Position numbers and translations under genes: made by a program | The notes under the pieces: model-generated | What the model was told of the DNA's origin: nothing | The model's input: only the letters and a program-made list of their open reading frames with translations | Databases searched by the model: none | IMG/VR virus record: IMGVR_UViG_3300032309_002614 | Span: 25,836 to 89,835 of that record | DNA: 64,000 nucleotides | Source of the DNA: a virus | Lineage: Duplodnaviria > Caudoviricetes | Strand: one strand, 5' to 3' | Part shown: piece by piece, positions 1 to 64,000 of the stretch | How positions within the stretch are numbered: position 1 is the stretch's first letter | How the letters are laid out: every line of letters starts with the position of its first letter

Positions 1-1
1 A

Positions 2-145
2 ACACCCGCTCCCCCTACTGGCAATATCACTCCTGATGCAACTATCGAAGGATTAAAAATTGATGAAAAATTAAAAAAAGAGCAAGAAGCCGCAGCCCCA
101 AACAATCCCGGTTTACAAAGTCCGAGGTTCAATCCAAAAGCCTAA
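2..145 (+). CDS. 3' end of a gene entering the window (Pro-rich C-terminus), unknown product
   Basis: Open frame from nt 2 (TPAPPTG...FNPKA) to TAA at 143-145, followed by a terminator. Confidence 0.6.
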   Translation, partial: TPAPPTGNITPDATIEGLKIDEKLKKEQEAAAPNNPGLQSPRFNPKA

Positions 146-152
146 TTTAAAT

Positions 153-181
153 AAAACCGCTGGGCAACCAGCGGTTTTTTG
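153..181 (+). terminator. Intrinsic terminator
   Basis: AAAACCGCTGG-GCAA-CCAGCGGTTTTTT hairpin plus U-tract. Confidence 0.9.
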
Positions 182-184
182 CTG

Positions 185-212
185 TTGACATCTTGAGTTT
201 CTCTGTTACTCT
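185..212 (+). promoter_or_regulatory. Sigma70-type promoter, near-leaderless transcript
   Basis: TTGACA(185-190)-N16-TACTCT(207-212); ATG at 221. Confidence 0.7.
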
Positions 213-220
213 TAATACAG

Positions 221-541
221 ATGAATAAAAGAGAGCTATTAAATAAGCTTTTGCATATTCCTAAAAAAGTTCATCCGTCATTCTGGGGTAAACAATTCAG
301 AATATTAAACTCTCTTCTCAAAAAGTTTCCAGATATGAAATTCTGGGAACAGGTTGTAGTTATTAGAGTTGATTGCCTCACTTTATATGCTGGAGAAGAT
401 GCCAATGGAATAGCTGATAAATATAAGAAATATATTTTTCAACCTGAATTAAAGAATATAGAATTTCAGCTTGGTGAAAAAGCTGGACAAGACTATAATA
501 TTATGGTAAAACCTAAAACAATTAAAGACTTTCTAAAATGA
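221..541 (+). CDS. Hypothetical protein
   Basis: 106-aa ORF after the promoter, overlaps recA start (ATGA). Confidence 0.8.
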   Translation: MNKRELLNKLLHIPKKVHPSFWGKQFRILNSLLKKFPDMKFWEQVVVIRVDCLTLYAGEDANGIADKYKKYIFQPELKNIEFQLGEKAGQDYNIMVKPKTIKDFLK

Positions 542-1713
542 GTAAAAAGAATAATAATAAAGAAGAAGTAGATAGTGGTAAAATTACTACATCTCAAGAT
601 CAGCTAAAAAGCTTCTTGAAGCAAAATAAAGAATCTCATTATAATTACGAACCAACTATTGATTACAAGGTTTCAAGCGGCAGTCTCCTGCTTGATTACT
701 TTCTAGCTGGTGGTATCGGTACTGGATTGCATCGATTCTGTGGAATCAATGAAGGAGGAAAAACGAGTTGCGCTCTTCAATTCATGAAGAACTTCTTAGA
801 TCAACCTAAGAAGCGCAAAGGATTTTATATCAAAGCTGAAGGTCGATTGAGCAATGAAATGATCACTCGCTCTGGAGTTAAGTTTGTATTCAATGAAGAA
901 GAATGGGTCGAAGGTACATGTTTTGTTTTTGAGTCAAATATTCATGAAACGGTATTTGATGCAATGCGAGAACTAGTTGGTAAGAATGATGAGAAAATGA
1001 TGTATTTCTTTCTCCTAGATTCTGTCGATGGTTTAATTAGAAAGGGTGATCTTGATAAAACCTTCGAAGAGTCGCAAAAGGTTGCTGGCGGTGCAGTAAT
1101 CGCAGCAGATCTTATGAAGCGCATGTCTATCGCACTTCAAAAGCGTGGACATATTGCAGTATTTATTTCTCAAGTTCGTGCTGATATCAAACTTGATCCA
1201 TACAGCAAGGCTCCAATTCGTCAAACGACTGCTACAGGTGGTAACGCTTTGCTACATTTTGCTAACTGGATTTTTGAATTTGATGCTCGTTTTAAGGGTG
1301 ATCTAATTCTTGAAGATCCTAACGCTTCTTACGATGAGCAAAAGAATCCATATCTTGGACACTTTGTGAAGATCGTTGTTAAGAAGTCTCCAAATGAAAG
1401 AACTAACTGCACTATTCGATATCCAATTAAATATGGAAGAAAGAATGGTACTTCTAATTGGGTAGAAAAGGAAATCTTTGATTTTCTAACTATGTGGGAA
1501 ATCGCTATTAAGAAGGGAGCTTGGATTAGCTTTGATGAAGAGTTTCTTAATACTTTAAAAGAAGCTGGCTTTACAGAATTTCCTGCTCAAATTCAAGGAG
1601 CAGCTAAGTTTGAACAAATTGTCAACGACAATGAAAAACTTAAGAATTTCTTCTTTAAGTATATCAGCGAAAACCTACTAAATTTTGGCGATGGAATTTC
1701 TATCTCTGAGTAA
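538..1713 (+). CDS. recA: RecA/UvsX-like recombinase
   Basis: SSGSLLLDYFLAGG, Walker A GINEGGKT, Walker B LLDSVD, FISQVR, TATGGNALLHFA. Confidence 0.9.
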   Translation: MSKKNNNKEEVDSGKITTSQDQLKSFLKQNKESHYNYEPTIDYKVSSGSLLLDYFLAGGIGTGLHRFCGINEGGKTSCALQFMKNFLDQPKKRKGFYIKAEGRLSNEMITRSGVKFVFNEEEWVEGTCFVFESNIHETVFDAMRELVGKNDEKMMYFFLLDSVDGLIRKGDLDKTFEESQKVAGGAVIAADLMKRMSIALQKRGHIAVFISQVRADIKLDPYSKAPIRQTTATGGNALLHFANWIFEFDARFKGDLILEDPNASYDEQKNPYLGHFVKIVVKKSPNERTNCTIRYPIKYGRKNGTSNWVEKEIFDFLTMWEIAIKKGAWISFDEEFLNTLKEAGFTEFPAQIQGAAKFEQIVNDNEKLKNFFFKYISENLLNFGDGISISE

Positions 1714-2098
1714 TAAGAAAAGACGTTGCAAAAATGCTCGCAATTATTTAATTAATTGGAGCATGGATAGCCGTAGTAAATTTCAAACTGAAGCTAAAAA
1801 ATTTTTACGAAACTATTGGCAGCATAATATTGTGTTTGAAGAGTTTCCAATTGTTGGCACTCGTCTTACCTTGGATTTTTATAACGCTAATAAAAAAATA
1901 GCTATAGAAGTTCAAGGTAGGCAACACACTGGTTTTGTTAAATTCTTCCATGAAAATAGAATGAATTTTCTTCATCAATTAAATAGAGACAAGAAAAAAG
2001 AACGTTTCTGCGAACTTAATGAAATTACACTTGTAACTATTTTCGAAAACGATACAATAAATAAAGATCTTTTCGAAAGTCAAGGTGTAATATTATAA
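1685..2098 (+). CDS. Vsr/DUF559-like PD-(D/E)xK endonuclease
   Basis: LTLDFYNANKKIAIEVQGRQH; D..K...C....I.L..I C-terminal pattern. Confidence 0.7.
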   Translation: MAMEFLSLSNKKRRCKNARNYLINWSMDSRSKFQTEAKKFLRNYWQHNIVFEEFPIVGTRLTLDFYNANKKIAIEVQGRQHTGFVKFFHENRMNFLHQLNRDKKKERFCELNEITLVTIFENDTINKDLFESQGVIL

Positions 2099-2099
2099 T

Positions 2100-2360
2100 A
2101 TGAAGAAGGACTCTCAATCAGAGAATTTTAAACAGTTCAAAATTCCTGAAAACTATTTTAATAAACTATACGAGTTTAGTGGGTCCGATGAATCCTCGAA
2201 AGGATTTATAGTGGCTTATGTCTCTCAAGATGGATGCCCCATGATTTATACTAAAGTTGCTAATCCAATCGTAGAAATGGGCCTAGTTAAAGCTTTGGAA
2301 AAATATTTAGACGAAGTTAACAACGAACAGAATTCCATTGACATGACTGACGAGCCATGA
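2100..2360 (+). CDS. Hypothetical protein
   Basis: 86-aa ORF, GTGTAA motif 9 nt upstream. Confidence 0.75.
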   Translation: MKKDSQSENFKQFKIPENYFNKLYEFSGSDESSKGFIVAYVSQDGCPMIYTKVANPIVEMGLVKALEKYLDEVNNEQNSIDMTDEP

Positions 2361-2375
2361 TAAAGTGCGCTCGGA

Positions 2376-3890
2376 ATGATTTATTCGTATGATTTAGAGA
2401 CTCAGTTGCTCGCTGGACTGATTAAATATCCAGAAAGATACGCAGATGTCGCATCTTTCGTGACAGAAAAAGACTTCTGGAGTGAAAGCTCTAAGATAAA
2501 TAGAACTATTTTTTGTGTGCTTCGTCAAGCAATTGACAATGGTGAAAAAATTGATGACGTAGTAATATCTCAAAGAGTAAAGAATTTTGGGGTAACTTTT
2601 GAGGACAATATCAATCCATCTGATTATATTGAATCTTTGTCTCTCAAGAAGTTGTCCCCAGAATCTATTATAAGCGTTGCTAAAGAGTTAAAGAAGTACA
2701 CTATTCGTCGCGAAATTGCGATGTGTGGTGCAGAGATCAACAAGAAGATGAAGTCTATATCTCCATCTTCTGATTATAATGTTATCATTGAATGCGCTGA
2801 TAAGCTTTATAATGATCAAATTAATCTCTATGAAACTGGTGCAGATCAACCAGAAAATATTTTTGATGAAATGGAAGCTCTTGTTGAAGAGCGTGGAAAT
2901 AATCCAGTCACTGAATTTGGATTCGCTGGACCGCATCCAAAAACTCAAGACATGTACGGTTCTCTTTTGAGACCGGGAAATATCACTGTTATCGTCGCTC
3001 GTTCAGGTGTTGGTAAGACTCAATTTTGTTTGGATTTTACTACAAAAGTATCTGAACAATATGAAGTACCAGTTCTTCATTTCGATAACGGTGAAATGAG
3101 CAAAGAGGAACTTATTTTTAGACAATGTGCTGCAATGTCCAAAGTTCCAATGTATCTATTAGAAAGCGGAAATTGGCGTAAGGCTGGCGCAGAAATTGTA
3201 GATAATGTTAGATCAGTATGGAAAACTATTAATAAACGATATAAGCATCTATATTATTATAATGTAGGCGGCATGAGCGTTGATGCACAAATCAGCGTTC
3301 TTAAAAGATTTTACTATTCCAAGATAGGTCGCGGAAATCCAATGATTTTTAGCTTTGATTATATCAAAGCTACAAGTGAAAATGGAGGTAATAAAACCGA
3401 ATGGCAGCTTGTTGGAGAGATGGTTGATAAATATAAGCGTTGTATTCAAAGAGATATCGTAAGCGATAAAGGCCCATGTATATCAATGATGACATCAGTG
3501 CAATCTAATCGTGCTGGTATCGTCACCAATAAAAATTCATCAAATATCACTGATGATGAAAGTATCGTTTCTCTTTCTGATCGTATTACTCAATTTGTTT
3601 CTCACTTGTTTATTTTGCGACAAAAAACTTCTGATGAATTGCAGAATGAAGTTGGTTTTGGAACACACAAATTCATTAATATAAAAGCTCGCCATCTTGG
3701 TAAAGATATAGCTGGAGCAATTAATCCAGTAAAACTTGCAGATGGAACTCTTAAAAAGAATTTTGTTAATCTTGAAATTGCTAATTTTTGTGTCTCAGAA
3801 AAGGGTGATTATAGAGATATCGTTGATGCTCTTGGTACAAACGCAACTGTAATTAAAGATAACGATGACGACGTACCTAACCTCGATTAA
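2376..3890 (+). CDS. dnaB: DnaB-like replicative helicase
   Basis: N-terminal E..LLAGL helical domain, Walker A ARSGVGKT, GEMS, FDYIK, SVQSNR, IKARH. Confidence 0.9.
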   Translation: MIYSYDLETQLLAGLIKYPERYADVASFVTEKDFWSESSKINRTIFCVLRQAIDNGEKIDDVVISQRVKNFGVTFEDNINPSDYIESLSLKKLSPESIISVAKELKKYTIRREIAMCGAEINKKMKSISPSSDYNVIIECADKLYNDQINLYETGADQPENIFDEMEALVEERGNNPVTEFGFAGPHPKTQDMYGSLLRPGNITVIVARSGVGKTQFCLDFTTKVSEQYEVPVLHFDNGEMSKEELIFRQCAAMSKVPMYLLESGNWRKAGAEIVDNVRSVWKTINKRYKHLYYYNVGGMSVDAQISVLKRFYYSKIGRGNPMIFSFDYIKATSENGGNKTEWQLVGEMVDKYKRCIQRDIVSDKGPCISMMTSVQSNRAGIVTNKNSSNITDDESIVSLSDRITQFVSHLFILRQKTSDELQNEVGFGTHKFINIKARHLGKDIAGAINPVKLADGTLKKNFVNLEIANFCVSEKGDYRDIVDALGTNATVIKDNDDDVPNLD

Positions 3891-4944
3891 TAATCAAGCA
3901 GAGGCTATTGAAAAAACGTTGATTGATCTTGGATATCAATTATCAGATCGCGGCAAATACTGGCAATGCAATGCCGTTTATCGTGATGGTGACAATAGAA
4001 CCGCTCTACAAATTTGGAAAGATACTGGAATCTGGAAAGATTTTGTAGCCAACACTTCTTATCAACCTTTTAAAAGACTTCTTGAGCTTACTTGTAATGA
4101 TGATTCAAAGATAGAAGAAATCTTGCAATCAATTAAGACTAATAATGATCCCTGTATAGAATCAATCAGAACACCCAAAATGGAATCAGATCAATTTTTT
4201 GACCATGATGAAGTAAAAACTTTGCTTCCTCACTATGATTTTTACAACAAGAAGAACATTAGCTCTGAAGTTCTTGAGCTTTATCGTTCTGGTTTTTCTA
4301 TGTCTGGAAAGATGAATGGTCGTTTCGTATTTCCAATATTCGATGAGAATAAAAAAGTAATCGGCATCAGTGGACGACATCTATTGTGGAAGCCAAACAA
4401 TTCTGCTCCTAAGTGGAAGCATATTGGCAGAAAAGGTAATTGGATTTATCCTATAAATCTTCAAGGCGAAGAAGATAATGTGTTTAAGAAAACTATTGAA
4501 GAGAAGCGTTCGATTATTCTTGTCGAAGGAATTGGCGACAGCTTGGCTTTATCTCAGCAAGGATATTATAATCATCTAGTAGTTTTCGGCTTGGAGATAA
4601 GCTCTAAACAATTGTCTTATCTAATGTCATTGTCTATAGATGAGGTTGTTATTTCCACAAACAACGATGCAGATAAAACTGACAATCGCGGACTTCAAGC
4701 TGCCATTAAAATATTCTTAAAACTTATTAAGTATATCGATATTGATAAAGTTAAAATCAAGCTTCCTATTTGTAAAGACTTTGGTGAAATGCTAGAGAAA
4801 GGTATTACAATGGAAAGATGGCACAATAAGAAAAGAGATAGAATAACTCAAGTAGAATACATTCTTGATTATGTATATAATAACGATAAGGATAAAAAGA
4901 CAATTTCTATTCTTAAAGATTATTTAGAAAGTCTAAAGCTTTGA
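3865..4944 (+). CDS. DNA primase (TOPRIM)
   Basis: RFVFPIFD...GISGR, KWKH, LVEGIGD, NNDAD, KDFGEM; follows the helicase. Confidence 0.85.
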   Translation: MTTYLTSINNQAEAIEKTLIDLGYQLSDRGKYWQCNAVYRDGDNRTALQIWKDTGIWKDFVANTSYQPFKRLLELTCNDDSKIEEILQSIKTNNDPCIESIRTPKMESDQFFDHDEVKTLLPHYDFYNKKNISSEVLELYRSGFSMSGKMNGRFVFPIFDENKKVIGISGRHLLWKPNNSAPKWKHIGRKGNWIYPINLQGEEDNVFKKTIEEKRSIILVEGIGDSLALSQQGYYNHLVVFGLEISSKQLSYLMSLSIDEVVISTNNDADKTDNRGLQAAIKIFLKLIKYIDIDKVKIKLPICKDFGEMLEKGITMERWHNKKRDRITQVEYILDYVYNNDKDKKTISILKDYLESLKL

Positions 4945-5993
4945 AGGAAATATTATCAGCCAGTAAAATCAAGACACTAAAATCCTGCTCATGGCAGTAT
5001 TGGTGCAAGTATCTTTTAAAGCTTCCAGATAAAACAAATTCTGGAGCTTTGATTGGCGATACTGTGCATATTATTCTTGAATGTCTTGGCCTAGCCAGAC
5101 ACAAAAAACATTATGACATTATTATAAAAAAACAAAATATCTTCGCTTCAAAAGCCATCAAGAGAATGGTTTATAAACACATCAAGCGAAAGAATCTTAA
5201 TGAACAAGAGAATCTGCAAGATATTTGTTCAATGGCTCTAAAAGGATTGATGTATGACTTTTTTGGCAAAAAGTTTGGTGAACCAACGGAAGTCATTTCA
5301 GAAAAAGATTTTGAGATCACCGTTCAAGAAGAAGATATTAATTATAAGATCAAGGGTTTTATTGATAAACTCTTTATTTATGGTGATCATGGAGTTGTAT
5401 TAATTAGAGATTTCAAAACGAATAAAAAGAAATATGAAGGCAAGGAAGTAACTGATAATCTACAAGATTATATGTATACTCTTGCTATTAGAAAGCTATA
5501 CCCCCATCTTAAAGATATTAAGATGGAATTCTTGTTCTTGAAACAAGATTTAAATACTGATGGAGTTATACCCATGCAAGCTAAAGATAAATATGAGCTT
5601 CTTGGCTTTGAGCATGAACTTACTGGCTATCAAAAATATGCCGATTCTTTTACAGATAAAACTGCTATATCTAACATGGCGGCAAAGCAAGGAATGCCTA
5701 AAGATGGTAGTTTTGCTGGAAAACTTTTATGTGGCTTTGCTAAACAACCTAATCAAATTAAAAAAGACGGTACTCCAATGTGGTATTGTACTTATAAATT
5801 TGGATTTGATTATTTTGCAATTGTAGACAAAGATGGCAAAGTAAAAAAATCAGCATTTACTAAAAAAGAATTGCAGAAAATTAAACTTCAAGAAGGAGAA
5901 AAATTAATAAAAAGCAAGTACGATGGATGCCCATGTTTTAAACCTGTTGAAACTCCTGACGATTTTGATGCTTTCGATCTTGACAAGTTCTAG
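4941..5993 (+). CDS. RecB/Cas4-like PD-(D/E)xK exonuclease
   Basis: LSASKIKTLKSC, G..VH..LE, KGFIDKL, IRDFKT, Q..MY; TTG start. Confidence 0.8.
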   Translation: MKEILSASKIKTLKSCSWQYWCKYLLKLPDKTNSGALIGDTVHIILECLGLARHKKHYDIIIKKQNIFASKAIKRMVYKHIKRKNLNEQENLQDICSMALKGLMYDFFGKKFGEPTEVISEKDFEITVQEEDINYKIKGFIDKLFIYGDHGVVLIRDFKTNKKKYEGKEVTDNLQDYMYTLAIRKLYPHLKDIKMEFLFLKQDLNTDGVIPMQAKDKYELLGFEHELTGYQKYADSFTDKTAISNMAAKQGMPKDGSFAGKLLCGFAKQPNQIKKDGTPMWYCTYKFGFDYFAIVDKDGKVKKSAFTKKELQKIKLQEGEKLIKSKYDGCPCFKPVETPDDFDAFDLDKF

Positions 5994-6007
5994 TTCTTCA
6001 CTAGAAT

Positions 6008-6775
6008 TTGGACGACATGCTACCATTGTTTAAATCTCATTTCAGTATAGGAAAATCTATACTGACTTTAGATGATCCAAAGAAGGTCACTGAAGGAGGA
6101 TCTGATAGTGTATTTAAGATCGCGAAAGACAACGGTCTTAAACAGGTTATATTAGTCGAAGACTCGTTGATTGGATTCTTTGAAGCGTACAAGCGCAGCA
6201 AAGAAATGGGTATTCAATTAATATTTGGCCTAAGACTTTCAATGAGAAACTCTGCTCTTCCAGAAGATGAAGGCAGTCAACATAAAGTAATTATATTTGC
6301 TAAGGATGATATTGGGTGCAAGTTACTCAATAAAATCTATTCAAAAGCCTTTTGCACCAATTCTGGATTTCTAAGCTATAGCGACTTGAAGGAGTTGTGG
6401 AACGAAACTTCTCTCAAGCTCGCTATTCCATTTTATGATTCATTTATTTATATAAATAATCTATCTTTTGGAAATGCTGTTCCTGATCTTTCTTTCACTA
6501 AAGCTACTTTGTTTTACGAAGATAACGCCTTAGCTTTAGATTATATTCTTCAAGAGAAGGTAAAAGAATTTTCTATCAATAACGAGATGCCAATGGTTAA
6601 AGTTCGCAGTATTTATTACAATAAGAAATCTGATGTCAAAGCTTTTATGGCATACAAGATAATTTGTAATCGATCTTTCGGCAAAGACCGTTCACTAGAA
6701 AAACCAGAGTTGCCTCATTTTTGCAGCGATAAATTTAGTTTCGAAGCTTGGAAGGAAGAAAATGCTACGATTTAA
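6008..6775 (+). CDS. PHP domain of DNA polymerase III alpha, as a stand-alone gene
   Basis: FKSHFSIGKS, F....K..G...IFGL, IIFAKDDIGCKLLNKI; start TTG 6008 or ATG 6017; promoter TTGACA(5980)-N16-TAGAAT. Confidence 0.8.
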   Translation: MDDMLPLFKSHFSIGKSILTLDDPKKVTEGGSDSVFKIAKDNGLKQVILVEDSLIGFFEAYKRSKEMGIQLIFGLRLSMRNSALPEDEGSQHKVIIFAKDDIGCKLLNKIYSKAFCTNSGFLSYSDLKELWNETSLKLAIPFYDSFIYINNLSFGNAVPDLSFTKATLFYEDNALALDYILQEKVKEFSINNEMPMVKVRSIYYNKKSDVKAFMAYKIICNRSFGKDRSLEKPELPHFCSDKFSFEAWKEENATI

Positions 6776-7391
6776 TAAAGAACAAAAGTATATTTGTTTC
6801 GATTTTGAAACCTGTCATCTAAATCTGCTTGATGATAGCAATAAGCCTTGGCAATTAAGTTATCTGATTGCTAAAGGCAGCAATATACTTAAAGAAGTAG
6901 ATAATCATATCTATTGGCCCGATCTTAAGCTCTCAGAAGGAGCAAAGATTGTGACTCATTTTGATGAACGTAAATACCATTCGTTAGCTGCCGATCCAAA
7001 AGAAGTTCTGGAGGCTTTTGAAGATTATATTTATAATGATGAGTATCTGATTATTGGACAAAATCTATTGGGCTTTGATGTGTATATTCATAATACATAT
7101 AGAAGACTGATGGGTAAGAAAAGCGACTTCTCTTATGTTAAGAGAATTATAGATACAAACTGTATCGCTAAAGCTATTAAAAAGAATCTCAAACCTCAAA
7201 GAGATTCTGATTTTACTTTTTGGCAGTATAGATTAAATGATTTTCGCGAGAAAGGTCTAAAGACAAGCATTAAAACTCAGTTGAAAGAATACAAGATTGA
7301 CTTCGATGAGAACATGCTTCACAATTCCATGTACGACGTTCAGATGAATTTTAAGATTTTTCAGAAGCAGCTTTGGCAAATTGAAATATGA
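6762..7391 (+). CDS. DEDDh 3'-5' exonuclease (DnaQ/epsilon-like proofreading subunit)
   Basis: DFET (Exo I), GQNLLGFD (Exo II), HNSMYD (Exo III). Confidence 0.85.
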   Translation: MLRFNKEQKYICFDFETCHLNLLDDSNKPWQLSYLIAKGSNILKEVDNHIYWPDLKLSEGAKIVTHFDERKYHSLAADPKEVLEAFEDYIYNDEYLIIGQNLLGFDVYIHNTYRRLMGKKSDFSYVKRIIDTNCIAKAIKKNLKPQRDSDFTFWQYRLNDFREKGLKTSIKTQLKEYKIDFDENMLHNSMYDVQMNFKIFQKQLWQIEI

Positions 7392-9148
7392 ATTTTTTAC
7401 AAGACATTAAAACTTATGATAACGCCATGCTTCCCGGCGTTCGATTGCCACAAATCTCCATCGAAAGTAAATATTACGATTTGTTGAGCATACCCACTTC
7501 TTCAGATAATTTTACATTTCTGAAGACTTTGTGTTGCAAGAGTTTAAATAACTTAGGATTAAATAATAATCAATATGTTGAGCGAATGGAGATGGAATTG
7601 GAAATCTTCAGAGAGCTTGATTTCGTTGATTATGTACTTCTCAACTGGGATATTCTTAATTACTGCCATGAAAATAATATTCCAACTGGTGCTGGTCGTG
7701 GTAGTGCTGCGGGTTCTTTGGTTCTATTTATTGTGGGTGTTACGAAAGTTGATCCCATAAAATACGAACTATTCTTTGAGCGTTTCGTTAGCCGTTCTCG
7801 CGCTAAGAAGATTATCAAAGATGATATTACTTATCTTGATGGTTCTCTTCTTCCTGACGTAGATAACGATATCAGCTATGATAGACGCGCAGAAGTAATT
7901 AAGTATATTGAGCAGAAACATCTTGGCAAAACATCGAAGATCTTAACTCTCAATACTCTTTCTAGTAAGCTTTGTATTAAAGAGTGCGGAAAGATTGTTG
8001 GCGCTTTATCAGAAACAGATGTTAATGAAGTCAGTGACAATATTCCTAAATTATTTGGACGGGTTTTTGATTTGGAAGAGGCTTACAAAGCTAATGATAA
8101 ATTTAAAGCTTGGGTTGATCAAAATAAATTCGTATTTGAAATAGCTAAGAAGATCGAAGGACTGAATAAGAATACTGGTGTTCATCCTTCTGGTATTGCT
8201 ATTTCTTATTATAAGATCGAAGAAGTTTGCCCAGTTCAAAAGACTTCTGATGGTGATTTAGTTAGCGGCTATGATATGAATTATGTAGCCGAACTAATGG
8301 TTAAGTTCGATGTTCTTGGCTTGAGAACTTTGACTGTAGTCAGCGAAGTTTGTAAAAGACTTAATATTGAAATGACTTCTATTGATCCAGAAGATCCTTT
8401 CATTTACGAAAGCTTTCAGAATCTTCGTACTCCACAAGGTCTATTCCAAATTGAAGCGGAAACCAACTTCAAGGTATGCCGTAAAGTTAAGCCCAAGTCT
8501 CTTGAACAGCTTAGTGCGGTAGTTGCTATTGCTCGTCCCGGTGCATTGGACTTCGCTGATCAGTATGCTACATATTCAGCTTCAGGAGTATTTCAGCTTG
8601 TTCACGATTTCTTTAAAGAAGAGCTTTCATATACTGGTGGCATTCCTCTTTATCAAGAGCAGTTGATGAAGATGGCTGTGCGTTTGGGATTCACTCTTGA
8701 TGAGTCAGAGCAGTTGCGACGTATCGTTGGTAAAAAGAAGGTTGATCAAATGCCAGCATGGCAAGGAAAAATTCGTCAGAAAGTTACAGAGCAGAATTTA
8801 GATATAGCAATTGGAGACGTATTATGGAAGGTGGCTGAAGACTCAGCGAATTATTCATTTAACAAATGTTTATTACCAGAAACTGTAGTTGAAAGCAAAG
8901 ATGGTCTAAAATGTTTAAGTGAGATTAAAAAAGGAGATTCTGTTTTAGCTTATGATGTAGAAAATAATATTGATCATTTTGTACAAGTTGTAGATATTCA
9001 TAAGAATGAAGTTGAAGTCTACGAAGTGGAAATGGAAGACGGAACAAAAATTTGCTGTTCTATGGATCATAAATTTCTATGTGGAGATAAAAAAATGCAT
9101 ACTCTCAGAGATATTATTTCTCAACGTTTAGAGATTATGTGTAAATAA
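7388..9148 (+). CDS. dnaE: DNA polymerase III alpha N-terminal part fused to N-intein (split intein N-half)
   Basis: GRGSAAGSL, FERF, PDVDND, HPSG, VKFDVLGL, YQEQLM, NYSFNK then CLLPET intein block A. Confidence 0.95.
   Translation: MNFLQDIKTYDNAMLPGVRLPQISIESKYYDLLSIPTSSDNFTFLKTLCCKSLNNLGLNNNQYVERMEMELEIFRELDFVDYVLLNWDILNYCHENNIPTGAGRGSAAGSLVLFIVGVTKVDPIKYELFFERFVSRSRAKKIIKDDITYLDGSLLPDVDNDISYDRRAEVIKYIEQKHLGKTSKILTLNTLSSKLCIKECGKIVGALSETDVNEVSDNIPKLFGRVFDLEEAYKANDKFKAWVDQNKFVFEIAKKIEGLNKNTGVHPSGIAISYYKIEEVCPVQKTSDGDLVSGYDMNYVAELMVKFDVLGLRTLTVVSEVCKRLNIEMTSIDPEDPFIYESFQNLRTPQGLFQIEAETNFKVCRKVKPKSLEQLSAVVAIARPGALDFADQYATYSASGVFQLVHDFFKEELSYTGGIPLYQEQLMKMAVRLGFTLDESEQLRRIVGKKKVDQMPAWQGKIRQKVTEQNLDIAIGDVLWKVAEDSANYSFNKCLLPETVVESKDGLKCLSEIKKGDSVLAYDVENNIDHFVQVVDIHKNEVEVYEVEMEDGTKICCSMDHKFLCGDKKMHTLRDIISQRLEIMCK
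8867..9145 (+). mobile_element. Split intein N-fragment (93 aa)
   Basis: Starts with Cys (CLLPETVV), block B CSMDHKF, ends at stop codon; no endonuclease domain. Confidence 0.9.
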
Positions 9149-9152
9149 TAGC

Positions 9153-10100
9153 ATGAGCGTTTTTAAAGATGAAGGTTTAAAAAAAATCATACCTATAGAT
9201 ATTTTTAATTATTGTATAATAGACAAAAAAACAAAAAAAGAAATTACAAATCTATTTCCTTCTAGGAATGAAGGTATTTATTATTTAAATAAATTTATAA
9301 ATTTTTTATCAAAATATCATAAAATTTCTATTCAAGAATATATTGAAAAATATTTTAATGAAAAATGGCCTATTTGTCCAATATCTAAAGAACCAGTTGG
9401 CTATAAAACCACAGGAATTGGACTTGTTCTTTCTAAGTTTAAAAGAGGCAAAGTAGACAAAAACAATAGCGTGGCTTTTAGAAAAGCTTGTGAAAAGTTT
9501 TCCCAAGAAAGACTTGGTAAAAACAATCCTATGTATGGTAAAAAAGCTTGGAATACTGGATTAAAAAAAGAGACTGATGAAAGAGTGGCTATAGTAGCAA
9601 AAAAAAGAACTGGTAAAAAAATGTCTCAAGATTCAAAAGATAAAATGAAAGAAGCTAGAGAAAGACATCCTTTAAAAGCTAGGCACACTACAAAACATTC
9701 GGAAGAATCAAAAGAAAAAATGAGAAAAGCCACCATTAATCGTTGGCAAATTGGTGAATTTTCATTCAAAATTACTTCTATAGAGAAAAAAGTAGATCAA
9801 TGGCTTAAAAATAACTGCGTTAACTACGTTTTTCAACACGGTATCGGCGGTTTTGTTGCCGATTTCGTTTGCTTAGATGAAAAAATTATAATAGAATGTC
9901 AAGGAGACTTCTTCCATTGCAATCCGTGTTTTGAAAAATATGCAGAACCAAAATACGATATACAAAAAAGAAATCTATATAGAGATAAAATAAAGAAACA
10001 GAAGTATAAAGATTTAGGATGGAAGTTGATAGAATTGTGGGAAAGCGACATTAACTCTGGAGAATTTAAAAACATTTTAAGATGCGAACTCAAAAAATAA
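9153..10100 (+). mobile_element. Free-standing homing endonuclease (NUMOD3-type repeats plus Vsr-like/EDxHD nuclease) between the split-intein halves
   Basis: GKNNPMYGKKAWN, HSEESKEKMR, ADFVCLDEKIIIECQGDFFHCNP, D..K.......GW.L..LWE. Confidence 0.85.
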
Positions 10101-10195
10101 TTTCGATTAAACCTTTAGGTTTAAAAAATACTTTAGATTTAGAAGTTAACCATTCAGATCATAATTTTTATGCTGAAGGCTTAGTTTCTTCGAAC
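10082..10195 (+). mobile_element. Split intein C-fragment (38 aa)
   Basis: MRTQKIISIK..., block F TLDLEVNHSDHNF, block G VSSN followed by Ser+1 (SHS). Confidence 0.9.
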
Positions 10196-11269
10196 TCTCA
10201 CTCTATCTCTTATGCTATTTTGGCTGCGTGGACTGCTTATCTAAAATTCAAGTATCCGCATGAATTTTTCTTGGCATTGCTTCAGTTGTCTAAATATGAG
10301 CCTGATTCACATCAAGAAATTAACAAGATTTCAAAAGAGCTAGTATATTTTGATATCAAACTTTTACCTCCTGATCTAGCAAAATCTGCTCTTGATTTTA
10401 AGATTGAAGATGGCAATATTCGTTTTGGATTAAATTCTATTAAAGGCGTTTCTGAAAAGACGTTACAAGCTCTTCAGAGTTTCAGAGAAACGAATACTCC
10501 AACAAAGTTTGATATTTTTATCGCCGCTAAACAAGCTGGTATTAATATCGGTCTACTTTCTTCTTTAATTCAAGCTGGAACTCTAAGTTCATATACTCAT
10601 AGACGATCACGCTTAGTTCTTGAGGTGCAAACTTTTAATATCTTAACTGATAAAGAAAAGAAGTTCGCTTGTAGTGTTGGGCCTAAATATGACTATGATA
10701 TTTTAACTATCGTAAGTGAATGCGCTTTCAAGGGTCAATCTCTTAATGAAAGCGGTAAACCTTTCATGAATGAAAAGCGAAAAATTACATTCAAGAAAAA
10801 GTACGATGAATACAAGAAAATCTATGAACAGAACAAAGATCATGAGAAGTTCGCGAACTGGGTTTTTGAAAATAGGCTCTTAGGTTATACTCCAACTATT
10901 CGACTAAAGACTATTTTTCAGCAATCTGAGTGTACGTTTACAGATACAATGGAATTTCAATCTGCTTTTAAAGAAGACAGAGTAAAGATGGTTGGAGTGA
11001 TAGATGATGTTTATAAGGGCAAAACTAAAAAGTCTAATTCTACATTCTATAGATTCCAATTGAAAGATGAAGTTGGCAGCGTAAGTGCGATGTTTTTAGA
11101 TGGTGGAAAACACCAAAGATTAACAGAGTATCTTGAAGACGGTCTTAAAATTCCAGATAAGGAAAGTATTGTAGTTTTCACTGGCAGAAAGGGTGACGAT
11201 GTGCTATGGATAGAGAACATCGGAATCTTGGACGACAAGATCTACATGAAGTTATCTGACATAGAATGA
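10082..11269 (+). CDS. dnaE: C-intein fused to DNA polymerase III alpha C-terminal part
   Basis: SHSISYA..AYLK, LLPPDL..S, IRFGLNSIKGV, E...LGY, C-terminal OB-fold-like region. Confidence 0.93.
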   Translation: MRTQKIISIKPLGLKNTLDLEVNHSDHNFYAEGLVSSNSHSISYAILAAWTAYLKFKYPHEFFLALLQLSKYEPDSHQEINKISKELVYFDIKLLPPDLAKSALDFKIEDGNIRFGLNSIKGVSEKTLQALQSFRETNTPTKFDIFIAAKQAGINIGLLSSLIQAGTLSSYTHRRSRLVLEVQTFNILTDKEKKFACSVGPKYDYDILTIVSECAFKGQSLNESGKPFMNEKRKITFKKKYDEYKKIYEQNKDHEKFANWVFENRLLGYTPTIRLKTIFQQSECTFTDTMEFQSAFKEDRVKMVGVIDDVYKGKTKKSNSTFYRFQLKDEVGSVSAMFLDGGKHQRLTEYLEDGLKIPDKESIVVFTGRKGDDVLWIENIGILDDKIYMKLSDIE

Positions 11270-13671
11270 AAAATTTAAATTTAACACCAAGAGCGCAAAA
11301 GCTAATCAAAGAAGCTTATAAAATAGCTGTAGATCTCAAGCATACAGAGATCACGCATCTTCATTTATTTATAAGTTTTTTGAATCTTAAGCAGAGTCAG
11401 ATAGAAGAAGCATTTGGAAATTTTGGCATAGATTCTTTAAAAATAAAAAACAGTGCTATAACATTTTTAAAAATCAACACTACAGCACAAAAGAAAGCGG
11501 TAACTAAACCTTTATTATCTGAAGGCATAAAGACTATTTTTAAATGCGCCAAAACTATATCTTCAAAATTTGATCATAAATATATTGGACTAGAACATGT
11601 ATTTTTAAGTTTATTTGAAGTTCCTAATCAAACTTTTGAACTTTACTTGATTGATTATAATTATGATTTTGTTAAAGTCGTGGACTATGTTGAGCAAAAG
11701 CTAGAAGATGATGATATGTTACCAAGCGTTGAGGAGGAAATAAACAGTCCTAATGAAGCGAAACAAACTTTTGATATAAAGAAGTATAAGGTTTTAAATA
11801 CTTATGCTAATAATCTTAATATACAAGTTGTTAATGGTAAAATAAATAATCTACATCTTAATAAAGAACTGATTCAAAAGATCTCAGAAGTTCTTTGTCG
11901 CAAAAATAAGAATAATCCACTTATTGTAGGCGAAGCTGGTGTTGGTAAAACAGCTTTAGTCGAATCATTAGCGCAAGCCATCGTTAAAGGTGAGGCTTCC
12001 GATCTGCTTAGTCTAAAGCAGATTTATAGCTTGGATATTCCAATGATGATTGCTGGTTGTAAATTTCGTGGTGAATTCGAAGAGAAGATTAAAAACCTTT
12101 TAAAAGAAATCACAGATGATCCATATATTGTTCTGTTTATAGATGAAATCCACACAATCATTGGTGCTGGAAATCCAGAAAATGGCAACGATGTTGCTAA
12201 TATTCTAAAGCCTTATTTAGCTAGAGGAGAAATTAGCTGCATTGGTGCTACTACTTTCGACGAATACAAGAAGACTATATCTGATGACCCAGCTTTATCT
12301 AGGCGTTTTCAGATTATTAAAATCGAAGAACCCACTAAAGAACAAACCTTTAATTTAATCAAGAATATTAAAGGTGGATATGAAAATTTTCATGTCATAG
12401 ATTTTTCTGATGATGTTATTCATTTTATCATTAATAGTGCTGAAAAGTATATTGAAGGAAGATTTCCTGACAAAGCTTTAGATATTATTGATCAAGTAGG
12501 AGCTAAAGTTAAATTAAAGAATTTTATAAAGTCTCCTGAAATGCTTAAAATAGAAAAGAAGCTCAGTAAATTTGTTGATTCTAACAAGCAAATACGAGAT
12601 AAGAAAAAGATTACTTCTTTAGAAGATCTTCTTATCGAGTATGAAGAGTCTACAAAAAAGATGATTGCTAATTGGCGCAATAACAGATATCAAGTTACAA
12701 ATTCAGACATATTAGAAGTCGTCTCTGATAAAACCAATATTCCGGTTAATGATTTAAAATTACAAGACTTTGATAAAGTCAAGTTACTTAAAACCAGACT
12801 AAAAGAACAAGTACTTGGTCAAGACAATCAAATAGAACATATATATAAATGTTTAATAAGAGCGAAAGCTGGTTTTCGAAATCCAAATAAGCCTATTTGT
12901 TCAATGCTTTATGCTGGGCCGACAGGCGTTGGAAAAACAATGACTGCAAAAATAATTGCAGAAACTATATTTATAAATAAGAATAATTTTATAACAATTG
13001 ACATGTCTGAATACACAGACAAGACCGCCGTAAATAAACTAGTTGGATCTAGTCCCGGTTATATTGGATTTGATAAAGGTGGAGTATTAACTGAAAAGGT
13101 AAGAAAGAATCCATATTCTTTAATTCTTTTCGATGAAATTCAAAAAGCCGATCAAGATGTTTTGTACTCTTTGTTACAAATCCTTGAAGAAGGAAAGATA
13201 ACAGACTCTTCTGGAAAGACGGTTGATTTCTCTAACACTATGATTGTTATGACAACTAATATCGGTGCTGAAGTCGTCAATCATTCTGCTATAGGATTTG
13301 GAAAGCAGAAAGCTGGCAAATCTGATGTCCTTTCTTCTATCAAAAAGCATTTTCCACCTGATTTGTTAAACCGTATTGATGAAGTAGTTATTTTTGAGAG
13401 TCTTGAGCAAGAACAAATTAAATTAATCATTGATAAAGAATTACAATTATTTAAAACAGATCTAGCAGATAGAAATGTCAATATTAAATATTCTCCAGAA
13501 ATAACTAACTTTATTTTTGATAAAATACAATTTAATAACTTTGGCGCACGACAAGTTATTAAAACTATTCAACGAGAACTGCAAACACAAGTTGCAGAAA
13601 AAATGCTTGATTCTGATGAAAAATTAAATTTGGAAATTTCAGTTAAAGACAACAATATTTGTGTAATTTAA
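11266..13671 (+). CDS. ClpA/ClpC-family double AAA+ ATPase (Hsp100)
   Basis: Clp N-domain, [40 protein letters not shown] loop. Confidence 0.92.
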
Positions 13672-13676
13672 TTTGT

Positions 13677-13880
13677 ATGCCTTTACCTACTAAACATAAA
13701 AAAGAAACTGAACAAGAATTTGTGAATCGCTGTATGAGCGACGATATGATTAAAAATGATTTTAAAGATCAAAAACAAAGGTTAGCTGTTTGTTATTCTC
13801 AATATAAGATTCGTCACAAAGCTAAGGGCGAAACTAGTTGGGACGATGTTCGCAAAGGTGACAGTCTAAATATTCTATAA
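13677..13880 (+). CDS. Small hypothetical protein (MPLPT...RCMSD...RLAVCY)
   Basis: ATG 13677 in frame with the track ORF, GTGTAA 10 nt upstream. Confidence 0.75.
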   Translation: MPLPTKHKKETEQEFVNRCMSDDMIKNDFKDQKQRLAVCYSQYKIRHKAKGETSWDDVRKGDSLNIL

Positions 13881-13883
13881 TAT

Positions 13884-15032
13884 ATGAACGATCATAATCC
13901 TATTTACGGTATGAATCCAAATCCTCCAGTATCAAACGATACGTTTGATTTTGCGATGCCAGATATTCCTGAGCCTCCTCAATCAGAAAAACCAGAACCA
14001 AAGGACAAAGATGCGGTTGGTTTTAAATTTGGCTTTATTGGTGCTGGTCAAGGTGGCGGCAAACTAGCTGAAACGTTCTCTCAAATTGGTTATGCTCGCG
14101 TTGGCGTAATTAATACTGCTGATCAAGATCTTGCTACTATCAATGTACCAAACAAGATGAAGTTTGGTGAGCAACAAGGAGCGGGTAAGAATAGAGAGTT
14201 TGCTAAACAAGCTTTCTTGAATAGTAAAGAAGATGTCGTTGATTTTATTAAATCTTCTGTTGGTACGGATATTGATCGTATTTTTGTAACAGTTGGTGCT
14301 GGTGGTGGAACTGGTGCTGGTGTTTGCTCCGAACTTGTTAAGACGGTTAAGGAATATCAAAATACTGTAAAGGCAAGTTCTCCTTATGTTGGTCTAATTC
14401 TCGCTCTGCCAAAGCTTTCTGAAGGTAAGAAAGTTAGTCAAAATGCTTACGAGACACTAAAGGAAGCTTGTGAACTAGTAGAGCAAAAGATTGTTTCTCC
14501 TCTTATTATTCTTGATAATGAAAGAATTAATACTCTTTATCCAAAGCTATCTGTAAATAAATTCTGGCAAGTTGCAAATGCCAATATTTGTTCTCTATTC
14601 CACTTGTTTAATAATATTATAACAAAGAATAGTCAATATAGCACATTCGATACAAATGATTTCAGAACTGTTCTCGATTCTGGTATTATGGTTTTTGGTG
14701 CAGCTAACATTACTAATCATAGCAGTGAAGCCGAAATCAGTAAGGCAGTACGCGAAAATCTCAAGAGAAATGTTTTGTGCGGCGAACTTGATCTTTCTAC
14801 TGGTAGCACCGCTGCTGCTGTGGCTATTTGTGACGAAAAGACGTTAGACTATATTCCTCAAGAATACCTAGACAATGCTTTTAATCAATTAAATAGAACT
14901 TTAAAGACTAACAGCACGGTTCATCAAGGTGTTTACAAGGGTGTTAAAGAAGGTCTTTCTATTTTTACTGCAATTGGCGGCATCACGACTCCAACTGGTA
15001 AACTAGAAGCTCTTCTAAAAGCTAGTCAATAA
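13884..15032 (+). CDS. Tubulin/FtsZ-family GTPase (PhuZ/TubZ-like)
   Basis: GAGQGGG (T1), INTAD, GAGKN, tubulin signature GAGGGTGAG, LDNE, D..DFRTVL. Confidence 0.9.
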   Translation: MNDHNPIYGMNPNPPVSNDTFDFAMPDIPEPPQSEKPEPKDKDAVGFKFGFIGAGQGGGKLAETFSQIGYARVGVINTADQDLATINVPNKMKFGEQQGAGKNREFAKQAFLNSKEDVVDFIKSSVGTDIDRIFVTVGAGGGTGAGVCSELVKTVKEYQNTVKASSPYVGLILALPKLSEGKKVSQNAYETLKEACELVEQKIVSPLIILDNERINTLYPKLSVNKFWQVANANICSLFHLFNNIITKNSQYSTFDTNDFRTVLDSGIMVFGAANITNHSSEAEISKAVRENLKRNVLCGELDLSTGSTAAAVAICDEKTLDYIPQEYLDNAFNQLNRTLKTNSTVHQGVYKGVKEGLSIFTAIGGITTPTGKLEALLKASQ

Positions 15033-15046
15033 GTGTAATTAAATAT

Positions 15047-15274
15047 ATGGCTAACAATCAAGACATAGAATTTTGTTATTTTAATACTGGCACAACTATC
15101 ACTCCAACAATCGATAGAGATATTTATATCGTTTCTGCTTTAGCTTCATTTAGTGGAGATTTTGGAACTGTAACTGTAGGAGCGAATCAATCTTTGAATC
15201 CTGCTTTTCCAATTAAAATTTCTAGTCCAGTTGTCAGCGGAACTGCTAGAAGTTTGTTTTATTATTTCGATTAA
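15047..15274 (+). CDS. Small hypothetical protein (beta-rich, possibly virion)
   Basis: 75-aa ORF, GTGTAA 8 nt upstream. Confidence 0.7.
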   Translation: MANNQDIEFCYFNTGTTITPTIDRDIYIVSALASFSGDFGTVTVGANQSLNPAFPIKISSPVVSGTARSLFYYFD

Positions 15275-15285
15275 TTTTATTAGAA

Positions 15286-15318
15286 ATATCGCAGGATACT
15301 CATAATATCCTGCGATAT
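15286..15318. repeat. Perfect 13-bp inverted repeat abutting a start codon
   Basis: ATATCGCAGGATA-CTCATAA-TATCCTGCGATAT then ATG. Confidence 0.95.
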
Positions 15319-15912
15319 ATGAATCTTCAGATCTATAAGCCAAACCCTAAGAATCAGGGTTGCGCCATCAGCTTCCAAATCTCACAAAAGCCAAGTAGTG
15401 AGCCACAGTTTTATGTAAACTGTATTGCTCAACATTCTTGGAATGATCAGGCTAAGACAGGCTCATTCGCCGAGAGCCGTAACAATCCTTCAAAGACTAT
15501 CGCTATTAAGTTCAACGAGTTTGAACTTGGAGAAATGATCAACGCATTTCAGCAGAAGACTTCTTACTCTTCTTTTCATTCTAGCGAGTCAAACAAGACT
15601 CAAATTAAGCTCGCTCCCTATGAAAAGACTAAGGGAACGGGAGAGTATGCTGTTAAGTATACTGCTTTTGGTTTGTCATTTACGCGAAATGGTGCAGACA
15701 CTTTCAAGGTTCCACTAGAGCCGGGAGAAGCTGTGCGATTGATTGCTTTCATTAATAAGTTTTATTCTGTTCTTGATGACTCACGCAAGCTACCAACAAA
15801 GAGCGAACAACCCGCTCCAATAGTAAAGCGAGAAGCCGCTACTCAAAAAACTCCTCCAAAGTCCAAGAAGCCAGAACCAGTTGCTGCCGATTCCGAAGAA
15901 ATGGATTTCTAA
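15319..15912 (+). CDS. Putative Whirly-fold ssDNA-binding protein with acidic tail
   Basis: IYK..., F...E.G.MI, SFH, K.IKL.P, F.LS, F.VPL..GE...L pattern matches the two beta4-alpha Whirly repeats; flexible tail ending SEEMDF. Confidence 0.6.
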   Translation: MNLQIYKPNPKNQGCAISFQISQKPSSEPQFYVNCIAQHSWNDQAKTGSFAESRNNPSKTIAIKFNEFELGEMINAFQQKTSYSSFHSSESNKTQIKLAPYEKTKGTGEYAVKYTAFGLSFTRNGADTFKVPLEPGEAVRLIAFINKFYSVLDDSRKLPTKSEQPAPIVKREAATQKTPPKSKKPEPVAADSEEMDF

Positions 15913-17807
15913 TGCGTAAAAAACGGGTTTTAATTCATAGCAATTTTTGCAAAATGTTTACTGGCTTTGGTAAGCATAAAAAGAATCTATTATCTTATCT
16001 ATACAAGACCGGCAAATACGATATTATTGAATTAAGTAATGGATATACTTGGGAATCTGAACAATTAAAATTTGTTCCTTGGAGGTCTTATGGTACTTTA
16101 CCAGACGATCCAGAGATTCATAAGGAAATTGCTATTGATGAAAGGCGTAAAAATGCTGCTGGTTATGGCGCAGAAATGATTGATCATGCAGTAAAAGAGT
16201 TAAAACCCGATATTTATTTAGGCATTGAAGACGTTTGGGCGTTCAACGGTTTTGTAGAAAAAGAATGGTGGAATAAAGTTCATTGTATTATTCATACCAC
16301 TTTAGACAGCTTACCAATCCTTCCTGATGCTGTATCAATAGCCCCTAAAATAAATCATTATTTTGTATGGGCTTCTTTTGCTGAAAAAGCAATGCACAAA
16401 CTTGGACATACTAATGTAAAAACAGTACATGGCACATTGGATACAGATTCTTTTTATAGACTTAGCGATGAAGATAGAAAAAAGATTCGTGCGCGTTTCA
16501 AGTTAGATCAAGAATTTATTATTGGTTTCGTTTTTAGAAATCAATTACGAAAGTCAGTTCCTAATTTGCTTGATGGATTTAAATTATTTCAAACTGCGAA
16601 TCCAAATTCAAATGCCAAACTTCTTTTGCATACTTATTGGAATGAGGGGTGGGATATTCTTAAGTTATTGAAGGAGAAAGAAATTGATCTAAAAAATATA
16701 TTAACAACTTATGTTTGTAAAAACTGTAATGGATATCATGTTAAACCATTTGCAGCGCACATTATAAATTGCGATTATTGTCGCGCACAAAATAGTTGTG
16801 AAACAACTAATGTAAAAACAGGAGTAAATGAACAACAGTTGAACGAAATATATAATCTTATGGATGTATATTGTCATCCATTTACTTCTGGTGGGCAAGA
16901 AATACCTATTCAAGAAGCAAAGCTTACTGAATTGATAACACTTGTTACTAATTATAGTTGCGGTGAAGATTGTTCTACTGAAGAGAGTGGCGGCTTTCCT
17001 CTTGAATGGGCTGAATACAGAGAGCCGGGAACGCAATTTATTAAAGCGTCTACTTTGCCAACAAGTATTTTTTCTTATTTGCAGTATGTATATAATTTAT
17101 CTTCAGAAACTAGAAAACTATTAGGTAAAAAAGCTAGACAATTCGTAATAGATAATTATAGTATAGAAGTTGTTGGCAAGTTTTTCGAAGATTTATTTGA
17201 TAGTCTGCCTGAAGTAAATTATGTCTTTGAAAATAAAAAGACAAAATGCAATCCATTTTACGATGTAAATGAAAATTTAAAAGATAAAGAATGGGTGGAG
17301 TCTTTATACGAAAACATTTTAACTAAAAAAGATCCTGTTGGAGTAACTCATTGGGTTCAAAGATTAAACACTGATCTTAAAAGATCTGATGTTCTAAATT
17401 ATTTTAGAAAGATAGCTACGATAGAAAATCAAAATGCATTTCTTAATGAAATGTTAGAATCTTTGAAAGAAAATAATAATTGTAAAAAAATTGCTTTTGT
17501 ACAACCTGAAGGTGCAGAAGAAATAATTATAGCAACATCTTTGGTATCATCAATTAAGAAGCTTTATCCAGAACACGATATTTATTTTTTTACTAAATCA
17601 GAATACTTTGATATTATAAATTCTCATCCAGATGTGAAGAAAGTTCTTAATTACTTCGACAAAATGAATGATCCTTTATTTTTTGAAGGCAAAGGATCTG
17701 GTACTAAATATTTTGATATAGTTTATGCCCCTCATTTGTCAATAAATAACAATTATTTTAGAAACGGCGAAGATAAGCTACAATATAACGTTTATGAATC
17801 TAACTGA
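15912..17807 (+). CDS. Multidomain glycosyltransferase (GT4-like plus C-terminal GT9-like N-half)
   Basis: FRNQLRK, YNLMDVYCHPFTSGGQEIPIQEA; CKNC/CDYC insert; IKKLYPEHDIYFFT..YFDII..HP.V.KV. Confidence 0.8.
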   Translation: MRKKRVLIHSNFCKMFTGFGKHKKNLLSYLYKTGKYDIIELSNGYTWESEQLKFVPWRSYGTLPDDPEIHKEIAIDERRKNAAGYGAEMIDHAVKELKPDIYLGIEDVWAFNGFVEKEWWNKVHCIIHTTLDSLPILPDAVSIAPKINHYFVWASFAEKAMHKLGHTNVKTVHGTLDTDSFYRLSDEDRKKIRARFKLDQEFIIGFVFRNQLRKSVPNLLDGFKLFQTANPNSNAKLLLHTYWNEGWDILKLLKEKEIDLKNILTTYVCKNCNGYHVKPFAAHIINCDYCRAQNSCETTNVKTGVNEQQLNEIYNLMDVYCHPFTSGGQEIPIQEAKLTELITLVTNYSCGEDCSTEESGGFPLEWAEYREPGTQFIKASTLPTSIFSYLQYVYNLSSETRKLLGKKARQFVIDNYSIEVVGKFFEDLFDSLPEVNYVFENKKTKCNPFYDVNENLKDKEWVESLYENILTKKDPVGVTHWVQRLNTDLKRSDVLNYFRKIATIENQNAFLNEMLESLKENNNCKKIAFVQPEGAEEIIIATSLVSSIKKLYPEHDIYFFTKSEYFDIINSHPDVKKVLNYFDKMNDPLFFEGKGSGTKYFDIVYAPHLSINNNYFRNGEDKLQYNVYESN

Positions 17808-18987
17808 AAAAATGGCCTTGGATTGTGGAGTTAAGATTTCACAACCTTATCTTGATAGATATTTTCTTCCAGTAAGAAATGATAATTATATAATAATTGA
17901 TACACGTTGCAAAAGTGCAACTGGTGAATACGATTACTTTAACGATGTTCTTGATTTAATAAAGCCATATTTAAAAGAAGCTGGTATTGATATTTTTCAA
18001 ATAGCTACTGATAAAAACGTAAAACTAGCTTGCGATAAATGTTTCATCACGATTAATAAAAAACAAGAAAACTATTTAATATCCAAAGCTAGACTTTTAA
18101 TTTCTAATGAGAATTATAGTTTGCATATAGCTTCGGTATTTAATACGAAATCTATTGGCTTATATTCTTTATTTAATCCAATCAATACCAGACCAGTTTG
18201 GAACACGAATTCTCAAATCATCCTTGAATCACATAGAGATGGTAATCTTCCTTCTTATGGACGATTAAATGAATCGCCAAAAACGATTAATTTTATTAGT
18301 CCATACGTTATAGCAAAAAATATTTTAGATTCTCTTGGCATATCTAACGATCTTGAGCGTTTTGAATTGGTTCATTTGGGCAAGAGTTTTAATCAAAAAA
18401 TTGTAGAAATTGTTCCTGATTTTATTTCTGATGCGAATTTCATGAAAGAAAGATCTATTAATTTAAGGCTCGATTACGTTTCTAACTTAAATTCGTCTGT
18501 TTTTAATTATTGGATGACCAATAGAAAGGTGAATATTATTACTAATAAAGATATTAATATTAATATGATTGCTCCTTATAGAAATAATATTCTATTAATG
18601 ACTATAATATTGTCTGAAAATATTTCTGAAAAATTTTTAAAACACTGTAAATCTATAGGTTTAAAATTAAAAATCTTTTGCGACGTTAAAGATAAGCTGG
18701 AAGAGTATAGATTTAAATTTTTAAATTGGGAAGTTCATCAAGATTTTGAAAATGAAGGTTCTTTAAATAAACTAGACACTCTTTCTCAAAAGTCTAAATT
18801 TATAAGCTCAAAAATTTTAATTTCCAAGGGTAAACAATTTTCTTGCAAAGCTAACTATTTCGCAAATAAACATCTTGACAATTCTGAAGAATCTGTTATT
18901 CTGTCAAAAGAATTCGAACAAGAAATAGAATTCTTTAAAATTTACAATGAGCGAAAAGAATCCACATCTAGTACCTCAGTCGCGTAA
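17794..18987 (+). CDS. GT9/heptosyltransferase-like protein (C-terminal GT-B half) plus extension
   Basis: YIIID, ISKARLLISNENYSLHIASVFNTKSIGLYS resembles the GT9 I..A...IG.DSG..HLA..... motif. Confidence 0.55.
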   Translation: MNLTEKMALDCGVKISQPYLDRYFLPVRNDNYIIIDTRCKSATGEYDYFNDVLDLIKPYLKEAGIDIFQIATDKNVKLACDKCFITINKKQENYLISKARLLISNENYSLHIASVFNTKSIGLYSLFNPINTRPVWNTNSQIILESHRDGNLPSYGRLNESPKTINFISPYVIAKNILDSLGISNDLERFELVHLGKSFNQKIVEIVPDFISDANFMKERSINLRLDYVSNLNSSVFNYWMTNRKVNIITNKDININMIAPYRNNILLMTIILSENISEKFLKHCKSIGLKLKIFCDVKDKLEEYRFKFLNWEVHQDFENEGSLNKLDTLSQKSKFISSKILISKGKQFSCKANYFANKHLDNSEESVILSKEFEQEIEFFKIYNERKESTSSTSVA

Positions 18988-19696
18988 CGCATGGGGTTTA
19001 ATTGAAGGCGTAGACTATAAAACAAATGAAGACGGCTCAATCAACTGGCGAGCAATGGTTAAGGCAGAGCATCTGTTCCCGAATAGAGGATGGTTTGAGT
19101 CTCGTAAGCAGCAGATGCCCACTTCCATTGAAGGTCTTGCTGATAACCAGCTTCTTATCAAGCTTGCTGGCATTAAAGAGCTTGCAAAACTCCGAGGATA
19201 CACAAGCGTAAAATATGATGTAGTTAAGTGTGAAGCTTCTTATGTATCTATTAAGTGCGGTATAACTTGGATTCCAAATTATGAATCAGAATATGAAAGT
19301 TACTACGAAGATATCGCAAATGCTACAGTCAATAATACTTCAGATTTTGCTGTCAAATTTTTGGAGACGATTGCAGCTAATCGTGCATTCGTTAGGGCTG
19401 TAAGAAATTTCCTTAACGTACACATCGTAGGTAGCGATGAAATTGACGCTTCCAAGAAAGGCACTCCTTCAGTATTTGAAGACGACAATGAAGTAGCTCT
19501 ACCTTCTTCTCAAGGAATGCTGGAGAAGACTGCTAAAAATTCTGGATTATCTTCGTTTGAAGAGTTTCAAGAATATCTTCGAAATGCTTGGAAGGTTGGT
19601 GTTTACAAGAATTCTGATGCTAAAGTCTGGACTTGTTACAACGATATTCCTGCAAAAGAAGCTAGAATTCTAATGTCAATTCTAAAAGATAAGTGA
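18947..19696 (+). CDS. Possible single-strand annealing (Rad52/Sak-like) protein
   Basis: LIKLAGIKELA, A.A...N......ETIAANRAFVRAVRNFL..; weak family resemblance. Confidence 0.4.
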   Translation: MSEKNPHLVPQSRNAWGLIEGVDYKTNEDGSINWRAMVKAEHLFPNRGWFESRKQQMPTSIEGLADNQLLIKLAGIKELAKLRGYTSVKYDVVKCEASYVSIKCGITWIPNYESEYESYYEDIANATVNNTSDFAVKFLETIAANRAFVRAVRNFLNVHIVGSDEIDASKKGTPSVFEDDNEVALPSSQGMLEKTAKNSGLSSFEEFQEYLRNAWKVGVYKNSDAKVWTCYNDIPAKEARILMSILKDK

Positions 19697-19697
19697 T

Positions 19698-20174
19698 ATG
19701 GATACTATAGCTACAATAACTACACATCTTAGTAATATTGAAAAAGTTTTATCAATCAATATTAAGAAGCTTTCTGACAACGCAATTATACCTAGCAAAG
19801 GAACGAGTTTTGCTGCTGGATATGATTTATATGCAGCGGAAGATGCGCTAGTTGTTTGCGGCAGCAGAAAACTAATTAAGACAAACATTTCAATGCAGAT
19901 TACTCGCGGTTATTATGGACGTATTGCTCCTCGTTCTGGCCTAGCTTACAAGAGTGGAATTGATGTTCTAGCTGGCGTAATTGATTCTGATTATCGTGGA
20001 GATATTGGAGTTATTCTTTATAATACAGACAAGAACATTGATTTTGAAATTAAGAAGGGCGATAGAATTGCTCAGATTATTTTTGAAGCTTGTTATACCG
20101 CTACTTTAAATAATGTAGAAAACTTAGATAATACCTTGAGACAAGGTGGCGGCTATGGATCTACAGGCGTATGA
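19698..20174 (+). CDS. dut: dUTPase (trimeric)
   Basis: AAGYDL, PRSGLA, GVIDSDYRG, GDRIAQ, R.GGYGSTG. Confidence 0.97.
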   Translation: MDTIATITTHLSNIEKVLSINIKKLSDNAIIPSKGTSFAAGYDLYAAEDALVVCGSRKLIKTNISMQITRGYYGRIAPRSGLAYKSGIDVLAGVIDSDYRGDIGVILYNTDKNIDFEIKKGDRIAQIIFEACYTATLNNVENLDNTLRQGGGYGSTGV

Positions 20175-20452
20175 ACGACAAACATATTAAAAAGATTTTA
20201 GATAAACAATTTAAGATAGCTAATTTAGATCTTAAATATGAAGATGTCCGCGACGATCAAACTCCAAATTGGCTCACAAAGTATTCTTGCACCGAAGAAG
20301 ACAATGAAAAGTGGAAGAATTGGACTATGAAATATATGCGCGAAAAGATGAAACTCACTAAAGATAAAGCATTGATAGAAACAGCGTGGATTGATTTGAA
20401 TTTCGGACTACGAACTTCAACTCATTCTGTCAAGAAATCTAAAAAGAAGTGA
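20171..20452 (+). CDS. Hypothetical protein
   Basis: 93-aa ORF coupled by ATGA overlap. Confidence 0.75.
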   Translation: MNDKHIKKILDKQFKIANLDLKYEDVRDDQTPNWLTKYSCTEEDNEKWKNWTMKYMREKMKLTKDKALIETAWIDLNFGLRTSTHSVKKSKKK

Positions 20453-20724
20453 AGCGAGATCTTAAATTATTAGATCTATGCAAGATTCTTGATACAGATT
20501 ATTCTGATTATGGAGGAAAAATACGTCGCCACAGCGATCCAGATTACAATTATAGCGATTGTAGTTGTGGCTGTAAGTATTTTATTCCTTTATACAATCA
20601 GAAATATAGAGATGCAGACGTTGACTTCGGAGTCTGCACAAATAAAAGAAGTAAAAGATGCGGACTACTTACATTCGAACACCAAGCTGGCTACGGATGT
20701 TTTGAAACAGAAAAATTAAAATAA
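20449..20724 (+). CDS. Cys-rich hypothetical protein
   Basis: CSCGC...GVC...C...GC; GTGA overlap. Confidence 0.7.
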   Translation: MKRDLKLLDLCKILDTDYSDYGGKIRRHSDPDYNYSDCSCGCKYFIPLYNQKYRDADVDFGVCTNKRSKRCGLLTFEHQAGYGCFETEKLK

Positions 20725-20764
20725 TTATATAAAAGTTCTAGATTTTTAGAATATAAAAATTTAT

Positions 20765-20849
20765 GGTTGAATGGCTGAGTGGTTTAAAGCAGAAGTTTAC
20801 TAAACTTCAGTGCGTAAAAGCACCCAAGGTTCGAATCCTTGTTCAACCT
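20765..20849 (+). tRNA. tRNA-Ser(ACU), class II, CCA not encoded
   Basis: GGTTGAA/TTCAACC acceptor, GAAGT-TTACTAA-ACTTC anticodon arm, long variable arm, CAAGG-TTCGAAT-CCTTG. Confidence 0.85.
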
Positions 20850-20854
20850 AGAAA

Positions 20855-20930
20855 TGGGAGTTCGTATAATGGCTTATTATGTCTCGCTTTGAACGAGAAG
20901 AAGGGGTTTCGATCACCTCACTCCCAACCA
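20855..20930 (+). tRNA. tRNA-Gln(UUG)
   Basis: TGGGAGT/ACTCCCA, TCTCG-CTTTGAA-CGAGA, TTCGATC T-loop, CCA. Confidence 0.92.
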
Positions 20931-20937
20931 TTTTATA

Positions 20938-21132
20938 ATGCAAGAAGTAGATAATATAATAAATAAACTAATCGAATCAATCAAAACAGTTGATTCTAAT
21001 AAAGCTATTCCTCATTTAGTAAAAGATTTAGATAAACATGTTCAAGAAGCTTATGCTGAACTCTATAAATATAGAGAACAAAAATTAGTGTATAAAACTG
21101 TTAATGACGACAAACGAGGTCACTGCTGTTAA
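20938..21132 (+). CDS. Hypothetical protein
   Basis: 64-aa ORF. Confidence 0.6.
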   Translation: MQEVDNIINKLIESIKTVDSNKAIPHLVKDLDKHVQEAYAELYKYREQKLVYKTVNDDKRGHCC

Positions 21133-21307
21133 AATATCTACTCCTTGCACTAGAAAATGCAAGTTAATAGACAATCATTGTGTAGGCTGTGGTCGAACTT
21201 GGCAACAAATACGAGACTGGACTATTTATAACGAGTCTGAAAGACTTTCAATAATGAACGATCTAAAGCCAAATATACAATTAAAAGATCAATATGAGTG
21301 CTGGTAA
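21104..21307 (+). CDS. DUF1289-like Cys-rich protein
   Basis: TPCTRKCKL...CVGCGRT..I..W. Confidence 0.75.
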   Translation: MTTNEVTAVKISTPCTRKCKLIDNHCVGCGRTWQQIRDWTIYNESERLSIMNDLKPNIQLKDQYECW

Positions 21308-21473
21308 AGGCGATAAACCAAGAAATTGTTTTAGCAAAAAATATAAATCTAATTACGATTCAATTAATTGGGGCGATATAACTGCTTGCCCATCTTGCAA
21401 AACAAATATGAAAAAACATTTTAAAACTTGCCCAAGTTGCGGCAAAGAAAATAAGGTCAATAGTGAGCGATAA
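21294..21473 (+). CDS. Small Zn-ribbon protein (59 aa, not in the ORF track)
   Basis: MSAGKGDKPR...CPSCK...CPSCG. Confidence 0.65.
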   Translation: MSAGKGDKPRNCFSKKYKSNYDSINWGDITACPSCKTNMKKHFKTCPSCGKENKVNSER

Positions 21474-21684
21474 TTCTTCAAATATACATAGAGCAGTTAA
21501 TATAACTACTCTTAGTGAAAAAGATATTAAAAAACATTCGCTAGTAAAAACTGGTGACTTATTCGAAAAAGATGATTATCTATTGTTATATGATGATCAA
21601 TATGTAAAAATTGGCGAAGGAAATAAGCTTCTTAAACATAAAATCATTAAAGAAAATACCGTATATAGAAAGAAGCAAGTGTAA
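21463..21684 (+). CDS. Hypothetical protein
   Basis: GTG start, 73 aa. Confidence 0.6.
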   Translation: MSDNSSNIHRAVNITTLSEKDIKKHSLVKTGDLFEKDDYLLLYDDQYVKIGEGNKLLKHKIIKENTVYRKKQV

Positions 21685-21692
21685 ATAATTTT

Positions 21693-23003
21693 ATGGCTCA
21701 ATTGTTCGCCGCTCAGTTTCCTCAGAATGTACATACTAATTTGATTTATGATACTCAAAAAGAGTATTATAGACCATTCAAGGATAGTGATTTTTATGGC
21801 GGAAATTCAGTAACCAATCCATCTAACGACGCTTTTGGTCGTCAAAGAGTTTCAAATCCTTTTACTTTATTTGATAGCTCTCATAGATTTAAAGATAATA
21901 ATCTTTGGAGTACGGCGACTACAGGAACAGCATCAGCGACATTTGACGCTAATGAAGGTCTAGTTGATTTAGAAGTAGATAACACCATTAATTCTGAAGT
22001 GGTTAGAGAAACTGTAAAAGTGTTTTCTTATCAACCGGGAAAATCTTTGCTAACAATGAATACTTTTGTAATGCAATCAGCAAAAACTGGTCTTCGTCAA
22101 AGAGTTGGATATTATGGCGCTAATAATGGAATATATATTGAACTTGCCAATTCTGTTTTATATATTGTTAAAAGAAGTTCTATAAGTGGTTCTATAGTAG
22201 ATACTAGAATATCACAATCTTCTTGGAGCAACGACAAGTTAGATGGAAGTGGGCCTTCTGGTTTAACTTTAGACATTTCTAAAGCTCAAATTTTATGGAT
22301 GGATATTGAATGGTTGGGTGTAGGTTCTGTTAGAACAGGATTTATTATAAATGGTCAGTTTGTTTTGTGTCATATATTTCATCATGCAAATTTAATAACC
22401 TCAACATATATAACATCAGCATCTTTGCCGCTTCGTTATGAGATTAAAAATACTGCCGCAACTTCTGGTAATAGCACATTAAAACAAATTTGCTCTACTG
22501 TTATTTCTGAAGGCGGTTTTGAACTCAATGGATTGCAACAATCAATAAACATACCGATCACCTCTCCAAGAGCTTTGACTACCGCTGGAACTTATTATCC
22601 AATAATTAGCATAAGATTAAAAAGTGCTTTTTTAGATGCAATTGTGATTCCAACTGCATTTTCTATGATGGGAACTGCTAATGGCATTAATTACAATTGG
22701 CGAATAATAGTAGCTGGAACAACATCAGCAGGAACTTGGGTCAGTGCTGGAAGTGATAGCGCAGTTGAATATAATATCACTGGAACTTCTTTTAGCGGAG
22801 GAAAAATACTCGCAAGTGGATTTTTAAATTCATCAAATCGAGGTTCCCCAACAATTGAAGTTCTCAGAGAAGCTGTTTTTAAATTTCAACTAGAAAGAAA
22901 CGGTCTAACTTCGACTCCGAATGAACTAACACTTGTTGTTACCGCTGCGACTGCTAATGAAACTATTTTTGCGGCTATAGATTGGCAAGAAATAAGCAGA
23001 TAA
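21693..23003 (+). CDS. Probable virion structural protein (beta-rich)
   Basis: Ser/Thr/Gly-rich, DAFGRQRVSNPFTLFD, YQPGKS, WLGVG.VR.GF; GTGTAA 8 nt upstream. Confidence 0.6.
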   Translation: MAQLFAAQFPQNVHTNLIYDTQKEYYRPFKDSDFYGGNSVTNPSNDAFGRQRVSNPFTLFDSSHRFKDNNLWSTATTGTASATFDANEGLVDLEVDNTINSEVVRETVKVFSYQPGKSLLTMNTFVMQSAKTGLRQRVGYYGANNGIYIELANSVLYIVKRSSISGSIVDTRISQSSWSNDKLDGSGPSGLTLDISKAQILWMDIEWLGVGSVRTGFIINGQFVLCHIFHHANLITSTYITSASLPLRYEIKNTAATSGNSTLKQICSTVISEGGFELNGLQQSINIPITSPRALTTAGTYYPIISIRLKSAFLDAIVIPTAFSMMGTANGINYNWRIIVAGTTSAGTWVSAGSDSAVEYNITGTSFSGGKILASGFLNSSNRGSPTIEVLREAVFKFQLERNGLTSTPNELTLVVTAATANETIFAAIDWQEISR

Positions 23004-23048
23004 TTATTTTATATTTTCTTTTTTGCAATTATTTGTGTAATTATAGAT

Positions 23049-24008
23049 ATGACAACCAAACTGCCAATATTAATACTATTGGTTTTTTTATTTACTGGAT
23101 GCTTTTCTACGATCAAACCTTCTAAGCAGATAGATGATAACCAAAAAGTTATTGCTAAAGAAGAGAAAAAAGTAGACGCTACTATAGTAGAGATAGAAAA
23201 AAATGACAAAGGAAAAAAAATACAAACTTCTACTTTAGCTCAAGGCATTCAATATTCTCTTAATCAAGTAACTAACCCCCCAATTCAAGTAGACACAGCA
23301 AAGTCTTTAAATGAAAGAGTAGTTTCTATTGTCGGCTCTCCTCACATTGATGAAATAAATAGAATCAAAGCCACAGTTGATTTATTAAATTCCGCAGTAG
23401 AAGAAGAACGTAAAAAAGGGCAAGAGATGCTTGCGAAAAGAGACGAATTAATTAATAAACTACAAAAAGAAAAAGTAGATTTAAGTGAACAATACGATGA
23501 TCAACTTTGGCAATTAACAGACAAAGCTAAAGAAGTCGCTAAAGAAGCTGATCAAAATAAAGCGGTTTTAGATACGATGAGCGGAATGTTTGGTTTGAAT
23601 GCTGTATTTTGGGGATTGAAAAAGTTCTTTTTTAGCACTTTGACTGCGATAATTATATTTACTGTAATTTTTACTATTCTTCGTGTGTTAGCTGCAATAA
23701 ACCCTATTGCTGGTGCAGCTTTTTCTATATTTAATATATTTGGATCTGTATTGATATCTGCCGTCAAAACTTTAACGCCTAAAGCTTTTGAAATGAGCAA
23801 ATTAGTCAGTGCAGATAAATTTGATGAATACAAATCTCCGTTGGTAAAGATTGTCGATGTTGTGCAAAAATTTAAAGAAAAAGCTAAAGAAAATCCAGAA
23901 AAAGTTTTTACTCTTAATCATGTCTTAGATGAACTTGATAGAGACATGGATAAGCCTGAAAAAGACTTGATCGATGACATTTTAAAAGACCTAAAGTGGA
24001 AAAAATAA
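23049..24008 (+). CDS. Lipoprotein with coiled coil and hydrophobic segments
   Basis: Lipobox-like LFTGC after a hydrophobic signal, coiled coil, ~50-aa hydrophobic stretch. Confidence 0.6.
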   Translation: MTTKLPILILLVFLFTGCFSTIKPSKQIDDNQKVIAKEEKKVDATIVEIEKNDKGKKIQTSTLAQGIQYSLNQVTNPPIQVDTAKSLNERVVSIVGSPHIDEINRIKATVDLLNSAVEEERKKGQEMLAKRDELINKLQKEKVDLSEQYDDQLWQLTDKAKEVAKEADQNKAVLDTMSGMFGLNAVFWGLKKFFFSTLTAIIIFTVIFTILRVLAAINPIAGAAFSIFNIFGSVLISAVKTLTPKAFEMSKLVSADKFDEYKSPLVKIVDVVQKFKEKAKENPEKVFTLNHVLDELDRDMDKPEKDLIDDILKDLKWKK

Positions 24009-24059
24009 TACATAAAAAAATGATGCTCCCAATGTTTATTTTTTAGTGTAAAAAACGAT

Positions 24060-24281
24060 ATGTCTGAAGATTATAATAATAATAGTTATGATGCAGTCCT
24101 ATCAAGGATGGAACAAAAATTAGACACTATTGTTGAAAATATTGACAACATTAAAAAAGGCCAGAAAGATTTGGAAATGCGAGTTTCTGGTCTGGAGTAT
24201 TTTAAATATTATTTAGCGGGAATAGTCGCAGCGGTTTCAGTTGGTGCTAATTATTTAATAAATAAAGTCAAAAACGGCTAA
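24060..24281 (+). CDS. Coiled coil plus C-terminal TM protein (holin/XhlA-like architecture)
   Basis: LSRMEQKLDTI...LE then YYLAGIVAAVSVGANYLI. Confidence 0.5.
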   Translation: MSEDYNNNSYDAVLSRMEQKLDTIVENIDNIKKGQKDLEMRVSGLEYFKYYLAGIVAAVSVGANYLINKVKNG

Positions 24282-24326
24282 TCAAAGAAAACTTCTTGAC
24301 TTCTTCTGAAAATGGCATAATATCGT

Positions 24327-25037
24327 ATGCCTATGATTAAGTCATTTAAGTTATTTATCGCGTCACTTCTGACCTCAGTCGCAGTTTTTGCTGCGGATAC
24401 CGAGTCAACAATCAATGCCAGCATTAATGCTGGTTACAATAATCACTACATCGTTAACGGACTAGCAAAGACTAGCGAATCGGCATTTGCTGGTTTCGAC
24501 ATTGGAAAGGTCTATTTTGGTGTGGATACTTATGTCGGTGGTGTCATTCTTCCTAATTCTAACAATATTGATGAATCTCACTGGAAGGTCGGAGTTGGTA
24601 AGTCTCTAAAAATTACTGAGAAGTTTTCACTTCGTGGCGATTTGCAAGCTCTTCGTCACCAGAGTTCAATTGTTGGAGGTCGTAATTCTACCGAAATCGC
24701 TCCAAAGATTGCATTAGTAAATCCATATCTAACCCCTTACATCCGTGGTTCACATGATTTTAACATTGGTCAGTCAGGTTATATCGTTGGTGTCGAACGC
24801 CCAACCGATGTATTTGGTTGGTTCACGCTTACTCCTACCGTCGAATATGGCAAGTTTACTGATTATGATGTCGTGGCTGCTAAGATTGGTGTCTCTCGCA
24901 CCTTCTTCAATCATCTTCAACCTTATGCTGAAGTTGGATACTATGACAATAATTTTCAAGCCTCTAAATACAACTTTGCAAGTCAAGAGTTCAGCGGTGA
25001 TGTAGTCGTTCTAGCGGGAGTTCGCTGGAACTTCTAA
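24327..25037 (+). CDS. Outer-membrane beta-barrel protein
   Basis: Sec signal peptide, alternating amphipathic strands, C-terminal GVRWNF beta-signal. Confidence 0.8.
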   Translation: MPMIKSFKLFIASLLTSVAVFAADTESTINASINAGYNNHYIVNGLAKTSESAFAGFDIGKVYFGVDTYVGGVILPNSNNIDESHWKVGVGKSLKITEKFSLRGDLQALRHQSSIVGGRNSTEIAPKIALVNPYLTPYIRGSHDFNIGQSGYIVGVERPTDVFGWFTLTPTVEYGKFTDYDVVAAKIGVSRTFFNHLQPYAEVGYYDNNFQASKYNFASQEFSGDVVVLAGVRWNF

Positions 25038-25062
25038 TAGTGAACGATATTTAGTCAAATAC

Positions 25063-25090
25063 ACCGTCAACGAAAGTTGGCGGTTTTTTT
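25063..25090 (+). terminator. Intrinsic terminator
   Basis: ACCGTCAAC-GAAA-GTTGGCGGT plus T7. Confidence 0.9.
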
Positions 25091-25091
25091 G

Positions 25092-25119
25092 TTGACATTT
25101 CAAGATTTTTTGTTAACCT
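25092..25119 (+). promoter_or_regulatory. Sigma70 promoter with extended -10, leaderless
   Basis: TTGACA-N16-TAACCT with TG; ATG 6 nt after the -10. Confidence 0.75.
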
Positions 25120-25125
25120 CGTTCA

Positions 25126-25719
25126 ATGTCAAGTTATTCTAATAAAATAACAACTTTACTTTTAGATTCATCGTTTATGCCTTATACCTTTTTAACTGGT
25201 AGGGCTACCTTCTTACATTTATTAAAAAATAATATTAAATGTTTTGATGCAAGTGAGAATCTTATAGATAATAATCTTCAATGGTTTTCTAATCAGGGAG
25301 TTAATTTTTATGAAGATCAACCTTTTTTGACCTCTAAAGATAGAATTTGGTTTTTACCTACAACTGCTGTTATTAAAGCTTCATTTTATTCTAAGAGAAA
25401 AAGACTACCTCGCACACTAAGTCTTCAAAAATTGTGCATGATTTTTGATTATACTTGTCAGATTTGTCACGAAAGATTTGACAAGAAGGACATGACTGTG
25501 GAACATATATTTCCTCGCTCTAAAGGAGGAACAAAGGAAATAGAAAATATCACCTTAACTTGTGCGCAGTGTAATCAAATAAAGAAAGACATGTATCCAT
25601 TCTTTGATAACAAGAATCGCGATATCAAATCTGTTCCCATGCCGATTCCCGTTCTTCCTAATAAACCAATTAATAATCGCGAAGAGTGGCAGAAGTATTT
25701 TATATATAAAAAACTATGA
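25126..25719 (+). CDS. HNH endonuclease (McrA-like)
   Basis: CQIC, TVEHIFPRSKGG, NITLTCAQCNQIK. Confidence 0.9.
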   Translation: MSSYSNKITTLLLDSSFMPYTFLTGRATFLHLLKNNIKCFDASENLIDNNLQWFSNQGVNFYEDQPFLTSKDRIWFLPTTAVIKASFYSKRKRLPRTLSLQKLCMIFDYTCQICHERFDKKDMTVEHIFPRSKGGTKEIENITLTCAQCNQIKKDMYPFFDNKNRDIKSVPMPIPVLPNKPINNREEWQKYFIYKKL

Positions 25720-25901
25720 ACCCGTCTGAATTCGAAAGAACAAAATCAGTCAACATTTTTAAAAAAATAAAAGAGCTAGAAAAACTAATTAAAGAAGAAC
25801 AAGTAAAAACTGAAAATCTTTATGCAAACCGCATTGCCACTCTTGATACGATGTTAAAAGGTATTCATGACCTCATGTACACATTTAAAAAAGGCGAATA
25901 G
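25716..25901 (+). CDS. Hypothetical protein
   Basis: 61-aa coupled ORF. Confidence 0.65.
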   Translation: MNPSEFERTKSVNIFKKIKELEKLIKEEQVKTENLYANRIATLDTMLKGIHDLMYTFKKGE

Positions 25902-26560
25902 TGAGCTACCTTTCAACAAATATACCAACTCAGTTAGGATATTTAGACGCATCTTTTCTTAATGACAGTGCGCCCAGAACAAGTGGAAAATTTATTCCTG
26001 TAGAAATTTTTTCAATTGTATCTATTCCTCGACGTTGTTTGATGTTTAATGTTATGAGTGAATACGGCGCACAATTTGCAAGAGTGCCTATTCATTACCT
26101 TTCCAATAGTGAACAACCAATTACCAAATATGACTTAGATTGGTTGCAGCTATGGGACAGTTTTAGTTATTATTTTACAATTCAAAGATTTGAGTATTTA
26201 AAAAATGGTAGTGCATATATTTATCTTAAAGATAAGAAAATGCACGTTGGAAAATATCTATTCACAATTGATTGGTGCAATGGCGAAGATTATAATCTAG
26301 GCTATTCTGAAATATCCGCTGGACACAAATGCGCTCACGTTTTTTGGGGCGAAGGCGGACAAATGTTTGCTCAACCAAACAATAGAATAATATTTAGAGA
26401 CAGTGGAGCTTGGATTTCAAGCAAACTGCCTCCCGAATCAAAAATTTGGAAACCGTTTTCTAAAGAATTTTCCTGTGAAGGTTTAGCTCACAAGTGGACC
26501 GCAGGTGACGATGAATTAATGTATTATGAGTTTCAACCCCAACAATCCGAGATTAAGTAA
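25901..26560 (+). CDS. Hypothetical phage protein
   Basis: GTG start; ARVPIH, QLWDSFSY, YLFTIDW, AQPNNRI. Confidence 0.75.
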   Translation: MSYLSTNIPTQLGYLDASFLNDSAPRTSGKFIPVEIFSIVSIPRRCLMFNVMSEYGAQFARVPIHYLSNSEQPITKYDLDWLQLWDSFSYYFTIQRFEYLKNGSAYIYLKDKKMHVGKYLFTIDWCNGEDYNLGYSEISAGHKCAHVFWGEGGQMFAQPNNRIIFRDSGAWISSKLPPESKIWKPFSKEFSCEGLAHKWTAGDDELMYYEFQPQQSEIK

Positions 26561-27044
26561 GCCTGAGTATGGTTGTTATCTTGCCTTATCCGCAAGATCC
26601 CGCTCAGAAGACCCTCACACTCAAGTAGGCGTTGCCTTATTTGACGAAGAATGGAGAACTGTATCCACTGGCTTTAACGGCTTTGGCCCCGGTTTTATAC
26701 CTACAGAAAATATTTTTAAAGATCGTGAAACAAAGTCTTGTTTAATTAATCATGCTGAAATAAATGCTATTTTATATTCATCTCGTCAGGCGCATTATGC
26801 TTGCATGGTTTATAGTCCATGTGTTCATTGCGCCAAAACAATCGCTGCTTCTAAAATTAAAAGTGTATATTTTATTCAACAATATGTAAAAGGCTCAGAT
26901 CAACAAGTTGATTTGAAATTTGAAGAAATCTTTAAATTTTATGGAATAAACAGCATTCAATTGAATAATAAGAGTATCGGAAAAATCTTGCACTGGAACA
27001 AAAAGGACCAAGATTTTTTAGAAGCTCTATATGTTAAACCATAA
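26526..27044 (+). CDS. dCMP deaminase
   Basis: RSEDPHTQVGV, GFNG, HAEINA, PCVHC. Confidence 0.9.
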   Translation: MSFNPNNPRLSKPEYGCYLALSARSRSEDPHTQVGVALFDEEWRTVSTGFNGFGPGFIPTENIFKDRETKSCLINHAEINAILYSSRQAHYACMVYSPCVHCAKTIAASKIKSVYFIQQYVKGSDQQVDLKFEEIFKFYGINSIQLNNKSIGKILHWNKKDQDFLEALYVKP

Positions 27045-27210
27045 AAAAATCATGGAAGATTCTGCTGTATTTTTTAATAAAGAAGTTGACAAAGTTATTT
27101 TAAAAGTTGCGACAGCAAAAACCGGAAAAGCTAGATCAAAGTATTTGAAACAATTGATGGCATTAAAAAACAGATTAGTTCTTGAAGTTAAAATGATCGA
27201 TGAGCTTTGA
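27031..27210 (+). CDS. Small hypothetical protein (59 aa, not in track)
   Basis: MLNHKKIMEDS...MIDEL; overlaps the deaminase end. Confidence 0.55.
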   Translation: MLNHKKIMEDSAVFFNKEVDKVILKVATAKTGKARSKYLKQLMALKNRLVLEVKMIDEL

Positions 27211-27357
27211 AATTTTTGAAAATACTCCTTGACACACTCAAAAAATATGATAAATTGGTTTAGCGTAAATAATTGCTAACATGAAGATAAAAATTAGTGC
27301 TACTATTAATAATAATATTCGTTTCGTTAGCTTTAGTTTTTTACCACAATAAAAAAT

Positions 27358-27684
27358 ATGAGTAATACTACAGATAAGCAATCAGACTGGAAGAATCGTG
27401 AAGTTGGCGCACTTTGGAAGAAGGCTGCTGCCAATGGCAAGAGTTCGTTTTGCACTGGCTATATCGTTTCCGACGAACTTGGGAATAAGGTTAAGCAGCG
27501 TGTAATTATGTTCTCTAACAAGACAAAGAGTAATGAGAAGTCGCCAGACTTTATTATTTATTTGTCTAATGAGCAAGAGAATGGTGAAGCCGCTCCTGCA
27601 CCAAAGGCTAAGGCTTCTGCTCCTCCGAAGCGAACGCCGCAACCAGCAAGCGTTGACGCTGATGACGATAACGTTCCGATGTAA
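27358..27684 (+). CDS. Small probable ssDNA-binding protein (DUF736-like) with acidic tail
   Basis: VGALWKK, N..K.....PDF.IY, tail DADDDNVPM. Confidence 0.5.
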   Translation: MSNTTDKQSDWKNREVGALWKKAAANGKSSFCTGYIVSDELGNKVKQRVIMFSNKTKSNEKSPDFIIYLSNEQENGEAAPAPKAKASAPPKRTPQPASVDADDDNVPM

Positions 27685-27690
27685 ATAAGC

Positions 27691-27717
27691 AAAGCCCCCA
27701 GAAATGGGGGCTTTTTT
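27691..27717 (+). terminator. Intrinsic terminator
   Basis: AAAGCCCCCA-GAAA-TGGGGGCTTTTTT. Confidence 0.92.
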
Positions 27718-27722
27718 GCGCC

Positions 27723-27750
27723 TTGACATCTTCCGAAAATCTGATATCGT
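27723..27750 (+). promoter_or_regulatory. Sigma70 promoter, leaderless
   Basis: TTGACA-N16-TATCGT with TG; ATG 27758. Confidence 0.75.
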
Positions 27751-27757
27751 GACCAAA

Positions 27758-28699
27758 ATGAAATACGGACTCGTTTGCATTTCGGAACTTTTGCGGGATA
27801 AAAATCCCGAATTGGCGTTCAAGACTATGACTCGTACTCAATTCCTTAAAAAGAATCGTGACGAATCTATCGCTGAACTTTCTCGCCGCATCTCCCATAA
27901 TCTTACAGTTACGCTTGAGACTATAAAGCACTGCAAGGAAGTTGGTATTAAACATTATCGTTTGTCTTGTAAGTTGTTTCCTCTTGTTACTGATCCTACT
28001 TTGAAGATTCAAGTGGAATTACTTCCATATTGGAATGTGCTTGAACAAAAGTTAATGGAGATTGGTCGAGTTGCGCGTGAACTAAATATTACAATGTCAA
28101 TTCATCCTGATCAGTTTGTCGTTCTTGGTTCTGACTCCGATGATGTTTGTGCAAAATCTATTGCTGAATTGAATTTTCATGCTTGGGTGCTTGACCAAAT
28201 AAAGATGCCGCAATCGCATCTATGCCCGATCAACATTCATCCTAGTTTGTCCAACTTTGAATCTGTTCAGAAATTTGTAGATAAGTTTGTGCGTAATTTC
28301 TTTCGATGTGATATCGGTGTTCGCAATAGACTTGTAATTGAAAATGAACATCATGCGTTTTGGAATTGTAATAATTTACATGAATACTTTCATAATTATA
28401 TGAAACACACTTATAATTTTTATTTTCCACTCACACTTGATAATCTTCATGATAAATGCAATCCTAGTTATGATACCAATAATAACATCATTCCTTACGA
28501 GAAACATTTTATTAAGTTTTATCAAACATGGTCTGTTATGCCAGTTTTCCACTGGAGCGAAAGTGATGATAATTCATTTAAACACGCAAAAAAAGTAATT
28601 AATCCTCCTGTGGATCTTGGTTTAGATTGCATTTATGAAATGGAATACAAAGCTAAAGATAAAGCTTTCATTCATCTAATCAAGCAAATTGCTAATTGA
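27758..28699 (+). CDS. uvsE: UV damage endonuclease (UvsE/UvdE)
   Basis: MKYGLVCI, HYRLS, SIHPDQF, NIH, RLVIENE, DNLH, FHWSE, KHA. Confidence 0.92.
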   Translation: MKYGLVCISELLRDKNPELAFKTMTRTQFLKKNRDESIAELSRRISHNLTVTLETIKHCKEVGIKHYRLSCKLFPLVTDPTLKIQVELLPYWNVLEQKLMEIGRVARELNITMSIHPDQFVVLGSDSDDVCAKSIAELNFHAWVLDQIKMPQSHLCPINIHPSLSNFESVQKFVDKFVRNFFRCDIGVRNRLVIENEHHAFWNCNNLHEYFHNYMKHTYNFYFPLTLDNLHDKCNPSYDTNNNIIPYEKHFIKFYQTWSVMPVFHWSESDDNSFKHAKKVINPPVDLGLDCIYEMEYKAKDKAFIHLIKQIAN

Positions 28700-28729
28700 A
28701 AAATTAATAAGCCAATATATTATTATTAC

Positions 28730-28900
28730 ATGAAGCATGTAACAATTAAGATTGGGGACAAAGACATTGAAGTATTGAAAGATATTTTCAAAAACGAAGC
28801 TGATTTCAAGCCTCAAGCTCAACAAGACTTACTTATTATTGAGATCCTCAAGCAAGTTCTAAATAATCCTAAGAGCGAAATTACAGATATCGATCTATGA
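28730..28900 (+). CDS. Small hypothetical protein (56 aa, not in track)
   Basis: MKHVTIKIGD...TDIDL; ATGA overlap with the next gene. Confidence 0.55.
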   Translation: MKHVTIKIGDKDIEVLKDIFKNEADFKPQAQQDLLIIEILKQVLNNPKSEITDIDL

Positions 28901-29196
28901 AGTTTATTCTTAATGTAGAAGGTGCAAATGCTGGAGGCAAATTCTTGGAAAACTATGTTGGACAAGAAGTAAATATTGATTCCTTGTATAAGGATATTGA
29001 TATCAATTCGCCGCCACTTGCTACATTAAGAACTTCAGATAATAGACAGCATAGTATTCAATTGATAGATATCAGATTCATTAATGAGTTTATTTTTATT
29101 AATTGTTTTGTTATTCAGCATGATGATAAACACGGCGGCAAAGCTTTGCTAAGATTGAAGCCTGTTTGTGATTTAGAAAAGATCGTTAATCCATAA
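28897..29196 (+). CDS. Hypothetical protein
   Basis: 99-aa ORF. Confidence 0.7.
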   Translation: MKFILNVEGANAGGKFLENYVGQEVNIDSLYKDIDINSPPLATLRTSDNRQHSIQLIDIRFINEFIFINCFVIQHDDKHGGKALLRLKPVCDLEKIVNP

Positions 29197-29203
29197 TTTT
29201 AAA

Positions 29204-29277
29204 GCATCATTAGCATAAAAGTAATGTTCCTGTTTTCCAAACAGGACAAATCGGGGCAGTACCGATATGATGCTCCA
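29204..29277 (+). tRNA. tRNA-Gly(UCC), atypical T-loop
   Basis: GCATCAT/ATGATGC, CCTGT-TTTCCAA-ACAGG, ATCGG-GGCAGTA-CCGAT, CCA. Confidence 0.9.
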
Positions 29278-29282
29278 ATTTC

Positions 29283-29567
29283 ATGACTCATAAATTTGCA
29301 GTAATTGTAGATAAAAAATCATACTATAAACTTCAACAAGAAGATGATTTCTATTTGCGAGTTATGATATTAGATATAATAAGAGTATTGTCAGATAAAA
29401 AAGAATCTTTAGAAAAATACAAAGACGATTTGTTTTATAAATGCGCTAAAAGCATCGCTAATGAAGTAAGAATGTTCGAAGATGAAAATTCAGTTATTTT
29501 TTACGCTGAATTGAGTAATGGATACCTTGATGATTTTTTTGAAAAACCCCTTGACGATTTGGAATAA
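29283..29567 (+). CDS. Hypothetical protein
   Basis: 94-aa ORF. Confidence 0.7.
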   Translation: MTHKFAVIVDKKSYYKLQQEDDFYLRVMILDIIRVLSDKKESLEKYKDDLFYKCAKSIANEVRMFEDENSVIFYAELSNGYLDDFFEKPLDDLE

Positions 29568-29599
29568 ATCAATAAATAGTGTATTATATAATAGATCCT

Positions 29600-29703
29600 A
29601 CACTACCCGAGAAATCGGAGGATGAAAAATCAATTTTTAGCGGCAATCGCTAAATAGGTGCGTTTACGCATCGTCCCTTTTTCGAGTAGTGTCGGAAAGG
29701 GGA
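29600..29703 (+). ncRNA. Structured, pseudoknot-capable RNA leader upstream of an HNH gene
   Basis: CCGA-GAAA-TCGG, TTTAGCG/CGCTAAA, GGTGCG/CGCATC, 12-bp TCCCTTTTTCGA/TCGGAAAGGGGA whose loop GTAGTG complements upstream CACTAC. Confidence 0.6.
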
Positions 29704-29709
29704 TTTTTT

Positions 29710-30347
29710 ATGAAAATATGTAAAATATGTAACGCAACAGAAGATTTAATAGGATTTAGAAAAGATCGTATAATTTGTAACGATTGTTTAAAGAAAAATA
29801 AACAAGAATATTATTTCTCTAATCTTGAAAGAATCAAAGAAAAAAGAGATCAATATAGAGAAGCTAATAGAGAAAAAATAAATACTCAGAAGAGGGAGCA
29901 TTATCAATTAAACAAAGAACGATTAATAAAAAATTCTTCTGATTATAAAAAAATAATAGAAAGAGATATAACGACTTAAAAATCAATAGAAAAAAGAATG
30001 ATCCATTGTATAAATTAAGAATTACTGTTAGTGAAAGAATAAGACAAGCTTTAAAATATCATCTAGCAGGTACATACAAAAAGAAAGATTCTACTATAGA
30101 ATTATTAGGTTGCAGTATTGATGAATTAAAAACTTATTTACAAAATCAATTTAAAGAAGGCATGACTTGGCAAAATCACGGCGAATGGCATATTGATCAT
30201 ATAATTCCATGCGCGGCTTTCGACCTATCAAAAAAAGAAGATTGTTTAAAATGTTTTAATTATAAAAATTTACAACCACTTTGGGCGCATGAAAATCTTT
30301 CGAAATCCGACAAAATACCCATTGACAGGTTTCAAGAAATCGTCTAA
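29710..30347 (+). pseudogene. HNH endonuclease split by a 1-nt frameshift in an A7 run (29947-29953)
   Basis: CxxC...CxxC N-terminus plus second frame RKKNDPLYKL...NHGEWHIDH...NLQPLW..EN..K. Confidence 0.75.
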
Positions 30348-30358
30348 GGTCTTCGCGA

Positions 30359-32551
30359 ATGAAACTAGATGTTGCTGATCGAATCGTTGCTACTTCGCAC
30401 GATTTTCCCACCGTAAACTGCACGATTGATCCAGAAGATATGAGGTACATTTCCTCGCTTCTGCGAAATAATTATTCAAACACGATTCTTGCGACCATTC
30501 GTGAGCCTTATGCGAATGCAGTTGACGCTAATAAAGAAAATGGATTATCGCCAGAACTTATTGAAGTCAAATCCCCAACCTCTCTTGATCAGACTTTTTC
30601 TATTCGTGACTTTGGTCCCGGTTTGAGTCGCGATCAGATTTTTAATCTATATAGTAAGTTTGGTAAGTCTACAAAGCGCGATTCTAATACAAAGCTTGGA
30701 GCTTTTGGCATTGGTAAGTTCGCACCTCTTTCTTATAAAGATAGTTTTACTGTTACTTCTTATCACAATTGTCTTAAAACCATCTATAGTATTTATATCT
30801 CAGAAGACAACGATACTAAGATCGATGAAATTTTTTCTGAAGTCACGTTAGAAGCTAACGGTATCTGCATTTCTGTAGGTGTTTCGAGCGGCGATATCAA
30901 CAAGTTCAATCAGGAAATTTCTTCATTCTTTAGTAATTTTGAAGTTCAACCTCATTTCTTGAATTTGCAAGTTGACATTGCAAAGCCTGAAATCGTTGCT
31001 TCTGGTACTAATTGGCAAATTCGCAAATCTGTTAATGGTTATAATCTTTATTCAGTGGGCGAGCATGGGATTGTAATGGGCGGCATTTATTATCCTATCA
31101 ATCTTGAACTTGTTGATTTCAAGAGTGACGATGATTACGCATGGACTAAGTTTCTTAATAAGCTTGTTTTTATTGCTGATATTGGATCTGTTTCGCTGCA
31201 TCACTCACGCGAAACACTTGAGTATAACAAGACTACTAAGACTTATTTGAAGTCTCGTTATCAAGCTTTCTGTAAAGAGTTTACGGATTCAATTAAGAAT
31301 AAGATCGCGCAATTTGATTGTTTGCGTGATGCTATGTCTTACTATAAAGACATTAGCGAGACGTTTCCTCGAAATGCTTTTGACCGACTTCAAAATCAAA
31401 ATGTTTTTGTTTTCAAAGGTCATAAAATTATTACTTGGAATTTCAATCGTCCTAGTTATGAAGAGAATGATAAAGCGATCAGGATTCCTGTTTATGCTAA
31501 AACTTATAGCTTATCTGGTGATCGTGTAGCTATTGCCAAATGTTATACTATTGGTAATGATAAAAATACTTATATTGTATTTCATGATTTGCCAGACAAT
31601 ACGAAGGTCGTTCCTCGCGTTTACGAATTAGTTAAAAAATACAAAAACGTAGTCGTTGTTGCTCACGATCAATCAATCATTAGTTCTGCTACTCTTAATG
31701 GTGTTGACAAGTTTAAAGAGGTTAATCGATTTGATCTTGTCAAGTCTGGTTACTGCAATCTTAGTGAATTGATTCCAGTAAAGCTTCCTTCTACTAAAAA
31801 AGGTTCTGCTAGTTCATATACTGCTAATTATTTTTATAAGGTTGAGAGTTGTTATTTTCGGTGTTCAAGTGTTTTTGCTAAAGAAATTAATGATAGTTCT
31901 ATTACTAAACTTTATTTTCCTGTTTCTAATGGTAAACCAGTTAATAACTATTCCTTTTTTTATCAGGAAAAGAATAAACTTAATAGCTACTTTTTTAGTA
32001 AAGTAGGTAAACTATTTAATGTTAGTATTTATGCAGTATCAAATAATGTAGCCGCAACTGTTAAATTTAAAAATCGCGCTGATTTCGTTGATATTATTAA
32101 GTATATCCAAGATAAATGGAATGCTTGTTCTGATGAAGTTAAGTCGTTGATTCTTGAATATATTTCTTGCAAGACTGATGATGGGTATAATATTATGACT
32201 TTTACTGTCATGGTTGCAGATATCGACACTTACCAAAAATACGACTACAAGCTAAATTTTTGTTCAGAAAATCTTAAGAAAGCAGGTGCGCTTGAATTTG
32301 CAGATTTTATTGAAAAATGGCGGAATGCGTTAGAAATTCTTAAAATTAACATGTCTCACGACAATGAAACTCCAGTTTCTATCTGCGGAAAATATCTAAG
32401 ACAAGCAACCGAAGAAATTTATAAAAATTATCCAATGCTTGAAATTCATGCCGACATGTACAATAGTGATCGCATCAAAAATGAATTAAAATATAAGGAG
32501 TATATTTCCTTCATGAATCAACAGAATTCTGTTGACTTTTCAGAAATTTGA
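30359..32551 (+). CDS. rIIA-like protein (N-terminal GHKL ATPase)
   Basis: YSN..LATIREPYANAVDA, IRDFGPGL, STK...LGAFGIG, F.VTSYH; adjacent to rIIB-like gene. Confidence 0.85.
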   Translation: MKLDVADRIVATSHDFPTVNCTIDPEDMRYISSLLRNNYSNTILATIREPYANAVDANKENGLSPELIEVKSPTSLDQTFSIRDFGPGLSRDQIFNLYSKFGKSTKRDSNTKLGAFGIGKFAPLSYKDSFTVTSYHNCLKTIYSIYISEDNDTKIDEIFSEVTLEANGICISVGVSSGDINKFNQEISSFFSNFEVQPHFLNLQVDIAKPEIVASGTNWQIRKSVNGYNLYSVGEHGIVMGGIYYPINLELVDFKSDDDYAWTKFLNKLVFIADIGSVSLHHSRETLEYNKTTKTYLKSRYQAFCKEFTDSIKNKIAQFDCLRDAMSYYKDISETFPRNAFDRLQNQNVFVFKGHKIITWNFNRPSYEENDKAIRIPVYAKTYSLSGDRVAIAKCYTIGNDKNTYIVFHDLPDNTKVVPRVYELVKKYKNVVVVAHDQSIISSATLNGVDKFKEVNRFDLVKSGYCNLSELIPVKLPSTKKGSASSYTANYFYKVESCYFRCSSVFAKEINDSSITKLYFPVSNGKPVNNYSFFYQEKNKLNSYFFSKVGKLFNVSIYAVSNNVAATVKFKNRADFVDIIKYIQDKWNACSDEVKSLILEYISCKTDDGYNIMTFTVMVADIDTYQKYDYKLNFCSENLKKAGALEFADFIEKWRNALEILKINMSHDNETPVSICGKYLRQATEEIYKNYPMLEIHADMYNSDRIKNELKYKEYISFMNQQNSVDFSEI

Positions 32552-32588
32552 GTTAGCATAGTCGAAGAATAAAGGTGTAAAAAATATT

Positions 32589-33698
32589 ATGAATAAGCCA
32601 GCATATATTGCCACTAGCAACGCAATCACGGTCATTTGGGAGGGTAAGCCTTATACGGTTAATACCGACAATCCCAATTATACTGGACTGAAGAACGCTC
32701 TAATCAATGCAGAATACGACAGTATTGGTCGTTTTCTTGATATTAAGAAGCAAATCGAAGACTTCTCTCATGGCAGCATCAAGGTTGTCGCCGAGAAGGT
32801 TTATTATGGCAATCATGAACTCAAGGGTTTTGTAATTGATAAGCTACTTGAGTTTTTGCGCTCAGGAGCTAAGGACGCTCAACCTATTCTCAATTTTATT
32901 GAGAAGCTTATGTTCAATCCTAGTAAGAATAGTGTTGATCAACTATATACTTTTCTTTCTTATAAGACTTTGCCATTGACTGAGACTGGCAATGTTATTG
33001 GATATAAGGGTGTTAATTGTCTTTACTATTCTCATCGTGGCAATACCAGTACTGTTGTCATTACTGGCACTGTAGATAAAAATGGTCGCATTCTTAATAA
33101 GATTGGCGAGACTATTGAAGTCGCTCGTAATAGTGTTGATGATAACAAGGACAATCATTGTTCTCACGGTCTACACGTTGGCAGCTATGATTATGCAAAG
33201 GATTGGGCTGATAACGACGGCCATCTAATGATGGTTGAATTCAATCCTTCAGATGCAGTTAGTGTACCTACTGATTGCAACTTCCAGAAGCTTCGTGTTT
33301 CTAAGTACAAGGTCATTGGAGAAGTTCCTTTCGAGCGTGTTAAGGAAACTGAAGCTCCGCTCAATGAGCCTTATTACAACACTGATAAAGAAATCAGCGT
33401 TGATGATGACAGTAATGATTGTTTCGACGGTTGTGGTTGCAATATCAACGAAGGCTATGAATATAGTGATGCTACTATTCTTGCCATTAAGAATTACGTT
33501 GAGGGTCGCGTTGAAGGTGGAACACCTGCTACCCTCAAGTCCATTCAGTCCCGCCTAAAAGGAACGCATATCACTTGTCAAGAAATCAAGGATATTTGTT
33601 TGGATCTAGGATTTACCGTTCATGAAGATGACAACATTGCTTTGTCTAATAGTCTTGTAACTATTGTGACAATCAGTGAAAAGTCTGACTATCAGTAA
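32589..33698 (+). CDS. rIIB-like protein
   Basis: NF..KL..NPS...V.QLY.FL, LP.T..G....YK.V, RNSVDD...HCS.GLH, K.RV.KY. Confidence 0.85.
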   Translation: MNKPAYIATSNAITVIWEGKPYTVNTDNPNYTGLKNALINAEYDSIGRFLDIKKQIEDFSHGSIKVVAEKVYYGNHELKGFVIDKLLEFLRSGAKDAQPILNFIEKLMFNPSKNSVDQLYTFLSYKTLPLTETGNVIGYKGVNCLYYSHRGNTSTVVITGTVDKNGRILNKIGETIEVARNSVDDNKDNHCSHGLHVGSYDYAKDWADNDGHLMMVEFNPSDAVSVPTDCNFQKLRVSKYKVIGEVPFERVKETEAPLNEPYYNTDKEISVDDDSNDCFDGCGCNINEGYEYSDATILAIKNYVEGRVEGGTPATLKSIQSRLKGTHITCQEIKDICLDLGFTVHEDDNIALSNSLVTIVTISEKSDYQ

Positions 33699-33707
33699 TA
33701 TTATAAC

Positions 33708-33971
33708 ATGAGTGAAACAGCTACAGTTACAGAGCCAGTTGTCTTGTTGAATGCCATCACTAAGGCAACTCCAGAACAAGTTGACACATTGTGGTCAATT
33801 CTAAAGTATAAGGAGATTGGTATTTACCGAAAGATTAAGTGCATGAGTTCCGTTCTTGGGCTTAATTTTGATAAGGTTGTCACTGATCTTCCGAAGGATG
33901 AAACAGGTCGAATTCTTGATCACAAGACTCGCCATCTGATTCACGACATTCTAATTAAGATTCATTCCTAA
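33708..33971 (+). CDS. Hypothetical protein
   Basis: 87-aa ORF. Confidence 0.7.
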   Translation: MSETATVTEPVVLLNAITKATPEQVDTLWSILKYKEIGIYRKIKCMSSVLGLNFDKVVTDLPKDETGRILDHKTRHLIHDILIKIHS

Positions 33972-33972
33972 A

Positions 33973-34170
33973 ATGAATAAACGATATATCGTTAGAGACA
34001 AGGATGGTGCGTATCAGTCAGCTTACAATCTTGCGCTAGGAAAGAAGCAAGCGTATGATTGGGCCATGCAATGCGCTAAGTCTGTAAATGGTGTTATCTA
34101 TTATGTAGAGGGTGACGCCAATAAGGAACAAGAAGTGTTTCGCGCTCCTGATAGTTACCGTCGCAATTAA
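33973..34170 (+). CDS. Hypothetical protein
   Basis: 65-aa ORF. Confidence 0.7.
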   Translation: MNKRYIVRDKDGAYQSAYNLALGKKQAYDWAMQCAKSVNGVIYYVEGDANKEQEVFRAPDSYRRN

Positions 34171-34179
34171 CAAACAAGG

Positions 34180-34211
34180 TTTGCGGTCATCCTTAAAACC
34201 GCACTTTTTTT
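34180..34211 (+). terminator. Intrinsic terminator
   Basis: TGCGGT...ACCGCA plus T-tract. Confidence 0.7.
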
Positions 34212-34216
34212 ATTTT

Positions 34217-34423
34217 ATGGCTCATTTTGTAAAATTGCATCAACTAGATTTGCATCACGATAATAGTATGGCATATACGCCAATTCTTTTTAATATGGAC
34301 ACTGTTGTAAGTATTGAACCGAGTCCTAGCAAGAAGCATAGTATTATTATTACTCGTTGGAATAACAATGGTATTAGAGTAAAAGAAACTCTTGATGATA
34401 TTCTTAAATTAGCAAATCAATGA
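34217..34423 (+). CDS. Hypothetical protein (MAHFVKL...)
   Basis: ATG 34217 after the terminator, in frame with the track ORF. Confidence 0.7.
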   Translation: MAHFVKLHQLDLHHDNSMAYTPILFNMDTVVSIEPSPSKKHSIIITRWNNNGIRVKETLDDILKLANQ

Positions 34424-34563
34424 ACTGCGATTACTGCGGCAAAAAAACCGCTTTCTTAGAAGATCTTAATTATTGTTCTGTTTGTGTAGACTGTCTTGGA
34501 GAAATTGATGAACAAGACGATAGCCCTTTCGATTTAAACCAAAACGATAGAAATCATGACTGA
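34420..34563 (+). CDS. Small Zn-finger protein with acidic tail (not in track)
   Basis: CDYC...CSVC..C; coupled overlaps at both ends. Confidence 0.55.
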   Translation: MNCDYCGKKTAFLEDLNYCSVCVDCLGEIDEQDDSPFDLNQNDRNHD

Positions 34564-34927
34564 TAAAAATACTGAAAAACTCGTTAATAGATTTCCCTCT
34601 ATTTTTAAAGAGGATTTTTATTTTGAATGTGATGATGGATGGTTTGATATCATCTTTGATCTTTGCAAAGACATGCAACATGAAATTAATAACTCTGGTT
34701 GCCAACAAGTCGTCGCGGCTCAAGTCAAGGAGAAATTTGCAGGACTTCGGTTTTATGCAAGCGGCGGAAACGAAGTGACCTCTGCTATGATTGATAAGTA
34801 TGCAAAACTTTCGTCTAAAACTTGCGAAGTGACTGGCGGCAAAGGATATCTTTGCGAAAAACATGGATGGTACAAAACACTATCTACACAATCGGCATTG
34901 CTACTGGGTTTTAAAAAACTTAAATAA
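34556..34927 (+). CDS. Conserved-looking phage hypothetical protein
   Basis: ECDDGW, QVKEKFAGLRFY, CEVTG. Confidence 0.75.
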   Translation: MTDKNTEKLVNRFPSIFKEDFYFECDDGWFDIIFDLCKDMQHEINNSGCQQVVAAQVKEKFAGLRFYASGGNEVTSAMIDKYAKLSSKTCEVTGGKGYLCEKHGWYKTLSTQSALLLGFKKLK

Positions 34928-34976
34928 TTAACTTGTTTGTCACTTACAAATTCAATTTTTTATATAAAATATTTTA

Positions 34977-35273
34977 ATGATGAATACTTTTCTAAAAAAT
35001 CTTAAATCTATATTTTTAAGTGAAAATAAACAGATTAAAAAGATCGCAGATAAGCAAGCATCGTTACAAAAACAAATAGAACATATTATGTCCTCACTAA
35101 CTAACCTACAAGAAGCAGTAACTCGCCTAGCTTCAATCACTGATGAAGCTGTAAAGGTACTCAACACTCCACATCCTACTGAAGAAGCTATTCAAGCTGC
35201 CGCAGACTTGATCAATGCTCAGGCAGATCGCCTACAGGCCGCTTCTGATAACGACCCAAACACTGTTGCTTAA
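34977..35273 (+). CDS. Coiled-coil hypothetical protein
   Basis: 98-aa ORF. Confidence 0.7.
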   Translation: MMNTFLKNLKSIFLSENKQIKKIADKQASLQKQIEHIMSSLTNLQEAVTRLASITDEAVKVLNTPHPTEEAIQAAADLINAQADRLQAASDNDPNTVA

Positions 35274-35294
35274 TAATTATTGTTATAAATAAGC

Positions 35295-35324
35295 AACCCA
35301 CAGAGTTAAATCTGTGGGTTTTTT
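35295..35324 (+). terminator. Intrinsic terminator
   Basis: AACCCACAGA-GTTAAA-TCTGTGGGTTTTTT. Confidence 0.9.
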
Positions 35325-35442
35325 ATTATTTTTTTTGAGCAAATGCGTTTTTGCGACGATTTTCCCTTGACTTAAAGGGTGATTTGGTATAAATTTTGCG
35401 TTAAGTAAGAACTTCAACGCTACAAATTTTACTTTAAAATTC

Positions 35443-36114
35443 ATGAAATTACTTGATTTATTTTGTTGCGCTGGTGGAGCGAGTATGGGTTATAGCCAAG
35501 CTGGATTTGAAGTAACAGGAGTTGATATTAAAGATCAACCAAGTTATCCTTTTAAATTTATTAAAGGCGATGTCATGGAAATCATAAAGGATAAAGATTT
35601 TCTTAATTCTTTTGATGTTATTCATGCGTCACCTCCTTGTCAGGGATACAGCAACGCTACAAAGCCCGATTCAGTCTACGTTCATTACTCTCAAGGCAAA
35701 GACACGCCGAAACTAATTGAGCCAGTTCGCAATGCATTAATTAATACTGGTAAATATTACATTATTGAAAACGTTGCTGGCGCAAAAGAATATCTTATAG
35801 AACCATTTAAGTTAACTGGCTATATGTTTAATATGCCAATCGAACGAGCAAGATATTTTGAATGCAACTTTCCAGTTGCGCCATTAAAAAATATCACTAA
35901 ACGTGGATATTCTAAAAAATATGCCGAAGAGAATGGTATTGATTATCGCGACATGAGCGTTACCGGCAAGAGTCGCCGCAAAGGCTCAATCGATATTTGG
36001 CGCAAAGTCATGGATATGCATTGGCCTAAGCGAGGATGGGAGTTGACAGAAGCTATTCCACCTGCTTATACTAAATATATCGGCGAACAACTTTTAAAAT
36101 ATGAAAATAAATAA
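35443..36114 (+). CDS. DNA cytosine-5 methyltransferase (short form)
   Basis: LDLFCCAGG (motif I), HASPPCQ (IV), IIENV (VI), R.R.F (VIII), EAIPP (X). Confidence 0.85.
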   Translation: MKLLDLFCCAGGASMGYSQAGFEVTGVDIKDQPSYPFKFIKGDVMEIIKDKDFLNSFDVIHASPPCQGYSNATKPDSVYVHYSQGKDTPKLIEPVRNALINTGKYYIIENVAGAKEYLIEPFKLTGYMFNMPIERARYFECNFPVAPLKNITKRGYSKKYAEENGIDYRDMSVTGKSRRKGSIDIWRKVMDMHWPKRGWELTEAIPPAYTKYIGEQLLKYENK

Positions 36115-36652
36115 ATTACCATCTTTAGAATATCTTAAAGAGTGTTTTGTTTTAGAAGGTTCTTTGCCAAGTGGACTTAGATGGTCTGCTAATAGACCTC
36201 TTTCTCACTTTAAGAGCGAAGCTCTTTTCAAAAGATGGAAGACAAATAATTCAAATCAATCAGCAGGTTGTATTTTAGGTAATGGATATTATTATTCAAG
36301 ACTTGATAAAAATAGATATGCAAATCATCGAATTGTATTTGCTATTTATAATAACAATGTAGATTTTCAAGATAAACAAATAGATCATATAGATGGTAAC
36401 GTATTAAATAATTCTCCTCAGAACTTAAGGCTTGTAACAGCATCTCAAAATCAATTTAATCGTAAAAAACAAAAAAATAATTCCAGCGGACATAAAAATA
36501 TTTCTTTTGTTAAAAAATTAAATAAGTATCGCTGTGCTATGCAAATAAATGGTGAAGATATTTATATTGGTTTATTCAATACTGTAGAAGAGGCCATTGT
36601 AACAAGAGATTTAAAATTTAAACAATTAGCTGGAGAATTTTATAAATCATGA
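36101..36652 (+). CDS. HNH-AP2 homing endonuclease
   Basis: HRIVF, IDHIDGN.LNN...NLR, SG.KNIS, LGxF...EEA. Confidence 0.88.
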   Translation: MKINKLPSLEYLKECFVLEGSLPSGLRWSANRPLSHFKSEALFKRWKTNNSNQSAGCILGNGYYYSRLDKNRYANHRIVFAIYNNNVDFQDKQIDHIDGNVLNNSPQNLRLVTASQNQFNRKKQKNNSSGHKNISFVKKLNKYRCAMQINGEDIYIGLFNTVEEAIVTRDLKFKQLAGEFYKS

Positions 36653-36870
36653 AAGCAATATTAGAATTTAATTTGCCCGAAGATCAAAAACGATTTGAGA
36701 TGGCTAATCAAGCTATCGATATGTTTTCTGCTATTTGTCATTTTGAAGATAGACTACGAAGCTATCATAAATTTGGACACGATTTTAAAACAGCAGATGA
36801 AGCTATTGAAGCTATTCGCACTCTTCTATATGAAGAAATTAACATTCGACGCATAAATATTCATGACTGA
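36649..36870 (+). CDS. Hypothetical protein (MKAILEFNLPED)
   Basis: 73-aa coupled ORF. Confidence 0.75.
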   Translation: MKAILEFNLPEDQKRFEMANQAIDMFSAICHFEDRLRSYHKFGHDFKTADEAIEAIRTLLYEEINIRRINIHD

Positions 36871-37150
36871 CGATATACAAAAAGAAATTCTCGCATTAAC
36901 TGAAGAATGGCATGAACTTGTTTGTGCTGAAATTCATAAAGATCGTGATTGCCATTGGTACATAGAAACTCGCTGGTCTTATGGCGAAAAACCTAAGTAC
37001 AGAGTCTTTCATAATGGTTATATTACTGATGATATAGAAATAGCTTGCGACTCTTATGAAACAGCTTTGACAGAATTGCGAAATATTCTAAAACGAGCTA
37101 TTGAAAGAGAAAAAGAATTAGAAAAACCACCAAAACACAATAACTGGTAA
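36863..37150 (+). CDS. Hypothetical protein
   Basis: 95-aa ORF. Confidence 0.7.
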   Translation: MTDDIQKEILALTEEWHELVCAEIHKDRDCHWYIETRWSYGEKPKYRVFHNGYITDDIEIACDSYETALTELRNILKRAIEREKELEKPPKHNNW

Positions 37151-37194
37151 ATTTAAATAATTTACTATTGTAAAAACATTGTGTATTATATTTT

Positions 37195-37638
37195 ATGGCT
37201 GTTTTCACATATAGAGGATCTATAAAAAATCAAGGTTTTTGTGTTTTTTTTGAAGAAGAAATAGGAATGCCGCTGACTCAATATGAAGCGGAAGTAGTGG
37301 TGGACTGGTTAAACAATACTCAATTCAGTATTAATTCATATACTTTTTTTTCTTTCGAACAGGTTAAGGATAAAAATTCTGAAGATGTCTATCAAATACT
37401 TGATCAAACAAAAAAAGTAGGAGACATCATTATCTCTAAAAGAGATGTAGTCGCTATAGTTAATTGGTTAAATAGTTCTCTAAAAAAACTTAAAGAAAAA
37501 CTCGATAAAAGAATATACACTCCTATTACGGGCGAAGAACCTACAGAAGAAGAAATTAAAGCGCACATGATTTCTAAAAAGATGGGTTATTATATAGCTA
37601 AAGAAGATCTTAGAAAAATAAAATATAAAAGGCTATAA
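37195..37638 (+). CDS. Hypothetical protein
   Basis: 147-aa ORF, GTGTAT 8 nt upstream. Confidence 0.7.
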   Translation: MAVFTYRGSIKNQGFCVFFEEEIGMPLTQYEAEVVVDWLNNTQFSINSYTFFSFEQVKDKNSEDVYQILDQTKKVGDIIISKRDVVAIVNWLNSSLKKLKEKLDKRIYTPITGEEPTEEEIKAHMISKKMGYYIAKEDLRKIKYKRL

Positions 37639-37647
37639 TATACAACT

Positions 37648-37995
37648 ATGAAATTTACTCGTAAAGGATTCTTTAAATCTATATTCGGCGGTTTTGTAGC
37701 GGCAGCAGCGACTCCATCTCTAATCAAAGCAGAAGAAAAGCCACAAACAAAAGTAGAATCTTACCCTTTAACTCTTGATACAAATGCCTATCTTGGTTTA
37801 GGAACTTCACACCAGAATATTCCATTGGTAGTATCTAGCCTCGTCTTTCAAGTTGGGGAAAGACAATTACTAATGTCAGGAAATGAAAAAGGCGACTTTG
37901 AAATTAAATGGCTAGATGTTAAAGAAGACGAAAACGCTGCTACTCTCAGTTTTCGTAAACCTGAAAAAGATCGTTTTCCAATACTTTATAAATGA
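37648..37995 (+). CDS. Protein with Tat-like signal peptide
   Basis: MKFTRKGFFKSIFGGFVAAAATP. Confidence 0.55.
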   Translation: MKFTRKGFFKSIFGGFVAAAATPSLIKAEEKPQTKVESYPLTLDTNAYLGLGTSHQNIPLVVSSLVFQVGERQLLMSGNEKGDFEIKWLDVKEDENAATLSFRKPEKDRFPILYK

Positions 37996-38762
37996 AATTC
38001 GATAGTCACAATAAAAAAATACTATTACTTTCTGATCTTCACAATAATATTGAGAAGTTTAATAAGATTATTCAGCACGAATCGGCAGACATAAACCTTT
38101 GTCTCGGCGATTGGTTTGATAGTTTTAATTTGGATGATTCCGATGATTATAAAAAGACTGCTGATTATTTGATGCGATATCTGTCTGCGCCAAATAATTA
38201 CACTCTTTTTGGTAATCATGATTTGCATTATTTATCTAATAATTATTATACTATTTGCAGTGGATATGAAGATAGAAAGTATTTTGCTATCTATGAAATA
38301 CTAGGATCTGAGCGTCAAAATATTACCAACAAGTTCAAATGGCGTTTTTGGATTGATGACTATCTTTGTACTCATGCTGGACTGTTTTCTGATTACATAG
38401 ATCCATCTGTTAAAAACAATGATGACTTGAATCTATTTTTTGTGAAAGAAATAGAACGCGCAAACATTGCTTTACGGACAGGCCAAAATCATTGGTTTTA
38501 TTATGCTGGCCGAAGTCGAGGTGGTCCCAAGAAAGGTGGAGGAATTGTTTGGCTAGATTTTAAACAAGAGTTTCAACCTATTGAAGGATTAAAACAAATC
38601 GTTGGTCACACTTATCATAAAAATGGTAGAGTTAATCCTCACCATTTAGATGGCAATGTGAATCCAGCAGATTGCAACAATCTTTGCATTGACAATGGAC
38701 TAAATGAGTATATAGTATTTAGCAACGGTAAGTTGGAAATTAAAAAATTTTTAGATATATGA
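37992..38762 (+). CDS. Calcineurin-like metallophosphoesterase
   Basis: SDLHN, GDWFD, GNHD, HAG, VGHT. Confidence 0.9.
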   Translation: MKFDSHNKKILLLSDLHNNIEKFNKIIQHESADINLCLGDWFDSFNLDDSDDYKKTADYLMRYLSAPNNYTLFGNHDLHYLSNNYYTICSGYEDRKYFAIYEILGSERQNITNKFKWRFWIDDYLCTHAGLFSDYIDPSVKNNDDLNLFFVKEIERANIALRTGQNHWFYYAGRSRGGPKKGGGIVWLDFKQEFQPIEGLKQIVGHTYHKNGRVNPHHLDGNVNPADCNNLCIDNGLNEYIVFSNGKLEIKKFLDI

Positions 38763-39433
38763 TTAATGATAAAAATGACAATAAAGTTCAGTTGCTAGGC
38801 TTCTATGGCGATGACAAAGTTCACGCTTGTTCAGCTTGGACTTCCACAAGCCGAGATTTAAATGAAGATAAAATTAATAGAATTCCTAAACTCCTTAAGA
38901 TGCTCGCTGATGCGGGGCATCATACTCCCTTTGAAAAGTCTAGCATTCACTTCTTAGTCGATACTGATATTGCTAGTCACATTCATCTTCTTAAGCATCG
39001 AGTCGGTGTATCTATTAATGGAGAGTCTGCTAGGTACAAGGAGATAAAGGAAGATAAGTATTTGATTCCTAGTGATTGGGGAGATATTGAATCTACCTTT
39101 GATAAAGAAGGAGTCCAAAATAGTAAATGGACTACAATACTTGAAGATTATACTCACCTTGGCAATACTCTTTATCATCAATGCGTTAAAGATCTTGAAC
39201 CAACTTTAGGTCGCAAGCGAGCTAAGGAATCTGCTCGATTCTTTAAGGCTTATAATTCTCAAATTCAAGCTGACGTTATGTTTAATTGGCGCAGTTTTTA
39301 TCACTTCCTTGAGCTTCGCAACAAGCCTGACGCTCAGAAAGAAATCCGAGAGATTGCTGCTGAGATGTTAAATCTGGTAAAGAATATTGAAGGCAACCCT
39401 TTCCAACATACAATTGCCGCATTTGAGCTATGA
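38759..39433 (+). CDS. thyX: Flavin-dependent thymidylate synthase
   Basis: GHHTPFE, HLLKHR...S...SARY, N.RS..HFLELR....AQ.EIR. Confidence 0.93.
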   Translation: MINDKNDNKVQLLGFYGDDKVHACSAWTSTSRDLNEDKINRIPKLLKMLADAGHHTPFEKSSIHFLVDTDIASHIHLLKHRVGVSINGESARYKEIKEDKYLIPSDWGDIESTFDKEGVQNSKWTTILEDYTHLGNTLYHQCVKDLEPTLGRKRAKESARFFKAYNSQIQADVMFNWRSFYHFLELRNKPDAQKEIREIAAEMLNLVKNIEGNPFQHTIAAFEL

Positions 39434-39825
39434 GTTATTATTTATTTTTAGATGATATTCGTTCGATTTCTGATGTCAGAAAATATTGTAATTTACCGAA
39501 TATAAATGACGAAGAGTGGACGGTTGTACGAAGCTACAAGGAATTTGTAGATTTAATCATATTGAGAGGAGTTCCTCAATTTGTATCTTTAGATCATGAT
39601 CTTGGAATTTCTTCATATTCAGAATGTTCTAATTCTGTTAAAAATGGTTATATAAACTACGAAAATATATGTGAAATGACTGGTTATGATGCCGCTAAAT
39701 GGTTGGTCGAGTATTGTATTCATAATAAATTAAAATTTCCACGTTATCAAGTCCACTCTATGAACCCCGTGGGAAAATGTAATATAGAATCTTATATAGA
39801 GTCATATTTTAGCAGTTATGCCTAG
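39430..39825 (+). CDS. Cyclic-phosphate-processing receiver-like domain protein
   Basis: LFLDD.R, VRSY.EF, SLDHDLG, TGYD.AKWL, HSMNPVG. Confidence 0.75.
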   Translation: MSYYLFLDDIRSISDVRKYCNLPNINDEEWTVVRSYKEFVDLIILRGVPQFVSLDHDLGISSYSECSNSVKNGYINYENICEMTGYDAAKWLVEYCIHNKLKFPRYQVHSMNPVGKCNIESYIESYFSSYA

Positions 39826-40527
39826 AAGATGTTTCCATAAATGACCATTACGAATACTTGATATGTTTGAGGTAGACATGTTAAATTTTTTTGACAATTC
39901 TACTCCACTGCCTCTATATTTTGGATAATTTCTAATATATGAAATATCTTCTTCAGATAGATTTGTGTGAGCTTCTCTTATGGCGCGTTTTGTCTCTTCA
40001 GTGTGAGTTTTTCCAAAAAAATTATTCTTTTCTCCAAGTTTAGCGGCGCGTAATTTTTTTATAGTTTCTTCACTCGGAGACTTACCAAACATAGGATGCG
40101 ATGATCCGGTTTGAGCTTTACTCATTTTGATTTTAGTTTCAATTGAATGTGGAACTCCTTTGTTAGGAGCGACTCTGCCTTTTAATTTTTTACTCAATTT
40201 TTTTCTAACGTCATCAGTAAATTCAACAGATCCAGCGATGAATGAAAGATTATAACATTTATCTTGTTCATTTTTTGCTGCATCCAAAAAACTTTGTTCA
40301 ACATCAATCAGTTCAGATCTATCAGATGTGCATTCTTTTATTATGATAAATTCAAAATTGCTCTCTCCATATTTGTTCCACGCATGTTGAAGTTTTAAAT
40401 TTTTATGAATTTGTTTATTAAGAGTCCGTCTATGCTGCGTCCATCTTATAAAAATATTTTTAGAACTTCCAACATAATACTTTCCATTTAATTTATTAAT
40501 TATTTTATATATTCCGCTTATTTTCAT
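39802..40527 (-). mobile_element. GIY-YIG homing endonuclease with NUMOD3 repeats
   Basis: SGIYKI.N..NGKYYVGSS, R..QH, EQ, YN; HSIETKIKMS, HTEETK. Confidence 0.92.
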
Positions 40528-40648
40528 GGTAGGTCTTTAAATTTTTTTCTTTTATAATGGATTTATTTTTTAAATAATATTTAGCTGATTTTTCGCGTAT
40601 TGCTTGTTTTAACTCTTTTTGAGTATTGTATTTCTTTTTTCTCCCCAT
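40505..40648 (-). CDS. Small basic protein preceding the GIY-YIG gene
   Basis: MGRKKKYNTQKELKQA...; GTGTAT 8 nt upstream on the - strand. Confidence 0.65.
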   Translation of the reverse strand: MGRKKKYNTQKELKQAIREKSAKYYLKNKSIIKEKNLKTYHENKRNI

Positions 40649-40762
40649 ATAATAAAATACACTAAATTTAAATAAAAGTGATAAAAAAGTCATAAAAATA
40701 TATTGACAAATGCAGTATATAGTCTACGATATTAGTTGTATTAATTCTTATAATAAAGCACT

Positions 40763-41431
40763 ATGAGCTATCAACTTCCATTCGATTTCGAAACGCCAGA
40801 ACAAAAAGAACAACGTCTTAAAGACTGGCATGATCAACAAATAAAGCTAAACAAGATGTTTGAAGGAAAAGCTAATGATTATTATATATATAATAAATAT
40901 GTAGATCAGTTTATTGATTTTCTTCCTTATCGACTTGGATGGGGACTCAGAGGAAATTATAATGAATTGCGTTGGTGGATTAAATGCCAATACCAGAAAT
41001 TCCGTTATGGAGTTTCTGATGATGAAGTTTACTCTTTAGAAACTAATATTGCTAAATATATGGTTCCTCGTTTGCAATATTTCAAGAAGAAAGGTAAAAT
41101 GGGCATTCCAATGAAATTTTTGCCTAGTAATTACAACAATCTACAAGATGAAGATAGAGAAAAAGCGGAAAAGATCGGTGAAAAAGAAATTAATCGCATC
41201 TTGGATGAAATGATTTTTGCTTTTGATTATATTATCGATTCTGATAAGTATGTAACTTTTCCTAAATCGTGTAGTTGGGATATTAAAGATAAAAATTATT
41301 TCAATAGAGAAAAAAATCTTGAAGCAAAACAAGCTTGGGACGAATATACAAAAACATGCGATCAACTCGAAACTCGTAAAAAACAAGGTTTACAATTATT
41401 CGTAGACCACATGGATATGTTGTGGATATAA
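40763..41431 (+). CDS. Hypothetical protein
   Basis: 222-aa ORF; ILDEMIFAF...GLQLF. Confidence 0.75.
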   Translation: MSYQLPFDFETPEQKEQRLKDWHDQQIKLNKMFEGKANDYYIYNKYVDQFIDFLPYRLGWGLRGNYNELRWWIKCQYQKFRYGVSDDEVYSLETNIAKYMVPRLQYFKKKGKMGIPMKFLPSNYNNLQDEDREKAEKIGEKEINRILDEMIFAFDYIIDSDKYVTFPKSCSWDIKDKNYFNREKNLEAKQAWDEYTKTCDQLETRKKQGLQLFVDHMDMLWI

Positions 41432-41770
41432 ATGAAATTATTATTAGCAATATTACTTCTTAGTTTAGTTTATGTTATTGGATGGTATCAACTTCATGGA
41501 CAATTCTTATCTGAATGGTTCAAGAAGTATGAATACTATCTAATATTTATTAGTGTACCAACAACATTAATATCAATTCGCGCCATCAAATTAATTAATG
41601 AACATTTTAATGGTTTGATTTGGCCCAACAGAATATTAACTTTTACTATAGGTATAATACTTTTTACTTTCTTAACTTCTTATCATTTTGGTGAGAAATT
41701 AAGTTTAAAGACGTTGACATTATTATGTCTTTGCGGTATTATAGTTACACTTCAAGTCTTTTGGAAATGA
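41432..41770 (+). CDS. Small 4-TM membrane protein (DMT/SMR-like size)
   Basis: Four hydrophobic helices, FGEKLS...L. Confidence 0.6.
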   Translation: MKLLLAILLLSLVYVIGWYQLHGQFLSEWFKKYEYYLIFISVPTTLISIRAIKLINEHFNGLIWPNRILTFTIGIILFTFLTSYHFGEKLSLKTLTLLCLCGIIVTLQVFWK

Positions 41771-41961
41771 AATTCACTCCTCAACAAATCGAACTCTTAA
41801 TTAAGACTCGCGATGAAATAAGAGATTTAACCGAAAAACAACATAAATCCTATGATATTCTTATTAAAGAATTGAATATATCGGTTCATGCTGAAGATTG
41901 GCTATTTGATTATATATATAATGAGTGTGGTAGCATAGAAGACTTAGAATCAAAGATGTAA
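41767..41961 (+). CDS. Hypothetical protein
   Basis: ATG 41767 (ATGA overlap). Confidence 0.65.
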   Translation: MKFTPQQIELLIKTRDEIRDLTEKQHKSYDILIKELNISVHAEDWLFDYIYNECGSIEDLESKM

Positions 41962-42290
41962 TGGATTTGACTTCAGCAATAATAGGACATCTTATTGCAG
42001 ATTATCTTCTGCAATTCGATTTCATTGCTGAGAATAAGAAAAAAAGCCATATAATTTGTGCAATTCATTGTTTAATTTGGACTTTATTAGTTTGTCACAT
42101 GGGCCAAATTTTCAGTATTACAGCTTTTTTTATTTTATTTGCGTCTCACTTTATCCAAGATAGATGGAATTTAATTCCTTGGTATATGAAAATTATTGGA
42201 CAAAAGAATTTCACTAAACCCCCCCTCGCGCCTTGGTCACTGATTGTTGTTGACAATGTTTGGCACATATTTACTATATGGATAATATAA
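41961..42290 (+). CDS. DUF3307-like membrane protein
   Basis: HLIADYLLQ, H..I, SHFIQD, DNVWH. Confidence 0.75.
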   Translation: MDLTSAIIGHLIADYLLQFDFIAENKKKSHIICAIHCLIWTLLVCHMGQIFSITAFFILFASHFIQDRWNLIPWYMKIIGQKNFTKPPLAPWSLIVVDNVWHIFTIWII

Positions 42291-42294
42291 AGTT

Positions 42295-42477
42295 ATGCAT
42301 CAACCAAGTTTTTATTTAACTTTGGATCTTCCTAAGAATTTTACTAGAGAAGATGCTGAAAATATTCAAAAAGATATCCTTGACTTTCTTGAAGGCAAAC
42401 GCCATTATGGTGCGAAATATGATGGAAAAAATGGAATAACCGTTAAAGTCATCAGCGTATTAACAAATCATGATTGA
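42295..42477 (+). CDS. Hypothetical protein
   Basis: 60-aa ORF. Confidence 0.6.
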   Translation: MHQPSFYLTLDLPKNFTREDAENIQKDILDFLEGKRHYGAKYDGKNGITVKVISVLTNHD

Positions 42478-42637
42478 AAAATCTATAGAACGTCTTCGTG
42501 CTTATAACGATTGGCGAATTGGTAAAGATGAACGAACAATGGAAGAAGCTGGAATTACACCAAGTCAAATAACAATTGATTTGCAAAATGTTCTTAATGA
42601 GCTTGAGAAATTAATAAAAATGCGCGACTCTGAATAA
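42470..42637 (+). CDS. Small hypothetical protein (55 aa, not in track)
   Basis: MIEKSIERLRAYNDWRIG... Confidence 0.6.
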   Translation: MIEKSIERLRAYNDWRIGKDERTMEEAGITPSQITIDLQNVLNELEKLIKMRDSE

Positions 42638-42641
42638 TTAT

Positions 42642-42848
42642 ATGAAAAAAGTTGTTACTTCTAAATTTTTCTTAGTTCTTGCTAGAACTATAGATCATCG
42701 TGTTGGTCTTGACGACAACGAAAGACCTGATATTCCTATTTTACCATTAAACTATGCTTTATTTTCTTTCTTTTTGAGATTTTTAATAGTTATGATTAAT
42801 TTTATAACTTGTACGTTTGTTATTTTTAGTATTATTCATCATTGGTAA
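42642..42848 (+). CDS. Small membrane protein
   Basis: Hydrophobic C-terminal half. Confidence 0.55.
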   Translation: MKKVVTSKFFLVLARTIDHRVGLDDNERPDIPILPLNYALFSFFLRFLIVMINFITCTFVIFSIIHHW

Positions 42849-42854
42849 TGTTGA

Positions 42855-43247
42855 ATGAAGCAAAAAATAATAAAAAAAGCCGTAGAAACGGCTTATGCTT
42901 TATGCCCCATCAATTGGAAAAACGTTGATAATTCTCATATCGCTTTTCTTGTTAAAAAAAATAAGATAGTAAAAATTGGGTGGAATAGAAAAAGAACTCA
43001 CCCCAAAATCGCGAAACATCCGTATCACGATGGATACGTTGGTACTCATGCGGAGTTAGATGTCATTCTCAAATCAGGGCTTGACAATCTCGACGATCAC
43101 TCTATGATCGTTCTTAGAGTTGACAGGAAAGGCCGTTTAGCTAACAGTAAACCGTGTCCCGGCTGTTTGAGCTTAATTAAGTCATACAACGTCAATGAGG
43201 TTTTTTATTCAGACACTGAAGGTAATATTGAAAAATTATCAAATTAA
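42855..43247 (+). CDS. Cytidine/deoxycytidylate deaminase-fold protein
   Basis: HAELD, SKPCPGC. Confidence 0.8.
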   Translation: MKQKIIKKAVETAYALCPINWKNVDNSHIAFLVKKNKIVKIGWNRKRTHPKIAKHPYHDGYVGTHAELDVILKSGLDNLDDHSMIVLRVDRKGRLANSKPCPGCLSLIKSYNVNEVFYSDTEGNIEKLSN

Positions 43248-43284
43248 CCTTGACTATGTCTGAGCATAGATTATTATAAACGAA

Positions 43285-43515
43285 ATGATTAAAGATTTAT
43301 ATATGAAGAATATTAATGACAAGATACTTGTTCAAAGTGACGATCTAAAGTTTGATGGTAAAAATATTATTATTCCATCTTATTATGTTGATACCATCTT
43401 GGACTATGTTAAAGATTACAAGCTTAATGGAGTGCCTTTAGTCGATATTGAGGATTATCAGTTGTTTCGCAATTTCTTGTATGATGTGCAAGAGTTTAAA
43501 AATAAAGGAAATTAA
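43285..43515 (+). CDS. Hypothetical protein
   Basis: 76-aa ORF after a TTGACT promoter-like site. Confidence 0.65.
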   Translation: MIKDLYMKNINDKILVQSDDLKFDGKNIIIPSYYVDTILDYVKDYKLNGVPLVDIEDYQLFRNFLYDVQEFKNKGN

Positions 43516-43518
43516 TTT

Positions 43519-43541
43519 ATGGGAATGGTTCCCATTCCCAT
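43519..43541. repeat. Inverted repeat/hairpin before the LAGLIDADG gene
   Basis: ATGGGAATGG-TTC-CCATTCCCAT. Confidence 0.8.
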
Positions 43542-43562
43542 ATTTTAGTGTAATCATTTATA

Positions 43563-44228
43563 ATGTATAAAATAAATAAAGATTATTTCAAATTTATAAA
43601 TAATAAAGATAAAGCTTATTTTTTAGGTCTTTTTTACGCTGATGGCAATAATTATGTGGCAGGCAAAATAAAACAAGCTTCTTTAGAATTGCTGTTAGAA
43701 GATATTAAAATCATACAAATGTTAAAAAATAAAATAGAGACAGATAAACCAATTAAACTTAGAAAAGCGAAAACAGATAAAAATTCTTTTAAAATAAAAG
43801 AAAGATGTGGCCTAGTTTTATCTAGCCATCAAATTTCTGACGACTTATGCAAACATGGATGCATCCCTAGAAAAACTTTTAATTTAAAATTCCCTTCTGA
43901 AGAGTCTCTTTCTAAACAATTTTATCCATCCTTTATAAGGGGTTATTTTGATGGAGATGGATGCGTATATACAGGAAAAAGTATTATGAGTTCTATATGC
44001 GGTTATCATCCATTTATTTATCATTTATTTAACCTTCTTAAGAAAGAAAATTTAAACGTTAAGCTTTACCTTCATAAAAGAATTAAATCTTTTTCAGTGT
44101 TGTATATACAAGGAAAAAAAGATAATATAGATTTTTATAATTATCTATATGATGAAAGCGAGTTATTCTTAGATAGAAAAAAAGAAAAATTTATGGATAT
44201 AATTAAAATGCAGAAAGGGCAAGGGTAA
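43563..44228 (+). mobile_element. Double-motif LAGLIDADG homing endonuclease
   Basis: AYFLGLFYADG and FIRGYFDGDG. Confidence 0.92.
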
Positions 44229-44238
44229 ATCTATCGGA

Positions 44239-44820
44239 ATGTACAATAGCGTAGATTGTCACTATCCACTGCCAATGCCAGAAGACCCAAAAGGTTATAC
44301 TGGTTCGCATGGTTTTCAAACTAAAGATTTTGAATGCGCTTTAGATGTTTATGTTATTGACAAAGATGGTCAATTGCTTATTGAACGTCGAGATTCAGAA
44401 TGGATAGAAGGAGATCCAAATGGCAAAAGCTTTTTAGATAAAATGGGTCATGTAAAAACCATAAAGACTTGGCTTGAGCCTTTGACCAATACTTGTACAA
44501 TACAATTTTATGATTTTATTGATTCTAATAAGACTGATTATGATTACTTCATAACTTATGAAGCTGTATTTATTAACGGCAAAATCTCTTCAGTAAAGAT
44601 TATAAATTTTGAAGCGAATGAAAACGCCAAAAGAAAGATCCGAGATGCCGAGTTTGCCAAGAAAAATAAAGAAAACTATCAATTTAGACAGACTTGGCAA
44701 TACAAGTATTTTGTAAAGCCGTACAATCGTGTTATTAGTTTTATATTTTTTAAAACCATTAAAGTTTTATCTTTCTTATCTACTATGCTTTATAAGATAG
44801 AAAGAAATATTAGAATATGA
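44239..44820 (+). CDS. Hypothetical protein
   Basis: 193-aa ORF, FQTKD...Y.I...G.L. Confidence 0.75.
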   Translation: MYNSVDCHYPLPMPEDPKGYTGSHGFQTKDFECALDVYVIDKDGQLLIERRDSEWIEGDPNGKSFLDKMGHVKTIKTWLEPLTNTCTIQFYDFIDSNKTDYDYFITYEAVFINGKISSVKIINFEANENAKRKIRDAEFAKKNKENYQFRQTWQYKYFVKPYNRVISFIFFKTIKVLSFLSTMLYKIERNIRI

Positions 44821-45062
44821 AAGAAGAAAAAGATTCGGCATTTCTTATTTGCGATTGTTTTAGTCACGGGCTTCTTGTCGAGAAGTTCGAAGGCGAAGAA
44901 GAAGTGTGTTTGAGTCTATTTGAAAGAGGAATGGATGGCAGAATCTTAAGGTGGTCAGAAAGATTAAGATGGTGTTGGCAAATACTTAGATATGGAAAAC
45001 CTTGGTCTGACTTTGTAATATTAAATACAGAGAATCAGAAAAAGTTAAAAGAATTTTTATGA
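44817..45062 (+). CDS. Hypothetical protein
   Basis: 81-aa coupled ORF. Confidence 0.7.
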   Translation: MKEEKDSAFLICDCFSHGLLVEKFEGEEEVCLSLFERGMDGRILRWSERLRWCWQILRYGKPWSDFVILNTENQKKLKEFL

Positions 45063-45328
45063 AATTCAAGAATTTTGAGGGTGTAGAATATACAGTTAAT
45101 TACAATAAACCACACGCAAGATTTCATGCTTCTGGTTTGTGCGATTCTCCAGAAATAGAAAACCCTCAAATTCATGTTGATCCAACATTGTTAACTCGCC
45201 GCCAACTAAATGCGTTAATTGAAGAAGTGTTTCATGCACATCTTTTTGAATTACCTGAAAAGAAAGCTAGAAAGTTTGCCGCCAATTTAGGCAAACTTGT
45301 GTATAATAGATTTATAAAGAAACGATGA
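45059..45328 (+). CDS. Hypothetical protein (zincin-like EEVFH motif)
   Basis: GLCD...I.VD...ALIEEVFHAH. Confidence 0.65.
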   Translation: MKFKNFEGVEYTVNYNKPHARFHASGLCDSPEIENPQIHVDPTLLTRRQLNALIEEVFHAHLFELPEKKARKFAANLGKLVYNRFIKKR

Positions 45329-45332
45329 ACGA

Positions 45333-45713
45333 TTATTTAACTCCAGAAATAACTACAGGAAAAACATCTGAAGTCCAAGGTATGGGAAGTTGAACAATCG
45401 GCGGAATTAATTGATTTTCTATTTTAGAAAACGAAGCTTTTTCATAATTATTTTTTGTTTCAGATCCTATAACATCCCATACCCAAGATAATACCTGTGA
45501 TTCTTTCAAGCCAGTATAAGGCGTAAACTCTCCGGTATTTTTAGGAATTTCTGTAACGCTGAAAGTTCTTCCATATAATGGTCCTCCACTAATACCAGAA
45601 TAATAAGTCAAACAGTCCCAATGAACATTAAATACATAATCTTTTGCTCCACTAAAATCAGGATAACAATCCATTGATGTTATTTGCCATTTTAACTGTA
45701 AGTCATCAACCAT
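45333..45713 (-). CDS. Probable tail/virion-associated protein
   Basis: WQITSMDCYP...VFNVHW...FTPY..L.E.QVL.W..LPW; start ATG 45713 has GTGTAT 8 nt upstream. Confidence 0.6.
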   Translation of the reverse strand: MVDDLQLKWQITSMDCYPDFSGAKDYVFNVHWDCLTYYSGISGGPLYGRTFSVTEIPKNTGEFTPYTGLKESQVLSWVWDVIGSETKNNYEKASFSKIENQLIPPIVQLPIPWTSDVFPVVISGVK

Positions 45714-45803
45714 ATCTTTATATACACATGATAAAATATTTTTCGTTATTTTCATTTATTTTTTCACAAGTTCGCGTATGATATGTACAATTAGAATATA
45801 AGT

Positions 45804-45968
45804 ATGAAAAAATGTTTATATTGTAGCGAATTTATCGACACTGAAAATGACGATTACCAAAAAGTTGGTAAGAAGTTAGTTTGTGTATTCTGCTATGAAG
45901 ATTATGCAGATGAAATAGACAATAATTTTTCAGACGATGATGAAGATGATTGTCGCGAAAATGAATAA
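45804..45968 (+). CDS. Small Zn-finger protein with acidic tail (not in track)
   Basis: CLYC...CVFC...DDDEDD. Confidence 0.6.
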   Translation: MKKCLYCSEFIDTENDDYQKVGKKLVCVFCYEDYADEIDNNFSDDDEDDCRENE

Positions 45969-46159
45969 ATAGTGTAATATATAGTAGCGCAAATATAAAC
46001 TGTTCAAACTTTGATCTATTGATTAAAAAACAGCAAGACCCGAAGCGCATCAAGCTTGTGTTTGATATCGGGTCTTTTTTCGTCCCCACCCCTCACTTTT
46101 CTCAAAAAATCTTGCGAAGCCCCTTGACAGCACCTAAAAACCTGATAAAGTGGTCGCGT

Positions 46160-46411
46160 ATGGAAAATCCATCAGCTAAAAAAGGTCGTGGTCGCCCCAT
46201 TGGTGCAACCTCCACTATTGAAATCACGTTGGCCGAGCTTCTCGCGAAGCTTAACAACGATGTGAATGCCACTGTTACTGTTGGCCGTGTTTGGTATGAC
46301 AAGTACAGCAACGTTCCTACAGCGTCGGTTCAGGACGGTGATTCACTTCCTCAAGAGATTCAGAATCAGCTTGACGAAGAGCCTGTTGCAGAGTTCACTA
46401 TTACCCAGTAA
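46160..46411 (+). CDS. Small DNA-binding candidate with AT-hook-like motif
   Basis: KKGRGRP; promoter TTGACA(46124)-N16-TAAAGT. Confidence 0.65.
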   Translation: MENPSAKKGRGRPIGATSTIEITLAELLAKLNNDVNATVTVGRVWYDKYSNVPTASVQDGDSLPQEIQNQLDEEPVAEFTITQ

Positions 46412-47340
46412 TGAACTACTTCGCTGAACTTGTTGGGCAAGAAGAAGTCAAACGCAAGCTTTCATTTTATTTGGAAGCTCATGATAAGACCGAACTTGTA
46501 CCGTTTTTGAACTTCGTTGGCGCAAAAGGTTTAGGCAAGACTGCATTTGTTCGCGAATTTGCCAAGAATATTTACAATACCACCGGAGTCAATAAGCCAC
46601 TACTTGAGCTAAATAGCTCTAGTATTAAATCGGGGAATCAGTTTTTCGAACAAGTTTTTCTGCCCCATATTCAAGATCAAGAAATTATTTGTTTCTTTGA
46701 TGAAGCGCATTGTCTGCCAAGAGACTTTACTTACGCATTACTTTCTATTCTCTCTACAGAGAAAGATCATGTAATTGATTATAATGCTGGCAAAGCAAAT
46801 TATATCTTCAATTTCAAGAAGCATCATTTTATATTCGCGACAACTGAATCAGATAAGCTATTTATTCCGTTGCGTGATCGATTGACGACGATTGAATTTG
46901 CAGATTATAATACAAACGAATTGAAGGAAATTTTTCAAAAAGCTCTACCAAATATTGAGTTTGATGAAGAAGCGTTGTCAATGTTGTCTGAAACTTCCCG
47001 AGGCAACGCGAGATCTTGTGTGCTTCGCGCCAAAGAAGTCAAGCTTTACGCTGATCGATACGAGATCACGCGATTTACCAAAGAAGACGCTGAGAAGTTG
47101 TTTTATATTCTTGATATTCTTCCTTACGGTTTGAATAGAATTGAGTGGCAGATACTAAATATTTTGCGTAAAGAAGGTAGCTGTACTCTTTCTATGCTCG
47201 CTGCAAAAACTGGTTTGTCAAGAACCGCGATTCAAAGGGATTTTGAATTGTATCTTATTCGTAAAGGGTTTATTAGTATTGATAATGTTAGATATATTAC
47301 GAGTAATGGATGCAAAGTATTAGAAGGTGTGAAGAAATAG
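46411..47340 (+). CDS. ruvB: RuvB-like Holliday junction branch-migration ATPase
   Basis: GQE.VK, GAKGLGKT, FFDEAH, ATTE...L..PLRDR, SRGNAR, E.YLIRKGFI. Confidence 0.85.
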   Translation: MNYFAELVGQEEVKRKLSFYLEAHDKTELVPFLNFVGAKGLGKTAFVREFAKNIYNTTGVNKPLLELNSSSIKSGNQFFEQVFLPHIQDQEIICFFDEAHCLPRDFTYALLSILSTEKDHVIDYNAGKANYIFNFKKHHFIFATTESDKLFIPLRDRLTTIEFADYNTNELKEIFQKALPNIEFDEEALSMLSETSRGNARSCVLRAKEVKLYADRYEITRFTKEDAEKLFYILDILPYGLNRIEWQILNILRKEGSCTLSMLAAKTGLSRTAIQRDFELYLIRKGFISIDNVRYITSNGCKVLEGVKK

Positions 47341-47362
47341 TGTAAGATATTATACATTTGAT

Positions 47363-47437
47363 GCCGGAGTAGCTCAATAGTAGAGCAATACTTTTGTAAA
47401 GTAAAGGTTGCAGGTGCAAATCCTGTCTTCGGCTCCA
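47363..47437 (+). tRNA. tRNA-Thr(UGU)
   Basis: GCCGGAG/CTTCGGC, loop TTTGTAA, GCAGG-TGCAAAT-CCTGT, CCA. Confidence 0.9.
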
Positions 47438-47443
47438 ATTTTT

Positions 47444-47908
47444 ATGAAAAGAAGTTTGTATAAAGATGAAATCTTCAGGTTGAGATCTGAAGGTAAAACA
47501 GGAAATGAAATTTCTAAGCTTCTCAAATGTTCAAGAACATTAGTTTCTTATTACATAGATCTAGGTTATCAAAAAAAACATCAAAATCGATCTAAGACTT
47601 TTAAAAAGACTAATAGATTTGCAAAGAAAGAAGAGATAAGAAACAAGTTTGGCGGCAAATGTCAAATTTGTTCTTATGACAAGTGTCAAAGTGTACTGAG
47701 TTTTCATCATCTTCCCGGTACAGATAAAAAGTTTACTATTTCAGATGCGATAGTAAGAAAAAGAAAATCAGATGAAGAATTAGTGAATGAGTTGAAAAAA
47801 TGTATTTTGGTTTGTGCGAATTGTCACGGTGAGATTCATGCGGGGATCACAGAAATTCCAGAAGGTATCAAGAATCCCTTGACAATCAGTGAAAGTATGG
47901 TAAATTGA
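47444..47908 (+). mobile_element. HTH plus HNH homing endonuclease
   Basis: G.TG.EISK.L.CSRTLVSYY; CQIC...L.FHH; KCILVCANCH.EIH. Confidence 0.85.
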
Positions 47909-47995
47909 TCGTGTTCTTTGGATGCAGCAGGTAGTTGAAGATAGTTTGAAGTTTCTGCTAAGTCCGCTTGACAATCGGTGAAAGTGTGATAGATT
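47879..47995 (+). promoter_or_regulatory. Tandem near-duplicate sigma70 promoters for the stable-RNA cluster
   Basis: TTGACAATCAGTGAAAGTATGGTAAATT (47879) and TTGACAATCGGTGAAAGTGTGATAGATT (47968), each followed by GTTCTTT. Confidence 0.8.
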
Positions 47996-48012
47996 GTCAA
48001 TGTTCTTTAAAT

Positions 48013-48086
48013 GGGATTGAAGCTTTAAAGTGAAGCAATAAACTTTTAATTTATTGAAGAGGGAGCGTTACCCTCCAGTCCTACCA
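48013..48086 (+). tRNA. tRNA-Lys(UUU), atypical D/T loops
   Basis: GGGATTG/CAGTCCT, ATAAA-CTTTTAA-TTTAT, GAGGG-AGCGTTA-CCCTC, CCA. Confidence 0.88.
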
Positions 48087-48108
48087 TTTTTTTTGTTCTT
48101 TATAAGCT

Positions 48109-48333
48109 TTGAGCGGTTGATGATTTATATCTAATGTGTGTTAGATATATTTGAGGAATTATTCCTTCCCGCTCAATTAATTTGAGTAAAGAAGTAGATT
48201 TTATCTTAGAGTGATATAAGATAAATTTCGAAGTAATTGGAATTACACTTTACTCTATTTTTAAGTAAGATAGTAGAAGTTATTATGAATCGCATAATAT
48301 CTTTGAAGGTAATTGGTATTACAATCTTACTTA
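48109..48333 (+). ncRNA. Three tandem ~70-nt three-way-junction RNA units of unknown family
   Basis: Units 48109-48176, 48184-48255, 48262-48333, each with a closing stem and two internal hairpins. Confidence 0.7.
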
Positions 48334-48367
48334 GTTCTTTTAAAATTTAATATGTAGTAGTTTCTGT

Positions 48368-48875
48368 GAGTCATTAGCTCAAGGGTAGAGCAAAAAACTT
48401 AGCGTATACAGCAATGTATACTGGGTCCATATAGTAGAAATATTATATGCGTATGGTGTAAATTCGGTGAACGGCTCGATTTAATAAGTCAACCCAACGC
48501 CGAGCGAAGTTTTAGGCAAACGCTAGAGAAATAATAGAAGAAAGGATTGTGGGTAAATAGGTGCAATAGTGACCTACCATGATTGCTAGGCTACCCGTCT
48601 AGCCACTTAATTGTGATAAATTCTATAGCCTCATAATAAAAAACGTGTAGAGACTATAATCACCTATCTAAATTTGTGTGTAAAGGGTAGTCTCAACTAT
48701 CGGAATAAAATACAAATATGATAAAGGCATAGTCCAGACCACAAACAATGAAATCAGTTGTATATGGTGGTCCTTTAGGCCATTTAAATTATAACTCGTC
48801 AAAAGACCGTTGGTAGTGAAAACTATAGTGGTAAGCATAATTTTTCGGTTATTCGTTCGAATCGAATATGACTCA
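48368..48875 (+). tRNA. tRNA(CAU) (elongator Met or Ile2) interrupted by a group I intron; exons 48368-48399 and 48836-48875
   Basis: GAGTCAT/ATGACTC, GCTC/GAGC D-stem, AAAAA-CT|CATAA-TTTTT, ATTCG-TTCGAAT-CGAAT. Confidence 0.88.
48400..48835 (+). mobile_element. ORF-less group I intron (436 nt)
   Basis: U33 5' splice site with P1 U-G pair, terminal G; P AAATTCGGTGAA(48460), Q AACGCCGAGCGAAG(48496), R GTGTAGAGACTA(48645), S AAAGGCATAGTCC(48723). Confidence 0.9.
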
Positions 48876-48899
48876 CAGAGACTATTATGTATTTTTTAT

Positions 48900-48971
48900 C
48901 GTAGGTGAAGCTGGTAGTCTAGCGCAGTGACTTATAATCGCTGAGTATCGGGGCAGAACCGACATCTACGA
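48900..48971 (+). tRNA. tRNA-Ile(UAU), unusual stem geometry, CCA not encoded
   Basis: CGTAGGTG/CATCTACG, CAGTGA-CTTATAA-TCGCTG, TCGG-GGCAGAA-CCGA. Confidence 0.75.
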
Positions 48972-48972
48972 C

Positions 48973-49047
48973 GGCCCATTCGACTACTGGCTAGGTCATC
49001 AGGTTTTCAACCTGAAGAAGAGAGATCGATACTCTCATGGGCTACCA
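48973..49047 (+). tRNA. tRNA-Glu(UUC)
   Basis: GGCCCAT/ATGGGCT, TCAGG-TTTTCAA-CCTGA, GAGAG-ATCGATA-CTCTC, CCA. Confidence 0.92.
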
Positions 49048-49059
49048 ATTTTTGTTCTT

Positions 49060-49722
49060 TTACAATTTTGAATTTATTATATTTACTATAATATCTAAGT
49101 ATTTTTGAGCTTTGTCAGGTTTGAAATAATTTAAACTAGATGTATCAATAATACATAATTCAATACTCTTCTCTAAGCAAGCTTGAAATTTACGCTGATC
49201 GTTGTTTTTGATTTGATCTAGTTTATTTAAACCATAAATTGGTTCGTAATGAAAAATGCCATTAAGCTCAAAAGCAAGCTTTAATATTGGAATATAAATA
49301 TCTAGTTCAGAGTTAATTGTGTCTTTACGATTAAAATGAAATTCTAAATTTGGATATTTATTTGGTAACGCTTGTTCAAAGTATATTTCCATTTTTGATC
49401 TTCTGCATCCATGAGTCTTATGGGTATTATTATAAGTGGCGGCACAAGAAGACGAACAAAAAGAGTTAGGATGTTTTTTTAATTGATTGCGTGTTTTTAA
49501 AAACGCTTTGTCACATTGTCTGCACGTTACTTCTTTTCTTTTATCTTTCGCTTTAACGCTGCAAGCATTGGAGCAAAAATGATTCTTATAAGAACGTAGT
49601 TTTAGATTAGATTTTATATATTTCTGCATTTTCTCAAAATTTTGTTGGCAATAGTCGCACTTAACAGGTATCATCTGAGTAGCTTTAAAAGATAACATTT
49701 GTTCTATTGAAATTAAAAGCAT
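49060..49722 (-). mobile_element. Zn-ribbon plus Vsr-like/PD-(D/E)xK homing endonuclease
   Basis: CDYC, FCSNAC, CRQC, FCSSSC; ELDIYIP.LKLAFELNGIFHY. Confidence 0.8.
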
Positions 49723-49775
49723 ATAATATAGTATACATGATAGAACTCGAAATGTGAAATTCTAAATTTTTCTCC

Positions 49776-49817
49776 TTGACTGGAGGCATGATCTATAGTA
49801 GATTATGTACGTTCTTT
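49776..49817 (+). promoter_or_regulatory. Sigma70 promoter plus boxA-like element before tRNA-Leu
   Basis: TTGACT-N17-TAGATT then GTTCTTTAAA. Confidence 0.7.
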
Positions 49818-49824
49818 AAATTTT

Positions 49825-49911
49825 GGCACCATGATGTAATTGCTAGCCATAGCAGACTTAAAATCTGCTGGTCGAAAGACCGTGAGGGTTGGAATCCCTC
49901 TGGTGCCACCA
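49825..49911 (+). tRNA. tRNA-Leu(UAA)
   Basis: GGCACCA/TGGTGCC, GCAGA-CTTAAAA-TCTGC, long variable arm, CCA. Confidence 0.93.
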
Positions 49912-49914
49912 CTT

Positions 49915-50245
49915 TTGCAGCAATGAGGGCAGTCGTCACTAAGACGTAGTTTGAGGTACTGGAAATAATCCGGTATATTAGACAACTGAGCGACCTGATC
50001 TGCGAATACATACAGTGCGCCCAAGTGATAATGTTTCTAGTCGCTTTACACTGTGAAAAAAATGGGTATTAATTTTGACCATTAGTGTATAGAATTATAG
50101 CACACTACGCAATAGGAGAGACTGAAGTTGGCGAGACAGACATTTGGAAAAAAAGTACATATATGTTCGAAAGTAAATGTATTGATTTTCCATAATATAT
50201 GGAACAATAGTGAAATCCTCGTATATTCGCAAGTCATGGTCATCC
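49915..50245 (+). ncRNA. Unassigned structured non-coding RNA candidate
   Basis: No sense ORF; long-range stem 49992-50013/50221-50241, pseudoknot, several hairpins. Confidence 0.6.
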
Positions 50246-50263
50246 AGTTCTTTAAATAATTTA

Positions 50264-50325
50264 TCTCATTAGAAGGACAAGGGGCTTCACGCCCCGTTCT
50301 TTAAAAAGACTTACTTCTAGTGGGA
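50264..50325 (+). ncRNA. Small structured RNA element
   Basis: 12-bp TCTCATTAGAAG/CTTCTAGTGGGA enclosing GGGGC-TTCAC-GCCCC. Confidence 0.5.
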
Positions 50326-50386
50326 TTTAATTTTTAAAACTATTGACAATACTATAATAGAGTATAAGATAGTTGTAGATTTTAAC

Positions 50387-50462
50387 GCCCCGATGGTGAA
50401 ATTGGATATCATTTTTCGCTTCTAACGAAAAGTTCCTGAATCGTCCTCAGGTCGGGGTGCCA
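50387..50462 (+). tRNA. tRNA-Arg(UCU)
   Basis: GCCCCGA/TCGGGGT, TTTCG-CTTCTAA-CGAAA, CCTGA-ATCGTCC-TCAGG, CCA; TTGACA promoter at 50343. Confidence 0.9.
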
Positions 50463-50469
50463 ATTTAAT

Positions 50470-50541
50470 TGTAGAGTATCATAACGGTAATGAAATTGCT
50501 TGTTAAGCAATAATATGAAAGTTCGATTCTTTCCTCTACAG
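50470..50541 (+). tRNA. tRNA-Asn(GUU), CCA not encoded
   Basis: TGTAGAG/CTCTACA, ATTGC-TTGTTAA-GCAAT, GAAAG-TTCGATT-CTTTC. Confidence 0.88.
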
Positions 50542-50548
50542 TTTTTAT

Positions 50549-51652
50549 TTATATTTGATAGTCTAAAATTTGTTTCGCTTCGAATTTAGCCCAATATCCT
50601 CTATCGGGCTTAATTATTTTATATTTTTTGCACCATTTAGCTATAGCTACGTCTGAAACTCCAAGTTTTTTAGATAACTGTACAGCCGACATACTCCAAA
50701 CAAGTTCATGCAGTTCAGATTTCGATGGGCGAGCAACTTTTCTTCTCTTAAATCTCATACAAGGCATACAAAGTTTAGCGATTTTAGTTTTTTGCTGGCC
50801 GCACTGACAAAAACTGTAGATTGGATCAATAATTTTTTTCTCTATTTTTTGTGGTTTTTCTTTTTGAATTGAAATTTTCTTTCTATCTTTTATACAGCTT
50901 TTACATTTTATGTTTTGATAGTGTTGAAATTCAATACCGCAGACTGCACAGTTTTTTTTGTTTTTTTCTAACTTGTTCTTTATATACTCCTCATAATTAA
51001 ACTCAATTTTATTCTCTACCGCTGAGATTTGATTTATTAAATTAAGTATATATTCTTCATTGAAACATAGCGAATAATGTATTTCATAAAGCTTATATCC
51101 AAGACATTGTATATAATCATGTCGATCTTGATAATACTTTTTTAATTTACCATCTCTTTCGTAATGTTGATTGCCATTTATTTCAAAACCAATCATTTTT
51201 TCTGGAAAAACGATATCAATTGAATAATTTCGGTCACAATTTGGGGTAAATTCTTCTATAAAATTAAAATTATTTTCGCGCAAAATCTTTTTAAAATTCT
51301 CGCACGGTTCAGATTTAAATTTATCTTTTGATTTCCAAGGGTGTTTATCAGGATTATCGCGCAAAAATTGCTTTCTTTTTTCTGATAAAAGTTTTTTTGT
51401 ATTTTCAGACAGCTTGTTCAAGCCTAAATCACGATAGCATTTTTGGCAATGATTATTGATATTCCTATCGTCTATTGAGATATTACAATTCTGACAATAT
51501 TTAGAAGGCTTTTTATGGCGACTCCATCTTGCTACAGAACTCGCTTTACAAGAACATTTTTGAGAACAATAATGATGTTTTGAAGTAGGTATTCGGTAAT
51601 TTTCTTTTAAAAATTCTTTACTACATAATGAGCAGTTAACTAAAGTTTTCAT
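50549..51652 (-). mobile_element. Zn-ribbon plus Vsr/DUF559-like nuclease plus C-terminal HTH (homing endonuclease-like)
   Basis: CSLC, YCSQKC, YSIDIVF....GFEINGNQHY, S...LSKKLGVSDVAIAKWC. Confidence 0.8.
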
Positions 51653-51719
51653 ACGATTCGAACCTACAATATATTATACACATAAAATAACAAATTGCAA
51701 GTTCGAATCTATATTTATC

Positions 51720-52613
51720 TTAATACATCTTAAATCCACTCAAGTCTACTTCATTAACTTTATATCCACTACTTAATGAAGATATTGTATTATTTACTTC
51801 ACTTATATAACTAGGAATATTTGTGCCTAAACCGGCCATAGCTCCAAGTGTCATATACCAGCCGCCGATCAATACAACTTCATTATTAATAATAGTAGAA
51901 ACAATATTGCCGCTATCTCCAACTATCAAAGGTTCAAAATATTGCGCTCTGTTAGAGTCTTTGGAAATATTTATTAATGTATTTGTTGACCCGTAAGTAG
52001 TATTGAGAAGACCATTTTCCCCTATTAATGCTTTTCTTTCTTGATCTGAATATAAAATAGGAAAATTAATCTCCTTATTAAGATATTTAAGATAATTGGT
52101 TGGTAATGCTTTGTATATCTTTAATGAAGCATCAGCTTCTCTATCAAGTTCACCAATTAATATATCGGTATTGGCGACTTGTTTTGTTTTAATAATCTTA
52201 TATTCGTAAGAATTATTATTTTTATCTACAAAATAAATAGTTGCTGGTAAAGATGGGTATGGAACATGATTAGCTAATAAAACATGTTTTTTAGTTATCA
52301 ATGTACCACCGCCCACCCCACCTAAACCCCAAATACCACATGAAGTGCCAGTCAAATCTAAATCTTTAGCCCAGCAATTAATATTTCTTGTCCATTTTAT
52401 AGGAGTCATAGTGAAGCTAGATATGAGATTTTTTTCTTTTCTATCCTTAATTAAATTATCGAAGTTAGAAGAGATATGAGAAAATAGATCTAATTTATTT
52501 GTGGTTATAGATTTTGGTTTGGGCGCATCATTTAAAGCTTCGTTCTTAGCTTCTGCGATTATTTTTTGGATTAAAATTGTGTGATCTGCGAGTAGTTGTT
52601 CTAGGGTTGTCAT
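51720..52613 (-). CDS. Trypsin-like serine protease
   Basis: GTLITKKHVLLANH (His), DILIG (Asp), GDSG (Ser); likely start ATG 52613. Confidence 0.8.
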   Translation of the reverse strand: MTTLEQLLADHTILIQKIIAEAKNEALNDAPKPKSITTNKLDLFSHISSNFDNLIKDRKEKNLISSFTMTPIKWTRNINCWAKDLDLTGTSCGIWGLGGVGGGTLITKKHVLLANHVPYPSLPATIYFVDKNNNSYEYKIIKTKQVANTDILIGELDREADASLKIYKALPTNYLKYLNKEINFPILYSDQERKALIGENGLLNTTYGSTNTLINISKDSNRAQYFEPLIVGDSGNIVSTIINNEVVLIGGWYMTLGAMAGLGTNIPSYISEVNNTISSLSSGYKVNEVDLSGFKMY

Positions 52614-52683
52614 ACATATTTTCTTACACCGAAAAATGCCGCTTGACAAGGGGAAATTTTTCTGCCATCATGTTCGCACGATT

Positions 52684-53061
52684 ATGAGTGATGCAAATTT
52701 TTTCGAATTAAAGGGTCAGATCGTTAAAGAAATAACTGGTTTAGAAAAAAACAGCCCAGAAGTGCATATTGTAACCAATCAAACAACTTATAAATTATAT
52801 CATCATCAAGATTGCTGCGAAAGCGTTTTAGTCGAAAATGTTATTGGAGACGAGAAAGATATTCTTAATGAAGAAATAATCTTTGCTGAAGAAGATGCTG
52901 GCGCAAATGCTCCTGATTGGTATACTGAATACGATAGACTTTACAGCCACACTTGGACTAAGTATGTTTTAAAAACTAAAAACGCCAGTTTAGAGTTTTG
53001 GTTTCTTGGAGAATCAAATGGTTATTATAGCGAAGATGTCACAATTAAAAAAATAATATGA
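52684..53061 (+). CDS. Hypothetical phage protein (HHQDCCESV)
   Basis: ATG 52684 after TTGACA; W.GESNGYYS. Confidence 0.75.
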   Translation: MSDANFFELKGQIVKEITGLEKNSPEVHIVTNQTTYKLYHHQDCCESVLVENVIGDEKDILNEEIIFAEEDAGANAPDWYTEYDRLYSHTWTKYVLKTKNASLEFWFLGESNGYYSEDVTIKKII

Positions 53062-53405
53062 AAATAGTAATTAATAAAAAATACGGCGGCTTTGGCCTTA
53101 GTGAAGAAGCTGTTCTATTATATGGTGATAAAAAAGGGCTTAACATCATAGCCCAACAAGATGAAAAAGTTAAAACCATTACTCATTATTATTTAGACGA
53201 AAAGAAAGATGGAAATCAATTCGCTGAGTGGGAGATTGAAAGGACTGACCCAATCCTCGTCGAAGTCGTCGAACAGCTTGGTGATTTAGCGAATGGACAT
53301 TATTCTAAATTGAAGGTTGTTGAAGTACCTGATGATGTTAAATGGTATATTCACGATTATGATGGGATTGAACAAGTCCATGAATTTCACCGTGTCTGGG
53401 AATAA
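53058..53405 (+). CDS. Hypothetical phage protein (MKIVIN..YGGFGLS)
   Basis: 115-aa coupled ORF. Confidence 0.75.
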   Translation: MKIVINKKYGGFGLSEEAVLLYGDKKGLNIIAQQDEKVKTITHYYLDEKKDGNQFAEWEIERTDPILVEVVEQLGDLANGHYSKLKVVEVPDDVKWYIHDYDGIEQVHEFHRVWE

Positions 53406-53407
53406 TT

Positions 53408-53971
53408 ATGAAAGAAATTAAGAAACTAAACGCAGAATTCAAAAAAGCAACCAAAGCTCAGAAAAGAGTAATGATTGCTCAAGATGTCCTTGCCCAACTC
53501 AAGGCTAAGAGGTATGTTGCTGAGTCTGGATGTTGGGTGCAAGCAAATTACAATCCTGCTGCTCCTCTGGCAGATATTAAATACACCGACTCTGTTCAAG
53601 AGTTATTCGCAGAAAAGAAAATCGAATCTTGCAATGTGTGCGCTCTTGGAGGACTCTTTATGAGTTGCACAAATTTCAATAATAATACCTTGCTTGAAGA
53701 TCTTGATGATCTTTCAGAAGATTTGGGAAATTTAATTGATGAAGAAGAGAACCTGTCTAACAAACTTAATAAAATATTCAGCACTAATCAACTAAAATTG
53801 ATCGAATCTTATTTTGAAGCAAATGACGGATACTTTCGAGATTATGACGAAGATGATCGCATAGAAGCATTTTATAATAAAAATTCATCTGACAAAAAGC
53901 GTCTCCAATTAATCATGGAGAATATTGTAGAAAATAATGGAACCTTTGTTCCTGAAAAGCTGAAGGTATGA
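53408..53971 (+). CDS. Hypothetical protein
   Basis: 187-aa ORF, CNVCALG. Confidence 0.75.
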   Translation: MKEIKKLNAEFKKATKAQKRVMIAQDVLAQLKAKRYVAESGCWVQANYNPAAPLADIKYTDSVQELFAEKKIESCNVCALGGLFMSCTNFNNNTLLEDLDDLSEDLGNLIDEEENLSNKLNKIFSTNQLKLIESYFEANDGYFRDYDEDDRIEAFYNKNSSDKKRLQLIMENIVENNGTFVPEKLKV

Positions 53972-54276
53972 ATAAAACACAAACCTCAAGAGGTTTCACT
54001 TATTATGAATTTACAGATGTTGGCGGCGACGTATGTACTATTCAGAAAAGCAGCAGCGCAACGCAAGATTGTATTTGGCTTGGTAGTAAAGAGATTGGCT
54101 TAAATGGATTTATTCCAAACGGCAATCCATCATGGCGAGATGTCTCTGAAGATCAAATCAAAGAAAAATTTGGTTTTCAAAATGTTATCGCCAACAATCG
54201 TATGCACCTGAGTCGAGATCAAGTCGCAGAAATCTTGCCGATTCTCCAAAAATTCGTTGACACTGGAGAGATTTAG
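53968..54276 (+). CDS. Hypothetical protein
   Basis: TSRGF...IQKSS.A...IWLG. Confidence 0.75.
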   Translation: MNKTQTSRGFTYYEFTDVGGDVCTIQKSSSATQDCIWLGSKEIGLNGFIPNGNPSWRDVSEDQIKEKFGFQNVIANNRMHLSRDQVAEILPILQKFVDTGEI

Positions 54277-54450
54277 AGCATACTGACCTCATGCTTTGTC
54301 TAAAGTTCAAAAAAGAAGCAAAACTAGAAGAGTGCGCCGTTCCTTGGAGCGGCGACACTATTTCTGTTTGTGATAAATGTAGAATGAGTATTTGGGATTT
54401 TGATTATGATGATTTTCATTCCCAAGAGAAGATAAGCGAATAAAAATAAT

Positions 54451-54693
54451 ATGACTGATAAGAGTATAATTTACCAAAAAATTAACCAACGCCAGTATAT
54501 TGTACGAGCCAATATAGATTTTCCTCAAAGAGATGTTGGTAGTTTAGTTATGGATGTGGATGGTTATTTTTATTTTTGGCCGGTAGATAACAATGGTGCT
54601 TGGTCATCATATCATCTAAGAGAAGTAGCAAACAAATTAGATGAAATTAATAAGGAGTGGCATCAACAAGTTGAAAAGGAATTTAGCAAATGA
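54451..54693 (+). CDS. Hypothetical protein
   Basis: 80-aa ORF. Confidence 0.7.
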
Positions 54694-54920
54694 AATACAG
54701 AAAAAAGCCTGTAGTTATCGAAGCAACGCAATGGTTCCAACATGGAGATCATCCAATGGTAGAACCTATTTCACTAGATTCAAAAAATGGATGGATTGTT
54801 ACATTAGAGGGAGGACATATTGTTTCTCCCGGTGATTATATTATCACTGGTGTCAAAGGAGAACATTATCCTTGCAAACCTGATATCTTTGAAGCCACTT
54901 ACGAAAAAGTAGAAGAATAA
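54690..54920 (+). CDS. PGDYG-like small phage protein
   Basis: [13 protein letters not shown]...TLEG...[20 protein letters not shown]. Confidence 0.75.
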
Positions 54921-54921
54921 T

Positions 54922-56344
54922 ATGGAAAAATTCGATAAATTTATTCACACTGATATACTTGGCAAAAAACATGAACTAACATACACTGGAACTCGACGCA
55001 TAGTTAAAGATTGTGAGTTTGAGTTTTTTGTAGATGATAAAGGAGATAGTTGTTTTTTTACTGATACAGAAGTGAGTAAAATGAAAAAGGTAGGATATAC
55101 CCACGATGAAAACTGCTTGTAAGAATGTGAAGCCCGTAAATTGTGTTTGTGGTTCAAATACAAAGGGAAATGGACGATTAATTGAATGCTCTTCAAGAAA
55201 TTGTCTGCGGTTTGTTTCACGGCCAACGAGAACTCAAGCCATCATCCGATGGAACGAAATGAACGACATAAGATTGCAAAAAGCTGTTGACTTCTCGGAA
55301 AAAGCTGGTAAAGTAAAAAAATAATATGAAAATGACAGACGAAAATAAATTAAAAATTGTAACCCTAAGCCACAACATTAAAGCCTTGTGCTATATACTT
55401 GACAAAAAAACATTCAGTGAACATTGTATCACTAGTGGCACTTTTACTGAAATTGATTCTTTGTTTGAATTGGTTAAGGAATTGAAAGAAATGAACAAAG
55501 AAGAATGAACGAACTCGAACTCTCTAATCTTTACCGCGAATCTTGCGGTGCTTATAACAAAGCCAAAGACGCACAAGACTTAATCATAATGATGAACGTA
55601 TTGCATCTTAGACTTGAGCATAATATGGCATATCATAAGATTGCAAAAAGGTGTGGTATTAAAGTGAATAAGGTGAAGTTGATTTTATTTAATTATCAGA
55701 ATGAAAAATGAAAGTTTATCTTGCTTTTTTACCGGGAGATGTTGTAGGAGGCGTTTTCAAAAACAAAAGAGACGCTTTTAAATACATTGAGACGACACTT
55801 TATAATACCAAAAAGCTAAATCACATCAAGAATTCTATTGGATTAGAATACACTAATAGTCAAATTAAACAATTAATTAATGGGTGTATTGATGAATTTG
55901 AGCTTCAATAATTAAAAAATATTATATGACTCCAGATCCTAATTTGTGGGCAGAAATCCCTCAAGAAGTCAAGGATGCAGCCCTGCTCCTTGGAAATTAT
56001 TTTAAAAAACAAGGTATTGACAACTGGGCCTTGTATGATGTATGTTCGCGCAAGTCAGTTGATAACCTCGAAAATCAAGTCAAAAATCTTGAAACGTGGA
56101 AAAATAAACAAGTAAATGGATTTATAGATTAAATAATATGAAATACAAATACGATAAGAAGAACCTAGCCGATGCCTTCAAGAATCTCGCTGAATGGGCA
56201 GAGAATCTTGATGCCAAGCGAGATAAAAAGGCCATAGATGATGTTTGGAATGAGTTGTTGGTATTAATGGGTGAGGTTCAAGAGAATAATGACGACATTT
56301 TTGGCACTGAAGGTTACGAGTCAACGATTATGGGAAAAGATTAA
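54922..56344 (+). other. Run of seven small coupled hypothetical ORFs (54922, 55106, 55326, 55505, 55708, 55926, 56138)
   Basis: Track ORFs of 60-72 aa tiling the + strand with short or overlapping junctions. Confidence 0.65.
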
Positions 56345-56346
56345 AT

Positions 56347-56613
56347 ATGAAATACAAAGTAACATACTACGATTACGATAGCGATAGCTATCTAACAAAA
56401 GAACTATATTGGATGGCATCTTATAGAGGGTCATTTGATTTTGTTCCTGTTGGTGATGGGCCAAAAGAGAACTGGAAAGGTTTTTCTATAAGTGGTTCTG
56501 GAGTCAATGTGTTTTATAACGACAAAGGCATGAATATTACTGTGGATGGTTTTCAAGAAATGAAGAGCGGCGGCTATGGTAAAACTACGACTTTTATTCA
56601 GAGCGTGAATTAA
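56347..56613 (+). CDS. Hypothetical protein, paralog of 63017-63286
   Basis: MKYKVTYYDYD...TKE. Confidence 0.75.
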   Translation: MKYKVTYYDYDSDSYLTKELYWMASYRGSFDFVPVGDGPKENWKGFSISGSGVNVFYNDKGMNITVDGFQEMKSGGYGKTTTFIQSVN

Positions 56614-56646
56614 CTGAATAATGATATAAATAAAATATAAAAAATT

Positions 56647-56895
56647 ATGGGATCACATTACGACGAACATTACGAAGAACGAGCCAGAGAAGATAGTGCT
56701 TATTATTATAAACAAATAGAAGAAGAAGTTTCTAAAATTAGAAATGAAATTACTAAGCGATTCCCAAGTGCATACGATTTTAAAGGATATAAGGTTAATT
56801 TAGTAACAGCGTTGGCTGCTTGTCGTGTTAATAAATCCAATGAAGTTGCAATTGTCAATCTGTTGAATGAAATCGTAAAAGAATTACATAAATGA
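56647..56895 (+). CDS. Hypothetical protein
   Basis: 82-aa ORF. Confidence 0.7.
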   Translation: MGSHYDEHYEERAREDSAYYYKQIEEEVSKIRNEITKRFPSAYDFKGYKVNLVTALAACRVNKSNEVAIVNLLNEIVKELHK

Positions 56896-57284
56896 AATAT
56901 ACTCCAGAAAATATTACTCATTTAAAACCAACTCAAATCTTTGTTTACGGAGCAAACGCCGCAGGAATCCACGGTGCAGGAGCCGCAAAATTAGCCTTGC
57001 GTTGGGGCGCAAAGATGGGAGAATACGGCCTGAACGGTCAGACCTACGGCATCCCCACAAAAGACAAGAAAATTCAAACCTTGCCCCTTGACAAGATCCA
57101 AGTTCATGTTAATGATTTCCTTGCGACGGCGTTCTCTCACCCTGAATATGAATTTTTAGTAACCGCAGTGGGGACAGGATTGGCGGGGTATCATGCGAAA
57201 GACATTGCCCCATTATTTAAGATAATTAAAACAGGAGTATTTGAAAACGTAATCTTACCAGAAGACTTTCACAAGTATATTTGA
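56892..57284 (+). CDS. Macrodomain-like phage protein (A1S_2505-like)
   Basis: TPENI, IFVYGAN..GIHGAGAA, YGIPT, VTAVGTGLAG. Confidence 0.65.
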   Translation: MKYTPENITHLKPTQIFVYGANAAGIHGAGAAKLALRWGAKMGEYGLNGQTYGIPTKDKKIQTLPLDKIQVHVNDFLATAFSHPEYEFLVTAVGTGLAGYHAKDIAPLFKIIKTGVFENVILPEDFHKYI

Positions 57285-57285
57285 T

Positions 57286-57691
57286 ATGAAAGATTTTGAT
57301 TTTTTATTAGGTCTCGGTTGCGGAGTTGGCGGTCTGGCTCTACTTTTAACCATATTCAATTGTAATCCCAGACAAATAGAAGAAAAGATGCAAAAAGAAG
57401 CAATCTCTCATGGTGCAGCGCATTATGAAGTAGATACTAATGGTGTTGTGACTTTCAAATGGAATAAATAATATGAATGATGCTATTTTTTTTGAACTTA
57501 GAGGCAAGACTATTACTTCAATTGATGGTATTAGCTCTTTTGATGGTGCAATTACTATCTCTACCAGTGACGGTTCTATTTTCTCTTTAGATTTAGAATT
57601 ATTACCAACAAGGGAAGTTTTGAAATTTAATAGCTGGATGAATCAAATGAATATTAAAGCGAATCCGTTTTCTGTATTTAAGAATAAATAA
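57286..57691 (+). other. Two small hypothetical ORFs (57286-57471 with N-terminal TM; 57473-57691)
   Basis: Track ORFs tiling the + strand. Confidence 0.6.
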
Positions 57692-57694
57692 TAT

Positions 57695-57982
57695 ATGAGT
57701 ACACAAATAAATATCATTGGCTATCATCGACAGGACGAAGTAAAAAAAATTCCTATTGAATTCAAATACGTTTTGAATCAAGTTAAACCGGATCATCCTG
57801 AGATATTGCGCCCCGCAAGGACAGAGTTTGGCATTAACTCTCCGAAAGAGTATAATTTTATTGATCTGATTTGTAAAAATTATTTTTCTGGTTATGATTT
57901 AATGTTCGCGTACAATTACGCGGATAATCGGAGTGCAGGACTGTTATGTATTGGTCACTTTAACGATGGTGTAGTGGAATAA
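57695..57982 (+). CDS. Hypothetical protein, tandem paralog 1
   Basis: IDLICKNY..GYDLMFAYN...GLLCIGHFNDGVV. Confidence 0.75.
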   Translation: MSTQINIIGYHRQDEVKKIPIEFKYVLNQVKPDHPEILRPARTEFGINSPKEYNFIDLICKNYFSGYDLMFAYNYADNRSAGLLCIGHFNDGVVE

Positions 57983-57985
57983 TAT

Positions 57986-58255
57986 ATGAATACACAAGTT
58001 ACAATTATCAGCAAACAGCAGAGCGAAAAAACAAAAACTGCTATTAAATTTAGGTGTTTTTTGAATACTAACCTTAATATTGATGGTGGTGCATATAGTC
58101 CTTCTCATTATAAATATATTGAGTTGATCTGCAAAGATTATGCGCTTGGATGCGATCTCATGTTCGCTTACAATGATCCCAATTGTCGTTCTTTTGGTGT
58201 TTTGTATATTGGTCACTTTAATGATGGTGTTGTTAATGATGGCGAAGTAGAGTAA
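57986..58255 (+). CDS. Hypothetical protein, tandem paralog 2
   Basis: IELICKDY..GCDLMFAYN...GVLYIGHFNDGVV. Confidence 0.75.
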   Translation: MNTQVTIISKQQSEKTKTAIKFRCFLNTNLNIDGGAYSPSHYKYIELICKDYALGCDLMFAYNDPNCRSFGVLYIGHFNDGVVNDGEVE

Positions 58256-58263
58256 ATAATTGT

Positions 58264-59112
58264 ATGAATAAATTGCGTAAAGCCCGATACCGTAATATCT
58301 TAAAGAATGCGGCGAAAATTAATCGCCTTATCAAGAAAGGTTATCTTGTGTTTGATCATTACGATTATAAATCAGACGGATTTAAATTTAATAATGGAAT
58401 TCTTTATCAAGGCGGTGATCAATGCAAAATCGTGTGGGTAGGAAAAGATGGCAGCGGTTGGGATTCTGCTCTTGACATTCCCATCAAAAAGTATAATGCT
58501 GATCGCTTCGATAAGTGGACAGCAGTTCATCCTAAAGATATTAAAAAAATATGAGATACAGACATACAGAAGACATAGTTTGGGGCGCAATATTTGTTGC
58601 GATTATTGGTTTAGTTATTTATTCTTGGATCTTTATTGGAACTAAGAATAATACCATAAAAGTAATAGATAACTGCCAATATATTCAGCAATATAACGGT
58701 CATGGCTGGAATTTAACCCATAAAGGCAACTGCACCAATGCAGTGCATTATAAGAAATAAAAACATGGGATATCTTACTACAATTACTATTCATAATGAT
58801 GCTTTGGGTACATTTGAAAAGCATCCTAAAGAATTCGCCGAAGCTTTGTTTGACGGCATCAACAAAGCATATATAAATCGTGGCGTTACTTCTGTTTCGT
58901 TTCATGGTTATGCAAACTACATAGAAGTTCAGCCATCTCGTCATGCTGATGATTTTACAGTTTATGTTCATATAGGAAATCAAGTTAAGAATTTGAATAA
59001 CTATGATGATAGTTTTAAGAAGTTTGTGAAATCTAATCCTGAACTAGCAGAATCTTATATAGATCAAGCGATTAATCATCTTAAGCGATTAAAGAAAGAC
59101 ATAAAGATATGA
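58264..59112 (+). other. Three small hypothetical ORFs (58264-58554; 58551-58760 with TM; 58765-59112)
   Basis: Track ORFs with coupled junctions. Confidence 0.65.
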
Positions 59113-59480
59113 GTCGCGAATATAAATTCAGAATCTATTCTTTTGTTTCTAAGTATTTTATTTACTTTGATGTGTACGAAGGAGTGCCTCAAGGAATTGC
59201 TGGCGGCGTAAGTGAGCCGCAACAATATACAGGATTGAAAGACAAAGACGGCAAAGAAATTTATTGCGGCGACATAGTTGAACTACATACTGCAAAAAAT
59301 GATAGCGTCAAAGGCATTAAAGATAATCATTGTGGATTGTATGAAATATATTGGGACCGTTGCTATAAATTAAAAACTATAAAACCCAATTGGTTCTTTA
59401 TACCAAACTTTGAAAGTCCAGCGGCTGATTATAATATTATGAAAGTTGTCAGTAATGTATTCGAACATAAAGAAGTATGA
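59109..59480 (+). CDS. YopX family protein
   Basis: REYKFR, QQYTGLKDKDGKEIY.GDIV, V.SNVFE. Confidence 0.85.
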   Translation: MSREYKFRIYSFVSKYFIYFDVYEGVPQGIAGGVSEPQQYTGLKDKDGKEIYCGDIVELHTAKNDSVKGIKDNHCGLYEIYWDRCYKLKTIKPNWFFIPNFESPAADYNIMKVVSNVFEHKEV

Positions 59481-59887
59481 GAGAATTAAAATTTAGAGTC
59501 TGGAGTATTGAAGAGAAACAATTTATTTCTCCAAATATTTTAGAAGTTTGGGATGAGTCAGGCGATTTGACTCCATTTAAATACATTAAAACCGGAAAGT
59601 TAAATCCATTGTATATGCCGGTTGAAAATTATATCATTCAACAAAATACAGGCTTAACCGATAAGAATAAAAAAGAAATCTATGAGGGAGATATTCTTGA
59701 CTTTACTGCCAGATACAAGCAAACTGGGCCAGTTGAAGTAATTTATTATGGCGCATCTTTTGGGTGCGTTGTTACTGATGATGGTGGCTTAAAAGAGTTT
59801 TGGAATTTAAGTCATATTGTTCAGCAACATTATCCTGAAATAATTGGCAATATTTTTGAACATAGTGAACTATTAAAAACAATATGA
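59477..59887 (+). CDS. YopX family protein
   Basis: RELKFRVW, QNTGLTDKNKKEIYEGDIL, EIIGNIFE. Confidence 0.88.
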   Translation: MRELKFRVWSIEEKQFISPNILEVWDESGDLTPFKYIKTGKLNPLYMPVENYIIQQNTGLTDKNKKEIYEGDILDFTARYKQTGPVEVIYYGASFGCVVTDDGGLKEFWNLSHIVQQHYPEIIGNIFEHSELLKTI

Positions 59888-60309
59888 GAGAACTAAAATA
59901 CCGAGTATATATACCAGAGTTTAGTAAATTTGTATATTTTGGGCTTAATGACTTTGATTATTCTGATAGATATTTAACTAATGACGAATATCCAATCCAG
60001 CAATACACTGGAATGAAAGATAAATACGGCAAATTAATTTACGAAGGCGACGTTATTCGTGGCATATTTGATTTTGGCCCCGCTGGCTTTAAAGAAGAAA
60101 TACTGCCTGTAGATTGGAATAATGAAAGAGGTTATCAATGGGATTATTGGAGGTTGATGACTATCGAAGTTCTTGGCAACTTGAATGAGTGGCCTTGTCG
60201 TAAACCTAAAGCTTTTGATCACAATGGTGAGTGTTTAACTTGTGACGCATGGGCCACAGATTGCCCATTTCTTAAATTTTGCCCTTCTCCTAAATTAATT
60301 TTAAAATGA
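59884..60309 (+). CDS. YopX family protein with Cys-rich tail
   Basis: RELKYR, QYTGMKDKYGKLIYEGDVI, EVLGN. Confidence 0.85.
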   Translation: MRELKYRVYIPEFSKFVYFGLNDFDYSDRYLTNDEYPIQQYTGMKDKYGKLIYEGDVIRGIFDFGPAGFKEEILPVDWNNERGYQWDYWRLMTIEVLGNLNEWPCRKPKAFDHNGECLTCDAWATDCPFLKFCPSPKLILK

Positions 60310-60542
60310 AAATAAACATAATAAACGACCAAAAGAATTTTAGATTTTTATATATTGAACTCTACTTTCCAATCATAGGCAGAATCAATAAATTCAATGA
60401 ATGGACTGATGAATACTATTCAGGATTTAAAATGAGTTTCCCGACAGAAATTTATTATTTAAATGACCGAGAAGGTTTTTGGCATTTTTCCTTGACTTTC
60501 TTGGGTTTCGGGGCGAAGATTGTGAATCAAAATGGATATTGA
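60306..60542 (+). CDS. Hypothetical protein
   Basis: 78-aa coupled ORF. Confidence 0.6.
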   Translation: MKINIINDQKNFRFLYIELYFPIIGRINKFNEWTDEYYSGFKMSFPTEIYYLNDREGFWHFSLTFLGFGAKIVNQNGY

Positions 60543-61943
60543 CTCGACAAAAGCTCCAAGAACATACGCAACTTGGAAAAAAGCTTATGATGCTCAAGAG
60601 CTTGCGAAACTCATGGTCGAGCTTTCTGTGCAACTTGAAGTTGAATTAAATGTTGCGACAGTAAACGAAGCTATTGCAGAAAATAAAGCATATAAGCTTG
60701 AAGAAGAATTAGAAAAAGCGCAAGATCGTATTAATCGGTTGGAGGAGGCGGGTGATTTACTCACTCGCATGGTTTGTAGACAAGATGGATACGGAAGCTA
60801 TCAAGACGAAGAAGATGCAGTTAATTCATGGCGCAAAGCCAAGGAGGCAAAGCCGTGAGCATTATCAAGATAAGCCAGTTTATCAAAGAACCGTGGCGGG
60901 AAGTCGGCTTGGACTCAATGAAACGAGGACTCGAAATCTGCAAGCGCAACCAGATTGAGAAACCGGAAGCCAACATGGTAATGATTATTGGATTGTGCGA
61001 CATCATCAACGAATTGAAAGCCAACGAATTGAAAGCCAAGGAGGTCAAGCCGTGAAAAAAGCACCAGACAAATGCCCGTTCTGCAAGTCGCCTATCATGG
61101 TTCATGTAGGAAACCTGCTGGTGTCAGAGAATGGCGGATTTGCTACCTACGAATGCAAGACAATGCAAGATGTTAGGTTGACTAATCATTGGAAAAGGGT
61201 TAATCAATCTGATGGCTGTCATAGGCGTGAGATTGAACTACTGATGAAGCAGCGTGATGCAGCGAATAAATGCATCAAGCGACTAGAAAAAGCTGGCGAC
61301 AAAATGCACAATTGGTTAGTGTCTAAAAATCGTATTGGTTGTGATATGGAAATAGCTAGTGAATGGACAAGGGCTAAGAAAAACAAACCATGAACAAAAA
61401 ACTTATCAAAAAACTCTTAGAATACATCGACGCTAGAATTGCTGAGAAATCATGCGATGCAAGAAATTCATCTGATGGAGGACTTCTTGAGGCGACGAAT
61501 ACATGGCGCATTAAAGATGAATTGTATGAAATTATACAATCTATGGAGGATAAACCATGAGCGATATCAATACAAACACACGATTGTTTGATCTTGTACG
61601 GTTTTGCCGTGCAGGACTTCACGAAGAAGGGCTAATTGATGACAAGGAGTATGCATGGCTTTGCGCTGAAGCATCAATGAATAAATCACCATCAGGCGGA
61701 AGCGCATCAGCGCGTAGATTAGAGGATTACGACGAATTAAAAGATCGCATCAAGCAATTAGAGCAAGCATTAGAATCAATAACAAAACAAGTACCCGCTC
61801 ATGATGGCGGCGGATTCTTCTGTCTACGATTTGATGGAGAAGGAAATGAAATTGGTGTTGAGTATATTGATCCGATGACGATTGTGTCAAAAATATATAG
61901 TATTGCTATTGAAGCAATTGAAACCAAGGAGGCTAAACCGTGA
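60532..61943 (+). other. Five coupled cassette-like ORFs (60532-60858, 60855-61055, 61052-61393, 61390-61560, 61557-61943) ending in related KEAKP-type tails
   Basis: Shared junction CCAAGGAGGNNAARCCGTGA / AAACCATGA with stop-start overlap. Confidence 0.75.
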
Positions 61944-62086
61944 AATCAAAAATTATTATTGGATTTTTATTAATGCTGTCGGCAGGGCTTCTTTGGGACT
62001 TGACAAAGCTTCATGTTACAGCTTATATTATTGGAAGTATTGGGTTTATGTTTTTGACTTTTGGTTTTACTTCAATCGGAGATTAA
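61940..62086 (+). CDS. Small 2-TM membrane protein (48 aa, not in track)
   Basis: GTG start overlapping the previous stop; MKSKIIIGFLLMLSAGLL... Confidence 0.6.
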   Translation: MKSKIIIGFLLMLSAGLLWDLTKLHVTAYIIGSIGFMFLTFGFTSIGD

Positions 62087-62089
62087 GTT

Positions 62090-62698
62090 ATGAGCAAAAA
62101 AACTTCTAAAAAAGAAAAAGACAATATAAATGTCGTCAACCTAACAGATACTCATTTATCTGTTATTAATGCTGCGCTTGAGACTTATTATAGATTAAAG
62201 TCTGGGCAGATTGATATGGCACTTGACATTGCTTATAATTACAAAATAAAGCATGAACAGTCATCAGCCATTTCTACAATAATTAGATCTTTTGCGTTAC
62301 CTGAACTATCAGTTCGCGGCTCAAGTTATCGTTACAATGCGTTAGAAATTGGCGATGCTAAAATCGCTTACGAAATTAGAAAAACTTTTGAAGAAGTTCT
62401 TGCGGTGAAGAGAAACGGCGGCTATTATGGCAACACCGTTGATTTTCATGGTCCGCTGAAAACAAGCGATGAACCATTGCCAGAGGTTGTTAATTTTGTC
62501 AATTACATAGACCATAAATTCACCGACAAACAATCAGATATCATAAATGATCTTTATCATTTGAAAGATTTTGAAAAGATGTGGCAATATGCAGATTCTA
62601 TTACTTCTAAATTGCCCCGAGGGGACAAGCGGGAAATTATTCCTAGCTTTGCTGGCGTGACTATGAGGATACACAAACCAAAAAAACCCGGTAATTAA
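62090..62698 (+). CDS. Hypothetical protein
   Basis: 202-aa ORF; ALETYYRLKSGQ. Confidence 0.75.
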   Translation: MSKKTSKKEKDNINVVNLTDTHLSVINAALETYYRLKSGQIDMALDIAYNYKIKHEQSSAISTIIRSFALPELSVRGSSYRYNALEIGDAKIAYEIRKTFEEVLAVKRNGGYYGNTVDFHGPLKTSDEPLPEVVNFVNYIDHKFTDKQSDIINDLYHLKDFEKMWQYADSITSKLPRGDKREIIPSFAGVTMRIHKPKKPGN

Positions 62699-62709
62699 AA
62701 AGAAGTGAT

Positions 62710-63015
62710 ATGAACGACATAGATATTAAATTTCATAAAGAAATCAAACAAAAACTTACGAATCAAAGTTTGCGAGTTCTTTTCAATTCAAGATCTGTAT
62801 ATTTGGAAGGGGCATTCAATATGGATGAACTGAAATATATCATAGAAAAATCTGAAAAATATCTGAAATATTTAGAAGACGAATCTAAAGCCGAAAACAA
62901 ATCCGAAAAAAAGTGCCACAGTTGTGATGGAAAAAAATATTATGTCAGCTATGATGGATATTATGATCCGTGTCATATATGTAACCCCAAAGACAAATTG
63001 AACATACTTAAATAA
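62710..63015 (+). CDS. Hypothetical protein with C-terminal Zn ribbon
   Basis: CHSCDG...PCHIC. Confidence 0.7.
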   Translation: MNDIDIKFHKEIKQKLTNQSLRVLFNSRSVYLEGAFNMDELKYIIEKSEKYLKYLEDESKAENKSEKKCHSCDGKKYYVSYDGYYDPCHICNPKDKLNILK

Positions 63016-63016
63016 T

Positions 63017-63286
63017 ATGAAATTCAAAGTATCATATTACGATTTTGACACTGATAAATATGTAACAAAAGAGTGTTATCGTATGAGTTTTTACGACGGG
63101 GTATTTGATTTTATGCCCGTAGATGATCCAATTAAAATTTATAAAAGTATAATCATAGATCATCCTATATTTTCTGTGAGCCAGAATAATACAGGATTTA
63201 TATCAATTTCTGTAGTAGGTTATCAAGATACAAAAAATGGTTTCTATGAAAAAACTACAACTAAGATAGAAAATGTGAGAGATTAA
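63017..63286 (+). CDS. Hypothetical protein, paralog of 56347-56613
   Basis: MKFKVSYYDFD...TKE. Confidence 0.75.
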   Translation: MKFKVSYYDFDTDKYVTKECYRMSFYDGVFDFMPVDDPIKIYKSIIIDHPIFSVSQNNTGFISISVVGYQDTKNGFYEKTTTKIENVRD

Positions 63287-63429
63287 TATGAAATTAAATA
63301 TAAGAAACATCATTTTATCTATATGCTGGGGCGTTATGTCTTCAGTTATGGGATATAGTGTAAAAACAGCGCAAGGAGCAATTGTTTTTGGTTTGGGCAT
63401 GGTTATTATTTTAATTTTGGCTGATAGAA

Positions 63430-63783
63430 ATGACTAACGAAGAAATTAATATTGAAATTGCTGAATATTGTGGCTGGAAGTATGAATTTAATGGTAATGA
63501 CGAAGATCCTGAATGGTATTGGATTCCGCCAAATAATCCAGATGGAAACGGGATTCCGCCAGATTATTGTAATGACTTGAATGAGATGCATGAATTAGAA
63601 AATACATTGTACAAAGGGTTTATTGACAAAGATTACTGGCAAAAAGGGTATGGACGATTTCAAAATTTGCTAGGGGAATTAAGCACAAATCCATATTCCG
63701 CCAATGCCCGACAACGTGCAGAAGCGTTTCTTAGAACTATTGGTAAATGGAAACTTAGAACTATTGGTAAATGGAAAGATTGA
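63430..63783 (+). CDS. Phage hypothetical protein (EIN..IAE..GW...PDYCNDLN.MHE...A.AR.RAEAFL)
   Basis: 117-aa ORF containing a 24-bp tandem duplication at its 3' end. Confidence 0.75.
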   Translation: MTNEEINIEIAEYCGWKYEFNGNDEDPEWYWIPPNNPDGNGIPPDYCNDLNEMHELENTLYKGFIDKDYWQKGYGRFQNLLGELSTNPYSANARQRAEAFLRTIGKWKLRTIGKWKD

Positions 63784-63784
63784 T

Positions 63785-64000
63785 ATGACTGCTGATGATT
63801 TTGAATTTAATCCTGAAACATATAAGGAAGATATAATTAAATTATACAAGCCGTGGGATTATAAGGAAATTCCAGTGTGTGTAAAAATGCGTGATATTAC
63901 CCAACCTAATAGTTGGTTTGGTGTGGTTGACGTAATTTTACCGGGAGCATCTCCAAACTATAATAAACCAATACATTGCACTTTATTGGGGTGGTGTACA
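63785..64000 (+). CDS. Hypothetical protein, truncated by the window edge
   Basis: ATG 63785, open to the end of the window. Confidence 0.6.
   Translation, partial: MTADDFEFNPETYKEDIIKLYKPWDYKEIPVCVKMRDITQPNSWFGVVDVILPGASPNYNKPIHCTLLGWCT

Follow-up and report, generated by a model that had tools for sequence, protein, structure and literature searches.

Many start codons in the 64,000-nt window (the whole stretch of DNA analysed here, from an uncultured large phage) are preceded, at a distance of 8–10 bases, by the hexamer GTGTA(A/T), further called the box. The question raised by this arrangement is whether the box acts on DNA or on RNA, what reads it, and where the resulting messages begin.

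A box locked to start codons

The window contains 49 copies of GTGTAW against 48.1 expected, so the hexamer itself is not enriched. The signal lies in its position. GTGTAW-N8-ATG is found 10 times, compared with 0.66 ± 0.80 (maximum 4) in 100 order-2 Markov simulations, and GTGTAW-N8-10-ATG 15 times, compared with 2.28 (maximum 6); the positional enrichment, proposed as a check in the preliminary description of this DNA, was thus found. In an unbiased scan of all 1024 5-mers at 25 offsets upstream of every ATG, the top combination is GTGTA at offset 9 (11 occurrences where 1.21 are expected, p = 6.6e-8); the second-best has p = 6.9e-5, which leaves GTGTA as the sole strong signal. Read in the other direction, the commonest triplet after an 8-nt spacer is ATG (10 of the 49 GTGTAW sites). 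Start-locked variants with one mismatch are few. The non-redundant sites (sets of 64 and 53) hold information only in GTGTAW and in an A/T-rich spacer; no -35 partner or other conserved upstream element is present in them, every upstream position carrying at most 0.4 bit. Position -7 is an A in most box sites, and the enrichment of T at -1 over the genome norm is not significant (p = 0.07).

A Shine-Dalgarno (SD) signal is absent from the window, with SD-like 4-mers 5' of 10.5% of the ORFs and a background of 8.6%. The host-type promoters of the window (TTGACA-N16/17-TAnnnT) likewise end 6–9 nt before ATGs. One of them, TTGACT-N16-TAATAT at 24296..24323 (+), adjoins the ATGs at 24327/24333, and others start at 185, 2338, 5980, 25092, 27723, 30322, 43250, 46124 and 54257. 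A fixed promoter-to-start distance, as in the lock at N8, combined with SD-like sequences at background level is the architecture of leaderless-mRNA promoters.

Box sites in the window

The box is present at about 14 of the 124 ORFs, mostly where the ORF is the first to follow a terminator, a gap or an inserted cassette. The spacing of 8 nt is shown by GTGTAA on the plus strand at 9139..9144 (ATG 9153, an HNH homing endonuclease between two DnaE halves, the box lying within the final codons of the preceding ORF), 15033..15038 (ATG 15047, 75-aa ORF; kept in the related contigs L001 and L002, where the spacer sequence differs), 21679..21684 (ATG 21693, virion structural protein phrog_1645; kept in L001, L002 and L021), 23035..23040 (ATG 23049, 319-aa ORF) and 24046..24051 (ATG 24060, 73-aa ORF), the last two both kept in L001 and L002, and at 32575..32580 (ATG 32589, rIIB-like), where a TTGACT-N16-TAGCAT promoter just 5' of the box gives tandem promoters. 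GTGTAT is found at the same distance at 37181..37186 (+) (ATG 37195, 147-aa ORF), at 40657..40662 (-) (ATG 40648), heading a small ORF and a GIY-YIG homing endonuclease at 39802-40527(-), and at 45722..45727 (-) (ATG 45713, minus-strand ORF). The spacing is 9 nt for GTGTAA at 2085..2090 (+) (ATG 2100, 86-aa ORF) and at 43548..43553 (+) (ATG 43563, LAGLIDADG endonuclease); the latter directly follows an intrinsic terminator hairpin (43518-43542), the two forming a module at 43518..43553 (+). It is 10 nt for GTGTAA at 13661..13666 (+) (ATG 13677, 67-aa ORF), whose ortholog in L001 is spaced by 8 nt, and for GTGTAT at 21088..21093 (+) (ATG 21104, DUF1289, 67 aa). In the case of GTGTAA at 52624..52629 (-), the ATGs 52617/52613 of the minus-strand ORF 51720-52613 lie at N6/N10. 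The ORF starts at 13677, 40648, 45713 and 52613/52617 were corrected by the box.

Other boxes precede no reading frame. GTGTAT at 29579..29584 (+), with a terminator-like hairpin downstream (29673-29704), and GTGTAA at 45972..45977 (+) have no start codon at N8-10 and show T-A at N8/+1, and GTGTAA at 47340..47345 (+) is placed 17 nt 5' of the mature tRNA-Thr (47363-47437). GTGTAT at 50085..50090 (+), in a stable-RNA cluster, also has T-A at N8/+1 with no ORF or ATG and is regarded as a candidate only; GTGTAT at 51676..51681 (-), N23 from the ATG 51652 of a 367-aa minus-strand ORF, is a candidate with a short leader. The small-ORF early region (53–64 kb) has no locked box except one at 54986 (-), probably a chance hit. 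All coordinates in the preliminary description, for the N8, N9, N10 and non-coding sites, proved correct on re-check, and four sites are additional to it: 52629(-), 51681(-), 50085(+) and 54986(-).

The copy 5' of tRNA-Thr cannot be a translation signal. As the box stands before this tRNA and before non-coding stretches, it most likely works on DNA, in transcription, and not in translation. Its behaviour is that of a transcription signal, and these observations support its role as a promoter in part.

Conservation in related contigs

At orthologous sites in L001, L002 and L021 the box and its spacing are kept while the spacer sequence drifts. Contig G001 has N8 = 8 and N9 = 4. In non-redundant flanks of genes for sigma homologues (41–50% identical) the N8 counts are 23 and 27, where the background is ~3–4; control phage contigs with a similar GC content, 935 kb in all, give N8 = 2. 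As a locked signal the box is confined to phage lineages that bear a sigma gene, and the control contigs lack it. Spacings of 20–24 nt between box and ATG recur in the relatives. Of the 24 tRNAs at related loci, none but the window's own tRNA-Thr has a box 5' of it.

In the lineage of the window, the box stands at N8 before the gene for a protein with a tail-tube fold (major tail protein, Foldseek 1.3e-10; T5 pb6) and before that for a 1674-aa protein whose C-terminus is of tail-fibre type. These genes agree with the original designation of the box as a late promoter. For the window itself "late" is too narrow, because the box there stands before genes for small proteins, rIIB and homing endonucleases, and before RNA genes as well, namely a tRNA and non-coding RNAs. 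The targets look like a middle-plus-late class.

A candidate sigma factor

Contigs of the window's lineage encode a 201-aa sigma-70-family protein (family A2) in an early-type operon, ~15 kb upstream. The A2 gene is not seen within the window itself, only in relatives, whose UvsX is 90–96% identical to that of the window. The head of the operon reads TTGACA-N16-TATAGT-N6-ATG. The A2 homologue of contig G003 passes the Pfam Sigma70_r2 threshold (24.4–26.2 bits, cut-off 24); the A2 ORF of contig L251, taken alone, is below Pfam significance but shares 33% identity with the G003 homologue (E = 8e-22). A search of PDB sequences with the A2 profile gives 52 matches, all of them sigma factors, over region 2 (best E = 5e-5). 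The AF2 model (pLDDT 80.6) shows two helical domains, with residues 98-121 as a disordered linker between them. Its best 50 Foldseek matches in the PDB are all sigma factors (sigma32, AlgU, WhiG, SigH, SigW), and it aligns to the sigmaE region 2 entry 2map with TMt = 0.78. By its sequence and predicted structure, A2 is a sigma-70-family protein, with region 2 and a two-domain sigma2/sigma4 fold. The modelled C-terminus contains a region-4-like helix-turn-helix, though no -35 element is conserved at the boxes.

The proposal that a phage sigma factor or a phage RNA polymerase reads the box is thus sustained in its first half by a sigma-70-family gene in the window's lineage; for the second half no counterpart was found, there being no multisubunit or T7-like RNA polymerase among the annotated ORFs. 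The assignment of sigma to box is not one-to-one, as G001 (85 kb, 68% complete) uses the box and has another sigma-like family, A1, with no A2 homologue.

Proposed mechanism and alternatives

It is probable, in our judgement, that GTGTAW forms the core of a -10-like promoter that consists of one element, without a -35 element, serving middle and late genes and read by a phage sigma factor to give leaderless messages. The host sigma-70 holoenzyme would transcribe the early operons from TTGACA-N16/17-TAnnnT promoters; one of these operons, which the nearest relatives with long contigs carry ~15 kb upstream of the window, would supply the 201-aa sigma-70-family protein, which, together with the host core RNA polymerase, may then recognise the box. 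Transcription would start ~8 nt past the box, on the A of AUG or 1–2 nt before it. Were +1 the A of ATG, GTGTAW would span -14 to -9 with its centre at -11.5, and by analogy with the geometry of phiEco32 promoters (start 6–9 bp past the element) the start would be the AUG or 1 nt before it. With the start on or next to the AUG, the messages would be leaderless or nearly so, and they would be translated without a Shine-Dalgarno sequence. The promoter role of the box, its reading by the 201-aa sigma and the position of the start are what we infer from the arrangement described above.

A wider reading can be offered only tentatively. It is possible that a widespread clade of uncultured aquatic phages (contigs up to 184 kb, hundreds of IMG/VR contigs) runs SD-free expression, in which both the host-sigma promoters and the one-box promoters start on the AUG, the box serves as promoter and as the sole determinant of translation start, and the 8-nt spacing is selected across sigma divergence down to ~41% identity. 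If the proposed mechanism is correct, a six-base rule would make it possible to mark non-early transcription units and true starts by eye in the genomes of hundreds of uncultured phages with no cultured relative, and phages of seemingly mesophilic Gram-negative hosts would offer a large natural collection of leaderless messages. To our knowledge, most leaderless programmes described so far come from Thermus phages and from Deinococcus-Thermus cells. For in vitro assay, the one-box promoter and the 201-aa sigma would form a clean pair.

Alternatively, the holoenzyme of the host primary sigma could treat the box as an extended -10 element of unusual form (GTG + TAWNNN), perhaps once -35 recognition has been switched off by a small phage protein in the manner of gp39 of Thermus phage P23-45 or AsiA of T4, while the phage sigma has another job. 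GTG-TAWNNN is similar to TG-extended -10 elements, the promoter of the OMP gene in L001 and L002 (TTGACT-N16-TAAAAT) has GTG immediately 5' of its hexamer, and the middle and late promoters of P23-45 are of the extended -10 class and gp39-resistant (PMC3950348). However, the box does not have the canonical form (TGnTATAAT, with TG at -15/-14, a 1-nt gap and T at -7): its TG abuts the TA without the usual gap, and -7 is mostly A. In the TAWNNN register the ATG would come 5 nt past the hexamer, 1–4 nt nearer than in the host-type promoters of the window (6–9 nt). A host factor also fits poorly with the confinement of the box to sigma-bearing phage lineages and its absence from control contigs of similar GC. 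We therefore consider reading by the host sigma unlikely.

That some other phage factor reads the box, either A1 (237 aa, with a Cys-rich insert), which occurs in relatives of the G001 type, or a phage RNA polymerase that escaped recognition, comparable to those of AR9 and phiKZ, seems rather improbable. In its favour are G001 itself, which pairs the box with A1 and lacks A2 in its 85 kb, the highest N8 count (32) in the flanks of A1 homologues, a short box-plus-initiator layout like that of AR9 late promoters (PMC5312081) and a tubulin/PhuZ-like gene at 13884-15032. A1, however, is a marginal Sigma70_r2 match (22.5 bits, cut-off 24) and did not turn up either in the window or in ~19 kb of upstream sequence from close relatives (L001, L002, L181-L257), and the lack of a polymerase among the annotated ORFs also speaks against this reading; both absences are weak evidence either way, since all contigs are incomplete. 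It is very improbable that the box acts in RNA, as a translation-initiation or processing signal replacing the Shine-Dalgarno sequence at a fixed distance from AUG, for although the AUG spacing is exact, no SD is present and the boxes at 9139, 13661 and 21679 lie within the 3' end of an upstream ORF without a terminator, the box also stands before a tRNA and non-coding stretches having no start codon, is used by a small minority of ORFs, typically the first of a unit, appears able to pair with the 16S 3' end through no more than UAA, and in relatives occurs at 20–24 nt, a spacing that fits a promoter with a short leader.

Comparison with known systems

For a phage sigma reading a single-element promoter, the closest known case would be phiEco32, whose sigma gp36 reads the element tAATGTAtA. 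In its middle and late promoters AATGTA is centred at -11.5 and transcription starts 6–9 bp downstream (PMC12276001, PMC8948821, PMC4331800). In both phages host sigma-70 serves the early genes and a divergent phage sigma the middle and late ones (here as proposed), through a short conserved element that stands alone, without a -35 consensus, and has a TGTA core in an A/T context (tAATGTAtA there, wGTGTAWa here). The first core base pair is A in phiEco32 and G in the present phage, which is much larger and has a T5-like tail tube. Here the lock between element and start codon leaves no room for a leader or SD, whereas the cited papers do not report phiEco32 as leaderless, and the sigma has a region-4-like C-terminal domain, which gp36 is said to lack. 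The kinship of A2 is at the level of the sigma-70 family, with no gp36 chain in the PDB profile matches (E <= 10) or among the listed Foldseek matches; no gp79 homologue was identified in this phage.

In leaderless genes of Deinococcus-Thermus the -10 element adjoins the ORF, 6–7 bp before the start (PMC12340547). The fixed short distance from a -10-type element to the start, the missing SD and the spacing tied to the ORF are common to both, and the host-type promoters of the window (6–9 nt) have the same layout. The element there is a canonical TANNNT read by the housekeeping sigma, whereas here it is a non-canonical box of a phage lineage, probably read by a phage sigma. Thermus phage phiYS40 also has middle and late promoters of the extended -10 class, and many of its middle and late transcripts are reportedly leaderless. 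The non-early promoters of P23-45 resemble the box in lacking a -35 element and in the TG-containing extension of a -10-like element (PMC3950348). Both Thermus phages rely on host sigma-A, unlike the present system, where the TG lacks the canonical gap, -7 is not T and a phage sigma is available.

The late promoters of T4 (TATAAATA, gp55) share with the box one short element near -10, the absence of a -35 element and targets among late genes and homing endonucleases. The box differs from the T4 consensus, and no gp55-like protein was found in PHROG and Pfam scans of ~60 ORFs. The late promoters of the nvRNAPs of the jumbo phages AR9 (AACA-N6-TA/G) and phiKZ (TATG) also have a short element at about -10 with no -35, and their use likewise parallels that of the box (PMC5312081). 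All three differ from the box in sequence and register, and neither gp55, gp33 nor a phage RNA polymerase was found here. The leaders of AR9 are 26–491 nt long (PMC5312081).

Position of the GTGTAW box

The hexamer GTGTAW (GTGTAA or GTGTAT) is not itself enriched in the window, where 49 copies are seen and 48 expected. Its position relative to start codons is clearly different from chance: 10 copies of GTGTAW-N8-ATG are present where 0.66 are expected (with no more than 4 in any of 100 simulations), and spacings of 8–10 nt before ATG together hold 15 boxes, with 2.3 expected from simulations. When all 5-mers were scored at offsets 0–24 before every ATG, GTGTA at offset 9 ranked first (p = 6.6e-8), a thousand-fold better than the runner-up, and ATG is the most frequent triplet following the 8-nt spacer. 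The positional enrichment anticipated in the preliminary description is thus confirmed, and every coordinate listed there was correct on re-check. The box is strict, with few one-mismatch variants at gene starts, and is carried by ~14 of the 124 ORFs. In the small-ORF region between 53 and 64 kb no locked box is found, except for a wrong-strand site that is likely due to chance; the units of this region carry TTGACA-type promoters.

In the loci L001 and L002 of close relatives, the box and its spacing are kept at orthologous sites, while the letters of the spacer differ. G001, an 85-kb contig with about a dozen genes in common with the window, has eight boxes at N8 and four at N9, preceding an endolysin-like gene, PhoH, a weak portal match, and giant ORFs. 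In the flanks of homologues (41–50% identical) of the sigma factor assigned below to the window's lineage, 1.16 Mb of non-redundant sequence, the counts peak at spacing 8 (23 and 27 vs a background of ~3–4). Spacing 8 scores 2 in 935 kb of negative-control phage contigs, which were fetched as relatives with the phrog_1645 protein and are mostly unrelated phages, having in common only the horizontally mobile phrog_1645 gene. GTGTAW is a real and strongly supported cis-element.

A transcription signal

One box (47340) lies 17 nt upstream of the mature tRNA-Thr, and downstream of three others (29579, 45972, and 50085) the expected position holds no start codon; the first of these three is followed by a terminator-like hairpin ~95–125 nt later. 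Another box comes immediately after an 11-bp terminator hairpin with a T-run (43518–43553). The tRNA-Thr site, the start-less sites, the terminator-adjoining box, and the small share of ORFs involved argue for a DNA or transcription signal and not a ribosome signal. In the tRNA genes of relatives, examined as independent promoter support, no further box-preceded case was found. A -35-like element is absent in 64 or 53 aligned non-redundant box sites, and T at position -1 is not significant as initiator evidence. The most probable reading is that the box alone forms a promoter read by a phage sigma factor, giving leaderless or near-leaderless messages.

Two other promoter readings of the box were rejected on register and sequence. 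The first is that of a T4-type late promoter. The second is that of an extended -10 element, in which the box would be split into GTG and a TAWNNN hexamer; the ATG then falls just 5 nt past the hexamer, 1–4 nt nearer than in the host-type promoters of the window (TTGACA/T, 16–17 nt, TAnnnT), most sites have A at -7, and the TG directly adjoins the hexamer, without the canonical gap of 1 nt. The ATG register, the A at -7, and the gapless TG suggest a mode of recognition that differs from the host-type class.

Host-type promoters are frequent in the window (starting, for example, at 185, 2338, 5980, 25092, 30322, 43250, and 54257, within 185–63100), and about ten of them end 6–9 nt ahead of an ATG, as in the case of the ORFs at 221, 2376, 6017, 25126, 30359 (rIIA), 43285, and 54291. 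With both promoter classes abutting the ATG, mRNAs from either would have a very short leader or none. The genome shows no Shine-Dalgarno (SD) signal: SD-like words precede ORFs about as often as expected from background (10.5% vs 8.6%), and with host-type promoters placed 6–9 nt before ATG the early genes, too, look leaderless or nearly so. At L001:15091 and L002:13556, orthologues of window 24296–24327, the promoter reads TTGACT-N13-GTGTAA, so that the GTGTAA box overlaps a sigma-70 -10 hexamer (TAAAAT, 16-nt spacing); this is possibly a dual-class promoter.

Comparison with known systems

The nearest described system is that of phage phiEco32, in which early genes are transcribed via sigma-70 and middle and late genes via the phage sigma gp36; the latter reads a single element, tAATGTAtA, with AATGTA centred at -11.5 and the start 6–9 bp from the element (PMC12276001, PMC8948821, PMC4331800). 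The box shares with it a TGTA core and the reliance on one element. With ATGTA and GTGTA aligned, the phiEco32 geometry sets the predicted +1 at the base preceding ATG; if the start is assumed at the A of ATG, the hexamer occupies positions -14 to -9, with its centre as in phiEco32. The box differs from the phiEco32 element in the first core base and in being locked to the AUG. The sigma of the window's lineage has a region-4-like domain and no detectable kinship with gp36, and no counterpart of phiEco32 gp79 was identified. In Deinococcus-Thermus, a -10-type element 6–7 bp before the ORF gives leaderless messages (PMC12340547), and non-early promoters of phage P23-45 have no -35 element (PMC3950348). 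Short elements also mark the late promoters of AR9 (AACA-N6-TA/G) and phiKZ (TATG), where, however, a phage RNA polymerase is the reader and the leaders are long (PMC5312081).

Candidate sigma factors

The region upstream of the window was explored through contigs of close relatives. Searches with Pfam, PHROGs, and PDB sequences found no direct sigma match in the window or in the 19 kb upstream in L001, and the sigma of the lineage was recovered only via homology to a protein of G003, a rearranged relative with 66–95% nucleotide identity to the window in patches. This 203-aa protein passes Pfam Sigma70_r2, and its homologue is a 201-aa ORF (33% identity, E = 8e-22) on IMGVR_UViG_3300034082_002867, which also has orthologues of the window's UvsX (91%) and phrog_1645 protein (96%). 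By collinearity with this relative, the sigma gene would lie on the minus strand ~15–16 kb upstream of the first base of the window. It is present at 91–100% identity on four further contigs, whose UvsX is 90–96% identical to that of the window. The AF2 model of the 201-aa protein (pLDDT 80.6) has two helical domains, and its best 50 PDB matches are all sigma factors; the profile of its family likewise matches sigma factors only among PDB sequences. The family comprises 436 proteins in a large protein collection, some of them JGI-named "specialized sigma subunit", and matches 325 viral stretches. The gene is third in an operon headed by TTGACA-N16-TATAGT-N6-ATG, a layout that would fit, as expected, an early product switching on later genes.

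A second sigma-like family, A1 (237 aa), shows a marginal Sigma70_r2 Pfam match and is found in 347 viral stretches. G001-type relatives have the same box but show A1 in the available sequence, and with all contigs being incomplete, both A1 and the lineage sigma are candidate readers of the box. The A1 member of G001 (L081:1393-2106) adjoins PhoH; the family is highly conserved, with invariant cysteines between the region-2-like and the C-terminal helix-turn-helix parts. In A1-lineage loci (e.g. L102, L105, and L109) a repeated, partly palindromic A/T-rich element, aaagttaaagttaaacttt..., abuts a GTGTAT box on its upstream side, ahead of one conserved gene whose product begins MAKRK; the element may be an operator or a terminator.

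Genes behind the box

On contigs of the lineage, ~2–9 kb beyond the sigma gene, GTGTAA-N8-ATG heads a 367-aa protein whose model (pTM 0.80) matches tandem-domain major tail-tube proteins (8xan at 1.3e-10, P74-26, and T5 pb6); in orthologues down to 38% identity the box is still found at 8–10 nt. By tblastn, the phage collection yields no counterpart of the A1 protein, the lineage sigma, or the tail-tube protein. The lineage contigs also carry the box at N8 ahead of a 1674-aa ORF whose C-terminus is of the tail-fibre type. Together with the tail-tube-like gene, this ORF indicates that structural genes use the box, in line with the late promoter proposed in the preliminary description. In the window the range of targets is broader, with three homing endonuclease units, small ORFs, the virion protein, rIIB (its box in tandem with a host-type promoter), and also a tRNA and non-coding stretches. 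Non-early (middle plus late) is a better name for the class than late.

Gene content of the window

The window (33% GC, almost entirely coding, on the + strand) carries the replication and nucleotide-metabolism portion of a large uncultured phage, and shows zero nucleotide matches to the collection of cultured phages. It encodes a UvsX-like recombinase (538–1713), DnaB (2376–3890), followed in the gene list by a primase and an exonuclease, and a DnaE-type polymerase in several ORFs (6008–11269). The polymerase is split around an HNH endonuclease gene (9153–10100), which lies between two DnaE pieces and whose GTGTAA box sits within the final codons of the upstream piece. A ClpB-like ATPase, glycosyltransferases, dUTPase, ThyX, a clamp-loader subunit, GIY-YIG and LAGLIDADG endonucleases, rIIA and rIIB (30359–33698), and the stretch of small ORFs between 53 and 64 kb are also present. 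There are eight tRNA genes, seven from ARAGORN and one from Rfam (48013–48083), six of them clustered at 47.3–50.6 kb.

The phrog_1645 virion protein (21693–23003) shares 63–65% identity with proteins from T4-like cyanophages and from Puniceispirillum phage HMO-2011, which suggests that the gene has spread horizontally across very different phages. A stand-alone OMP gene after a TTGACT promoter (24327–25037) has copies, 88–89% identical, only on small MAG-binned contigs (L266 and L267), assigned to a Gammaproteobacteria assembly and a Flavobacterium MAG. Being probably fragments of phage, these contigs are poor evidence on the host. The name of one sigma homologue comes from a Crocinitomicaceae MAG.

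The phage, with its DnaE/DnaB replisome, also encodes a protein of the tubulin/FtsZ family (13884–15032; Pfam Tubulin 3e-12, TubZ-like C-terminal domain 1e-4). The 131-aa product of 39430–39825 has a cREC_REC (cyclic-phosphate processing receiver) domain (E = 5e-21). The distant relative G001 has homologues of three tandem paralogous small ORFs of the window (59109–60309; 123–141 aa) and, at two adjacent places, of a 117-aa ORF (63430–63783).

Follow-up and report, generated by a model that had tools for sequence, protein, structure and literature searches.

The window, a stretch of 64,000 nt from an IMG/VR virus record, carries a dnaE gene broken into three ORFs: the N-terminal part of the polymerase core fused to an N-intein half (IntN), an endonuclease gene, and a C-intein half (IntC) fused to the remainder of the polymerase (Table 1). 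The PHP domain is encoded upstream by a separate ORF, as in all 26 related loci compared, and the order PHP, RNase_T, polymerase core is kept in those loci. The genome also encodes UvsX, DnaB, primase, a virion protein and rIIA/B along with seven tRNAs, which bears out the phage origin given in the preliminary description of this DNA; its ORFs, coordinates, intein-half lengths and junction residues were all recovered unchanged.

Table 1. Features of the fractured dnaE locus, with positions in the window
Feature	Position	Strand	Length	Basis
PHP-domain ORF of the polymerase	6008-6775	+	255 aa	Pfam PHP, E 1.5e-5
DEDDh/RNase_T-type exonuclease ORF, between PHP ORF and polymerase core	6762-7391	+	209 aa	Pfam RNase_T, E 3.4e-6
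ORF DnaE-N-IntN, ends ...NYSFNK, then CLLPET...IMCK and stop	7388-9148	+	586 aa	
dnaE N-extein, ends ...SANYSFNK; pol3_alpha NTPase domain and fingers	7388-8866	+	493 aa	Pfam DNA_pol3_alpha 2.1e-57, finger 2.6e-29
Tract near-identical to contig L001 (1 mismatch); element with 207 nt of left and 168 nt of right extein flank	8660-10363			Ungapped comparison
IntN, Cys1 (CLLPET...) to ...IMCK, with TAA stop (coding 8867-9145)	8867-9148	+	93 aa	phmmer/profile matches to Npu DnaE, gp41-1
GTGTAA-N8-ATG start signal of the endonuclease gene, within the last IntN codons (ATG TGT AAA TAA)	9139-9155	+		
Free-standing endonuclease gene; N-terminal DNA-binding region with NUMOD3, C-terminal Vsr-like (EDxHD) domain at about residues 204-315	9153-10100	+	315 aa	Pfam, Vsr match, AF2/Foldseek
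ORF IntC-DnaE-C	10082-11269	+	395 aa	
IntC, MRTQKI...DLEVNHSDHNFYAEGLVSSN, ends ...GLVSSN; first 19 nt overlap endonuclease 3' end (10082-10100)	10082-10195	+	38 aa	Alignment to known C-terminal intein segments
dnaE C-extein, opens with Ser+1 (SHSISYA...); includes HhH domain	10196-11269	+	357 aa	Pfam HHH_6, 1.1e-15

All class-1 splicing residues that were checked are present in the two halves, which, judged from their sequence, are a split HINT domain, in agreement with the split intein proposed earlier. Cys1 directly follows FNK and is invariant in 21 loci. Block B of IntN (CCSMDHKF) has the SxxH form, SMDH aligning to TKDH of Npu DnaE; its His is likewise invariant in 21 loci, with Ser or Thr at the first position in every one. 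Blocks F and G read DLEVNHSDHNFYAEGLVSSN followed by S and hold the D...HNF motif, the terminal Asn and Ser+1, a pattern kept in all fractured and contiguous relatives. Among PDB structures, phmmer matched IntN to the IntN of Npu DnaE (1.2e-6) and to gp41-1 (2e-4), the intein family profile reached 1.1e-13 and 1.3e-10 against the same two, and IntC could be aligned with the C-terminal segments (block F/G) of Spl DnaX, Npu DnaE and gp41-1. The length of 38 residues and the terminal SN of IntC are kept across loci, and the halves are colinear with contiguous mini-inteins of 127-141 aa that occupy the same dnaE site. Purifying selection acts on both halves and on the endonuclease (dN/dS 0.06-0.20; 0.18 for the endonuclease).

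The usual residues are Thr in block B and His at the penultimate position of an intein, and in the present one Ser replaces both. These replacements, and the existence of intein-less fractured genes (Aeh1 nrdA and an SbcD-like locus in PMC2677866), would be in keeping with halves that have lost catalysis and serve only as a non-covalent dimerisation handle for the DnaE pieces, as in the split nrdA of Aeh1. We regard this as very unlikely, because none of the nucleophiles or of the histidines of blocks B and F is missing, and even between very divergent loci they vary little or not at all; in addition, the selection on both halves is purifying, and 131 extra residues in a conserved finger motif would probably disturb the polymerase. 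Nor is the penultimate Ser unusual, since it is conserved throughout the intein family at this site and also occurs in Npu DnaE, which splices very fast and whose IntC ends ...IASN.

The insertion site was defined against 26 related IMG/VR viral contigs (protein identity up to 98.6%), 24 of which, L002 among them, carry dnaE as a single uninterrupted ORF of 850 aa that reads ...NYSFNK-SHSISYA.... Because these intein-less relatives join FNK straight to SHS, both splice junctions are confirmed, and removal of the element gives back an uninterrupted, conserved host sequence. The cassette is present in only 3 of 27 close relatives, with the three-ORF layout also carried by L001 and L014. The dnaE N and C ORFs lie in one frame and the gap between IntN and IntC (936 nt) is a multiple of 3, as would be expected if a contiguous endonuclease-containing intein had been interrupted by two spurious stops during sequencing or assembly. 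Such an artefact has practically no chance of being the explanation, given that the endonuclease gene lies in a different frame and has its own start signal, that gap lengths in divergent loci are often not multiples of 3, and that split forms, which stop right after IntN, make up 81 of the top 150 representative protein clusters. The three-ORF layout recurs in about 20 divergent loci as well as in L001 and L014, and these independent assemblies with the same architecture exclude an assembly error.

With FNK in the N-extein, the insertion point (FNK/SHS) lies four residues downstream of that of the cyanobacterial Ssp and Npu DnaE inteins (Y/CFNK); the wild-type Ssp DnaE C-extein starts with CFNK (PMC2664965). 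The present intein is thus not the Npu/Ssp allele, as the preliminary description maintained: its +1 residue is the Ser of SHS, whereas that of Ssp/Npu is Cys, and its halves flank an endonuclease gene, whereas the cyanobacterial halves reside at distant loci without an endonuclease. The Ssp and Npu inteins are nevertheless its nearest solved relatives, with the host protein, the finger motif, Cys1, block B xxDHKF, block F DHNF and an IntC of about 36-38 aa in common, and the penultimate Ser in the case of Npu, but only about one third of the aligned IntN residues are identical between the present intein and Npu DnaE (counted from the phmmer alignment). No characterised member of the FNK/SH allele was found in the PDB or the literature searched, and the present one might be a new orthogonal split intein.

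The gene between the halves encodes a free-standing nuclease of the Vsr/EDxHD type, as first proposed from the sequence. Pfam matches were obtained to NUMOD3 (E 3.4e-5), a region with the conserved motif GxxNPMYG...WN, and to DUF559/MTES_1575, and the catalytic residues align to those of Vsr (1cw0, E 0.003). Among 33 homologues E248, H255 and D278 do not vary, and D237 is kept in at least 90%; D252 sits in a GDFFH motif. Foldseek searches with an AF2 model (pLDDT 88.5) retrieved Vsr (1cw0, 8.8e-5; 1vsr, 2.4e-4) and I-Bth0305I (3r3p, 2.9e-4) with TM scores of 0.74-0.77; by phmmer, no sequence link to I-Bth0305I was found. This EDxHD prototype (PDB 3R3P; PMC3239194) shares with the present enzyme the Vsr-like fold, the E/D/H/D residues and an N-terminal NUMOD-type region, but it comes from a group I intron of recA and has NUMOD2 repeats, whereas the present enzyme carries NUMOD3 and is encoded by a free-standing gene within a split intein. 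The GTGTAA-N8-ATG signal occurs at the same spacing ahead of eight plus-strand ORFs of the window, a count to be set against about 1 in 500 shuffles, and in most divergent fractured loci a related motif stands in front of the endonuclease ATG.

Adjacent same-strand host-gene ORFs that bear intein halves and flank a free-standing endonuclease ORF constitute the 'fractured gene' arrangement of Dassa et al. 2009, to which the locus had been assigned at the outset. Since that paper (PMC2677866) already contains fractured dnaE loci from GOS metagenomes (DnaE-1, -2 and -3), at non-cyanobacterial integration points and attributed mainly to phage, the present locus is not new in kind. In fractured genes as described there, dnaE loci included, the 3' end of the endonuclease gene and the downstream half have 6-69 bp in common, a range within which the 19-nt overlap falls, and the Vsr-like endonuclease of DnaE-2 is described up to residue 315, the length of the present enzyme. 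For 15 of 16 loci the paper reports an RNA hairpin ahead of the endonuclease gene, in many cases accompanied by a late-promoter box, a feature common in such loci though not strictly diagnostic of them, whereas none is evident here (positions 9085-9185; z -1.0, not significant) and the GTGTAA-N8-ATG start motif stands in its place. What the present case contributes beyond the loci described there is a whole phage setting and sister genomes that lack the intein. The same architecture was found in about 23 divergent viral loci, in which the identity of the endonuclease falls as low as about 28-29%. In metagenomes the FNK/SH-site family is abundant and comprises split, contiguous-mini and endonuclease-fused forms; among its variants the endonuclease is fused to IntN or the Vsr-like enzyme is replaced by an HNH endonuclease.

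The tract shared with L001 spans ~1.7 kb, beyond which most bins differ by 2-24 sites per 100 nt; dS is about 0 in the element as against 0.26 and 0.64 in the exteins. This near-identity fits recent homing with co-conversion of the flanks. Relative to the closest empty alleles, the last 100 nt upstream of the site contain 19 mismatches, whereas from -700 to -100 the count is 0-3 per 100 nt. This spike of divergence is suggestive rather than conclusive, because the phages are mosaic elsewhere too, with another 19-mismatch bin 1.4 kb upstream. Such general mosaicism, and the scarcity of the cassette among close relatives, would also be expected if the endonuclease were inactive or domesticated and the cassette, its intein still splicing, were passed on only vertically or by general recombination. 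We consider this improbable, as the cassette and about 170-200 nt of flank are near-identical in two phages with otherwise diverged dnaE, and the endonuclease has kept an intact catalytic set under purifying selection.

Taken together, these data make it highly probable that the locus is a fractured phage dnaE whose product is restored by a trans-splicing mini-intein, itself split by a mobile Vsr-like endonuclease gene that homes into empty alleles. The putative class-1 mini-intein of 131 aa interrupts the 850-aa polymerase core after Lys493 and before Ser494, within the conserved finger motif YSFNK/SHS, and the endonuclease gene would have inserted into the intein loop between blocks B and F. 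The two phage products, DnaE-N-IntN and IntC-DnaE-C, would assemble into a HINT fold and be spliced in trans by Cys1, the block B Ser and His, the block F Asp and His, the terminal Asn and Ser+1, to give the same polymerase that sister phages without the intein encode in one piece. The endonuclease, whose gene starts behind the phage's own start motif, would cut intein-less dnaE of co-infecting relatives near the sequence coding for FNK/SHS, and repair would copy the IntN-endonuclease-IntC cassette with its flank into the cut alleles, a transfer of which the footprint is observed. The start of the IntC ORF falls within the 3' end of the endonuclease gene, so that translation of the three ORFs is probably coupled by termination and reinitiation.

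Other fractured phage genes offer further points of comparison. The split inteins gp41-1, NrdJ-1 and IMPDH-1 resemble the present one in arrangement and origin, in their small halves (about 88-105 and 33-54 aa) and in the Cys1/Ser+1 pair, but reside in other host genes and are biochemically characterised, whereas the present intein is known from sequence. In the Aeh1 nrdA/mobE locus, too, an essential replication-related gene is cut by a free-standing endonuclease gene with a 3' overlap into the downstream half; there, however, no intein is present and the halves reassemble non-covalently. The present system also offers a clean natural before/after pair for a fractured gene: one phage lineage with and without the cassette, which reveals exactly where the element homes, how long the co-conversion tract is and what the spliced product should be. 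The allele family is large, and since all stages of the proposed gene-breaking pathway are represented in it at a single site, it is a good system for testing that pathway. On the practical side, the locus provides a small Cys1/Ser+1 candidate split intein (93 + 38 aa), related to yet distinct from Npu DnaE and gp41-1, and an EDxHD endonuclease for which a candidate target is defined.

We also entertain, tentatively and as a rather doubtful proposition, that the phage FNK/SH and cyanobacterial DnaE split inteins are one lineage at two sites four residues apart, in which case phage fractured dnaE of this kind would be the reservoir that gave rise to the cyanobacterial split dnaE. Counted toward a single lineage are the position of Npu and Ssp DnaE as the best solved matches to the FNK/SH family and the penultimate Ser that Npu DnaE has in common with it. 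A third pointer is a metagenomic protein of 135 aa (P0223) with the layout IntC-CFNK-IntN, in which each half resembles Ssp/Npu; it follows that simultaneous occupation of the two sites is possible, with a middle extein of four residues between them.

Scanning IMG/VR with the C-terminal ORF of the window as the query recovered 26 related contigs (L001-L026), in 24 of which the match begins at residue 39, the Ser that follows the intein. When the parts were queried separately by tblastn, the end of the N-extein was found to abut the start of the C-extein directly in those 24 contigs, and none of them contained the N-intein (IntN), the endonuclease or the C-intein (IntC). All 24 empty alleles, with extein identity to the window of up to 98.6%, carry LWKV(A/L)EDSANYSFNK followed without a gap by SHSI. 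Translation of one of them (L002, 4522-7074) yields a single ORF of 850 aa, the length expected for the trans-spliced window halves (493 + 357 aa). The intein junctions are proven by these empty alleles. Besides the window, the fractured layout occurs only in L001 and L014, that is, in 3 of 27 related genomes, the window included.

The three ORFs agree exactly, in layout and coordinates, with the preliminary description (see the table). IntN opens with Cys immediately after ...SANYSFNK, and the endonuclease ORF shares a 19-nt overlap with the third ORF. The gene content of the window, namely, a UvsX-like recombinase, DnaB-like helicase, primase, virion structural protein and rIIA/rIIB, identifies it as phage DNA; seven tRNA genes are also present. 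No close relative was found among cultured-phage records, the highest tblastn identity being ~32%. The PHP domain, DEDDh exonuclease and polymerase core are encoded by separate overlapping ORFs in 26 of 26 relatives (window 6008-7391; L001-L026); in L012-L014, L018-L022 and L025, an additional ~340-360 nt separates the exonuclease ORF from the PHP match.

Features of the fractured dnaE locus and other elements of the window
Feature	Position	Strand	Description
dnaE N-part + IntN	7388-9148	+	586 aa; first 493 residues DnaE core (Pfam: DNA_pol3_alpha, 2.1e-57; finger domain, 2.6e-29), last 93 IntN
Endonuclease ORF	9153-10100	+	315 aa; different frame; Pfam matches to NUMOD3 and DUF559/MTES_1575
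IntC + dnaE C-part	10082-11269	+	38 residues to ...HNFYAEGLVSSN, then SHSISYA... into the DnaE HhH region (Pfam: HHH_6, 1.1e-15)
ClpA/ClpB-type double AAA+ ATPase gene	11266-13671		overlap with the stop codon that ends the dnaE C-part
Further downstream ORF	13884-15032		382 aa; no PHROG match
Second free-standing homing endonuclease gene	39802-40527	-	241 aa; strand opposite to neighbours; N-terminal GIY-YIG motif (GIYKI...YVGSS), then NUMOD3-like repeats
GTGTAA + 8-9 nt + ORF ATG	2085, 9139, 15033, 21679, 23035, 24046, 32575, 43548	+	candidate promoter or gene-start signal

Among PDB sequences, IntN matched the N-intein of Npu DnaE (E 1.2e-6) and also gp41-1 (2e-4), with SMDHKF in block B aligned to TKDHKF of Npu DnaE, and a profile covering the junction and IntN from 21 loci gave stronger matches than the single sequence (1.1e-13 and 1.3e-10, respectively). 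For IntC, an alignment was obtained with the C-terminal parts of three inteins, Spl DnaX, Npu DnaE and gp41-1. A phmmer search with IntN against 1.84 billion representative proteins returned 541 matches, 94 of them below 1e-10. Within the best 150 of these 541, a junction of the Y-x-F-N-K|C type was present in 106 proteins, comprising 81 split forms that end 89-106 residues after the Cys and 19 contiguous inteins of 127-165 aa (127-141 aa in 18 of the 19) that end in SN|SH within one DnaE. IntN and IntC, together 131 aa, align colinearly with the contiguous mini-inteins, the break point corresponding to the short variable linker between blocks B and F. Judged from these alignments, the window intein is a HINT domain in two pieces. 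The penultimate Ser was considered as a special feature and rejected, as Npu DnaE, among the best-known split inteins, ends in ...IASN and shares this residue. A few relatives at the same dnaE site carry an in-frame fusion of IntN with an endonuclease, the latter being Vsr-like in the metagenomic protein P0119 and NUMOD4+HNH in P0133 and P0185, indicating that different endonuclease families invaded the same intein. A scan of cellular genomes, with a narrow pattern, yielded only three matches to IntN relatives, in MAGs of Verrucomicrobiales, Paceibacteria and Paludibacteraceae (L110-L112); these contigs may be prophage, contaminating phage sequence or carriers of a cellular dnaE.

Homologues of the free-standing endonuclease form 78 clusters, all metagenomic and many of exactly 315 aa. 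An alignment of 33 homologues showed E248, H255, D278 and a NUMOD3-type G..N motif to be invariant, and D237 nearly so. The protein aligned with Escherichia coli Vsr (E 0.003), and its AlphaFold2 model (pLDDT 88.5) had Vsr (8.8e-5) and the catalytic domain of I-Bth0305I (2.9e-4, TM 0.74-0.77) as top PDB matches. Collectively, the alignment, conserved residues and model matches place it in the Vsr-like/EDxHD family of homing endonucleases (Dassa et al. 2009; Taylor et al. 2011). A profile scan of viral contigs uncovered ~23 further divergent loci with the order dnaE-IntN, endonuclease, IntC-dnaE at the same site, where endonuclease identity falls to ~28-29%; more distant family members lie in other places, beside unrelated ORFs and without intein halves.

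The region preceding the endonuclease gene contained neither a significant hairpin (z -1.0) nor a sigma-70 promoter, and the T4 late box TATAAATA was not found at its start. GTGTAA placed 8-9 nt before an ORF ATG was observed 8 times on the plus strand of the window, compared with ~1 in shuffles, and never on the minus strand. The genes behind it include those for a virion protein, rIIB and the intein's endonuclease (GTGTAA-N8), and the motif is probably the promoter or gene-start signal of this phage. For the endonuclease, it is encoded within the last IntN codons (ATG TGT AAA TAA), and a related motif is retained in most of the divergent fractured loci; the conservation of (M/V)-C-(K/N) at the IntN terminus is probably due to the start motif being written there. 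No GTGTAA signal precedes IntC, whose start lies within the endonuclease ORF, and expression likely would proceed by sequential translational coupling.

Nei-Gojobori dN/dS between the window and L014 was 0.20, 0.18 and 0.18 for IntN, endonuclease and IntC, respectively, and the intein halves of L035 and L037 gave 0.06 and 0.07. These values indicate purifying selection on all three components. A single position distinguishes the window from L001 across 8660-10363, a tract that takes in the 1329-nt cassette; in most bins of the surrounding dnaE the two differ at 2-24 sites per 100 nt (dS 0.26 and 0.64). Such a tract is the footprint that would be expected if the cassette had been transferred recently and ~207 and ~168 nt of flanking sequence had been co-converted with it. 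Compared with the nearest empty alleles (L002, L003 and L024), the window shows 0-3 mismatches in each 100 nt between -700 and -100 and 19 in the 100 nt immediately upstream of the insertion site; this spike is only suggestive, because these phages are mosaic elsewhere as well. The in-frame 936-nt gap between the intein halves was rejected as meaningful, since the gaps in relatives include non-multiples of 3.

The fractured-gene arrangement, which the preliminary description recognized as known from metagenomes, was defined by Dassa et al. 2009, who report three fractured dnaE loci with integration points that differ both among themselves and from the cyanobacterial site (PMC2677866). In the same paper, the Vsr-like endonuclease of the DnaE-2 locus is described up to residue 315, the length of the window protein, and the 315-aa clade occupies this dnaE site in every case with visible context, so that DnaE-2 may be the same allele as that of the window. 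An intein hot spot, made up of several sites within 75 residues of the fingers of Pol III alpha, has been described (Novikova et al. 2016). The wild-type Ssp DnaE C-extein starts with CFNK (PMC2664965), which puts the cyanobacterial site 4 residues upstream and bears out the earlier claim that the window insertion is a different allele. Full-text literature searches returned no match to FNKSH and no specific report of a phage dnaE split intein. The fractured dnaE is real and was interpreted correctly, with splicing and cleavage as what we infer from it; the phenomenon is not new, and the locus is a new, well-documented example of the known arrangement, or possibly an already reported allele.

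Outside the window, the 135-aa metagenomic protein P0223, for which the scan of viral contigs gave no match, has the order IntC(...LVTSN)-CFNK-IntN(CLSK...): its C-intein occupies the cyanobacterial dnaE site and its N-intein the FNK|SH site, with an extein of 4 residues between them. The two halves are similar to the Ssp/Npu DnaE inteins (E 4e-15 against a permuted construct), and P0223 would be the central part of a DnaE made in three pieces or, alternatively, a natural topology of the cyclisation type.

Follow-up and report, generated by a model that had tools for sequence, protein, structure and literature searches.

Plant Whirly proteins guard against error-prone repair and carry a KGKAAL motif in their first strands. 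The family (StWhy1, i.e. PBF-2 p24, StWhy2 and AtWHY1/2/3; PF08536; PDB 1l3a, 3n1h, 4kop, 4koo) is characterised by a two-repeat β4-α fold, a tetramer assembled through helices and a presumed non-specific role on single-stranded DNA (ssDNA) in genome maintenance beside a RecA-type recombinase, and recent papers treat it as plant-specific or as derived from a green-plant ancestor (PMC11135702, PMC11359715, 10.64898/2026.10.24.761589). In the OB-fold SSBs (PF00436), which are tetramers, a low-complexity linker joins the DNA-binding core to an acidic, Phe-ended tip. Among known SSBs the tip of the E. coli protein reads DDDIPF, and T7 gp2.5 likewise has a C-terminal Phe. Whirly-fold proteins are already known in phages, as ChmC (PhiPA3 gp61, phiKZ gp67; Chimalliviridae) is a phage-encoded homotetramer of this fold with a disordered C-terminal region, though one that is built of β3-α repeats, prefers RNA, which it binds tighter than ssDNA, and forms condensates (PMC11077065). 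The same superfold extends to trypanosome MRP1/MRP2 and the PC4-like superfamily, proteins that anneal or melt single strands and of which the T5 PC4-like member, whose single repeats pair between chains in a type II dimer, has been implicated in recombination-dependent replication (PMC7549692). MRP, PUR and PC4 have no SSB-type tail.

The gene analysed here occupies 15319..15912 on the plus strand of a 64,000-nucleotide stretch of phage DNA (the window), and encodes 197 amino acids and a stop codon that overlaps the ATG of the next gene (TAATG). Its ATG start is backed by the homologues, all of which open with M[NS][LVI]x[IL]YKPN. The product, carried by a phage, is a divergent Whirly-family protein in which a basic core of two β4-α repeats (residues 1-157, 15319..15789, plus strand; pI 9.2, net charge +5) is followed by a disordered, poorly conserved Pro/Lys-rich linker (residues 158-187, 15790..15879, plus strand) and an acidic tip of the SSB docking type, VAADSEEMDF (residues 188-197, 15880..15909, plus strand; net charge -4). 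Core residues K7, G14, Q38, W41, G48, F50, E69, H87 and E137 are conserved across the family, and there is no paralogue in the window or in the related phage genome G001.

The original prediction of two β-rich repeats, each followed by a helix, agrees with the AlphaFold2 model (mean pLDDT 84, core >90), in which strands 2-7, 15-22, 30-37 and 60-65 lead into helix 67-79 in the first repeat and strands 83-88, 93-105, 112-123 and 127-133 into helix 135-156 in the second. Far from being unrelated to Whirly/PC4, the modelled fold finds its only strong structural matches in Whirly, MRP and PUR, which provide all of the best Foldseek matches in the PDB. VIA-align superposes the model on StWhy2 with Z 15.4 (rmsd 2.4 Å, 133 aligned), on PBF-2 p24 with Z 15.0 and on MRP with Z 14.3, the next family scoring 7.9; identity to the solved Whirly structures is ~14%. 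In BFVD, Pseudomonas phage EL and other jumbo-phage proteins are only weak matches (TM ~0.36-0.40), while a protein of an uncultured phage already bears the label ‘Whirly transcription factor’ there. The phage-encoded protein differs from plant Whirly in having no transit peptide, in an extra conserved β-hairpin (QxSWN...GSF, residues 38-50) and in its disordered linker and acidic aromatic tip of bacterial SSB style. The oligomer is predicted to be a helix-mediated homotetramer like that of Whirly, with contacts through helices 67-82 and 134-158. Modelled as four copies, residues 1-160 gave an ipSAE of 0.93 against 0.00 for the best control, a pass that may partly reflect likeness to known tetramers, because Whirly tetramers have been solved; the calibrated mark was reached by 20 of 30 same-chain-pair proteins and by one of 23 solved single-chain proteins. 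The tetramer runs agree in at least 98% of contacts, with partner pLDDT of 89-90.

The resemblance to Whirly had been proposed from motifs aligned by eye, and these are all present in the protein: IYK (5-7), FNEFELGEMI (65-74), SFH (85-87), KTQIKLAP (93-100), FGLSF (117-121), FKVPLEPGEAVRL (129-141) and the Pro/Lys linker ending in SEEMDF. Their pairing with Whirly is borne out in the second half, where the HMMER alignment of the family profile to AtWHY2/StWhy2 matches NEFELGE with TEVGSLI, SFH with FFH, GF.LS with GYFISLS and F.VPLEPGEA with F.VPVT.AEF, so that E.G..I, FH and (V/I)P...(A/G)E motifs are common to both, but the aligned spans do not include the proposed N-terminal pairing of IYK with YKG. 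The plant KGKAAL motif has no counterpart, as the window protein reads IYKPNPKNQGCAISF (YKPNxKNxGxA in the phage proteins), with only Y-K and a later Ala in common; a few relatives have YKGK or FKGN.

Searches with the single sequence returned nothing useful from Pfam, PHROGs, PDB sequences or a tblastn of 50,697 phage records, and Pfam Whirly gave no match at E up to 10. Its model was likewise without matches in the five related phage genomes G001-G005, and a second profile search, of a 5.8-billion-protein set, returned close relatives only, with no Pfam labels. The 77-member family profile, run against 177,635 distinct PDB sequences, matched only WHY2, StWhy2 and WHY1 (E 0.0025-0.13). Eight of the 77 members match Pfam Whirly (PF08536) at E <1, among them P0192 at 19.7 bits and P0268 at 24.8 bits, the one member above the curated cut-off of 23 bits; P0268, which has no relatives among the viral contigs, matches the window protein at E 2.1e-11. 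There is no sequence signal to MRP, PUR or PC4, and no sequence link to ChmC was found. In silico, the remote homology of the phage family points to Whirly specifically, in keeping with the resemblance first proposed.

The SSB-like acidic tail, also part of the original prediction, is real, typical of the family and not due to chance. Phe is the last residue in all of 30 homologues, and an acidic tip with an aromatic residue in the last three positions, mostly the last, occurs in 69 of 83 representatives (one per 50%-identity cluster, at least 180 aa long). As many as 24 of these 69 end in PF, and relatives carry literal ...DDDIPF or ...EDAPF tips; in the window clade, this bacterial ...PF form has given way to ...[DE]F, here ...EEMDF without the Pro. 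Residues 162-179 in the linker and 187-197 at the C-terminus are alike in having pLDDT <50. Acidic aromatic-ended C-termini occur in only two proteins of the window, this one and a PD-(D/E)XK exonuclease (4941..5993, plus strand) that ends in DDFDAFDLDKF. The family is large and phage-restricted, comprising 409 clusters at 50% identity and 407 viral contigs; the gene is present in only three MAG contigs, whose taxon labels are inconsistent, so that they are probably mis-binned phage DNA.

The OB-fold SSB (PF00436) is found in 29 of 33 records of the other clades and in none of the 11 records of the window clade, the records showing its loss being 23-88% complete. Gene order in G002-G004 is kinase, sigma-like gene, SSB, whereas in G001, G005 and G006 the ORFs of the sigma-like protein and of the glycosyltransferase overlap and the syntenic SSB slot is empty. 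Neither a gp32-type nor an Enc34-type SSB was found, no ORF of the window or of G001 is SSB-like, and the window protein has the Whirly fold, not an OB fold, and no Pfam or PDB sequence match. A 128-aa ORF near the empty slot of G001 gave the top, though insignificant, match to the SSB profile, but to the eye resembles an Hsp20 small heat-shock protein and not an SSB. The loss of the SSB is a single evolutionary event. Relatives lie on contigs of 172-179 kb. It might be supposed that tailed forms of the Whirly-like protein replace the SSB and tailless forms accompany it, but G002 and G003 each combine a Whirly-like protein that has the tail with an OB-fold SSB that has a tip; the presence or absence of the SSB tracks clade, not tail. 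As most related phages have the Whirly-like protein alongside a normal SSB with its own tip, it is not inherently ‘the’ SSB. The earlier suggestion that the phage may use a Whirly-fold SSB gains support from this clade's lack of an OB-fold SSB and its empty syntenic slot, but replacement is not the rule, since related phages keep their SSB. In this lineage the Whirly-type protein seems to have displaced the usual OB-fold SSB, a non-orthologous replacement of a highly conserved replication protein that retains the same linker-and-tip module on another DNA-binding fold.

We consider it probable that the phage uses the protein as an SSB-like hub of its own in replication and recombination. In the window clade it probably does the general SSB job, because it is the only phage-encoded SSB candidate there; in related clades it would work beside the normal SSB. 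The β-sheet blades of the tetramer would bind ssDNA without sequence preference, and the acidic tip would fold back onto the basic surface in the absence of DNA, to be freed on DNA for the recruitment of partners, like the C-terminal tips of bacterial SSB and T7 gp2.5. Likely partners would be a probable Rad52/Red-β-like annealing protein encoded three genes downstream, the PD-(D/E)XK exonuclease and a UvsX/RecA-like recombinase (538..1713, plus strand) of the phage replication and recombination gene set, and, in the replisome, DnaB, DnaG and Pol III-α. The 15 kb upstream of the Whirly gene include the genes for the UvsX-like recombinase, DnaB, primase (3865..4944), exonuclease and Pol III α, a proximity to replisome genes seen in this clade only.

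Downstream, the Whirly gene heads a block, kept in 25 of 26 loci, of two glycosyltransferase-like genes and then the probable annealing protein. In the window the block consists, all on the plus strand, of a 631-aa glycosyltransferase-like protein (15912..17807; GT1/GT4 core and DUF4214), a 397-aa GT9-like protein (17794..18987) and a 249-aa protein (18947..19696) recognised by fold only as a probable annealing protein of the Rad52/Mgm101/Red-β/Sak type. The last has no match in Pfam, PHROG or PDB sequences, and RAD52 or Mgm101 accounts for each of its best 16 Foldseek matches (best E 1.2e-3, prob 0.91). VIA gives Z 7.3 for RAD52 (rmsd 4.5 Å, 118 aligned), 6.1 for Mgm101, 5.8 for Red-β and 5.7/5.5 for Sak, with dsRBDs scoring similarly, and the helical C-terminal domain is weakly like that of Red-β. 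These are middling fold scores. Red-β is described as interacting with E. coli SSB (PMC6393309), the title of PDB 8tfu names a complex of the Red-β C-terminal domain with a peptide from the SSB C-terminus, and the search for RecET systems is described as using SSB C-terminal tails as a constraint (PMC13490951).

This linkage could suit a specialised recombination and repair accessory, acting with the annealing protein and the UvsX-like recombinase while the host SSB serves the replication fork, an interpretation that we think unlikely though worth weighing. A phage can borrow the host SSB, and both the 25 of 26 loci in which the gene is linked to the probable Rad52-type protein and the 29 of 33 records of other clades in which it coexists with a canonical SSB accord with an accessory role. 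Plant Whirlies, moreover, are reported in a preprint to stimulate RecA strand exchange (10.64898/2026.10.24.761589). However, the window clade has lost the phage SSB yet retains a full phage replisome, and the tail is of the kind seen on general SSB hubs.

Given that MRP is a near-equal structural match (Z 14.3) and that ChmC, a tetramer and the single phage Whirly-fold protein to have been studied, favours RNA over ssDNA, the protein might instead be mainly RNA-binding, as an mRNA chaperone, annealing or transport factor in the manner of ChmC or trypanosome MRP1/2. A structured RNA element at the gene's own start codon and a tubulin gene just upstream could be seen in the same light, but the tubulin is not PhuZ-like, having only a remote match to Bacillus phage G. 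The sequence homology is to Whirly and not to MRP, DDDIPF-type tips mark hubs of DNA metabolism, and a role on DNA agrees with the pattern in which the SSB has been lost; a mainly RNA-binding function is improbable.

The family-wide conserved neighbourhood consists of glycosyltransferase-like genes only, and the order Whirly, GT1/DUF4214, GT9-like, often with overlapping stop and start codons, is kept in the same 25 of 26 loci. Distant clades have sugar-nucleotide and tail-fibre genes as neighbours, not replication genes, with an HAD-nucleotidyltransferase fusion and a WavE-like gene upstream, and a dUTPase, a dCMP deaminase and a C5-methylase-like gene lie near the Whirly gene. From this it could be argued that the protein serves the glycosyltransferase operon, for instance as a platform that recruits the transferases to phage DNA while it is nascent or single-stranded, or in some function away from nucleic acid. 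We judge this very unlikely, as there is no sign of the transferases acting on DNA, many sugar-modifying genes lie elsewhere in the phage genome, and shared ancestry alone could account for the synteny. Hardly credible is a decoy whose tip mimics the host SSB tail and soaks up SSB-interacting enzymes or blunts phage-SSB-sensing defences: the tips of related phages are near-copies of bacterial ones (DDDIPF, EDAPF), but such a decoy would have no need of a conserved, basic, tetrameric nucleic-acid-binding core, and the tip of this clade has diverged from ...PF to ...[DE]F.

A phage family homologous to Whirly reopens the question of Whirly origin in a form testable by phylogeny. Plant Whirly may, tentatively, descend from an old and diverse phage SSB-like family, with this clade showing the ancestral job, as the sole, non-OB SSB of a Pol III-type replisome whose tip docks the Red-β-like domain of a co-transcribed annealing protein; we hold this scenario to be doubtful. 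A phage ancestry is likewise claimed for Twinkle, the plant organellar helicase-primase (PMC12230644). No paper describing phage proteins with a Whirly core and an SSB tail was found, and the loss of SSB in the clade, the conserved gene block and the covarying start-codon hairpin are new here. The clade that lacks the OB-fold SSB is a natural experiment in the requirements of an SSB hub, and such phages, which annotation pipelines will list as having no SSB, could supply pairs of SSB and annealing protein for recombineering.

The start-codon hairpin (15286..15318, plus strand) abuts the ATG of the Whirly gene and has a perfect 13-bp stem and a 7-nt loop, with a predicted RNA fold of -18.6 kcal/mol (z -4.4). 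It is kept across the clade with compensatory changes, and among the stem-loops listed by the repeat scan of the window it is the only perfect, non-overlapping one of 13 bp. Rfam has no family for it. Its likely role is that of a translational operator, or of an element that stabilises or processes the mRNA, and it would probably set the amount of Whirly protein made. No sigma-70-type promoter is predicted upstream of the gene, and the CATAAT of the hairpin loop, considered as a -10 box, was rejected, as the loop is not conserved among relatives. Further upstream, a 75-aa ORF (15047..15274, plus strand), kept in the window clade only, is probably co-transcribed, and a GTGTAATTAA motif lies at 15033-15042, 14 nt before its ATG. 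Start-site motifs are rare across the window, being present at eight of 53 starts.

The Whirly-type gene (15319-15912, + strand), a 197-aa ORF, occurs once in the window and once in G001, a syntenic relative (127.7 kb, 88% complete). Its ATG at 15319 is the true start, since all homologues in our alignments open with M-[NS]-x-x-[IL]-YKPN, and its stop codon and the following gene's ATG overlap as TAATG. The original prediction had noted Whirly-like motifs and an SSB-like acidic tail in this ORF; every motif it quoted is found in the product, confirming the observation. An alignment of 30 homologues (45-94% identity) has a three-part layout, a conserved core (residues 1-157), a linker varying in both length and sequence, and an acidic tip that ends in an invariant Phe. 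The basic core (pI 9.2) has a net charge of +5 and the final ten residues one of -4, a pattern also seen in 77 diverse relatives.

The AlphaFold2 model built on this alignment (mean pLDDT 84, core above 90, linker and tip below 50) has a predicted topology of four strands and a helix in each of two repeats, and residues 38-50 add a small hairpin. Searching the PDB with Foldseek returned, at E up to 0.001, solely Whirly (StWhy2, AtWHY1/2/3, PBF-2), MRP1/2 and PUR-alpha structures, as the proposed Whirly-like fold implied, and BFVD's top viral match is a protein of an uncultured phage, already labelled 'Whirly transcription factor'. A second comparison by an independent all-against-all aligner (VIA-align) gave StWhy2 (Z 15.4, rmsd 2.4 Å, 133 residues aligned), PBF-2 p24 (Z 15.0, 2.9 Å, 138), MRP (Z 14.3, 3.2 Å, 130) and PUR-alpha (Z 7.9, 4.9 Å, 118), with structures ranked below these at Z 7.7 or less. 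Predicted as four copies, residues 1-160 scored ipSAE 0.93 in all three runs, where each of the three controls scored 0.00. At least 98% of contacts agree between runs (partner pLDDT 89-90), and these contacts run through helices 67-82 and 134-158, the site of the invariant NEFELGE and PGE motifs. In the tool's calibration, 20 of 30 proteins solved as one-chain pairs passed the mark, as did 1 of 23 solved as single chains, a setting from which the tetramer job differs in its four copies and custom alignment; as Whirly tetramers have already been solved, the pass may partly reflect recognised likeness. We consider it very probable that this is a Whirly-family protein with an SSB-type tail, which would form a tetramer and bind single-stranded nucleic acid.

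Single-protein searches of Pfam, PHROGs and PDB sequences found no match. Exhaustive phmmer searching gathered 409 clusters at 50% identity (E up to 0.001), and a profile of 77 diverse members (alignment A2) had just four matches among PDB sequences (E 0.0025-0.13), each of them a Whirly protein; its alignment to Whirly pairs NEFELGE with TEVGSLI, SFH with FFH and PGEA with KAEF, reproducing pairings previously made by eye. Pfam Whirly (PF08536) is matched individually by 8 of the 77. One family member, P0268, passes the curated threshold (24.8 bits against 23), covering model positions 23-135 of 136, and matches the window protein at E 2.1e-11 (phmmer), so that the window protein's link to Whirly, judged from sequence, is transitive but real. 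Unlike Whirly it does not retain the canonical KGKAAL motif, having YKPNPKNQGCA instead.

Of 83 family representatives of at least 180 aa, 69 have an acidic tip whose last residue, or the one beside it, is aromatic, as against only 3 of 48 of 140-179 aa. PF ends 24 of those 69 tips, literal DDDIPF, DDDLPF and EDAPF among them. Tips in the window clade (records at 60% identity or more) read ...EEMDF, DEVEF, EEDEF, EDSEF or EEYEF, and those of more distant clades mostly ...[DE][AV]PF, one clade being tailless. The SSB-like tail of the original prediction is thus upheld by the long representatives and the invariant Phe, and by its residue pattern the acidic-aromatic tail is an SSB-type trait of the family. 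Phages with a tailless Whirly-like protein (G004, G023, G038, G040, G043) encode a divergent OB-fold SSB (open frames of 157-170 aa, about 38-51 bits to PF00436, the Pfam OB-fold SSB); in G004 (contig L083, 1489-1938) this SSB has the C-terminus ...FEQEFEF. The type of SSB seems to go with the state of the tail. Besides that of the Whirly protein, the sole such tail in the window is the acidic, Phe-rich C-terminus of the PD-(D/E)XK exonuclease (4941-5993), DDFDAFDLDKF (DDEFDLDKF in its G001 counterpart), which may be a second docking motif.

The window and G001 each encode a full phage replication and recombination set, with a UvsX-like recombinase, DnaB and DnaG, this exonuclease, a PHP domain and epsilon-like exonuclease, and Pol III alpha; no OB-fold SSB, gp32 or Enc34-type SSB was found in either. 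PF00436 is present in 0 of 11 window-clade records as against 29 of 33 from other clades, supporting the phage Whirly-fold SSB first proposed. This is not just a sampling gap, because the syntenic slot is empty: the SSB gene directly adjoins a sigma-like gene in G002, G003 and G004, flanked in the first two by this and a glycosyltransferase gene, and the ORFs homologous to these two flanking genes overlap in G001, G005 and G006, with no space for an SSB. All clades have a Pol III alpha replicase and lack PolB, which with the PF00436 pattern and the empty slot argues that the window-clade ancestor dropped the ordinary SSB and retained the Whirly-type protein, in which the tip altered at roughly that stage. 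The 11 records thus reflect a single loss in evolution rather than 11 separate losses. In other clades the Whirly-type protein and an OB-fold SSB coexist with like tips (e.g. ...DEAPF beside ...EDEVPF), which suggests docking to the same partners. The Whirly-type protein is a distant Whirly-family member that would be SSB-like in its working, and we lean towards its acting as an SSB-like hub of the phage for both replication and recombination; that it would serve as sole SSB at the fork is a more tentative proposal, and window-clade phages could use the host SSB. Adjoining the empty slot in G001 is a 128-aa ORF (contig L084, 7588-7974, - strand) that we take, reading by eye, to resemble an Hsp20/alpha-crystallin small heat-shock protein.

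Across the family the neighbourhood is conserved on the downstream side only, where in 25 of 26 diverse loci an overlapping glycosyltransferase-like pair (15912-18987; a 631-aa GT1/GT4-plus-DUF4214 protein, then a 397-aa GT9-like protein) directly follows the Whirly gene and is followed by a gene for a 249-aa protein. Upstream genes vary with clade, being ClpB-like, tubulin-like and a 75-aa ORF in the window clade, and a HAD-nucleotidyltransferase fusion and WavE-like gene in a distant clade that has a tail-fibre gene downstream of the block. The 249-aa protein is 48-54% identical across distant clades, better conserved than the Whirly protein. Its model (mean pLDDT 78) gave RAD52 or Mgm101 in all of the top 16 Foldseek rows (best E 1.2e-3), and RAD52 in VIA-align (Z 7.3, rmsd 4.5 Å, 118 aligned), where the top eight also hold Mgm101 (6.1), the Red-beta N-terminal domain (5.8) and Sak (5.7, 5.5), scores in the tool's 'common' range and similar to those of dsRBDs. 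Its C-terminal helices (186-249) weakly resemble the Red-beta C-terminal domain (Z 3.9 for the lambda Exo entry, 4.1 for the SSB C-terminal peptide entry). As the scores are common ones and sequence methods gave no support for this identity, we regard the 249-aa protein as a probable, not proven, single-strand annealing protein. Were it to anneal strands, the block would couple an SSB-like protein with its annealing partner. By analogy with the reported interaction of E. coli SSB with Red-beta (PMC6393309), and with the SSB tails that serve as a constraint for finding RecET systems (PMC13490951), it would be a concrete candidate partner for the tip. Close to the glycosyltransferase pair lie genes for a dUTPase (19698), a dCMP deaminase (26526) and a C5-methylase-like protein (35443), making DNA modification worth considering.

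A perfect 13-bp stem with a 7-nt loop (15286-15298 paired with 15306-15318; -18.6 kcal/mol, z -4.4) abuts the Whirly ATG, and an inverted-repeat scan of the window listed no other perfect, non-overlapping 13-bp stem-loop. Pairing holds in 93.5% of cells across 12 distinct relatives, and both sides change in 5 of the 13 pairs. None of 500 shuffles attains those values, and in slid controls only 19-56% of cells pair. The hairpin would serve as an operator of translation, or in stabilising or processing the mRNA, tuning the amount of an abundant protein, to which T4 gene 32 autoregulation is a conceptual parallel. Its loop is not conserved, so the CATAAT there is unlikely to be a promoter element. 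Few starts in the window have a Shine-Dalgarno motif (8 of 53). GTGTAAWWAW occurs nine times against 2.7 expected (9139, 15033, 21679, 23035 and 32575, all +, and others), with five copies beginning exactly 14 nt ahead of an ATG start codon. Its likely role is that of a promoter or initiation signal of the phage, yielding very short leaders, and the Whirly transcript probably starts at the copy 14 nt ahead of the upstream 75-aa ORF.

A relative is encoded on each of 407 IMG/VR contigs; tblastn of cultured phages found none, and a search of 185,579 species genomes found them on just three MAG contigs, with inconsistent taxon labels. The phage is a tailed dsDNA virus without close cultured relative (best Pol III alpha matches at most 35% identical; relatives are on contigs of 112-206 kb), encoding a large terminase subunit, tail fibres, ribonucleotide reductase and carbamoyltransferases. 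G001 has two NodU/CmcH-like carbamoyltransferase genes (contig L084, 16560-18143; contig L089, 3267-4838), one sign of its unusually rich sugar-modifying gene set. In the plant literature searched, Whirly is called plant-specific or dated to the Chloroplastida ancestor (PMC11135702; PMC11359715; 10.64898/2026.10.24.761589). ChmC of nucleus-forming phages is a phage precedent, a Whirly-fold protein that binds RNA (PMC11077065), and the T5 PC4-like protein is the other known precedent (PMC7549692); our literature search found no paper on phage Whirly-family proteins with SSB tails. New from the window are the clade-level loss of the OB-fold SSB, whose syntenic slot stands empty, the conserved block with a probable annealing protein as its last gene, and the covarying hairpin at the start codon.

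The window's Pol III alpha gene is in pieces (7388-11269), an ORF with NTPase and finger domains and an intein-splicing match at its end (7388-9148), a NUMOD3/DUF559 homing-endonuclease-like gene (9153-10100) and the HHH_6 C-terminal part (10082-11269). The G001 counterpart is a single unbroken ORF of 854 aa, which suggests insertion of an intein or endonuclease, or possibly a split intein. Directly following the polymerase gene is a phage-encoded ClpB/Hsp104-type double-AAA+ chaperone (11266-13671, 801 aa), conserved in the window clade only. The tubulin/FtsZ/TubZ-like gene (13884-15032), 287 bp upstream of the Whirly gene and 84% identical in G001, is not PhuZ-like; among cultured phages it matches only Bacillus phage G gp138, and that remotely (26% identity).

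Follow-up and report, generated by a model that had tools for sequence, protein, structure and literature searches.

What is encoded between the tRNA-Lys and tRNA(CAU) genes of this phage, where a preliminary description of the sequence had placed three units of ~70 nt with defined closing stems and had read them as an undescribed family of RNAs? The window (the whole stretch of DNA that was analysed, 64 kb in length) derives from an uncultured freshwater phage with a G+C content of 33%, whose protein identity to its cultured relatives does not exceed about 32%. HNH genes are numerous, and the stretch also carries rIIA, DnaB, genes similar to those of RecA and tubulin, and a Pol III alpha-type polymerase (6008-11269) that is apparently divided into a PHP part (6008-6775), a core (7388-9148) and an HhH part (10082-11269), with ORFs for an exonuclease and for a NUMOD3/DUF559 endonuclease (9153-10100) between the pieces; the tubulin/FtsZ-family gene, which is TubZ/PhuZ-like, occupies 13884-15032 in a phage that is known from contigs of ~50-80 kb only. 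The interval in question belongs to a tRNA operon with the following features, the units themselves being listed further below:

47363, plus strand: tRNA-Thr, a member of the tRNA operon
47408-47908: HNH ORF within the tRNA operon stretch
47879-47906, plus strand: promoter 1, sigma-70-like (TTGACA, 16 nt, TG-TAAATT), kept in relatives
47926-47959, plus strand: leader hairpin between the two promoters (fold z-score -1.2)
47968-47995, plus strand: promoter 2, sigma-70-like, a near-duplicate of promoter 1, followed by GTTCTTT at 48002 and then by tRNA-Lys
48013-48086, plus strand: tRNA-Lys(UUU) with encoded CCA (Rfam tRNA model, 43.8 bits), the constant 5' neighbour of the array in relatives
48334-48368, plus strand: conserved leader GTTCTTT..AATATGTAGTAGTTTCT, which links the array to the next tRNA
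48369-48880, plus strand: tRNA(CAU), split by an intron of ~440 nt, read from the sequence; the constant 3' neighbour in relatives

The order of the operon is tRNA-Thr, HNH ORF, two promoters, tRNA-Lys, three units, split tRNA(CAU) and more tRNAs, and the units sit 3' of the promoters with no terminator between. Both flanking tRNAs named in the preliminary description are present, tRNA(CAU) as an intron-split gene.

Several further details of the operon deserve mention. The insert in tRNA(CAU) lies in the anticodon loop and gives a weak match to the Rfam group I intron (18.7 bits); the same tRNA is uninterrupted in relatives. The tRNA-Lys gene is missed by ARAGORN and detected by the Rfam tRNA model. 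A tRNA-like gene with a UAU anticodon, located at 48900-48972 directly 5' of tRNA-Glu, is called by neither ARAGORN nor Rfam in the window; in relatives ARAGORN calls a tRNA-Ile(UAU) at the same place. The motif GTTCTTT occurs at 47913, 48002, 48095 (48095-48101, ahead of unit 1) and 48334 and resembles the boxA of rrn operons. It starts 6 nt after the -10 box of each promoter and also stands ahead of RNA blocks, and in relatives it is usually found in front of each cassette.

Two types of three-way-junction unit

Relatives were retrieved as 20 IMG/VR loci via a neighbouring clamp-loader-like protein. The interval from tRNA-Lys to tRNA(CAU) gave no blastn alignment in those loci and holds units whose shape is the same and whose stems differ in sequence. 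Further pattern scans covered viral contigs and, in one scan, metagenome contigs; the matches to looser patterns were mostly due to chance and were filtered by the pairing of P1, the closing stem. Units were found in at least 47 viral or metagenome contigs. Since MAFFT alone mis-registered P1 across subtypes, seed models were built from pairs of the same subtype and all matches were re-aligned to the resulting covariance models, R2 for type A and R1 and R3 for type B, which encompass at least 28 distinct type A and 14 distinct type B sequences. In the window the units are placed as follows, and their extents and closing stems agree with the preliminary description:

48109-48176, plus strand: unit 1, type A (model R2, 31.3 bits, E 7e-6); P1 48109-48116 with 48169-48176, J12 48117-48125, P2 48126-48149 with a hexaloop at 48135-48140 inside the invariant AAYGUGUGUU, P3 48153-48168
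48184-48255, plus strand: unit 2, type B (model R3, 77.8 bits); P1 48184-48191 with 48248-48255, AGUA 48193-48196, P2 48197-48229, GAA 48230-48232, P3 48233-48246 (loop UGGA), junction A 48247
48262-48333, plus strand: unit 3, type B (model R3, 80.8 bits); P1 48262-48271 with 48324-48333, AGUA 48272-48275, P2 48276-48304, GAA 48305-48307, P3 48309-48322 (loop UGGU), junction A 48323

In type A, P1 has 8-10 bp and as a rule retains a conserved U.G wobble (22 of the 29 alignment rows); it leads into a J12 strand that is usually (G)AGUCA(C) and in the window takes the variant form UUGAUGAUU. P2 comprises ~12 bp and is capped by AAYGUGUGUU; a J23 strand of 2-3 nt precedes P3, whose 5-6 bp are closed by either a stable tetraloop (UACG or UUCG) or a triloop, and the 3' strand of P1 begins directly after P3. 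A pseudoknot between the P2 loop and J12 (CAC with GUG) was considered for this type and rejected, as it is not kept in variants of the window type or of the L272 type. Type B units likewise begin with a P1 of 8-10 bp, which is succeeded by an invariant AGUA, a P2 variable in both length and loop, and an invariant GAA that is often embedded in UGAAR. P3 has an invariant inner part, AAU-UGGN-AUU, and two covarying outer pairs (G-C/A-U and U-A/C-G), and a single A separates it from the 3' strand of P1. Among the distinct aligned sequences the loop of type A and, in type B, AGUA, GAA and the inner part of P3 stay constant while the flanking stems vary; a compensatory change, GCAAU/AUUGC versus GUAAU/AUUAC, is seen in the relatives L096 and L372.

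The preliminary description had assigned AGUA/GAA junctions to all three units and had recognised in them the signature of a bulged-G motif. The junctions hold for units 2 and 3, which also share P3, and are absent from unit 1, a member of the sister subtype. As a signature the assignment stands: the two strands flank P2 with the right polarity and show no variation among the 14 type B sequences.

Taken singly, the sequences of the three units say rather little about their folds. The z-scores of the single-sequence folds are modest (-1.7, -1.6 and -3.3 for units 1, 2 and 3, respectively) and the thermodynamic signal is weak in such AT-rich sequence, so that the case rests on the relatives. For unit 3 alone both the minimum free energy and the centroid fold are the three-way junction, for unit 1 it appears in a fold of 285 nt of context, and for unit 2 it is among the low-energy folds. 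Pairwise identity among the units ranges from 54 to 70%. The type B signature (AGUA, gap, GAA, gap, YAAUUGGNAUUR) occurs in the 64 kb only in units 2 and 3 and in none of 100 shuffled versions.

Comparison across relatives is far more telling. In type A (28 distinct sequences; the alignment has 29 rows, one being a mis-filed type B unit) 94.2% of the cells are paired and both sides change at 19 of the 27 pairs, and in type B (14 distinct) 96.7% are paired with changes on both sides at 11 of 22 pairs, all in alignments whose fitting to the models favours pairing. The covariation scores are 0.397 for type A (shuffled mean 0.171) and 0.424 for type B (shuffled mean 0.185), values reached by 0 of 500 shuffles in either case, in a control that is inflated by the relatedness of sequences from one phage lineage; when the pairing partners are slid, the scores drop to at most 0.129 and 0.116, respectively. 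On account of this slid-partner control and of the many pair types seen at single positions, a real structure is the only sensible reading. G.U cells exceed A.C cells (17:3 in type A, 5:1 in type B), which indicates an RNA of the plus strand. That the units are genuine, selected genes for structured RNAs is in our judgement very probable, and the covarying homologues in related phages that the preliminary description had called for are at hand.

Each model finds its best non-self matches in the units of the other type: R2 detects type B units with E values of 0.044 and 0.0002, and for R3 the type A units (E 0.36-0.72) rank ahead of all other non-members, the searched strands totalling 1.8 Mb. 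These reciprocal matches mark types A and B as distant kin that share one architecture. Their grouping into a single undescribed superfamily with two subtypes forms part of the overall explanation given below, and the estimate attached to that explanation, somewhat better than even, is a joint one that includes the grouping.

One further candidate member was the hairpin at 47926-47959, which had been proposed as a minimal copy of the units. This proposal fails: the element is a plain hairpin with AGUU in place of AGUA and without a P3, it is undetected by R1, R2 and R3, and it is neither a three-way junction nor a member of the family. The hairpin may be what is left of a unit, and a pattern that it has in common with unit 3 (TAGTWGAAG...TTTGAAG) gives two matches in the window and none in shuffles, although the pattern was picked post hoc.

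Placement and relation to known RNAs

The position of the units is conserved as well. In every one of the contigs, at least 47 in number, they lie on the same strand as the tRNAs and never on the opposite one; across this set the array starts 10-23 nt 3' of tRNA-Lys(UUU) and ends 2-42 nt 5' of tRNA(CAU). Neighbouring units are separated by 5-7 or 22-23 nt, a spacing like that of the tRNAs, and in several relatives 2-3 nt separate the 3' end of P1 from the position at which RNase P would cut the next tRNA. Arrays occur in the forms A, A-B, A-B-B (the window), B-A and A-B-A, and two close relatives, L004 and L007, have no units at all. This variation in copy number and order, together with the two relatives devoid of units, portrays the RNAs as accessory, modular and dispensable.

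According to the models, neither the rest of the 64-kb window nor ~0.9 Mb of unrelated phage loci contains another copy. The type A pattern had no match among 185,579 prokaryote species, each represented by one genome, and when 47300-49200 was compared by blastn (distant mode) with 50,697 GenBank phage records, nothing but tRNAs and an HNH gene matched and the units were left unmatched. A single type A-like match on the minus strand of L260 (14060-14133, 22.3 bits) was set aside as probably due to chance, as it has no tRNA nearby, lies in a probable coding stretch and comes from a locus that was fetched by the pattern itself. A partner candidate was sought with Pfam and PHROG among ~40 ORFs of the window; no RNA-binding or RNA-repair gene was seen, and the scan returned genes for replication, nucleotide metabolism and homing endonucleases. 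The ORFs adjoining the array are HNH endonucleases and unknowns.

The units do not correspond to any catalogued RNA that we compared. Searches with Rfam 15, at gathering thresholds and at E <= 10, of the window and eight related loci matched no family to the units; the sole match over 48100-48340, to a model for a snoRNA, reaches 18.1 bits (E 6.5), compared to a gathering score of 70, and we found no description of such units in the literature. The core of the preliminary description, an undescribed family of tRNA-sized three-way-junction RNAs that lies on the tRNA strand of a promoter-driven operon, is borne out by this lack of an Rfam family and by the covarying homologues. Neither do the units qualify as tRNAs, being without an Rfam tRNA match (E <= 10) or an ARAGORN call; compared to a cloverleaf, P3 ends in a tetraloop, the P2 loops have 5-8 nt or more and there is no D arm.

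A number of partial likenesses are nonetheless instructive. The bulged-G or loop E module serves as a protein-binding platform, and it reportedly also organises multi-helix junctions of the 16S and 23S rRNAs. Type B resembles the loop E/sarcin-ricin motif in carrying AGUA and GAA on either side of P2 and at a junction in 14 of 14 sequences. Loop E, however, is a local three-dimensional module and not an RNA family, in type B it is predicted from the sequence, type A is without it, and the GAGA loop and other features of the sarcin-ricin loop are absent from the units. With filters switched off, R2 and R3 gave only local matches of at most 12 bits that skip the core on the E. coli rrnH operon; as this operon holds no look-alike, nothing supports mimicry of an rRNA site. 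The earlier suggestion that the units might serve as decoys for a ribotoxin or a defence protein strikes us as unlikely at best.

T-box leaders possess an S-turn in the specifier loop and a UGGN bulge that pairs with the 3' NCCA of a tRNA. Type B shares with them an S-turn signature, a conserved UGGN loop and a location among tRNAs. The differences are substantial: T-boxes extend over at least 200 nt compared to ~72 nt in type B, which is without the Stem I platform, a specifier, the T-box sequence or a downstream gene, UGGN is here drawn as a tetraloop, what follows downstream is a tRNA rather than an ORF, and Rfam gives no T-box match.

Species 1 and 2 of phage T4 (rnaC and rnaD) are non-tRNA RNAs of ~120-140 nt that are co-transcribed and processed with tRNAs; to our knowledge the role of these RNAs of phage tRNA clusters has gone unexplained since their discovery. 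Like the units, they are non-tRNA RNA genes within a tRNA operon, share its strand and are accompanied by homing-endonuclease genes. They are longer, however, and in the comparison with GenBank phages, T4 among them, gave no sequence match to the units, which are compact three-way junctions in tandem and of two subtypes. The niche in phage tRNA operons and the tRNA size are likewise shared with YrlA-like tRNA mimics and with modules of the STnc100/PasD type; yet the units have no Rfam match to YrlA, Y RNA or STnc100 and fold into a three-way junction rather than a cloverleaf or four-way junction. Repeats of the ToxI kind, as employed by type III toxin-antitoxin systems, were rejected given an identity of only 54-70% among the units and the lack of a toxin gene nearby. 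Stable non-tRNA RNAs of phage tRNA operons are, as a kind, old; judged by sequence and predicted fold, these two families are uncatalogued, and their fold is distinct and compact.

A proposed mode of action and its rivals

Conserved folds and a conserved placement are what we observe, and the explanation that we consider best extends them to a superfamily of RNAs that would be co-transcribed with tRNAs, released from the precursor and active in trans; taken as a whole, we rate it somewhat better than even. Transcription would proceed from the two tandem sigma-70-like promoters and would place the units inside a polycistronic tRNA precursor. The nucleases that free the tRNAs could then also free the units, RNase P through its 5' cut on the next tRNA and an enzyme of the RNase E type by cutting in the AU-rich linkers of 5-23 nt, and the products would persist as tRNA-sized RNAs of ~70 nt. 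In the folded molecule a link of 0-1 nt connects P1 with P3; for this reason the two are probably stacked in one long helix, from which P2 would branch off.

The two types appear to present different recognition surfaces. In type B the AGUA/GAA loop-E module would extend the base of P2 and fix the geometry of the junction, and together with the sequence-constrained P3 (AAU-UGGN-AUU) it would form the surface to be recognised; in type A this part would be played by the invariant P2 loop AAYGUGUGUU. Such surfaces most likely bind a protein or RNA of the host or the phage in trans during infection. That the units are released RNAs which act in trans by binding a partner is a proposition we hold to be a little more probable than its converse. 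A much more specific version draws on base pairing with tRNA ends, for which the L15 loop of RNase P and the ribosomal P loop provide precedents, like the antiterminators of T-boxes. By analogy, the UGGN of type B might pair with the 3' NCCA of a tRNA, with the loop-E junction holding the helix, and might thereby shield or sense acceptor ends attacked by defence toxins; the GU-repeat loop of type A would then serve a second partner. We deem this version very unlikely.

The main rival holds that the units act in cis, as spacers made of stable hairpin modules which insulate the folding of the tRNAs, guide RNase P or RNase E or protect the untranslated operon from Rho, and have no function after release. 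The inter-tRNA slot, the next tRNA as near as 2-3 nt and the varying number and order of units, including the two relatives without any, are all compatible with such a role, as are the unrelated elements by which this slot is filled in relatives. All that a spacer requires is stability, yet each unit has ~17 unpaired or loop nucleotides that stay invariant where the stems have changed, three helices and fixed junction lengths are kept too, and many tRNAs of the same operons stand 2-6 nt apart without any module. We regard the spacer reading as rather improbable and prefer RNAs that work in trans.

The possibility that selection acts on the DNA, with the units being mobile palindromes or target cassettes for recombination or homing endonucleases, is highly improbable. 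It draws on the cassette-like presence, absence and reshuffling of the units, on the GTTCTTT ahead of each block, on the abundance of HNH homing-endonuclease genes in the cluster and on fold z-scores that are more negative on the minus strand for two of the three units. The excess of G.U over A.C cells and the conserved U.G wobble, however, fit only an RNA of the plus strand; dispersed copies are absent from the 64 kb and from the searched related loci, the units never stand opposite to the tRNA strand, and their closing stems differ from one another, unlike the terminal repeats of one mobile element. The confinement of all copies to the slot between tRNA-Lys and tRNA(CAU) also led us to reject a miniature mobile palindromic element.

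Decayed or minimalised tRNA genes, i.e. D-armless relics with no function of their own, would account for the tRNA size, the operon, the tRNA-like spacing and the resemblance of P1 plus P3 to the stack of acceptor and T arm; but the failure of the Rfam (E <= 10) and ARAGORN tRNA searches, the lack of a 7-nt anticodon-type loop, of a T loop (P3 has a tetraloop) and of a D arm, and the compensatory changes that keep the features across lineages, which relics would not show, make this reading scarcely credible. Equally remote are self-cleaving ribozymes cutting the precursor: a three-way junction with strands of ~5-7, 3-5 and 1 nt, that is one long, one of 3-4 nt containing GAA and one of a single nucleotide, recalls the hammerhead core, but the catalytic core (CUGANGA ... 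GAAA with the A15.1-U16.1 pair) is absent from the units, J12 being AGUA(R) rather than CUGANGA and hence without C3, U4 and A6, most members do not open P3 with an A-U pair (the pair is G-C in 11 of the 14 type B sequences), and no hammerhead or other ribozyme model matches in Rfam, even at E <= 10.

Phage tRNA clusters have been implicated in countering host defences that cleave tRNAs, namely PARIS, with tRNA-Lys (bioRxiv 10.1101/2024.01.02.573894), and a retron, with tRNA-Tyr (bioRxiv 10.1101/2023.03.15.532788). The units are encoded next to tRNA-Lys, a target of several defence systems (bioRxiv 10.1101/2024.01.02.573894). Compact size, covariation, a predicted three-dimensional module and a fixed place beside tRNA-Lys render the family tractable for structure determination, pull-down and surrogate expression, and the two families add to the inventory of RNAs that annotation pipelines now miss.

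The slot between the two tRNAs holds other elements in relatives. The tRNA-Lys of L329, located at the same place, is apparently split by an insert of ~330 nt. A conserved element of ~140 nt lies between tRNA-Lys and the type A unit in L008 (9698-9841) and also in L001, L005, L011, L013 and L016; it has no Rfam match at the gathering threshold and a fold z-score of -0.66. Unrelated hairpin-rich elements follow the units in L003 (10331-10447), L272 (6574-6712) and L329 (1995-1850, minus strand), and one of these ends in a terminator-like stem and a run of U inside the tRNA operon.
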